A stretch of DNA of 27,647 nt from a virus (Duplodnaviria > Caudoviricetes). Positions 1-27,647 of the stretch are shown here, one piece after another. The position numbers were made by a program, and so were the translations under genes. The notes below the pieces were generated by a model. It saw only the letters and a list, made by a program, of their open reading frames with translations, had not been told where the DNA came from and searched no databases. Position 1 is the first letter of the stretch; each line of letters begins with the position of its first letter. The stretch spans positions 1 through 27,647 of IMG/VR virus record IMGVR_UViG_3300016464_000006, one strand, 5' to 3'.

Positions 1-1
1 C

Positions 2-511
2 TAGTGCGATGGCCTCGTCATATGGTTCGGAGTGAACAAGGATGTCTCGCTCATCTCCGTCACGAGGTATGGCTACTAGGTTGACGTTCTGGACCTTCCC
101 CAAGCCAGACTTGTCAATCAGATAACCATAGACTTGTACTTGCCAGCGTTGCTGTGCTGACGGAAAGTAAGAAAGGTTTTTTACTTTCGTAGTCTTCCAG
201 TCAACGACATCTCCTGTCCCAGGAATGAAGCAATCAACGTGTGCCTTCATACCGCCGTATTCGACAGTCTTCTCCAGAAGTACATCTTGATTGTTGGCAA
301 GCGCATTCTCTATTGCAGCGTGAATGGCAGTCCCCATAATCGCTGCGAGTTTTACCTCATTGTCATTGGTTTCAGGTTGATTATTCAACCGATACCACAC
401 CTTACGTCGACAGCCTCCAAGCTCTGATGGACCGATCTGAACCTGCGTGGACCTGCCGCGCTTGTTCTCTTTCTCGTGAAGAGCCTTTACAAGTAGTTCT
501 TTTATATCCAT
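2..511 (-). CDS. Cas4-like PD-(D/E)XK exonuclease (runs off the left edge)
   Basis: Not in the ORF track. Hand translation from ATG 511: MDIKELLVKALHEKENKRGRSTQVQIGPSELGGCRRKVWY...MGTAIHAAIE...AHVDCF...VVDWKT...QVQVYGY. Contains the PS...C, GT.IH, D...DxK and QxxxY motifs of Cas4/RecB-type nucleases. Confidence 0.85.
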   Translation of the reverse strand, partial: MDIKELLVKALHEKENKRGRSTQVQIGPSELGGCRRKVWYRLNNQPETNDNEVKLAAIMGTAIHAAIENALANNQDVLLEKTVEYGGMKAHVDCFIPGTGDVVDWKTTKVKNLSYFPSAQQRWQVQVYGYLIDKSGLGKVQNVNLVAIPRDGDERDILVHSEPYDEAIAL

Positions 512-690
512 CCGTTGCCCTGCCATCTAGTAAGAGTTATATTGAAGAATAGCAAATTGATTTGCAAAACTCTAGCCAGCATTCGTAATGGTTGGTAATC
601 ATAAATCTTGTAGTAATCAAGGCCGATGGACCAGTTATCTATATGGTGTGCGTTGATATGTAACGTCCACACTTTCCAATCTTTTCTCAC
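502..690 (-). CDS. Hypothetical protein, 62 aa
   Basis: GTGA overlap with the upstream gene; fills the gap in the operon. Confidence 0.6.
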   Translation of the reverse strand: MRKDWKVWTLHINAHHIDNWSIGLDYYKIYDYQPLRMLARVLQINLLFFNITLTRWQGNGWI

Positions 691-1253
691 GTTAGCTCCC
701 GTCTCTGAGTAACTAATTGAATCGGAGGGCAGGTATTGATGTCAAGCATTGAGGCAATCTCAACGGCACGTCGGGCGTGTTGCTCTACATTCCCCACAGT
801 GAGACGGCCCACGCGGTCATAAAGATAACCAAGAGCAAACTGCCCACCACTACCAAGTCCATAAATAGCGGAGTCCGATTGGATGAACGAGAGGTCTGTC
901 GCAATATGGAAGAGGTTGCCATCAAACGATACAAGGTAGTCGAACCCTGCATCTTTTTCTTTTGTCGCTTCGTACGGATCATATCCATTCTCCTTGAACG
1001 CCGTGAGTATAGATGGCAAGACTTTCTTACCCATCCACTGAATCGGGTTAGCACCCTTGTAGGTAGGCGGAGTCCAGTTGTAAGCAAGGATGTCACCAGG
1101 TCTGGTATCGCCTGTAATACCTAGCAGGTATTTACCAACGTGAATTATTTTCGGAGTGGCAGTACTAACAGTCCTGAGATTATCTTCAGTAATCTGACTA
1201 TCAGCAGCTAAGACAACTTGTTCATCAAGTTGGATTCCGATAAGTGTTGTCAT
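687..1253 (-). CDS. Proteasome beta-subunit/HslV-like Ntn-hydrolase
   Basis: Begins M-T-T (catalytic Thr1 after Met removal), then AADSQ, a conserved Lys (PKI), GITG and GSG followed by A-L-G. Confidence 0.85.
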   Translation of the reverse strand: MTTLIGIQLDEQVVLAADSQITEDNLRTVSTATPKIIHVGKYLLGITGDTRPGDILAYNWTPPTYKGANPIQWMGKKVLPSILTAFKENGYDPYEATKEKDAGFDYLVSFDGNLFHIATDLSFIQSDSAIYGLGSGGQFALGYLYDRVGRLTVGNVEQHARRAVEIASMLDINTCPPIQLVTQRRELT

Positions 1254-1314
1254 AGCGGAAGGTTACCTCTCATCGGCGTGTCGTCGCGGTAGCGACACAC
1301 CAGTTCATTACAAT
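1254..1314. promoter_or_regulatory. Divergent promoter region with inverted GACAC boxes; leftward promoter probably leaderless
   Basis: GGCGTGTCG (1275-1283) and CGACACACC (1293-1301). Minus-strand TAACCT at 1265-1260 lies 6 nt before ATG 1253. Plus-strand TACAAT at 1309-1314. Confidence 0.6.
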
Positions 1315-1369
1315 ATGAGCCGTCAGGCGAATTACAGTATGGCCCTCACGGGCCTGTGGAAGTGAGGCA

Positions 1370-1606
1370 ATGCTGTTCCGTCTACTTCGGCTGCTGAAAT
1401 ATAGCCAACAACTTCCTCCAATTCAAGCCTCTGATTTACGCGATGTAGGTCCAACCCACCAGTGTGTCTGCGGTTGTACAGTCTTCAACACCTATGTTCA
1501 GTTTGAGAACTACGAGATAGTTTGGTATGCTCTTGATGTCCAGTGCGCTAACTGCGGAAACCTACTCAAAGCTCCCTGTCCAATAGATAACCCAGAGATG
1601 CAATGA
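1370..1606 (+). CDS. Small zinc-ribbon protein
   Basis: CVCGC...CANCG...CP motifs; ATGA coupling to the next gene. Confidence 0.7.
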   Translation: MLFRLLRLLKYSQQLPPIQASDLRDVGPTHQCVCGCTVFNTYVQFENYEIVWYALDVQCANCGNLLKAPCPIDNPEMQ

Positions 1607-1986
1607 ACGAAAAAGAACTTTTTGATTATCTGAAAGACAGCAGATTCCCCGACCTAATCAAGAGTGAAGGAACCTTTGACTCCTTTGACTGCGTTTCTAA
1701 TGAGTTTGGTTTCTACATAGAACTCAAGTGCAGACATACCCATTACCCAGAACTACTGATAGAAAAATCTAAATACGACAGGCTCTTACTGGAGGCTAAA
1801 TACCGCAACCTTGAGCCTTGGTATATCAACTCCACTCCTGCTGGTAAATGGGCCTTTGATCTTTTCAAGGTCCCAGAACCTGCTTGGTCTGAGCGCTGGA
1901 TGCCAGCTACCACCGAGTTCAAAGATACCCGCAAGATACGCAAGGTTGTTGGGTTTATTCACACCGATTACGGAGTTTCTGTATAA
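1603..1986 (+). CDS. PD-(D/E)XK family nuclease (resolvase/restriction-endonuclease-like fold)
   Basis: N-terminal helix with E, followed by the FDC...IELKCR motif. Confidence 0.7.
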   Translation: MNEKELFDYLKDSRFPDLIKSEGTFDSFDCVSNEFGFYIELKCRHTHYPELLIEKSKYDRLLLEAKYRNLEPWYINSTPAGKWAFDLFKVPEPAWSERWMPATTEFKDTRKIRKVVGFIHTDYGVSV

Positions 1987-1990
1987 ATAC

Positions 1991-2028
1991 AAAAAGAGGC
2001 CCCATCACCTTTCGGTGACAGGGCCTTT
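1991..2028 (-). terminator. Intrinsic terminator of the late operon, possibly bidirectional
   Basis: Minus strand reads AGGCCC-tg-TCACC-GAAA-GGTGA-tg-GGGCCT-C-TTTTT, between convergent genes. Confidence 0.85.
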
Positions 2029-2050
2029 CCTCGCAGCGTTCTCTTACAAA

Positions 2051-2239
2051 CTACTTACTTCCGCGACCAAACTCTGTGGCCTTTGGATCTAGCCACTTCA
2101 ATACTGGTCCGAGGAATCCAGCTAGTGCTGCTGCTCCAAGTTTCTTTGGATCAGTCTCACCTGCTAGATACAACGCAACCGCAGCGGATGCTGCAGCGCG
2201 GAACCAGGATGCCGCCATTGCTTTGAACTTCTTGTCCAT
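2051..2239 (-). CDS. Putative holin
   Basis: 62 aa with two hydrophobic segments and a basic C-terminus; TAATG-coupled to the endolysin. Confidence 0.7.
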   Translation of the reverse strand: MDKKFKAMAASWFRAAASAAVALYLAGETDPKKLGAAALAGFLGPVLKWLDPKATEFGRGSK

Positions 2240-2721
2240 TAGTTCTCCTTTGGACTTGGTTTGTCTTTCTTCTTCGGCTTCTTCTGCATCTTGGCGTAAG
2301 CCAAGCGAGCAGCATCAACCGTATTCCATTTCGGTTTATCGAGCCAAGGAAACCAAGGGCTGGTGTCATTGGCACAATCTTCCTTGATGGAAATATGTAG
2401 ATGTTTGACGTGTTTATTTGGTCCTGTGTAATCGCGGTCACCGCGTTCTTTAGACCAGATACGTCCACTGAAAATTAGATATGAGACTCGCTTATCAGCC
2501 TTGAGTTTTTCATAGATGTCGCCACAGTCAATCCCATTATGCGGATCGTGGGTGAGGTCTACTGCCAACCCTGTGTTATGGTCAGAGTTAGGGTTTGCCT
2601 TGATGTGAGCCTTGCTTGGTAGGAGTCCATCCGATGCTTTCTTGCGTTTGGGAGCAAGCGCAGTTGCCTGCCGTAGAACGGCAATAGCAGCAGGTGTTGC
2701 ACGTTTTGCAACAGGTTTCAC
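2239..2721 (-). CDS. Putative endolysin, M15-like Zn peptidase
   Basis: SDH..G.AVD and H..H.H.S motifs; flanked by two membrane-protein genes at the end of the late operon. Confidence 0.7.
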   Translation of the reverse strand: MKPVAKRATPAAIAVLRQATALAPKRKKASDGLLPSKAHIKANPNSDHNTGLAVDLTHDPHNGIDCGDIYEKLKADKRVSYLIFSGRIWSKERGDRDYTGPNKHVKHLHISIKEDCANDTSPWFPWLDKPKWNTVDAARLAYAKMQKKPKKKDKPSPKEN

Positions 2722-2724
2722 GGG

Positions 2725-2928
2725 TCATCTCCTCAATGCTTCTTTGACTAACTCGGTGAGCAAATCTACTTTTTCTTCCAGAGCGTTTACCTTGTCCTTT
2801 AGAGAACTACCGCCATTAGGCTTGAGTTCATATAAGAATGACTTGACGAGCCAACGTAGGCCCATCACTAAGGTTGAGGCTATTCCAAGTATGGTGGCAA
2901 CAAGCATTGCCCAGTCTGCTAGTGTCAT
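2725..2928 (-). CDS. Single-TM membrane protein with coiled-coil tail (lysis accessory)
   Basis: N-terminal hydrophobic helix, then PNGGSSLKD and a heptad pattern. Confidence 0.7.
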   Translation of the reverse strand: MTLADWAMLVATILGIASTLVMGLRWLVKSFLYELKPNGGSSLKDKVNALEEKVDLLTELVKEALRR

Positions 2929-5139
2929 TTATACGCTCCGAATGGTGACGACCAAGGTTCCGCCAAAGCCTGAGAACCTCTTGTCTTGTGGTGTGCGGTT
3001 GATAAAGTCCATCTCTTCTATCAGGCCAATATAGGATTCTCCTGTTCGGAAGTCCTCTATTCGGATGGTATCGCCTGCGTTTTCTACTGCTTCAAGTTGT
3101 TGCATACGCTGCCAAGCAGAACCTTCAAACCCAACGGGTACTCCAAACTTATCTGCTTCTCTGTCATAGCAGAACAGTGGGTATTGGATAAGGCGTTGAC
3201 GTGGTACTGCTGGTAGAGACTTGAGTTGGTAACCAGTAAACAATGGACCCTTTGTATCATCAGTTGTTGATCTAGTCATTGTGAACTTGAACCCTAGATA
3301 TTCCTGTGGTCCGACTGGATATGGAATACCAATTTCAGAGATAGTTGATTGTTGCGAAAATGAACCAATCGGATACTCAGTGTAGTCGTAGGCCACAGAT
3401 GAGATGTCTAATCCACCATTAGTGGTATCAATACGTGGGGTAAGTAGTTTGAATATCTTACCTTCAAGTGTGTTGTAACGGACAAAGCCAGTTTGTAGTT
3501 CGCCCTGATATACAAGGCGACTATCTGATTCAATATAGACAGAACCATCGCTAGATGTGTAGTTGGTTGTAAAGGCGATACGTTCTGTGCCATCAATGAA
3601 AGCACAGGCAGTAGTCCTGCGACCAGTAATACGGCTGCCAGTTGACTCTGGGAAGTAGTATGTATCCCAGGCGTATGGGAAAATCAAGGTAGAAACCTGA
3701 GTTCCAAGGTCAATGCGGGTAGTTCCAGGAGCACCATCTACGTTAGTAGCACACCATACATACTTACCACGAGCAGCAAAGTCGTAGACTGGTTGCTCTG
3801 ATTCAAACAGTAGCGGTCCATAGGCTAGAGATCCATCGTCTGCCACTGCAGCGACTCGAACTCCAAGGCTGGTACCGATGAGCATATAACCAAGGTAGTA
3901 ATAGATACGGAAGATAAGTTCCCCGCTAGGCATTTCAGCAGCGGTGATAGCGCTGGTCAATGTAGGCATAGTTCCATTAGAAGCCAAGGTGAACTTCTGG
4001 ATATTGGATTGGCTACCTGAATAACCAGTCACATAGATAGCAGCGCCGCTTGATGTAATGCTGGTATAGGTAAAGTCATTGACTGGATGGGTATAGACAG
4101 CAGTAGGTAGAGCAGATGCTGTTGTTGAGATTTCATAAACTGCGTTATTGATACAGGCAACAATACGTTCCTTGGTGAACTCCATTACTGCATCTGTAAC
4201 CACAACCGATGATGTCTTCCACATCTGGGTGGCAGCATCAGCCTCAGTCTTGGTAAGTTCCTTCTTATACATCGCTGTCTTGATAACGCCAGCATCGTCA
4301 ATCTTGGTAATCCAGTAAGCGTAGACTCCATCGTCGCAATAGGCATAAACAGGGTAATCGGTCCCTGAGTTATAGTCTACGAAGTGGCATACATTGGTCG
4401 TTATCGTGCCTGTAGCAGCCGTAGAAGAGACGTTAGAAGCAGTCTTGGCATAGGACAAGGTAGTACTAGTAACAGCAGTAACGGTAAAGGTTCCATTGAA
4501 TGTGGCATCTACACCAGTAACTACAATCTCCATACCTACGGCTATACCGTGAGCAGCACTAGTTGTCAGTGTGGCTACATTGGAAGTCAGAGCCTTGTTA
4601 GTGACAGTTGCTGTAATAGTTGGATAGATTTTGTCTAGGTCATAACCATCGAGCATTAGGCAGCCGTCATAGGTGTTGCCATTCTGAGTCCACTTGATAG
4701 AACGTAGATACTGTCCTGGTCTGCCGTTGGAGCGCAGCGTTGTAGTCGTAACGTGGGTTGGGTCTACATCATAGATAAGACTGACTTGACCTTTAGTCCA
4801 AATATCACAACCTTTGGATTCGGTGTACTGAAAGCGCAGTGATTCATCCTGAGCTGGCTCAAAGTATTTGATGCCTTGGCCTAGATGGAATGATGACTGA
4901 CTACGGAACCACCAACCAGTCAGAGACTGCTCACCAGCTTCACGGGTCTGGTCATACTGTTGCTTACGGTACTGAGCCGTGACACGACGATAGGGTGAAT
5001 CATCGCTGGCTGCCAAAAAGAATGGCAAGCCGTTGATGGCTATATCGTAGGCAACACCTGTGGCTTGATAGTTAGTTGAGCCAGCAGGGTTTGAAAGGAC
5101 ATAGGGAATGCCTTCTGTAATATCGTCACCGTAGGACAA
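2929..5139 (-). CDS. Large beta-rich tail protein (nozzle/tubular protein B-like), 736 aa
   Basis: AAGGAG SD before a TTG start; beta-propeller-like composition; position just before the lysis genes. Confidence 0.6.
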   Translation of the reverse strand: MSYGDDITEGIPYVLSNPAGSTNYQATGVAYDIAINGLPFFLAASDDSPYRRVTAQYRKQQYDQTREAGEQSLTGWWFRSQSSFHLGQGIKYFEPAQDESLRFQYTESKGCDIWTKGQVSLIYDVDPTHVTTTTLRSNGRPGQYLRSIKWTQNGNTYDGCLMLDGYDLDKIYPTITATVTNKALTSNVATLTTSAAHGIAVGMEIVVTGVDATFNGTFTVTAVTSTTLSYAKTASNVSSTAATGTITTNVCHFVDYNSGTDYPVYAYCDDGVYAYWITKIDDAGVIKTAMYKKELTKTEADAATQMWKTSSVVVTDAVMEFTKERIVACINNAVYEISTTASALPTAVYTHPVNDFTYTSITSSGAAIYVTGYSGSQSNIQKFTLASNGTMPTLTSAITAAEMPSGELIFRIYYYLGYMLIGTSLGVRVAAVADDGSLAYGPLLFESEQPVYDFAARGKYVWCATNVDGAPGTTRIDLGTQVSTLIFPYAWDTYYFPESTGSRITGRRTTACAFIDGTERIAFTTNYTSSDGSVYIESDSRLVYQGELQTGFVRYNTLEGKIFKLLTPRIDTTNGGLDISSVAYDYTEYPIGSFSQQSTISEIGIPYPVGPQEYLGFKFTMTRSTTDDTKGPLFTGYQLKSLPAVPRQRLIQYPLFCYDREADKFGVPVGFEGSAWQRMQQLEAVENAGDTIRIEDFRTGESYIGLIEEMDFINRTPQDKRFSGFGGTLVVTIRSV

Positions 5140-5161
5140 CAGTCACTCCTTGCTTTTGTAT

Positions 5162-5284
5162 TTAGATTGAGGTCCAGCCTCGAATACTTCCACCCTCTAC
5201 AGGGCATTTGAAAGGCAAGTGTCTGCCTTCTGCTATCCATTGACGATGGGCTGCATTGATAGCAGCCCAATCAATGTCGTTCAT
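5162..5284 (-). CDS. Hypothetical 40-aa protein MNDIDWAAINAAHRQWIAEGRHLPFKCPVEGGSIRGWTSI
   Basis: Below the ORF-track cutoff; TAATG coupling with the upstream gene; fills the gap. Confidence 0.5.
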   Translation of the reverse strand: MNDIDWAAINAAHRQWIAEGRHLPFKCPVEGGSIRGWTSI

Positions 5285-5508
5285 TACTTACCTAGCGCTG
5301 CGATCTCTTCTGCGGTTAGACCGAGGGCAGCAAGTTTGGCTTCGGCTGCAGCCTTGGCTGCTGCCTTTGCTTCCTCTTGAGCGATGCGTTCTGCTTCTGC
5401 TACAGCAAATGCTGCTGCATCTGCTTCACGCTGGGCGATTTCTTCTGCGGTAAGTTCCACCTCTGTAGTAATCCCAGTGCTGCAATCAACGACGAGTTTG
5501 GTTGGCAT
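5284..5508 (-). CDS. Ala/Glu-rich helical protein (tail-associated hypothetical)
   Basis: GAAAGGA SD; 74 aa ORF directly after the tail-domain array. Confidence 0.75.
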   Translation of the reverse strand: MPTKLVVDCSTGITTEVELTAEEIAQREADAAAFAVAEAERIAQEEAKAAAKAAAEAKLAALGLTAEEIAALGK

Positions 5509-5520
5509 TGTTTTCCTTTC

Positions 5521-6039
5521 TTATGAGTTTTTGATTCCGTAAAGGGTTGCGGTTGAGTATTGGACGAAAGAACCTGTTGATTCGGGCAATACCAATAAAG
5601 AAGTAATTGCCGTTGAACTTGAATACAAACCAGCACTGAAAGCCAATCCTGCTTCAGTCGCATTGTTTTCACCAGCGCCATCTATGCTAATAGATTTGTT
5701 GTTTGAGCCAGCATAATTTGGTATATATACAGAAATATTACTAAACGTTGATGCAGTGGCATTTGCACCAGGAATAGTATGGTTGTTGTAAATGGCAGAG
5801 GCGTATGAGGATGAGCCAACAGATGAACCATCTGCATACAAGGTTATAGAACTTTGACTACTTGTGCCTGAGTTTATTCGCAATTCAAATGCTCTTTTTA
5901 CATTGGAAGCATTTGTCCTTACGGAAAACACTGCTAATAAATCAGTATAAGTTCCAGGAATACTTGTGAACTCTATATTTGCCGCCCCACCGCTACCCAC
6001 AGTTACAGTCGCTATTGCTACATAAGTTGGACTAGGCAT
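5521..6039 (-). CDS. Tail-associated beta-sandwich protein, paralog 3 of array
   Basis: Shares F(T/S)SIPGTYT.L and LYGI motifs with 6591-7070 and 7102-7665. Confidence 0.8.
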   Translation of the reverse strand: MPSPTYVAIATVTVGSGGAANIEFTSIPGTYTDLLAVFSVRTNASNVKRAFELRINSGTSSQSSITLYADGSSVGSSSYASAIYNNHTIPGANATASTFSNISVYIPNYAGSNNKSISIDGAGENNATEAGLAFSAGLYSSSTAITSLLVLPESTGSFVQYSTATLYGIKNS

Positions 6040-6581
6040 TACGCACCCGCTCTCTCTGCGTACTTAGCATTATTACGCTTATATGTTTCTTCATAACAAG
6101 TGGTGCAATATCTCACTGTTGTATATCCTGACTTCCGATTTTTATTTCTATATGTCCTACTTTTTATCTCAGAATTATGTCCGTTGTTACAAACAGATTT
6201 ATTATTCCAAGACCATTTAGCGCCAGCCTTGATATTATCTGACCTAGGAACTGCTCGTAGATGTTCTGGGTTTATACAGGCTCTGTGCTTGCAATCAGAA
6301 CCACCATCGCATTTGCCTTGAGATACTGCCTCATTGTGGCAGATATGGTCTATGTCGTAGCCGTATGGGATTGCTCCGTGATACCAAAGATATACAACTC
6401 TGTGACCTATTGCTGTAATTCGTTCACGTGGATTTTTGCCGCCATATGAAAACATTGCATATCCAGATGCTGTATTTCTTTTTTTGTAGATCATACAACC
6501 ATCTTCATCTTGAACCGCGTTCATAAGACCATAGGCGCAATGTTCCTGAGTGAATAACTTTTCGTTCAGGTTATTTGCCAT
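6039..6581 (-). CDS. Free-standing HNH (His-Me finger) homing endonuclease
   Basis: HRVVY...DIDHICHN...CINPEHLRAV...DN core, a C-terminal C..GH...C..C Zn-binding segment, and its own AGGAG SD. Confidence 0.9.
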   Translation of the reverse strand: MANNLNEKLFTQEHCAYGLMNAVQDEDGCMIYKKRNTASGYAMFSYGGKNPRERITAIGHRVVYLWYHGAIPYGYDIDHICHNEAVSQGKCDGGSDCKHRACINPEHLRAVPRSDNIKAGAKWSWNNKSVCNNGHNSEIKSRTYRNKNRKSGYTTVRYCTTCYEETYKRNNAKYAERAGA

Positions 6582-6590
6582 AGTATCTCC

Positions 6591-7070
6591 TTATGCCGCG
6601 GCAATGCCGTAGAGGGTGAAGGTTGAGCCTGAAACATAATTACCAGCGCCAGTATCTACTTTGATGGTAGTAATTGCAGCAGTTGAGCGCCACATATTTA
6701 TCCACGCCTCTGCGCTAGTTCCACTTTGTCTTGATAAAACTGTTTTGAATGTTGTGGTGTTTGCGTAATTCATTATGTGGGCAATGTTTGTCGCCCATTG
6801 AGACGAAGGTAAATTTCCAATATACATCGGTGTGGCATTAGAACCCCTACCTGATGAAGCAGATGTTCCATTACCTGATAAGTAAGTGTAAGAATAATTA
6901 GAACCAGTATCGTTATTCATTGTTAGACGGAAGTTATCTTGTGATGGCGTATTTTGTCCAACCAAAATGAGAACCAAATCTGTATAAGTTCCAGGAATGC
7001 TAGAAAATGTGACACTGGATTGATTACTACTTAGCGTTGTTGTTGCAATCGGTTCGTATGTGGCTGCCAT
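6591..7070 (-). CDS. Tail-associated beta-sandwich protein, paralog 2 of array
   Basis: TYEPIAT...FSSIPGTYTDL...YANTTTFKT...TLYGI. Confidence 0.8.
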   Translation of the reverse strand: MAATYEPIATTTLSSNQSSVTFSSIPGTYTDLVLILVGQNTPSQDNFRLTMNNDTGSNYSYTYLSGNGTSASSGRGSNATPMYIGNLPSSQWATNIAHIMNYANTTTFKTVLSRQSGTSAEAWINMWRSTAAITTIKVDTGAGNYVSGSTFTLYGIAAA

Positions 7071-7102
7071 TACGCACCTGCCTTTGTAAAGTTAGTTGTC
7101 AT
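7070..7102 (-). CDS. 10-aa mini-ORF MTTNFTKAGA, translationally coupled at both ends
   Basis: TA-ATG ACA ACT AAC TTT ACA AAG GCA GGT GCG TAA-TG exactly fills the gap with TAATG overlaps on both sides. Confidence 0.55.
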   Translation of the reverse strand: MTTNFTKAGA

Positions 7103-7665
7103 TATGCGCTCTTGATTCCGTATAGGGCGAATTGGGTATATTGAGAAAAACTATCGCCGTTTCCAGTTATGTCAATTTGAGTAACCGCATTTGTATTCAT
7201 CCATAAACCTGAACCATAACGAATTTTACCCGACCCATTATTGTCATAACCATTCATTGCTCGTAAAGTTTTATATTTATTGGTATTGGCATAGTCCAAA
7301 ATGTCCCAAATTTGTACACCAAAGACATTTGCTGATTGGCTAGATGTTGCAGTTGCAAACGGATTCATTTGACCTTGTGACGCAGCACCGTAAGCACTTA
7401 CGCTTGAACCATCTCCATCAATCTGATGAAGTGCGTAGTTACTACCTGTATCGGAATTGAAACGTACAAATATTCCATCGCCGCCACCTGCACTACTTTT
7501 ACGACTTATTGCTCTAATTTGTAGATGCGTGTAAGTTCCAGGTATAGAACTAAAGGTGATTGTTGAACTTCCGCCTGAACCTACGGACACAGTTGAAATA
7601 GACTCAAAGGAAGTACTAGAAACGTTGGCTGCTGAAGCAAAGATACCAAGAGATATAGGTGTCAC
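7102..7665 (-). CDS. Tail-associated beta-sandwich protein, paralog 1 of array
   Basis: Start revised to GTG 7665 (GTGA overlap). FESIST...FSSIPGTYTHL...YANTNKYKT...ALYGI. Confidence 0.8.
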   Translation of the reverse strand: MTPISLGIFASAANVSSTSFESISTVSVGSGGSSTITFSSIPGTYTHLQIRAISRKSSAGGGDGIFVRFNSDTGSNYALHQIDGDGSSVSAYGAASQGQMNPFATATSSQSANVFGVQIWDILDYANTNKYKTLRAMNGYDNNGSGKIRYGSGLWMNTNAVTQIDITGNGDSFSQYTQFALYGIKSA

Positions 7666-8015
7666 GCTGACAAGTCTCCTATCAGAACCCAAGTGTTAGT
7701 GTCACGCTTGACGATAGTCGCAGCAGACCACTGTGCTCGAAGTTTCAACCCTGGAGTTCCATTGACTGTCACTGTTGCAGCACCTGCCACAGTCACCTGA
7801 CCTGCGCCAGTCTGCAAGATGTTGATTTGTGAGCCGACAGGAAATGCGGTAGTCGCATTTGTCGGTACAGTTAGGGTAATGGCTGAAGCGTTGTTGAGTT
7901 CAACCATAGTGTTATTTGAATCTGTCAATACGATGGTATAGGTAGTTCCAGTCTGGGCATTAGTTGTATATGCCGTAGATGGACTTACTGTTCCACCAAT
8001 AATTGCTACGCTCAT
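7662..8015 (-). CDS. Tail fibre-associated domain protein
   Basis: NAQTGTTYT...IGDLSA domain, duplicated from the C-terminus of 8335-9168. Confidence 0.75.
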   Translation of the reverse strand: MSVAIIGGTVSPSTAYTTNAQTGTTYTIVLTDSNNTMVELNNASAITLTVPTNATTAFPVGSQINILQTGAGQVTVAGAATVTVNGTPGLKLRAQWSAATIVKRDTNTWVLIGDLSA

Positions 8016-8335
8016 CAGTTACCATCCGATCCGAACGCTGAGAATGAAGTTGTACCAGTCGTTGAATAGACTGTGATGACATCTGTGTTAGCCAGCGTGA
8101 TACCGCCTTGGATGCTAAATACAGCACCTGCTGCTAGTGGTACGCCATAGGCGATATAGTGCTGGTTAGCCAAGGTTGCACCTGCTGGACGTACCGCAAC
8201 GCGGATCGTGTCCTGTGCTCCACCAATGTTAGAAGCATTGAGTGTAGATACAATCGTTGCACTACCTGCAGTGAGAAGGGTTGTGGCAGTAGCAGCAGTA
8301 GGTGCGCTCTGCGCTAGTACTTTATATGTAGGCAT
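8015..8335 (-). CDS. Small virion structural protein (beta-sandwich)
   Basis: Start revised to ATG 8335 (TAATG overlap): MPTYKVLAQSAP...SFSAFG. Confidence 0.7.
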   Translation of the reverse strand: MPTYKVLAQSAPTAATATTLLTAGSATIVSTLNASNIGGAQDTIRVAVRPAGATLANQHYIAYGVPLAAGAVFSIQGGITLANTDVITVYSTTGTTSFSAFGSDGN

Positions 8336-9168
8336 TAGGCGCTCAAGTCTCCAATCAGTGTCCAAGAATCAGTGCCAGTCTTGACTAAGGCTGCCGCTGA
8401 ATACTGTGTCCGTAACTTTGTTCCAGTTCCTGTAACTGTCACACCTGCTGCTCCAGCCACTGTTACTTGCCCTGCTCCGATTTGCTGGATGTTGATTACT
8501 GCGCCAGTTGCGAATGCAACAGAGGCGTTAGTAGGCACAGTCAGTGTTATGGCAGCAGCATTACTCAAGGTAACAAGGCGACCATTATCGGTTAGCACCA
8601 AGGTGTATGTCGTACCAGTCTGGGCATTGAGAGTGAGGTTCTGTCTAGCATCATTGATAGTAGGCGTATTCAAGGTTGGGCTAGTCAACGTCTTGTTAGT
8701 CAACGTATCTGTTGTAGCTTTACCTACCAAGGTATCTGTTGCTGCAGGCAACGTTAGTGTGGTTGTACCTGCTACTGCTGTTGCTTGGACTGTGGTTGAA
8801 CCAGAGGTAGAACCAGCAAAGCCCATACTTGCCACAGGCGAGATAGCCAACTTGAATGCATTGAGATCATCGCTGGTCAATACGTGCTTGACTGTTGCAC
8901 CTGCTGAGTGCTGTACACCAGAGGTTCCAGCACGTGCTCGAACGATTGTGAATGTATCGCTGGAGTTAGCAGTGATAAATACGATTTCTTCATTGGTGGT
9001 ATCAGGGTCAAGAGCAACAGTGAACTGGTCTACGTTACCTGCTGCTAATGTGACTCCACCTAGTAGGGCAGAGCCAGTTCCTGTAGCCACAGTCATTGTC
9101 GTTGCAGACGAACTTATCGTCGATGCAAGCGTTGTCTCAACGCTGATTGATGAGTACTGTCTTGTCAC
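8335..9168 (-). CDS. Tail fibre protein
   Basis: Thr/Ala-rich, with an N-terminal anchor-like domain (EEIV...RA..GT...H..GA.V.H), a DTLTNKTLTSP shaft motif and a C-terminal ...IGDLSA domain. Confidence 0.75.
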   Translation of the reverse strand: MTRQYSSISVETTLASTISSSATTMTVATGTGSALLGGVTLAAGNVDQFTVALDPDTTNEEIVFITANSSDTFTIVRARAGTSGVQHSAGATVKHVLTSDDLNAFKLAISPVASMGFAGSTSGSTTVQATAVAGTTTLTLPAATDTLVGKATTDTLTNKTLTSPTLNTPTINDARQNLTLNAQTGTTYTLVLTDNGRLVTLSNAAAITLTVPTNASVAFATGAVINIQQIGAGQVTVAGAAGVTVTGTGTKLRTQYSAAALVKTGTDSWTLIGDLSA

Positions 9169-9177
9169 GGGCCTTCC

Positions 9178-10092
9178 TTATCGGGTTAGATGGAGTCTGA
9201 TTGGGAACTGATCAGAAAGTTTGAGTGCCTCTTCTTGTAGGCGTTGCTGGAATAGAGCAAAGACATACTTGCTCATAGCAGAACCAGCAGATGATGGAAT
9301 CTTTGTATCGTTCAAATCTGCTTCAGCGCTGGATAGATTGATACGACCAGCATCAAGGAATGAAAGCAGACGATATGAAGCGCCATAGACGATAACATCT
9401 TGGCAGGAATCTGGAAGTCCTGTGACATCCACAAAGTCATCTGTGGTGTTATCCATCGTATCTGGAACCATTGTGTACCAGACCTTGATGGTTCTACCAG
9501 GCTGAATGTTCTCGTAGATATTGACAGTCTTCTGGGTATTGAATGTAGCCACGTTTGCTAGTGGGTCAAATCTCCAGCGCTTGATAGGTAACCACTCAAG
9601 GCTTGGGCCTGTTGTCTGCCACGACATATAGAGAACTTCACGAGCATCATCTGGTAAAGCGTAGGTAACCTGAGATGCGTTGAATGTAAAACTTGTTGAC
9701 GATACTGCAAAGAGTTTTGGATACAGGCTTCGGATTGTGTCGTTGATAGCCTTCTGAATTGACACTCGTGGGAATGTCGGAGCCAGAGTTACTTGAGCAT
9801 ATCTAGCGTGTGGCGATGGTGTTGTTCCTTGGAAACCACGACCAATAGGATTGGTTGGAGCACCCATCACATTGAGCGTATTGGTTGTCTTATTGAAGGA
9901 ATCAATCCAGATAAGTTCATTGTCAATCTCAATCAGACCTTTAGCCAAGTTATCTGATGAGCCGACCAAAATCTCAAGACTTGTAGTCGTGAGGCCAGCG
10001 GGATTATTTACATAGGTAATGCGATCTTGGCGTAGTGAGTAACCTTGTAGGTTAGTCTTCACCTCGTCGATCAGTTGCTCCAGTGTTGGCAT
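9178..10092 (-). CDS. Putative tail adaptor/tubular protein A-like
   Basis: Start revised to ATG 10092 (GAAGGA SD). Helix-beta-helix layout with Y.LP.D and LP...DVIVYGA motifs typical of adaptor proteins. Confidence 0.55.
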   Translation of the reverse strand: MPTLEQLIDEVKTNLQGYSLRQDRITYVNNPAGLTTTSLEILVGSSDNLAKGLIEIDNELIWIDSFNKTTNTLNVMGAPTNPIGRGFQGTTPSPHARYAQVTLAPTFPRVSIQKAINDTIRSLYPKLFAVSSTSFTFNASQVTYALPDDAREVLYMSWQTTGPSLEWLPIKRWRFDPLANVATFNTQKTVNIYENIQPGRTIKVWYTMVPDTMDNTTDDFVDVTGLPDSCQDVIVYGASYRLLSFLDAGRINLSSAEADLNDTKIPSSAGSAMSKYVFALFQQRLQEEALKLSDQFPIRLHLTR

Positions 10093-11152
10093 TGTTTCCT
10101 TCCGTGTACCAGCCGTCACCCCACAGGGTCATTAGCCTGTTGAAGTATTTCTCGTATTGCTTCGCAATGACATCCACAGAGTAGAGCGATACTGCTCGCT
10201 CTCTGATTGCCTTACGGTCTAAGTTCTTGACGTTCTGAGTCGCCAAGATAAATTCTTCTACGCTACGGCATCTAAAGCCTGTAACGCCTTCTACGACAGT
10301 TTCTGTAAATGCACCCCAGTCTGTCGTAATGACTGGAGTTCCGCAGGCTTGTGACTCAATGTTCACATTGCCAAAAGGTTCTAGGTATAGCGTTGGGACA
10401 AAGGTTGCTATCGCATTGCCCATAAGTTCAGCACGCTGCTCTGGTCCTACAGCTCCAACATATTCGCCGTACTGTGGGATGTGTGTACCAGGTCCTGCCA
10501 TAATCAGTTTCTTACCGATTACTTTGCAGATATGCGCTGCAATATCCACGCCTTTGCGTGGAACCATTCGACCAATGTAAAGGTAATAGTCGCCTTTACC
10601 TTCACCTAGCGGGAACATATCGGGATCTAAGTAACCAGGAATCACCGCATCAAAGAACATTCCATCTACTTGAGCGGCGTTCTTGAACTGTGCATAGACT
10701 GCGTGCATCCAAGCGTAAGACTCAAAGACTTTGTAGTCTGAGAAGATACCTGAGTATCCCACTCCGAACTCCACGCTGATGTGTGACTTGTAGGCATCTG
10801 CGATTGGCTTATGACTTGCACCAGCAATCAAGCAAATAAAGTCTTGTGGCTCTAGTCTCTTGCGTAATGCCTTGATGACGTTACCGTTGAACTTCTGCCA
10901 GTGTGGAAGTTTGTAATCAAACGGTGCTTCAACATAAGGTTTGTTACCTACTGCCAAGCGACGCTGAGTCTCAGTGATGCAGGGGATTAGTTCATCTACG
11001 TTAGCTTCGTTCTCAGTGCCAGCGTAGAGATAGACTGTGTGTCCCAGTCCCTTCATCATATTGCAGAACCTGCGTACCTTTTCAGTGTACGCACAGTTTG
11101 CAAAGTCTTTAGTTGTGTTAGTATGTGGTAGGCTTACGACGTGGAATCTCAT
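10052..11152 (-). CDS. Glycosyltransferase family 4 (GT-B)
   Basis: YIGRMVPRKG and EPFGNVNIESQACGTPVITTD.GAF.E (EX7E) motifs. Confidence 0.93.
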   Translation of the reverse strand: MRFHVVSLPHTNTTKDFANCAYTEKVRRFCNMMKGLGHTVYLYAGTENEANVDELIPCITETQRRLAVGNKPYVEAPFDYKLPHWQKFNGNVIKALRKRLEPQDFICLIAGASHKPIADAYKSHISVEFGVGYSGIFSDYKVFESYAWMHAVYAQFKNAAQVDGMFFDAVIPGYLDPDMFPLGEGKGDYYLYIGRMVPRKGVDIAAHICKVIGKKLIMAGPGTHIPQYGEYVGAVGPEQRAELMGNAIATFVPTLYLEPFGNVNIESQACGTPVITTDWGAFTETVVEGVTGFRCRSVEEFILATQNVKNLDRKAIRERAVSLYSVDVIAKQYEKYFNRLMTLWGDGWYTEGNNANTGATDRRGED

Positions 11153-11161
11153 ACCACAATT

Positions 11162-11733
11162 CTAGCGGAAACCTTTGAAATCCTGTGTGGAGTGTCCCCG
11201 CAAGTCGCTATATCCATCAGACTGAATCACGATATTAGGATGGCAGACATAAGCATTGGTTTTGTCTGCTACTAGGCGATAGGCCACATCTATCCAGAGA
11301 TCAAAGTCTTTGGCTGCTTGGATGAAGTACTCCACCTTGCTTGGTTTGATGCAGTAGGCGTGGGTGCCTGTGGTTTCCAACTGCCTTACCCAGTAATCAT
11401 TGACAGGTTCAGTGCGATTCTTGATGGCTCCAAGGTAGAAGATGTCCCAGTCTTGCGGCAACTTAGCCATATGGGTATCTAATTTAGTGCTAAATTCGTC
11501 ATCAAATATCGCATCATCTTCGCAGATAAGAACCATCTCATCTGGCTTGATGGATTCCAAGACCTGAATGTGGCTCAGTCTTCCTGCCACGATTGGGTCA
11601 ATGCCTTCAGCCTTACCATCTATTGCTTTGTGAACTTCATACTCAAAGCCAATTCTCTTGGCTTCAGCATCAAACTGTTCTAAGCGGTCTTTCCTGTGTT
11701 CAAGATTGATGACAACGATTCTGTCAAAATACT

Positions 11734-11737
<4 letters not shown>
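11162..11737 (-). CDS. Glycosyltransferase family 25
   Basis: [26 protein letters not shown] and THAY motifs. Confidence 0.92.
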
Positions 11738-13229
<1,492 letters not shown>

Positions 13230-13233
<4 letters not shown>

Positions 13234-13583
13234 GTAGTCACAGCTCCTGTCACGACAAACTTACCTTCAAGAATACGGGTTATTGTCCCGCCTGAATTTA
13301 GAACTAAATCATATGAATATCTACCAGCGTCAATATCGCCTGTGGTAGTTGCATCAATAGTCACGGTGATTCTCCCATTGAGAGCATCAAAGACCATACG
13401 ACCATTGGCAGTAGAGGCAACGACTGTAGTTGTAGATGCGCCAACGAATGGGCGTACAGTCATCGTTCCTGTATACCCTGTGAGATTCCAGGGTGTGGCA
13501 GTTCCAGCGATATTGTTCTGAACTTGGAACTGAAAATTGAATGTTGTTGCTTGGTCGCAGATAAGATTATATTTCGCGCTCAA
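13230..13583 (-). CDS. Beta-sandwich fibre-anchor/adaptor protein
   Basis: DQATTF...WNLTGYT...Y.YDL...RILEGKFVV pattern, commonly seen just upstream of fibre genes. Confidence 0.65.
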
Positions 13584-13870
13584 GATGAGATCTTTCTGAG
13601 AGCAGCCGCTGCAGCCAAGCCAGAAGTGCCAGCGAGCAGGTTACATACGCCGCTAAAATCGAGGTGAAGATCAGCAGAACCCGAACGCCCCGCGATGTCA
13701 TTGAGTACTCCTACTGTGTCTGTATGGTTGCTAGTAACGCCTCTAGCAGCAGCCCATTGGCGAGCAGCCAAGGCTTGGTCAACCATCTCTGGATTGAGAC
13801 GATAAGTGCCACCATTAGCAAGGCGGTTCAATTCTTGATTGAGCGTTGTTCCATCTACTCCCAGTGCCAC
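13580..13870 (-). CDS. Hypothetical virion-region protein
   Basis: AGGAG SD; coupled to the downstream gene. Confidence 0.7.
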   Translation of the reverse strand: MALGVDGTTLNQELNRLANGGTYRLNPEMVDQALAARQWAAARGVTSNHTDTVGVLNDIAGRSGSADLHLDFSGVCNLLAGTSGLAAAAALRKISS

Positions 13871-13880
13871 TTATCTCTCC

Positions 13881-14039
13881 TTACTTCTTTTTCTTTGCTA
13901 CTGCTGCGTTATCTACCAAGTTTGGATATGGACGACCAGCGGCTTTAGCACGCTTCTTAGCGGCAGACTTCTGCGCTGGTGTCAGTTTCTTTGATGTCTT
14001 CTTAGGATTCTTTGTATCCCAAAATGCTTTCTTCTTCAC
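13881..14039 (-). CDS. Lys-rich 52-aa protein MKKKAFWDTKNPKKTSKKLTPAQKSAAKKRAKAAGRPYPNLVDNAAVAKKKK
   Basis: Hand-translated; GTGA overlap with the upstream gene. Confidence 0.75.
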   Translation of the reverse strand: MKKKAFWDTKNPKKTSKKLTPAQKSAAKKRAKAAGRPYPNLVDNAAVAKKKK

Positions 14040-14308
14040 CACTTCACCTTATCTGCCCAGTACGCAGCAGACATCTTGCCTTTGGCAATGTTCTTTGCGT
14101 GACGGGCCTTGAATGATGCTTGGCGCTTTGTAGGCTTTTTATCGCCTGTTACGCCTTGCTGACCGAATCTGATTGTCTTGACTTGAGTTCCTTCTTTGGC
14201 AACGACGACGTGACTCTTAGTTGGGTGAGAAGGCGTACGCTTGGGTTTGTTGAAGCCCGCAACGCCAGCACGTGCCAAACGCGGATCACGCTTTGTCTTT
14301 CTTTCCAT
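14036..14308 (-). CDS. Basic protein, about 90 aa (KSHVVVAK...IRFGQQG...SFKARH...SAAYWA)
   Basis: ORF-track gene with start revised to ATG 14308 (GGAG upstream); resembles a common small phage protein type. Confidence 0.8.
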   Translation of the reverse strand: MERKTKRDPRLARAGVAGFNKPKRTPSHPTKSHVVVAKEGTQVKTIRFGQQGVTGDKKPTKRQASFKARHAKNIAKGKMSAAYWADKVKW

Positions 14309-14429
14309 ACTCTCCATACTTTCCGAGCACTGCTCTTACTGTGCCGTTCTTGTTGAGTCTGACAACCATTCCGTCTCTAATGATGACAGAGTTGAACTTC
14401 TCGCGTCGGCGGTATTGACCCGACGACAT
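14286..14429 (-). CDS. 47-aa basic protein MSSGQYRRREKFNSVIIRDGMVVRLNKNGTVRAVLGKYGEYGKKDKA
   Basis: Hand-translated; TAATG coupling. Confidence 0.7.
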   Translation of the reverse strand: MSSGQYRRREKFNSVIIRDGMVVRLNKNGTVRAVLGKYGEYGKKDKA

Positions 14430-14593
14430 TACTTCTTCTTTTTCTTTTTTGCCATTCCTGCTTCGCTCATAGCGATAGCAATGGCTTGCTTGCGGGACTT
14501 GACTACTGGTCCCTTCTTACCTGAGTGAAGGGTTCCACCCTTGAACTCACGCATAACCTTAGCAACTTTCTTAGCGCCTTTAGCCTTCTTCAT
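14429..14593 (-). CDS. DUF6496-like Lys-rich protein, 54 aa
   Basis: KKVAKVMREFKGGTLHSGKKGPVVKSRKQAIAIAMSEAG recognised as the DUF6496 pattern; ATGA and TAATG coupling. Confidence 0.8.
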   Translation of the reverse strand: MKKAKGAKKVAKVMREFKGGTLHSGKKGPVVKSRKQAIAIAMSEAGMAKKKKKK

Positions 14594-14727
14594 TTCTTCT
14601 TGCCCATCTTCTTAGACATCATCTTTGACTTTGAGCCGTATTCCATCTTGCGCTCTTTAGCACCTTCCATCTTTTCGTGCTTCATCTTCGCTGCTTTGGA
14701 TTTGTATTTTTCTTTCTTAGCTGACAT
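14590..14727 (-). CDS. Lys/Met-rich 45-aa protein MSAKKEKYKSKAAKMKHEKMEGAKERKMEYGSKSKMMSKKMGKKK
   Basis: Hand-translated; coupled at both ends. Confidence 0.75.
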   Translation of the reverse strand: MSAKKEKYKSKAAKMKHEKMEGAKERKMEYGSKSKMMSKKMGKKK

Positions 14728-14891
14728 TACTTCTGTCCCTTCGGATACGCTCCTGGAGCACCCTTTTGTAGGTCCTCATAGGACATAAATGGCTTGTCGT
14801 TTACTCCTGCTGGGTACTCTGTGTACCAGCCTGGATGATCTGCAGGATTGTATTTATTGTTCTGCAAGTTTGGGTCTTTTGCTGTAGGCAT
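14727..14891 (-). CDS. 54-aa Pro/Tyr-rich protein MPTAKDPNLQNNKYNPADHPGWYTEYPAGVNDKPFMSYEDLQKGAPGAYPKGQK
   Basis: AAGGAG SD; TAATG coupling to the downstream gene. Confidence 0.7.
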   Translation of the reverse strand: MPTAKDPNLQNNKYNPADHPGWYTEYPAGVNDKPFMSYEDLQKGAPGAYPKGQK

Positions 14892-14893
14892 TG

Positions 14894-15184
14894 TTACTCC
14901 TTGAAGGTAAGTGTATTTCCATCGAATGCTTTGCCAGATTCGTTGGAAAGTCTGAGCGCTGCATCTATATCTTTTTGCTTGGTAGATATTGGCTCTACCC
15001 CCTGCTTCACAGCCGAGTAGTAGGATTCCAATTCTTTGTTGTCTTTCTTTTCTCTGTCTTTATCCCAGCCTTGCCGAGTAGGGAAGCACCCTGCAAATGC
15101 AAAGTTTGCTGCTTGCAGACAGTCAGAGTATGAGTCGTGGTCTTGGGTTTTACACCCAGAACGACAGTTGGGATTCTTAGTCAT
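14894..15184 (-). CDS. Hypothetical protein with CxxxCxxxxH...C metal-binding motif
   Basis: CRSGCKTQDHDSYSDC; lies in operon order. Confidence 0.75.
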   Translation of the reverse strand: MTKNPNCRSGCKTQDHDSYSDCLQAANFAFAGCFPTRQGWDKDREKKDNKELESYYSAVKQGVEPISTKQKDIDAALRLSNESGKAFDGNTLTFKE

Positions 15185-15186
15185 AG

Positions 15187-15513
15187 TTATGCAATCGGCT
15201 CCAAGTAGTCAGAATAGCCTGCATCAATCAGAATCTGTGCTTCTGCTTGGGTAAGAACATATTCGTGTCCACCGAGATAGTAGGCATCTGCATCTTCCAA
15301 ATCATTCTGATATGGAGTCTGAACTTCAGTCACAGTAGTTCCATTGACAATCAAAGTGTACGCACGTGGGATGTCAGTGATGAATGGATTGATAGGACCA
15401 GTCAGCGTTCCGCCAGTAATTCTTCTGGCAGCAAGACGGGAGTACTTATCGTACGTTCCATACTGAGCGCCCCAAGTTTCCCAGCGCCAAGGAGTTGTGA
15501 GTCTGTAGTCCAT
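15187..15513 (-). CDS. Hypothetical protein downstream of the capsid gene
   Basis: Start revised to ATG 15513 (GAAAGGAAG SD). Confidence 0.7.
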   Translation of the reverse strand: MDYRLTTPWRWETWGAQYGTYDKYSRLAARRITGGTLTGPINPFITDIPRAYTLIVNGTTVTEVQTPYQNDLEDADAYYLGGHEYVLTQAEAQILIDAGYSDYLEPIA

Positions 15514-15535
15514 TACTTCCTTTCGTAGCGAACTT

Positions 15536-15571
15536 ACCGTTAGGCAGAGTTTCAAGGCTCTGCCCAACAGT
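15536..15571 (-). terminator. Stem-loop after the capsid gene (U-tail-less terminator or mRNA stabiliser)
   Basis: ACTGTTGGGCAGAG-8nt-CTCTGCCTAACGGT, a 14-bp stem with two G-U pairs that only form on the minus strand. Confidence 0.65.
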
Positions 15572-15578
15572 CAATCAA

Positions 15579-16514
15579 CTATGAGATTGAAGATGCTGTC
15601 TCAATGCGGTATAGAGCCGCTTCACGGAGACGAGCAAAGCCACCGAAGTAGTACCAACCGATGGTGCGGAAACGACGGAGTGCGTCGATTTCTGGACCAA
15701 TGACGGTTGAAATATCGGCTGCTTGCGCTTCAGCAAGCGCTTCACGTCCAGCAACAACTGCCTTGTAGAGAGTTACTGCAGGAGATGCACCGTTAGATGC
15801 TGAGAGAACACGTGGTGTCTCTACAACGTAAGCACCTTCGATAACGCCGACGGAGCCAGCGACGAATGGTGTACGGTCAACATACTTGGTGAGTTCCTGG
15901 AATCCACCAGTTCCCGCTTCAGCGCGGAGATCCGCAGACTGACGTGGGTGGACGTATGCAGCATAGAGTTCGCCGATACGAGGAACAGCCTTGTTTGTGC
16001 GGAGCTGAGTTACAGCCTCGCGGATGTCAGCAACTGCGAGTGTGCCAGAGGCGGTTACGCCTGATGCACCTGTTGCTGTACCACCGTAGATTACGTTTGT
16101 TCCGCCAGTGAGAACGTTAGCTACAACTACGTCGATAGAATCGGCAGCGTTGTAAGCGATAACGTCTGCAAGAGCAGCGTCTACGTCGTTGAACGATGTG
16201 AGGTTCAACTTCTTGGTGGTTGTTACTGCGTTACCGTATTCGTTCAAGGTAACAGTAACTTGAGATGGGTTACCAAATGCAACTGAGGAAACGTCTGAGG
16301 ATTCTGTCAAAGTACCAGTCGCGGTAGCGAGATCTGAGTAGATGGAGAATACAACTGACGAACCTGGCATAGCCTGTTGCACTGGCTTTACGTCTGCCAA
16401 CGCACGCATCACAGGGATGGAGCGAAGGGCCATACGTACATACTGGTCATATGCTGTTTTTACGAGCGACGTAATGTCGGAGGTCGTAGTCAGCGTACCT
16501 GTAGGTAATGCCAC
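15579..16514 (-). CDS. Major capsid protein (HK97 fold, N4-gp56-like)
   Basis: 311 aa following the scaffold gene; VTVTLNEYGN, YAAYVHP...DLR, G.VG.IEG and R...GWY motifs. Confidence 0.9.
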   Translation of the reverse strand: MALPTGTLTTTSDITSLVKTAYDQYVRMALRSIPVMRALADVKPVQQAMPGSSVVFSIYSDLATATGTLTESSDVSSVAFGNPSQVTVTLNEYGNAVTTTKKLNLTSFNDVDAALADVIAYNAADSIDVVVANVLTGGTNVIYGGTATGASGVTASGTLAVADIREAVTQLRTNKAVPRIGELYAAYVHPRQSADLRAEAGTGGFQELTKYVDRTPFVAGSVGVIEGAYVVETPRVLSASNGASPAVTLYKAVVAGREALAEAQAADISTVIGPEIDALRRFRTIGWYYFGGFARLREAALYRIETASSIS

Positions 16515-16541
16515 TTTAGTGCCTTTCGGATAGGTTCGGAA

Positions 16542-17012
16542 TTAGAGTCCAGACGACCTAATGATTTCATCCAGTTCTTCTTTGCTGTTGGCATTCATCA
16601 AGCGACGGTGAATATCTGCTTGGAACTCAGGAGTTGCTCCTGTTTCCACAGCATTAGTCATACGCTGATAAGCCTTGGCTTGGGCTGGGTCTACATTAGG
16701 TTTTGCCTGGGTTTCGGCCTGTTGATAGCCGAATACATCGGCATAATCTTCAAGCCATTTAGATACAGACTCTTCAGTTGGGTCTATATCCTGTGGGATA
16801 AATGATGCAATTTTGCTATTTACCCCGCGACTAGCGAGGGCATCTTTGATTGCTCGTTCTCTTTGTGCTTTGGATAGATTCTCGTATTGAGCCTTTAGCT
16901 CTGCGAGTTCTTTATCCTTTTGCTTTGTTGCTTTACGCAACTGCTTGACGAGATCGTTACCATCATTGGATGGTGTTTCAAAGTCGTCATCTTCGTAGTC
17001 GTAGTTGGACAT
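16542..17012 (-). CDS. Capsid scaffolding protein
   Basis: Acidic N-terminus, coiled coil and C-terminal helix-turn-helix; directly upstream of the capsid gene. Confidence 0.8.
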   Translation of the reverse strand: MSNYDYEDDDFETPSNDGNDLVKQLRKATKQKDKELAELKAQYENLSKAQRERAIKDALASRGVNSKIASFIPQDIDPTEESVSKWLEDYADVFGYQQAETQAKPNVDPAQAKAYQRMTNAVETGATPEFQADIHRRLMNANSKEELDEIIRSSGL

Positions 17013-17132
17013 AGGTCCTTCTCCCTTTATTAGTTGGTTTCGCAGGCCTCATATAGAATTGGGGATTTTCTATATGGCTCCTACTGCTGGTATTTATATC
17101 TCTCTAACGGGCCAGTCGTTCCGTTAGCAGGC
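17013..17132 (-). ncRNA. Candidate structured cis-regulatory RNA leader of the scaffold-capsid genes
   Basis: Hairpin CTAACGG/CCGTTAG, then a bulged hairpin GTAG-GA-GCC-ATATAGAA/TTCTATAT-GA-GGC-CTGC with an AATCCCCAA loop. Confidence 0.5.
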
Positions 17133-18452
17133 TTAGAATTGGCCAGCTCTTTCGCGGCCTAGCGCTCCTCCAGAAGTACCTACTTGACCAGAGAATTGTG
17201 CAGTCTCTAGTTGAGTAAGTCTTTTGCGCTTTTGTGCTGCTTCTGCAGCACCTGTTGTACCAAAGACTTCTGCTTCAGCAGTGGTTTGGGTAAATGGACC
17301 CATACCTTGCTTTGCGTAAATATCACCAAGTTTTGTAGCAGTTGGTAAGAACTCGGAGATTGCTTGGAATCCTTCACGTGCTTGCTGTGATGTAACTCCA
17401 AGAGCACCTAGTTCTTCTGCTCGTGTTCTTGTTGCTCCAAGACCTGCAAGTTTAGCAGCGCCACCGATTTCAGCGGCAGTTACCTTGCGCTTGATGTTCT
17501 CAATAGCCTTGGTTGGGTCAAGGACATAGGCAAGAATATCTCCATTAGAGATTTCATCACCGTAGTACTGAGTCAAAGCATCTTTGATTTGTGGAGCAGC
17601 GTTCATAACTCGACGCTGTGCGGTCTGTAAACGATCTTCTAGTTCTACTGGAGATACATCTCCAGCAATAAACTTCTCAAACCCTTCTTGACGACCCATA
17701 TCACCACGTGTGTAATAAGATTCTGGCAATCCATATTGACGCATTTTTTCTTGATATTGGTCTTCTAGGTTGATATATTCAGCCTCCGACAAGGCACGCA
17801 AACCCTTTTGTATACGGGATTGGTTAGCAGCAAAGCGCTTCTTGTAAGCGTCGGTATCTCGCAAACGGAGAGTAAACTCTGCTTTTGATAGGCCATCAGT
17901 AATAAATCCTTTGAGGGATTCTACTAAACCACCAAGGCCAAATTGGTTGAATTGTTCATAAAGTAAATCATAAGCAGATTGTCCTGCTCTACGCTTATCT
18001 TCTGCTTTGAGTTGAGTTAGATAATTATTGTAAGCGTTTATGTCAGTAAAAACTTTTCCATCTGGCGCTGTGTAAGTAGTTGGAGTTCCAGTACCGCTAG
18101 TTGAATCAGTAGTACCTGTCTTTGTTCCAATAGTGGATGTTCCGCCAGTAGTTGTAGTTGGCGTTTTAGATGTTACTGGAGTAGTTGAAACTCTTGATGC
18201 AGTTGCTTTAGGACCAGTAACGCCAGGAGTGACTTGCATTCCAGCAGCGGCTGCCGCTTCTGCTACTGCTTTATTTGCTTCTACTTGCGCTGGACTAAGA
18301 CCAGTTTTAGGGTCACGTACATAGTATGGGTCTATTGTTGCCTTGGTTGAAGTATCAACAATATCTGGAGATGATGAATAAGGCTCACGGTCTTCCTGTG
18401 GGAGTCTGGCTTGGATTCTTGCCCATTCTGCTTGAGTATATTTCTTAGCCAT
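17133..18452 (-). CDS. Putative internal virion (ejection) protein, 439 aa
   Basis: Helical and Ala/Gln-rich with a Thr-rich linker; lies between portal and scaffold. Confidence 0.55.
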   Translation of the reverse strand: MAKKYTQAEWARIQARLPQEDREPYSSSPDIVDTSTKATIDPYYVRDPKTGLSPAQVEANKAVAEAAAAAGMQVTPGVTGPKATASRVSTTPVTSKTPTTTTGGTSTIGTKTGTTDSTSGTGTPTTYTAPDGKVFTDINAYNNYLTQLKAEDKRRAGQSAYDLLYEQFNQFGLGGLVESLKGFITDGLSKAEFTLRLRDTDAYKKRFAANQSRIQKGLRALSEAEYINLEDQYQEKMRQYGLPESYYTRGDMGRQEGFEKFIAGDVSPVELEDRLQTAQRRVMNAAPQIKDALTQYYGDEISNGDILAYVLDPTKAIENIKRKVTAAEIGGAAKLAGLGATRTRAEELGALGVTSQQAREGFQAISEFLPTATKLGDIYAKQGMGPFTQTTAEAEVFGTTGAAEAAQKRKRLTQLETAQFSGQVGTSGGALGRERAGQF

Positions 18453-18454
18453 TA

Positions 18455-19858
18455 TTACCCCTGGAATCCAAAGTCACGGAGGACTTCTAGTGCAATATCT
18501 GATACCTCTTCACGGGCATTATCTGTGTACTGCCAACGCGGGTCTTTACGAATCATCTTCTTGTAATCATACAAAGTTTGTTCTTTGTCTGGTCCAATAG
18601 CAGCTCGTAATAGCGGATCATCTAGGCTGATAGCATCTTCATCTACTTCAAGTAGGCTTGCCATCTGACGACGATATGGACTATAGATAGTTTCAAGGTC
18701 TACACCTTGGTCTAGCAATCCACCGACTTTATCTGGTAGACCCAACTTAGCTACGCTACGGATAATCTGTTTGTAAGTATCAACAGATTCACCTTGTTCA
18801 ATGCTTTGCAACCAGTTTTGAACCTGACCACCAAATGCTTTATTGAGGTCGAGGCCGTTAGCTTTAGCAGTCTTAGTAAGTTCTGCAAGATTCTTACCAG
18901 CTCTGCCGCCAAGTACTCCATCTTTACCCGTAACAATTTTGTCGCGTAGTAAAGAACGGACAGTGGCAATATCAGCATCTTGACCGCTGTCATAAATCTG
19001 TTCAGCAAAGGACCTGATTTCATCATCGCCTAAAGTTGCTCCTGATTCAAGAACATACTCTTTGATTCGATTGATTGTTTCAGTAAGACCACGACCATAG
19101 GCAGTCTTCGCTGCAGCAGATGACAACGCATCGCCAGTCAATCCCTTTGTTACTTCTTTATAGACACCTTTGAGTTTTGCGCGATTCTCAATTTCTGGAT
19201 CTTTGAGTGCGTTAGTGGCAATGGTGCTCTTGAAAGCCTTACCAATATTTGATTCAAGCCAGAAGTTCTCGTCTAAACCACCAGTAGTATCTGTAGTTGT
19301 GACACCATTTTTTGTGGTGTATTTTGTGATGATTGGGTTCTTCTTCTGTTCTGCTTGTAACTTTTTACGCCACTCTTTGATTTGTTCAGGAGTTGCTTCA
19401 ATACCAAGGCTTTCAAATACCTTAGCAACGCGAGCATCAGCGGTAGTGTCGTCATCTACACGACTAGCCTTTTGAGTAGATGGCCCACCTGCTTTTCCCC
19501 CAGCAGTAACAGGGACTGTATTCTCAACCAAGAATTGACGTAGGGTCAAACCTGTGCGACCAGTGCGTGAGGCATCTACAGCAAGGTCACTATTGGCTCT
19601 GCTGTAAGCATCAGCAAGGGTCTTGTTATATTTATTCGTTGATGTTCTGAGATAACCAGCAGATACAAGCAAATCTGCGATAGCCTTGATTTCTGCAGGC
19701 GAGGCATTGAGTAGCGCTACAGCAAAAGGATCTGTGGCTACACCTGTAGTCGTTCCACCCTTGTAACCAGCATAACCGCCTTGGACATTAGAGACAGTTG
19801 AGCCACTAGCTGGAAGAGCGGAGTTCTTCCAATTATTCCAAAAAGCACCTTCTGGCAC
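18455..19858 (-). CDS. Putative internal virion protein, 467 aa
   Basis: AGGAG SD; helical composition; position in the operon. Confidence 0.55.
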   Translation of the reverse strand: MPEGAFWNNWKNSALPASGSTVSNVQGGYAGYKGGTTTGVATDPFAVALLNASPAEIKAIADLLVSAGYLRTSTNKYNKTLADAYSRANSDLAVDASRTGRTGLTLRQFLVENTVPVTAGGKAGGPSTQKASRVDDDTTADARVAKVFESLGIEATPEQIKEWRKKLQAEQKKNPIITKYTTKNGVTTTDTTGGLDENFWLESNIGKAFKSTIATNALKDPEIENRAKLKGVYKEVTKGLTGDALSSAAAKTAYGRGLTETINRIKEYVLESGATLGDDEIRSFAEQIYDSGQDADIATVRSLLRDKIVTGKDGVLGGRAGKNLAELTKTAKANGLDLNKAFGGQVQNWLQSIEQGESVDTYKQIIRSVAKLGLPDKVGGLLDQGVDLETIYSPYRRQMASLLEVDEDAISLDDPLLRAAIGPDKEQTLYDYKKMIRKDPRWQYTDNAREEVSDIALEVLRDFGFQG

Positions 19859-19870
19859 GTGTATCTCCTA

Positions 19871-22800
19871 TTAGTCTCTGATAAGTCTTGAGAATAGAGC
19901 AAAGTACGCATCTTGTGCATTACGGTTTGTCTTGGACAAACGCTCTAGTTCTGCCTTAGCCTGTTGCTTGAGTAAGTCTTTATAGTTCTCTGCTGAGATA
20001 CTATTGCCATATACCGAGTCACGGGCATTGATGTACTGGTTATAGACATCCAACATACCTTGAATTGGTTGGCGAATCTTTGAATCAAGTTTGACATTTT
20101 TATCTGAAAGCATATCTTGTAAATCGCGTAGAGCGATATTGCGCTGGATAGCCCGTTCTGCTCCCTTGCCAAGTTCTTCTTGCAAGTTAGGACGTGCCTT
20201 TTTGAATGATTCAGACCAGCGTGACCACTGTTCTTTCAACTGACGCTTGGCATAATCATTGTATGTATTGGCTAGTTCTGCCTCATACTGATCCTGCTGG
20301 TCGTAGTAGAAGTTTTCATCAAAGGCTGTATTGACTTCCCGCAGGTAATCTTCCATAGTCTTTGAACGCTTCAAGCCCATTGTCATTAGTATCTTGTAGG
20401 CATCAAAATCAAATTCGCCTTCCTTCGGAATAAAGAAGGATGCGGCCTCTGGATATTTCTTGAGTAGACCTTGGTTCTTGTCAATCCATTCATTAGCCTT
20501 CTTATTAGCGCTAAGAATTGCGACAACATTGCTTTCAGACTCAGATATTGTATAAGGCATCTGATCTGGGAATAGACGAATCCATTCCTTCATCGCGGTG
20601 TCATAATCGCCTGTCTTTTCAACAAGGTTATTCCACGTCTGCTTGAAGTTTGTCTGACCATTCTGGCGTACCCACTGAGCAATCTCGGACTTGAGAGTTG
20701 TTTGTGGTGGCGCAGGTACGATAAATCCAAGTATGAAACGCAGAGCCAGCGCTGTAAATGTAGAAGCCTTGAGTTTCTCTTGATACTGCTCAAGTTCTCC
20801 TGGTGTAATCGGAATCTCTTGACCAGTTACAGGGTCAATCTTTGGCTTGAGTCCGTGACCTGTAGCCTCAAGATACGACGCTGCCTTGCGGAATGCTGAT
20901 GCGAACTGAGAGTTGCGCTCGTTCTTATCCATCAACGCAAGGAATCTGTTGAAGTGCGCTGGGAAGATTGCCTGAACAATCGGTTGATCTTCACCGTATT
21001 GACCTAAGAATACTCGCTCTAACTTCTCTAGCGGTGGTACTAGGGCAAAGATTGCCTTCATTGATAAAGCAGATACAGGACCTGCGAAAGTTGGGAAAAG
21101 TGAATCTGGGTTAGATGATGGTGTAATCATCTTCAACTTAGCGGAAAACTCAATCGGCATTGGAGCCTTGACTGCTTCTTCCTGACCAAAAGCACGCATT
21201 ACCTTCTCTACACTCTGGTACATAGCAGTTGTGCCAGGGTAGAAGAAGTACTGTTCGCCAGTATCGTCTGTCTGCACTAAGCCAGAGTGTGCAATACCGT
21301 CATAAGTCAACGATGCACGCGTAATAGCCTCTGGGTTGTAGCGTACTGTGCGATAGAAACGACGATAAAAGTCTTCAGTTGCTCGATAGAAACGAGCAAA
21401 GTTACGACCAGTCAAAGCGAGTTGGGTACGAACTGCTGGGTTATCTAGGAAAGCAAGTGCGCTGTCCTTAGCCAAGTCCTCAGCCATTGTGTTGATATGG
21501 CGTTGTGCTGCTCTGTAGGCAAGTTCATATGCTTCATCTGTCTTACCAGCGGTAAATTGACTGATTACCTTCTGACTAAAGCCTGACTTATCTAGTTCTT
21601 TACGGAAGCGAATCAATTCATTGATAACGATTGGCTCACGTGACCAACGAGCGTTGGCTTCTCCCATAGCATCCCAGCCCTTTTCATACAAGGCTGCGAC
21701 AAAGTTATCTGATTCTGCTACTGGAACTAACGTTGGTCCAGATATAAACTCTGGCGCTAACTTAGGATCATCTGGCAAGTCAACAAGTTTGAGTTCTTTT
21801 GCAGATACTGAAACATATCCGCTTCTATCGGTCTTCTTTACTTTATCAAGAAGGTCTTGATTGATATTACCCTTCCTATCAGAGAATAAATTACGTACTG
21901 CAATGTACGCACGTTGAGCGTGAACTCGCTCATCTACACCCTTTGAGTAGAGTTGGAATCTCTTCTTCTCTTGCTCAGGTAAATTCTTGAGGAATTTAGC
22001 CATCTCATCAACGGCTGTGACATCATCTTCAAGGTTCTTGATAGCAATGCGACCTAAATCATCATTAGCCATAACACCAAGTTGGAATAACCAACTTACC
22101 TTGGATTGCTCACTAGCAACTGGGTTGAATTGAGTAAAGGCCTTGTCCCCGACAGAGCGCTTATAGGCTTTACCATCAATGGTAATTGCTTCCATCTTTC
22201 CAAAACGAGATACATCATCTGCTACATTGGAATAACGGCTATTGCCACGAGCGGCATTCTTAGCACCTTCTGATACATCAGCAAGGAGTGAATCTAAGTC
22301 ACCATATTTGGCTACATCAGCAACAATCTTGGCTGACTCTTCATCTAACTTGTAGGCTAGTTTACGGCGAAGAACTGCTTCTGCCATAACAGCACGAACT
22401 GCGTTTTCATTAGGAGCTACAGCCATCTTTTTTGCGAACTCTTCTAGTTCGTCAGCTTTGAGAAACTTATTGATAGCACCAAGTTCACCTTGGTTGCTGT
22501 TGATAAAAACTGTGTCTTTGAGTTTTTGCAGTGCAGTATCTTCACCTGCTACGCCTCTACCTGTACGAATACGTGTTGACCAAAGACGACCTCTGACCAT
22601 ATCCCAAGGATTACGACCACGTGCTAAGAAGAACATATCGTCTTCAATGGTGTTACGGATAGCAAAGCGTGGACCTGCAAGGGTCAAGAATGACCAACCA
22701 GATGTAATTTGGTCTACCCACTTGTTATGCGATAATCCAACAAGTTTGGAAACCAAGCCCTGACGTGCAGTAAGTCTGTCAAGATCTACCACCGATGGAA

Positions 22801-24547
22801 TGACCATTGATGATGACAACTGATATGGGAACAAAGCCATCTGTTCACCAGCAAATTCAGCAGGGTTTCCTACGCGGTTACCATCTACAACGATGTCTGC
22901 AGCGTAGCGCTTTTCCAAACCGCGACCTGCGAACTGCTCCATAAAGGTTTTACCTGGGTCACCTTTGCGAACACCACGAGTTGAGAAGATAGTATTCCAA
23001 AGTCCCTTGGTAATCTGAATACGCTGACCTTCATCACCAGCGGCAAATGCCTCAGCAATAATCTTGCTATGGTAACGAGAGTTAGTCAAGCGTGCTGTAC
23101 GGTAAATCTGGTCAACAGCATCTGGTGCTGATGTATCAAAAACCGTAGCAGTTGGGTTAGGAACCTTTGTAAACTTGCGAGCAAAGCGATCAATACGGCC
23201 TTGAATCTGGTTAGCAGAGAAACGAACTACTCCATCTGGACCCTTGAGCCTGCCAACTTTCTTTTCTAAAGCAGCAATATCTTCAGCACGAGTAGTGATA
23301 CCAGTGAGAATATCTTCGTATTGTGGGCCAGTTCCATATAAAGCAGATACAAGTTTCTGACCTACATTGTCAATGTTGAGAACCTTGTTACCAGCAGTTA
23401 GTGCTGCGATACGAGCCTTACGTCCTGCTGTCATACGTGGAATCAAAGGAGTCTCACGGGCTGCTTGGCCCTTGAGAATGTTTATCATATCAACGCTATT
23501 TTGGAAATAGTTTTTTGCAGTAATAGCGTCTTTTACGCCAGCCTTTGTAAACTCTTCAATAGCGGCAGTACCAAACTCTGGGGCAATACGACGAAGCATT
23601 GTGGAAGCCTTCTCAGCTTCAACGATATTCTTAGCCTTACGAGCCTTATCAAGGTTATCTAGTTCTTTACCATAAGCATTGAAGAAGTTGACAACCTTTG
23701 GATTAGCAAAAGCCTCGTCTACCTTCTTGGTAGAACCAGCAATCTTGATGATGGAATAGTTGGCAGCATCGTATGCTTTCTTGGCTTTGCCAAGTGCAAG
23801 GGTCGGATCTACAAAGAGACGATAGGTAGCATCGCCAATACCAGAGATTCCTTTGTAAAGAATGCCTGAACCTTCCAAACCTTCTGGAAGAAATGTGTTT
23901 GCTATCTGACGACCTGGTGAATACTTAGCAGCAAAGACTGCATCGTAGGCATCTTGCCACAATGGGTCTTTCTTTTGTGCTGCAAGAGATGCAATTTCTT
24001 TTTCTTCAGGTGTTCCAGTAGCAATAATGTCTGCAAGGTCACGACCTTGAGATACTTGCTGTGCTAACTTGACGCGAGTCGGGCCATATTTAGCAGTTGC
24101 TTTAGAGATTCTAGTCTCATTGTAAAGAAGTTCGCCATTATCGTTGGACTTATCCCACGCTTGGGTAAGAATCTTGACCTTATCTGCAGGTGTCTTACTG
24201 AAATCAGGTCTGAAATAGCCTGCTTCGTTAGCAAGTGCGCCTGTTCGATACAAGCGGGTCATAAAATCTGATACTTCAGTCAGCGCATTGACTACCTGAC
24301 CACCTGTATAGTGCCACGCAGTACCGAGCCAGCCACGCTTTTGTGGTTCTGGGTTAGTGCCGAAGGTAGTCTTGAGAGTTTCCTGCTGATCTGCAGGTAA
24401 AGATTGGAACTTGATGCGTGCTTCATTGGCAGGCATATCAAGCAAACTTTTATGTGTGCTAACTAACTTAGATATTGCTCCTACTTTTTCTTTATCAGTA
24501 GAAGATAATCCAGCTTGAGCAGATGCAATCTTGAGATTTTTCTCCAC
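19871..24547 (-). CDS. Very large helical protein, putative internal virion/DNA ejection protein, 1558 aa
   Basis: Long ORF of mostly helical composition; no catalytic motif recognised. Confidence 0.55.
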   Translation of the reverse strand: MEKNLKIASAQAGLSSTDKEKVGAISKLVSTHKSLLDMPANEARIKFQSLPADQQETLKTTFGTNPEPQKRGWLGTAWHYTGGQVVNALTEVSDFMTRLYRTGALANEAGYFRPDFSKTPADKVKILTQAWDKSNDNGELLYNETRISKATAKYGPTRVKLAQQVSQGRDLADIIATGTPEEKEIASLAAQKKDPLWQDAYDAVFAAKYSPGRQIANTFLPEGLEGSGILYKGISGIGDATYRLFVDPTLALGKAKKAYDAANYSIIKIAGSTKKVDEAFANPKVVNFFNAYGKELDNLDKARKAKNIVEAEKASTMLRRIAPEFGTAAIEEFTKAGVKDAITAKNYFQNSVDMINILKGQAARETPLIPRMTAGRKARIAALTAGNKVLNIDNVGQKLVSALYGTGPQYEDILTGITTRAEDIAALEKKVGRLKGPDGVVRFSANQIQGRIDRFARKFTKVPNPTATVFDTSAPDAVDQIYRTARLTNSRYHSKIIAEAFAAGDEGQRIQITKGLWNTIFSTRGVRKGDPGKTFMEQFAGRGLEKRYAADIVVDGNRVGNPAEFAGEQMALFPYQLSSSMVIPSVVDLDRLTARQGLVSKLVGLSHNKWVDQITSGWSFLTLAGPRFAIRNTIEDDMFFLARGRNPWDMVRGRLWSTRIRTGRGVAGEDTALQKLKDTVFINSNQGELGAINKFLKADELEEFAKKMAVAPNENAVRAVMAEAVLRRKLAYKLDEESAKIVADVAKYGDLDSLLADVSEGAKNAARGNSRYSNVADDVSRFGKMEAITIDGKAYKRSVGDKAFTQFNPVASEQSKVSWLFQLGVMANDDLGRIAIKNLEDDVTAVDEMAKFLKNLPEQEKKRFQLYSKGVDERVHAQRAYIAVRNLFSDRKGNINQDLLDKVKKTDRSGYVSVSAKELKLVDLPDDPKLAPEFISGPTLVPVAESDNFVAALYEKGWDAMGEANARWSREPIVINELIRFRKELDKSGFSQKVISQFTAGKTDEAYELAYRAAQRHINTMAEDLAKDSALAFLDNPAVRTQLALTGRNFARFYRATEDFYRRFYRTVRYNPEAITRASLTYDGIAHSGLVQTDDTGEQYFFYPGTTAMYQSVEKVMRAFGQEEAVKAPMPIEFSAKLKMITPSSNPDSLFPTFAGPVSALSMKAIFALVPPLEKLERVFLGQYGEDQPIVQAIFPAHFNRFLALMDKNERNSQFASAFRKAASYLEATGHGLKPKIDPVTGQEIPITPGELEQYQEKLKASTFTALALRFILGFIVPAPPQTTLKSEIAQWVRQNGQTNFKQTWNNLVEKTGDYDTAMKEWIRLFPDQMPYTISESESNVVAILSANKKANEWIDKNQGLLKKYPEAASFFIPKEGEFDFDAYKILMTMGLKRSKTMEDYLREVNTAFDENFYYDQQDQYEAELANTYNDYAKRQLKEQWSRWSESFKKARPNLQEELGKGAERAIQRNIALRDLQDMLSDKNVKLDSKIRQPIQGMLDVYNQYINARDSVYGNSISAENYKDLLKQQAKAELERLSKTNRNAQDAYFALFSRLIRD

Positions 24548-24954
24548 TACAAACCTCGCGCTACGAAGTCCTGATACAGAACTGCAATCTCTCCAGATTC
24601 ATCATATGGCAATAACTTAGCCAAGGTATCTGAATACTTTTCAACTGGAGCTGGACGCATACCAAGAACTTCTGGACCTGGGCCAGGTCCCATTGCAATA
24701 CCTGAAGTGATTGGTTCATCTGGGCGCTGGCTTGGTGCATACAATGGTGTTACTGGTTCTAGTTGGCTTGGTGCCATACCTTGTTCACTAAGTGATGTAG
24801 GACGGACATCAGCGGTCTTAGCAAGTGGAGCGCCTTGTTTGATAGCGGCTTGCTCTACACCTGCACCATAAGAATCTGATTGAAACTCTAATCCATCGGT
24901 TCTTGTGGAGAACTTGCCTGGACCTGCTGGGCCTGCGAGTGGTCCTCTAGCCAT
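24547..24954 (-). CDS. Pro/Gly-rich hypothetical protein (GPGKFSTRTD; RPDEPITSG...GPGPGPE)
   Basis: GGAGG SD; follows the portal region. Confidence 0.75.
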   Translation of the reverse strand: MARGPLAGPAGPGKFSTRTDGLEFQSDSYGAGVEQAAIKQGAPLAKTADVRPTSLSEQGMAPSQLEPVTPLYAPSQRPDEPITSGIAMGPGPGPEVLGMRPAPVEKYSDTLAKLLPYDESGEIAVLYQDFVARGL

Positions 24955-25165
24955 TGTTGTCCTCCATCTTCTCTAAATCTGATGTGAATTGTTCCCATAC
25001 TCTGGAAACTTTTGTTTTTCTATTTGCGTTATACACTGCTAAATCTAATAATTCTGAAGTGAGCATCTCTATGGCTCTAACTATGTTTACTGCGAATCCT
25101 GATATAACTACTAAGAAATCTGCGAAAGTGACAGAACGTGGTACATAGTCTTTATCTTCGTCCAC
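24947..25165 (-). CDS. Hypothetical protein with hydrophobic helix
   Basis: Start revised to GTG 25165 (GAAAGGA SD). Confidence 0.65.
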   Translation of the reverse strand: MDEDKDYVPRSVTFADFLVVISGFAVNIVRAIEMLTSELLDLAVYNANRKTKVSRVWEQFTSDLEKMEDNNG

Positions 25166-25186
25166 GCTCTGTCCTTTCAAATAACA

Positions 25187-25318
25187 CTAAGCCTTCTTGC
25201 CTTTACGTGCGGCTGGAGCATAACCAAACTTGACATCTGCCATTTTTGGTTTCTTGGTATCCATTTTGCCCTTTGTTGGCTGTTGCATTGGAGCCTTTTC
25301 ACGACCACCTTTTTTCAT
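25187..25318 (-). CDS. Lys-rich 43-aa protein MKKGGREKAPMQQPTKGKMDTKKPKMADVKFGYAPAARKGKKA
   Basis: Strong GGAGGTG SD immediately after the portal stop codon. Confidence 0.75.
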   Translation of the reverse strand: MKKGGREKAPMQQPTKGKMDTKKPKMADVKFGYAPAARKGKKA

Positions 25319-25330
25319 ATTACACCTCCC

Positions 25331-27058
25331 TTACCCTGCAATAGATGCGAGTAACGACGCTATATCTGGACGAGCGCCAGCAGCAGGGGCCGCACCCATT
25401 TGTTCTGGAGTTGGCTGCGAGGCAGGAACGGGGGCCATACCTGCTGCTGGAACTTGTTCGCCCATTGGCATTTCTGGTTGTGGTTCTGGTGTAAACACCT
25501 TCTCCACGATACTTTCTAGCGCTAAACCTTTTTGACGACCTTTGATTACTTCGGCGATTCTGGAAACGATTTGAGAAGGATCTTGACCTTGTGCTGCAAG
25601 CGCAGGAATAGCCTGGGCATACTGAGCAACAGCAACGCGAAGAGAATCGCGCATCTCTTCAATATCCACACGCTGTTCTTCTTGAGTGACATTGAGTTCC
25701 ATCGGTATCTCGCGGCGTACATAGTCGCGGCTTACAAGTTTATCGCTACGCATCTGTAGCAAAGCAATGATGGCATTGTTTGGATTCATTCCAGACATAA
25801 TGCCGTAACGAACATCTACTCCATACTCACCAGCAATAGCCTTGCTTGGTATGTACTTCATATTGAACGGTGTTCCGTCGTCTACGCCCTTGATTTCCTT
25901 GGTCATAGATCCGAAAATCTTCTCGTCTACTTCAAAGCAGATTGAGACAAGTTCAGTAAACAGGCGTGCAAACTGTGCTTGTGCTGCACGAACCTGTGTA
26001 TCAAAGCCTGCTTGAAGTGCTTGAACTCCACGACCTGTGATGATAGAAGCATCAACGTTACCGCTACGTACTTCTGGGTAACGAGCACCAAGACGAAGTT
26101 CACGCTCTAGTACGCCAGACTCAGTAAATACTCCAGGAGGTAGTTCTAGCGGTACGCGCCGAATTGCTTGAGGGTTAGCAGAGCGCATAATGGAGTCAGG
26201 GCCAAGTGCGAGTTCTTGGACATCCTGCGGAATAGCAATCGGTGCTTGAATAGATTTCTCTGCTGCTTGAATCTGTAACACAGCAAAGCGAGCACGTGCT
26301 AGTTGTACCGCTAGAATATCATCGAACTGACCGCGTGCTTCTCCATCAAGAGATGAACGAACAGCAACACGAGCCAAGCATTTACCAACAGGATTAGGAA
26401 TGTTGGATAGAACTAGGTTGTTGCGTTCTGGAATGAAGATGAGATCTTGGTCTTTGTCGTGGTAACGAACCATTGTGACTGCTTGTGCGCCAGATGCCAA
26501 TGGCATACGTGGCATAATCTGTGAAGCAAACTCTGGATACTGTGATGCCAAAGTCTCAGCATCGGTAATAGTTACTTGAGTGATAGAGATACAACGACCG
26601 AATCTGTCAATCTCTGGGTAAACACCAAATGGATTGAGCAGGCGGATACGTGGATTGTTGCTTTCGTAATCCATCTCCACCATTGCTGGGAGCATTCCAT
26701 AAGTGTTGAACCAGTCAGCACCGTTGTACATTTGAATCTGTAGTTCAGAACCTGCGACGTAATAGTTGGCAATGCGGGTTCTAGTATCTGCGGCCTTGCG
26801 TGCACTGTCTGAAACCATATTGGTAGCAGCGCAGTTGAACGAAGGAAGCGGTGCCATAACCTCAGCGAGGTCACGTGCTGCTACATCTACGAAGTTAGCA
26901 ACCAGAGGCTTGGGGTATTCCTCAGAGAACATCGCAGGATAGACCTTGCTAATGTCTCCTTGACGTACTGATAGCACGTCACGCATACGTTGATCTCTAG
27001 CAGCATAGCGGGTCTGTAGACGCGCTACCTTAGAAATCACATCCTTGGTTGATAACAT
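25331..27058 (-). CDS. Portal protein
   Basis: 575 aa after the terminase; portal-like helical/beta organisation with a disordered Pro/Ala tail. Confidence 0.85.
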   Translation of the reverse strand: MLSTKDVISKVARLQTRYAARDQRMRDVLSVRQGDISKVYPAMFSEEYPKPLVANFVDVAARDLAEVMAPLPSFNCAATNMVSDSARKAADTRTRIANYYVAGSELQIQMYNGADWFNTYGMLPAMVEMDYESNNPRIRLLNPFGVYPEIDRFGRCISITQVTITDAETLASQYPEFASQIMPRMPLASGAQAVTMVRYHDKDQDLIFIPERNNLVLSNIPNPVGKCLARVAVRSSLDGEARGQFDDILAVQLARARFAVLQIQAAEKSIQAPIAIPQDVQELALGPDSIMRSANPQAIRRVPLELPPGVFTESGVLERELRLGARYPEVRSGNVDASIITGRGVQALQAGFDTQVRAAQAQFARLFTELVSICFEVDEKIFGSMTKEIKGVDDGTPFNMKYIPSKAIAGEYGVDVRYGIMSGMNPNNAIIALLQMRSDKLVSRDYVRREIPMELNVTQEEQRVDIEEMRDSLRVAVAQYAQAIPALAAQGQDPSQIVSRIAEVIKGRQKGLALESIVEKVFTPEPQPEMPMGEQVPAAGMAPVPASQPTPEQMGAAPAAGARPDIASLLASIAG

Positions 27059-27064
27059 TTGTCC

Positions 27065-27214
27065 CTACTTCTTCTTGACCTTGATTACTGGCTTCTTCTT
27101 GAAGCCTGGGATTCCAACATCGCTGTCGCCAGGATATTTTTTATTCTTAGATGGCAGAGTCTTGCCCTTCATAATTGCTGCGTCTAGCGCATTCATTTTC
27201 TTTTTTGCTGCCAT
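27065..27214 (-). CDS. Lys-rich 49-aa protein MAAKKKMNALDAAIMKGKTLPSKNKKYPGDSDVGIPGFKKKPVIKVKKK
   Basis: TAATG coupling to the terminase stop; fills the terminase-portal gap. Confidence 0.65.
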   Translation of the reverse strand: MAAKKKMNALDAAIMKGKTLPSKNKKYPGDSDVGIPGFKKKPVIKVKKK

Positions 27215-27645
27215 TAGATGAACTGCCTTTCCTGTTCGGCTAGTAAATTATCAATGTTGATAACTGTTCTCTTGCCACGCTCATAGCGGGACAAAAATGG
27301 ATTCTTCATATGGTGCGTAGTGTGAATACCTTGGTTGAGCCATTCACGTACTTTGATTTCACAGAACCACAGAGCCATCACCATATCGGTTTTGCCCTTG
27401 GTCGTCGGTGACCAAGTAATCAACTGCTCAATAAGGCTCTTGATATTTTCTGTCTGGTCAGATGGAAGATGAATCAGATTATCTCTGTGATGCTTTCCAT
27501 CAGGTTGTTTAGTTCCAAAGAGGGTGGACATAGAAGCCACACCAAAGCCTGCATCCCACTTGTTATTACCAGTGTGGTGCTCTCTTAGGATAGTTCCCTT
27601 GGAAGCGAGGAACTGCCTAATTCCCTCATCTTGCGTGAGAAAAGA
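27214..27645 (-). CDS. terL: Terminase large subunit, C-terminal nuclease part (starts beyond the right edge)
   Basis: Frame is open to the window edge (SFLTQDEGIRQF...HHTGNNKWD...GVASM...LIEQLITW.P...TDMVMALWF); upstream of the portal. Confidence 0.85.
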   Translation of the reverse strand, partial: SFLTQDEGIRQFLASKGTILREHHTGNNKWDAGFGVASMSTLFGTKQPDGKHHRDNLIHLPSDQTENIKSLIEQLITWSPTTKGKTDMVMALWFCEIKVREWLNQGIHTTHHMKNPFLSRYERGKRTVINIDNLLAEQERQFI

Positions 27646-27647
27646 TT

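Follow-up and report, generated by a model that had tools for sequence, protein, structure and literature searches.

Loss of four-base palindromes in a freshwater actinophage and its relatives tracks small phage genes predicted to encode endonucleases

The stretch of DNA analysed here (the window, 27,647 bases) covers about 28 of the ~40 kb of a freshwater actinophage genome and raises the question of why three four-base palindromes are missing from it altogether. The initial annotation had reported the absence of TTAA, CATG and CCGG from a reading by eye, and exact counting confirmed it with 0 copies each; these three are the only zero-count words among the 256 tetramers. Base composition predicts 143, 106 and 78 copies, respectively, and a Markov model on 3-mers predicts 71, 87 and 30. 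When synonymous codons were permuted within 32 genes (25,389 coding bases, 300 shuffles), the mean counts were 85.8, 40.5 and 50.8, so that the earlier estimate of about 100 of each by chance is too high for CATG and CCGG under this codon-aware null. The lowest counts over all shuffles were 70, 26 and 32 versus 0 observed, and codon or dicodon bias is therefore ruled out as the cause. Correspondingly, 0 of 128 gene-internal Met codons are preceded by C. As had also been claimed, the purge extends into the variable modules: none of the three words occurs in the AT-rich block at 5284-8015 (18.5, 10.1 and 5.5 expected) or in the HNH gene within it (4.1, 1.8 and 0.8 expected). An assembly or library artefact was rejected because the same patterns of word loss are found again in cultured phages and in 80 loci that fall into 28 clusters.

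Other palindromes are partly depleted in the window, namely AGCT (27 seen, 139 expected), TCGA (23 and 60) and GATC (42 and 129). GATC had rightly been described as reduced but present, while the similarly strong depletion of AGCT and TCGA and the even spacing of GATC had been overlooked. Several 6-bp palindromes are depleted too, among them GATATC (0 seen, 11.5 expected), GAATTC (0 and 5.2) and GCTAGC (0 and 5.9). The features discussed below are collected in Table 1; in addition to the identities listed there, the major capsid protein (MCP) of the window is 44-47% identical to those of Streptomyces phages.

Table 1. Positions of the discussed features in the window.
Feature	Position	Strand	Remarks
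Cas4/RecE-like exonuclease gene	2..526	-	cut by window edge
78-aa cysteine-rich ORF	1370..1606	+	conserved in 23/25 genomes; stop overlaps N2 start
N2 gene	1603..1986	+	127-aa PD-(D/E)XK-fold protein (model), no annotation; predicted CATG-specific endonuclease
GC-rich hairpin and A-run	1991..2030		between N2 and converging gene; terminator-like by eye
HNH endonuclease gene	6039..6581	-	inside AT-rich variable block; three words absent
MCP gene	15579..16514	-	~50% identity with the MCPs of E7/F5, cultured Planktophila phages
Portal protein gene	25331..27058	-	52% identical to Planktophila phages E7/F5
42 GATC sites	434..26995		evenly spaced

Among relatives of this phage, four small genes of 125-180 aa (N1-N4) replace one another in two slots, and carriage of N1, N2, N3 and N4 predicts the loss of GATC, CATG, AGCT and TTAA, respectively. 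For N2, the gene present in the window, 80 loci were fetched with a broad alignment, of which 79 were scorable (41 sequence clusters, GC 34-49%), and a locus was called purged when CATG stood at or below 6% of expectation. By this threshold, CATG is purged in 78 of the 79 distant loci, with 2 copies seen versus 2073 expected, and each of the other 15 palindromes is purged in at most 20 of the N2 loci. In 28 N2 loci near the siphophage contig L345 (L346-L373), CATG is the sole word lost. In one distant group, five N2 loci have no CATG, whereas six mates without intact N2 keep it. Furthermore, four N2-like copies without the ExK lysine keep CATG, with 73/64, 74/78, 31/25 and 30/25 seen over expected.

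The other genes behave similarly. GATC is purged in 80/80 N1 loci (17 clusters; 1 seen versus 3445 expected), three of which are the contigs from which the pattern was first spotted, compared with 9/80 loci of a capsid-selected set. N3 carriers have lost AGCT in 78/80 loci, versus 14/80 in the capsid-selected set. N4 carriers have lost TTAA in 14/15 loci, versus 10/80, these N4 loci forming 5 clusters only, nearly all within the phage family of the window; TTAA is likewise absent from 20/22 metagenome loci with N4, three of which repeat viral contigs. In near-whole genomes, GATC is nearly gone in 4/4 N1 carriers and in 0/19 carriers of N2, N3 or N4. The exceptions are two N2 loci (L343, 9 CATG in 2.7 kb; L372, 2 CATG of 19 expected), one N3 locus (L290, AGCT 10/27) and one N4 locus (L525, TTAA 5/19). 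Since the losses of CATG, TTAA, GATC and AGCT each track one small predicted nuclease gene over hundreds of phages, it is likely that these phages encode restriction enzymes of their own.

The reverse does not hold: a gene implies its purge, but a purge does not imply its gene. CATG is gone in 79/80 loci of the family irrespective of which N gene is present, and TTAA is absent from the window and from two related genomes (G016 and G021), in which N4 was not found. TTAA was likely purged because the lineage of the window has, or recently had, N4, as the slot marked by the 78-aa ORF holds N4 in another genome (G002) and ~13 kb are missing from the window. For CCGG, neither the 269 families of small proteins collected from 337 loci nor the slot behind the sigma gene, compared over 80 loci, yielded a gene, and as these loci were mostly selected by N1-N4, rarer CCGG genes could be overlooked. 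Beyond lineage markers, no gene tracks the loss of CCGG, TCGA, GGCC or ACGT. A further enzyme, of phage or host, likely left its mark in the CCGG loss, and a host cause may apply to CCGG and to the gene-less purges.

Within the window, N2 occupies the cassette slot next to the 78-aa ORF. The sigma-factor slot, which in relatives holds N1, N2, N3 and methylases, lies beyond the window edge at the exonuclease gene, and N2 is absent from 6 of the 23 genomes that cover a slot. The residues D29, E40 and K42 of its catalytic motif, D-x(10)-E-x-K, are invariant in alignments of 20 and of 9 sequences, and a confident model (pLDDT 90.8) predicts a PD-(D/E)XK fold with these residues intact. Fold comparisons were made for N2 and N1. 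The top match of the N2 model is not a restriction enzyme but the junction resolvase Hjc (Z 11.8, rmsd 2.5, 98 aligned; Foldseek E 7.8e-4). Its best restriction-enzyme matches are NhoI (Z 7.0) and DpnI (Z 6.2), values within the range of a common arrangement. In an Atlas cluster near N2 (score 0.97), 47% of the members carry PF24579 (PDDEXK_14), and archaeal Hjc and PDDEXK_14 account for the nearest named clusters of the Atlas. Hjc is structure-specific. N2, in contrast, is swappable and linked to a word, and the phage family keeps a separate core RusA/Hjc-like gene (PHROG 244). For N1, the fold matches of the model are weak, with PvuII as the best (Z 4.3).

No sequence match was obtained for N2 in Pfam, PHROG, PADLOC and PDB, for N1 in Pfam, PADLOC and PDB, or for N3 among GenBank phages; restriction enzymes diverge beyond sequence detection. 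N1 corresponds to PHROG 13596, of unknown function, and the N2 family counts at least 1,484 proteins. In four RNA libraries (contigs only), one related piece of 155 bases lies over N2. From its predicted fold and the association described above, N2 is likely a CATG-cutting endonuclease.

A Type II restriction-modification system would include a linked cognate methyltransferase, and none accompanies N2. Among the 33 ORFs scanned in the incomplete window, no DNA methylase was found. Across the relatives, the D12-type Dam family PF02086 gave 0/5 and PF01555 0/16 records at least 90% complete, and an N6/N4 methylase occurs in 2/31. Dam-like and C5 methylase families appear patchily, in some genomes only, in a scan that covered 140 of 214 family representatives, the remainder being mostly shadow frames and fragments of one genome (G008). 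Many N-gene carriers thus stand without a detected DNA methylase, and a phage methylase behind a word-loss state was rejected.

In cultured marine phages, GATC is absent from 7/7 N1 carriers fetched (of 43 records) and present in 5/5 non-carriers, 0/5 being purged. On host FZCC0023, the N1 carrier CRP-143 has GATC at 0/145 and the non-carriers have 182, 123 and 82 copies, and on host HTCC7211 HTVC103P (0/150) stands against HTVC119P (100/113). In these comparisons, the strain used for isolation need not be the host in evolution, and the phages with and without N1 belong to different lineages. The Planktophila phages E7 and F5 carry N2 as their sole N gene, yet five words are missing from them; three methylase queries had no match in either. 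In LanE-43, the one cultured host of related phages, the terms searched gave a single large YeeA-type methylase gene. The initial annotation had proposed the missing words as a host fingerprint, and this fails because relatives with 99%-identical MCPs differ in TTAA (0 vs 47/78).

The explanation that we consider probable is that N2 is a phage-borne CATG cutter, survived through site erasure rather than methylation. N2 would then belong to a set of swappable genes, with a single 4-bp palindrome as the predicted target of each; the N proteins would cut DNA at their words, with the host chromosome and co-infecting phages as presumed targets, and the phage would be spared from N2 by the absence of CATG, not by its methylation. 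Purges outlast the gene, and missing words therefore accumulate. It is unlikely, in our judgement, that host restriction purged the words beforehand and that N genes, as site-specific selfish or accessory nucleases of the same specificities, settle only in genomes already site-free. Such an order of events would fit the purges without a matching gene, the difficulty for a genome with ~100 sites of acquiring a cutter without a methylase, and the methylase and Mom-like genes that share the slot with N genes, as expected under foreign restriction pressure. However, non-carriers from the same strains retain GATC, the loci L346-L373 lost the word of N2 alone, no 4-cutter pair was found in LanE-43 under the terms searched, and seven Actinobacteria bins (17-77% complete) showed 0 methylated motifs and 0 methylases in the accessible part of that report (PMC6329791).

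That MseI-, NlaIII- and HpaII-type systems of the host alone caused the losses, with the small phage genes as mere lineage or host markers, appears very unlikely, although virulent dsDNA phages commonly avoid host Type II sites (available text of PMC6286503), TTAA, GATC and AGCT methylation is described for lake Chloroflexi and Thaumarchaeota (available text of PMC6329791), and no CCGG phage gene was found. Against it, the gene-word matches span unrelated phage types and hosts, catalytically degenerate N2 copies lose the CATG link, and same-host controls divide by gene. A DpnI-like variant, in which an N protein cuts the host-methylated word and the phage erases that word to escape both methylation and cutting, makes the identical purge prediction and draws on DpnI and NhoI being the best restriction-enzyme folds for N2. 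It would need host CATG and GATC methylases, unseen in LanE-43 (terms searched) or the Lake Biwa bins, and given that the fold scores are of the unspecific kind noted above, we hold it to be highly improbable. Overall, the main cause of word loss looks phage-borne rather than host-borne. What stands of the host 4-cutter claim in the initial annotation is selection against 4-bp restriction-type sites; a host-encoded cause is the poorer reading for CATG and TTAA, the losses of which track single phage genes, as do those of GATC and AGCT in relatives, and phages of the same strain split in GATC by N1 carriage.

The GATC sites remaining in the window behave differently. Their gaps (mean ~650 bp) have a CV of 0.61 versus 0.98 for random placement (p=0.0002), and pairs are depleted within ~450 bp of each other. 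With increasing distance to the nearest GATC, from 0-100 to >700 bp, observed/expected rises over 0.14, 0.20, 0.33, 0.47, 0.97, 1.11 and 1.30, whereas AGCT stays flat at ~0.3. The cost of a GATC thus depends on inter-site distance, as two-site (Type IIE/IIF) restriction requires, and the surviving sites were likely shaped by a different agent needing two sites within ~450 bp. No two-site enzyme was recognised in the phage genomes, and a longer word behind the spacing was rejected, the flanks showing no stronger preference than in dense genomes. We regard as doubtful the alternative that the phage needs a GATC every ~1.2 kb and that single sites rather than close pairs are costly. Gaps >1200 bp are indeed rare, retention climbs from 0.39 to 0.55 with isolation, and this coverage model fits slightly better than exponential repulsion (1237.8 vs 1244.8). 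However, in algebraic terms this fit equals a linear repulsion with a range of 600 bp, the observed/expected of isolated sites (0.97-1.30) is close to that of dense genomes (1.21), GATC is kept no more often than control words, and N1 carriers survive with no GATC. Sau3AI, EcoRII and other two-site enzymes of Type IIE/IIF have most probable loops of <75 to ~500 bp according to the accessible part of PMC1474071, which matches the depletion in range only. No report of evenly spaced GATC in phages was found in the literature searched, most subscription journals lying outside it.

Known enzymes provide a frame for the N genes. Type IIP enzymes recognise the same words (NlaIII CATG, MseI TTAA, Sau3AI/MboI GATC, AluI AGCT), and N2 shares with them the predicted PD-(D/E)XK fold and the D-x(10)-E-x-K motif; unlike them, the N genes are very short, phage-borne and without a linked cognate methylase, and N1 and N2 lack sequence matches in Pfam, PADLOC and PDB. 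T4 endonucleases II and IV target host DNA, while a modified base protects the DNA of T4 itself. The N genes are proposed to act likewise against host DNA, the sparing here being by sequence purge. In Chlorella viruses, restriction enzymes have a role in host DNA breakdown, and one of them, CviAII, recognises CATG. Phage-borne Type II genes are rare and Chlorella viruses encode restriction-modification systems, as stated in the accessible part of a review (PMC4081073). The 4-cutters predicted here are similarly virus-encoded, but in Chlorella viruses the enzyme comes together with a methylase, whereas protection here apparently comes through the missing site. In the portion available of Rusinov et al. 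2018 (PMC6286503), site avoidance by phages is paired with host-encoded enzymes; the all-or-none, mostly silent loss of short palindromes in virulent dsDNA phages is alike, while here a phage gene predicts the loss, which varies among phages isolated on a single host strain. The same body of literature yielded no paper on 4-cutters of phages that lack a methylase and have purged the sites.

A composition oddity has thus led to a testable prediction of the target word for each of four named genes, and for two of these genes cultured phages with their hosts exist (N2 in Planktophila E7/F5; N1 in HTVC019P, with accession AGE60597.1, HMO-2011 and CRP-143). The GATC repulsion provides a genome-wide, distance-resolved signature of a putative two-site agent. 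Tentatively, phages of acI, SAR11, SAR116 and Roseobacter may share a pool of interchangeable, methylase-free four-base endonucleases of 125-180 aa, each carrier erasing the word of its enzyme and cutting the host chromosome as well as co-infecting phages in which the word persists. If so, the large unannotated N1 and N2 families would gain a function, very small candidate restriction enzymes would become available, and the missing word would directly reveal the specificity of each unknown enzyme. Deep purges in phages of streamlined hosts seemingly without matching systems would be explained, and palindrome avoidance would no longer be read as a host fingerprint. Carriers would drive other phages towards site loss or wider site spacing, and much of the restriction-site avoidance in aquatic phages would record attack of phage on phage and of phage on host rather than host defence.

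The initial annotation had described TTAA, CATG and CCGG as completely absent, and exact counts confirmed this: each occurs zero times in 27,647 bases, and no other tetramer is at zero. A 3-mer Markov model predicts 71, 87 and 30 sites, respectively, and synonymous-codon shuffling of 32 genes predicts 86, 41 and 51, with minima across 300 shuffles of 70, 26 and 32. The purge does extend, as was also claimed, to the AT-rich block and the HNH gene, both free of the three words, and GATC was correctly described as reduced yet present (42 sites, 129 expected). AGCT (27/139, seen/expected) and TCGA (23/60) are reduced but still present as well. Several 6-bp palindromes also have no occurrence in the window.

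The genome record consists of this single contig. Complete relatives are about 40 kb long and additionally carry terminase, primase, helicase, WhiB, sigma-70-like and resolvase-like genes; therefore, about 13 kb of this phage is missing from the window. Its closest cultured relatives are the Planktophila phages E7 and F5 (PMC10202952), with about 50% identity in the capsid and 52% in the portal. From WhiB and this kinship, we infer an acI-type actinobacterium as the host.

Features of the window and of related loci
Feature	Sequence	Position	Strand
Portal	window		
Major capsid	window		
Collagen tail fibre	window		
Two glycosyltransferases	window		
HslV-like peptidase	window		
HNH gene	window		
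Cas4-like exonuclease, partial	window		
N2	window	1603-1986	+
Methylase or Mom-like gene in N-gene slot	L249	3094-3801	
Methylase or Mom-like gene in N-gene slot	L102	10851-11309	
N1 homologue, unannotated	HTVC011P	13771-14106	

The purge had been proposed for comparison with related contigs; its all-or-none character recurs there, but the lost subset differs between relatives. Among 80 loci fetched by capsid protein, which group into 28 clusters when 10% of 16-mers must be shared, the subset varies by locus, with CATG purged in 79/80, CCGG in 39/73, AGCT in 14/80, TTAA and TCGA in 10/80 each and GATC in 9/80. The same mosaic was observed in 24 near-whole genomes. Even close relatives differ: TTAA, at 0 in the window, has 47 of 78 expected sites in the locus of genome G001, whose capsid gene is 99% identical. 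Of the sites that relatives possess and that could be aligned, the window has lost 82 of 169 for TTAA and 34 of 50 for CCGG without amino-acid change. Genome G008 (L096-L097), whose long genes are mostly fragmented, has scattered CATG and GATC sites; both features probably reflect sequencing errors.

Two variable slots were found in these genomes, one adjoining the sigma-like gene and the other following a small cysteine-rich ORF. They hold one of four unannotated genes of 125-180 aa (N1-N4), at times accompanied by Dam-like, C5, N4/N6 methylase or Mom-like genes. Of 23 genomes with such a gene, N2 is carried by 17 (window included), N1 by four, and N3 and N4 by one each; the slot is missing from two contigs. 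GATC is lost in all four N1 genomes (0, 0, 3 and 8 sites; in G004 all 3 lie within the first 350 bases) and in none of the 19 others. Therefore, loci were fetched by each N gene and their words counted. N4/N6, C5, Dam-like (PF05869) methylase and Mom-like genes occupy the N-gene slot in L249 and six related loci, in L492 and in L102. Since the purged word remains purged beside them, these genes may guard other words.

The association between gene and word was consistent in these sets. In 80 N1 loci (17 clusters, three loci deriving from the discovery genomes), mostly from phage groups that retain CATG, GATC was purged in all, with 1 site seen versus 3445 expected. AGCT was purged in 78 of 80 N3 loci (16 clusters). 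TTAA was purged in 14 of 15 viral N4 loci and at zero in 20 of 22 metagenome loci, which together form just 5 clusters and include three repeats; one 20-kb metagenome locus has TTAA 0/132 and CCGG 18/45. CATG is absent from all 31 close N2 loci, a result of little weight given that the word is missing throughout the family. A broader N2 alignment was then used: in 80 loci with 39-68% identity to the window's protein (41 clusters, about 8 loci from its family), CATG was purged in 78 of 79 scorable loci (2 seen versus 2073 expected), while any other palindrome was purged in at most 20. CATG is the sole missing word in 28 N2 loci related to a siphophage contig. In one distant group, CATG is at zero in five loci with N2 and kept in six without an intact copy; it is also kept beside four N2-like copies minus the catalytic lysine. 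Degenerate N2-like proteins without this lysine (L164, L317, L319, L322) have an acidic extension at the C-terminus and may act as inhibitors or mimic DNA. Of four small N2 contigs assigned to MAGs of Gammaproteobacteria, Campylobacterota and Chitinophagaceae (L342-L345), three have zero CATG and L343 has 9 sites; L345, a siphophage fragment, is probably wrongly binned.

Other losses were noted. Six genomes with normal CCGG (G005, G010, G020, G022, G024 and G027) have no CCSGG site, against 11-18 expected. Other groups (L073-L076, L286, L314, L385-L414) are purged of CGCG and TCGA, AATT, GTAC and TGCA, CTAG, ACGT or GGCC; further cassette genes may exist. L459, with no N gene in 15.6 kb, has CATG 23/64, TTAA 15/52 and CCGG 8/21, which looks like a purge in decay following enzyme loss.

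Cultured phages display the same association. N1 homologues (30-47% identity) occur in 43 GenBank records, chiefly pelagiphages. GATC is at zero in all seven fetched carriers (86-157 expected; two counted across the first 50 kb) and retained (60-182) in all five relatives fetched that appeared in neither hit list. On host FZCC0023, CRP-143 with N1 has GATC 0/145 and CRP-118, CRP-114 and CRP-171 keep it; on host HTCC7211, HTVC103P has 0/150 versus 100/113 in HTVC119P. E7 and F5 encode N2 (46.5%) and lack CATG, GATC, AGCT, CCGG and GGCC. In HTVC019P-type pelagiphages, the N1 homologue directly follows the DNA polymerase gene. CCWGG and other words are also missing from cultured marine phages with N1 homologues (L428-L433, L439).

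The predicted N2 structure (pLDDT 90.8) confidently adopts a minimal PD-(D/E)XK fold, matching Hjc (Z 11.8, rmsd 2.5, 98 aligned), NhoI (Z 7.0) and DpnI (Z 6.2); Foldseek concurs, and the Atlas ties N2 to PDDEXK_14 clusters. Residues D29, E40 and K42 are invariant in the alignments. Synonymous sites have reached saturation between proteins of 67-74% identity, thus N2 is under purifying selection. The N1 fold is less clear (pLDDT 78.8; top match PvuII, Z 4.3), and its Atlas links lead to PD-(D/E)XK families with scores below 0.9. In N3 and N4, D...E/D-x-K/R motifs were spotted by eye only.

Where GATC persists, it is evenly spaced. The window's 42 sites, spanning 434-26995, have a gap CV of 0.61 versus 0.98 (p=0.0002, one of 13 words tested), and there is a deficit of pairs less than about 450 bp apart. 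Averaged over cluster representatives, no other of 136 canonical tetramers has as low a CV as GATC (0.69; p<0.05 in 13 of 20). Genomes fall into three GATC states: none; about 1.3-2.2 per kb, even; and 2.3-5.8 per kb, mostly random. In 12 sparse genomes, labelled post hoc after these states were seen and excluding two borderline ones, GATC usage at synonymous-eligible positions was 0.14, 0.20, 0.33, 0.47, 0.97, 1.11 and 1.30 with growing nearest-GATC distance. Usage in four dense genomes averaged 1.21 with no rise; the AGCT control was flat near 0.3, with a weaker rise in dense genomes. As neither flank preference nor excess retention of GATC was found, close pairs appear costly and isolated sites neutral. 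A two-site cutter would fit as the agent: Sau3AI and ten other enzymes are described as looping DNA, with likeliest sizes from <75 to about 500 bp (PMC1474071), comparable to the depleted range here. Even spacing is common to most sparse relatives and a separate N2 group (L374-L384, mean CV 0.54). One exception to the general repulsion is a GATC pair 114 bp apart in the region of the capsid gene, which recurs across many relatives and accounts for 13 gaps in the cluster representatives.

Avoidance of restriction sites in phages is already known and has been interpreted as an answer to host enzymes (PMC6286503), and phages are said to carry genes for Type II endonucleases only rarely (PMC4081073). 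According to the same source, Chlorella viruses pair such endonucleases with methylases, whereas N-gene carriers have no consistent methylase. The literature covered, mostly outside subscription journals, held no description of phage 4-cutters that lack a methylase and whose sites are purged. New here are a set of interchangeable genes for which four specificities are predicted, controls from outside the family and from shared hosts, and systems available in culture.

The link is one-directional: carriers of the gene are purged, but the purge is also found without the gene. Such gene-free purges fit equally well an earlier clearing of the words by host enzymes, with the N genes arriving afterwards, a sequence of events that we regard as improbable. 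A keyword search of the gene table of LanE-43, the host of E7 and F5, returned no 4-cutter pair among the matches listed, which comprise one large YeeA-type methylase gene and a McrA-like HNH gene. For seven Lake Biwa Actinobacteria bins (completeness 17-77%), no methylated motif and no methylase are reported (PMC6329791); according to a later paper, such genes are mobile and can go undetected in bins (PMC9426551). The word counts, the associations with genes, the exchange of genes in the slots, the N2 fold and the want of a consistent methylase are observations; cleavage, specificity and target are inferences. We consider it probable that each N gene encodes a 4-bp cutter carried in a genome without its site. 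Purges without the gene would then stem from past cassette swaps and from protection against neighbours' enzymes. In the window, N2 would account for CATG and, because G002 has N4 in the window's N2 slot, TTAA was most likely lost through N4 in the lineage; CCGG is not covered by the four genes. The predicted enzymes would attack host DNA and competing phages, while the carrier would be spared through the absence of sites.
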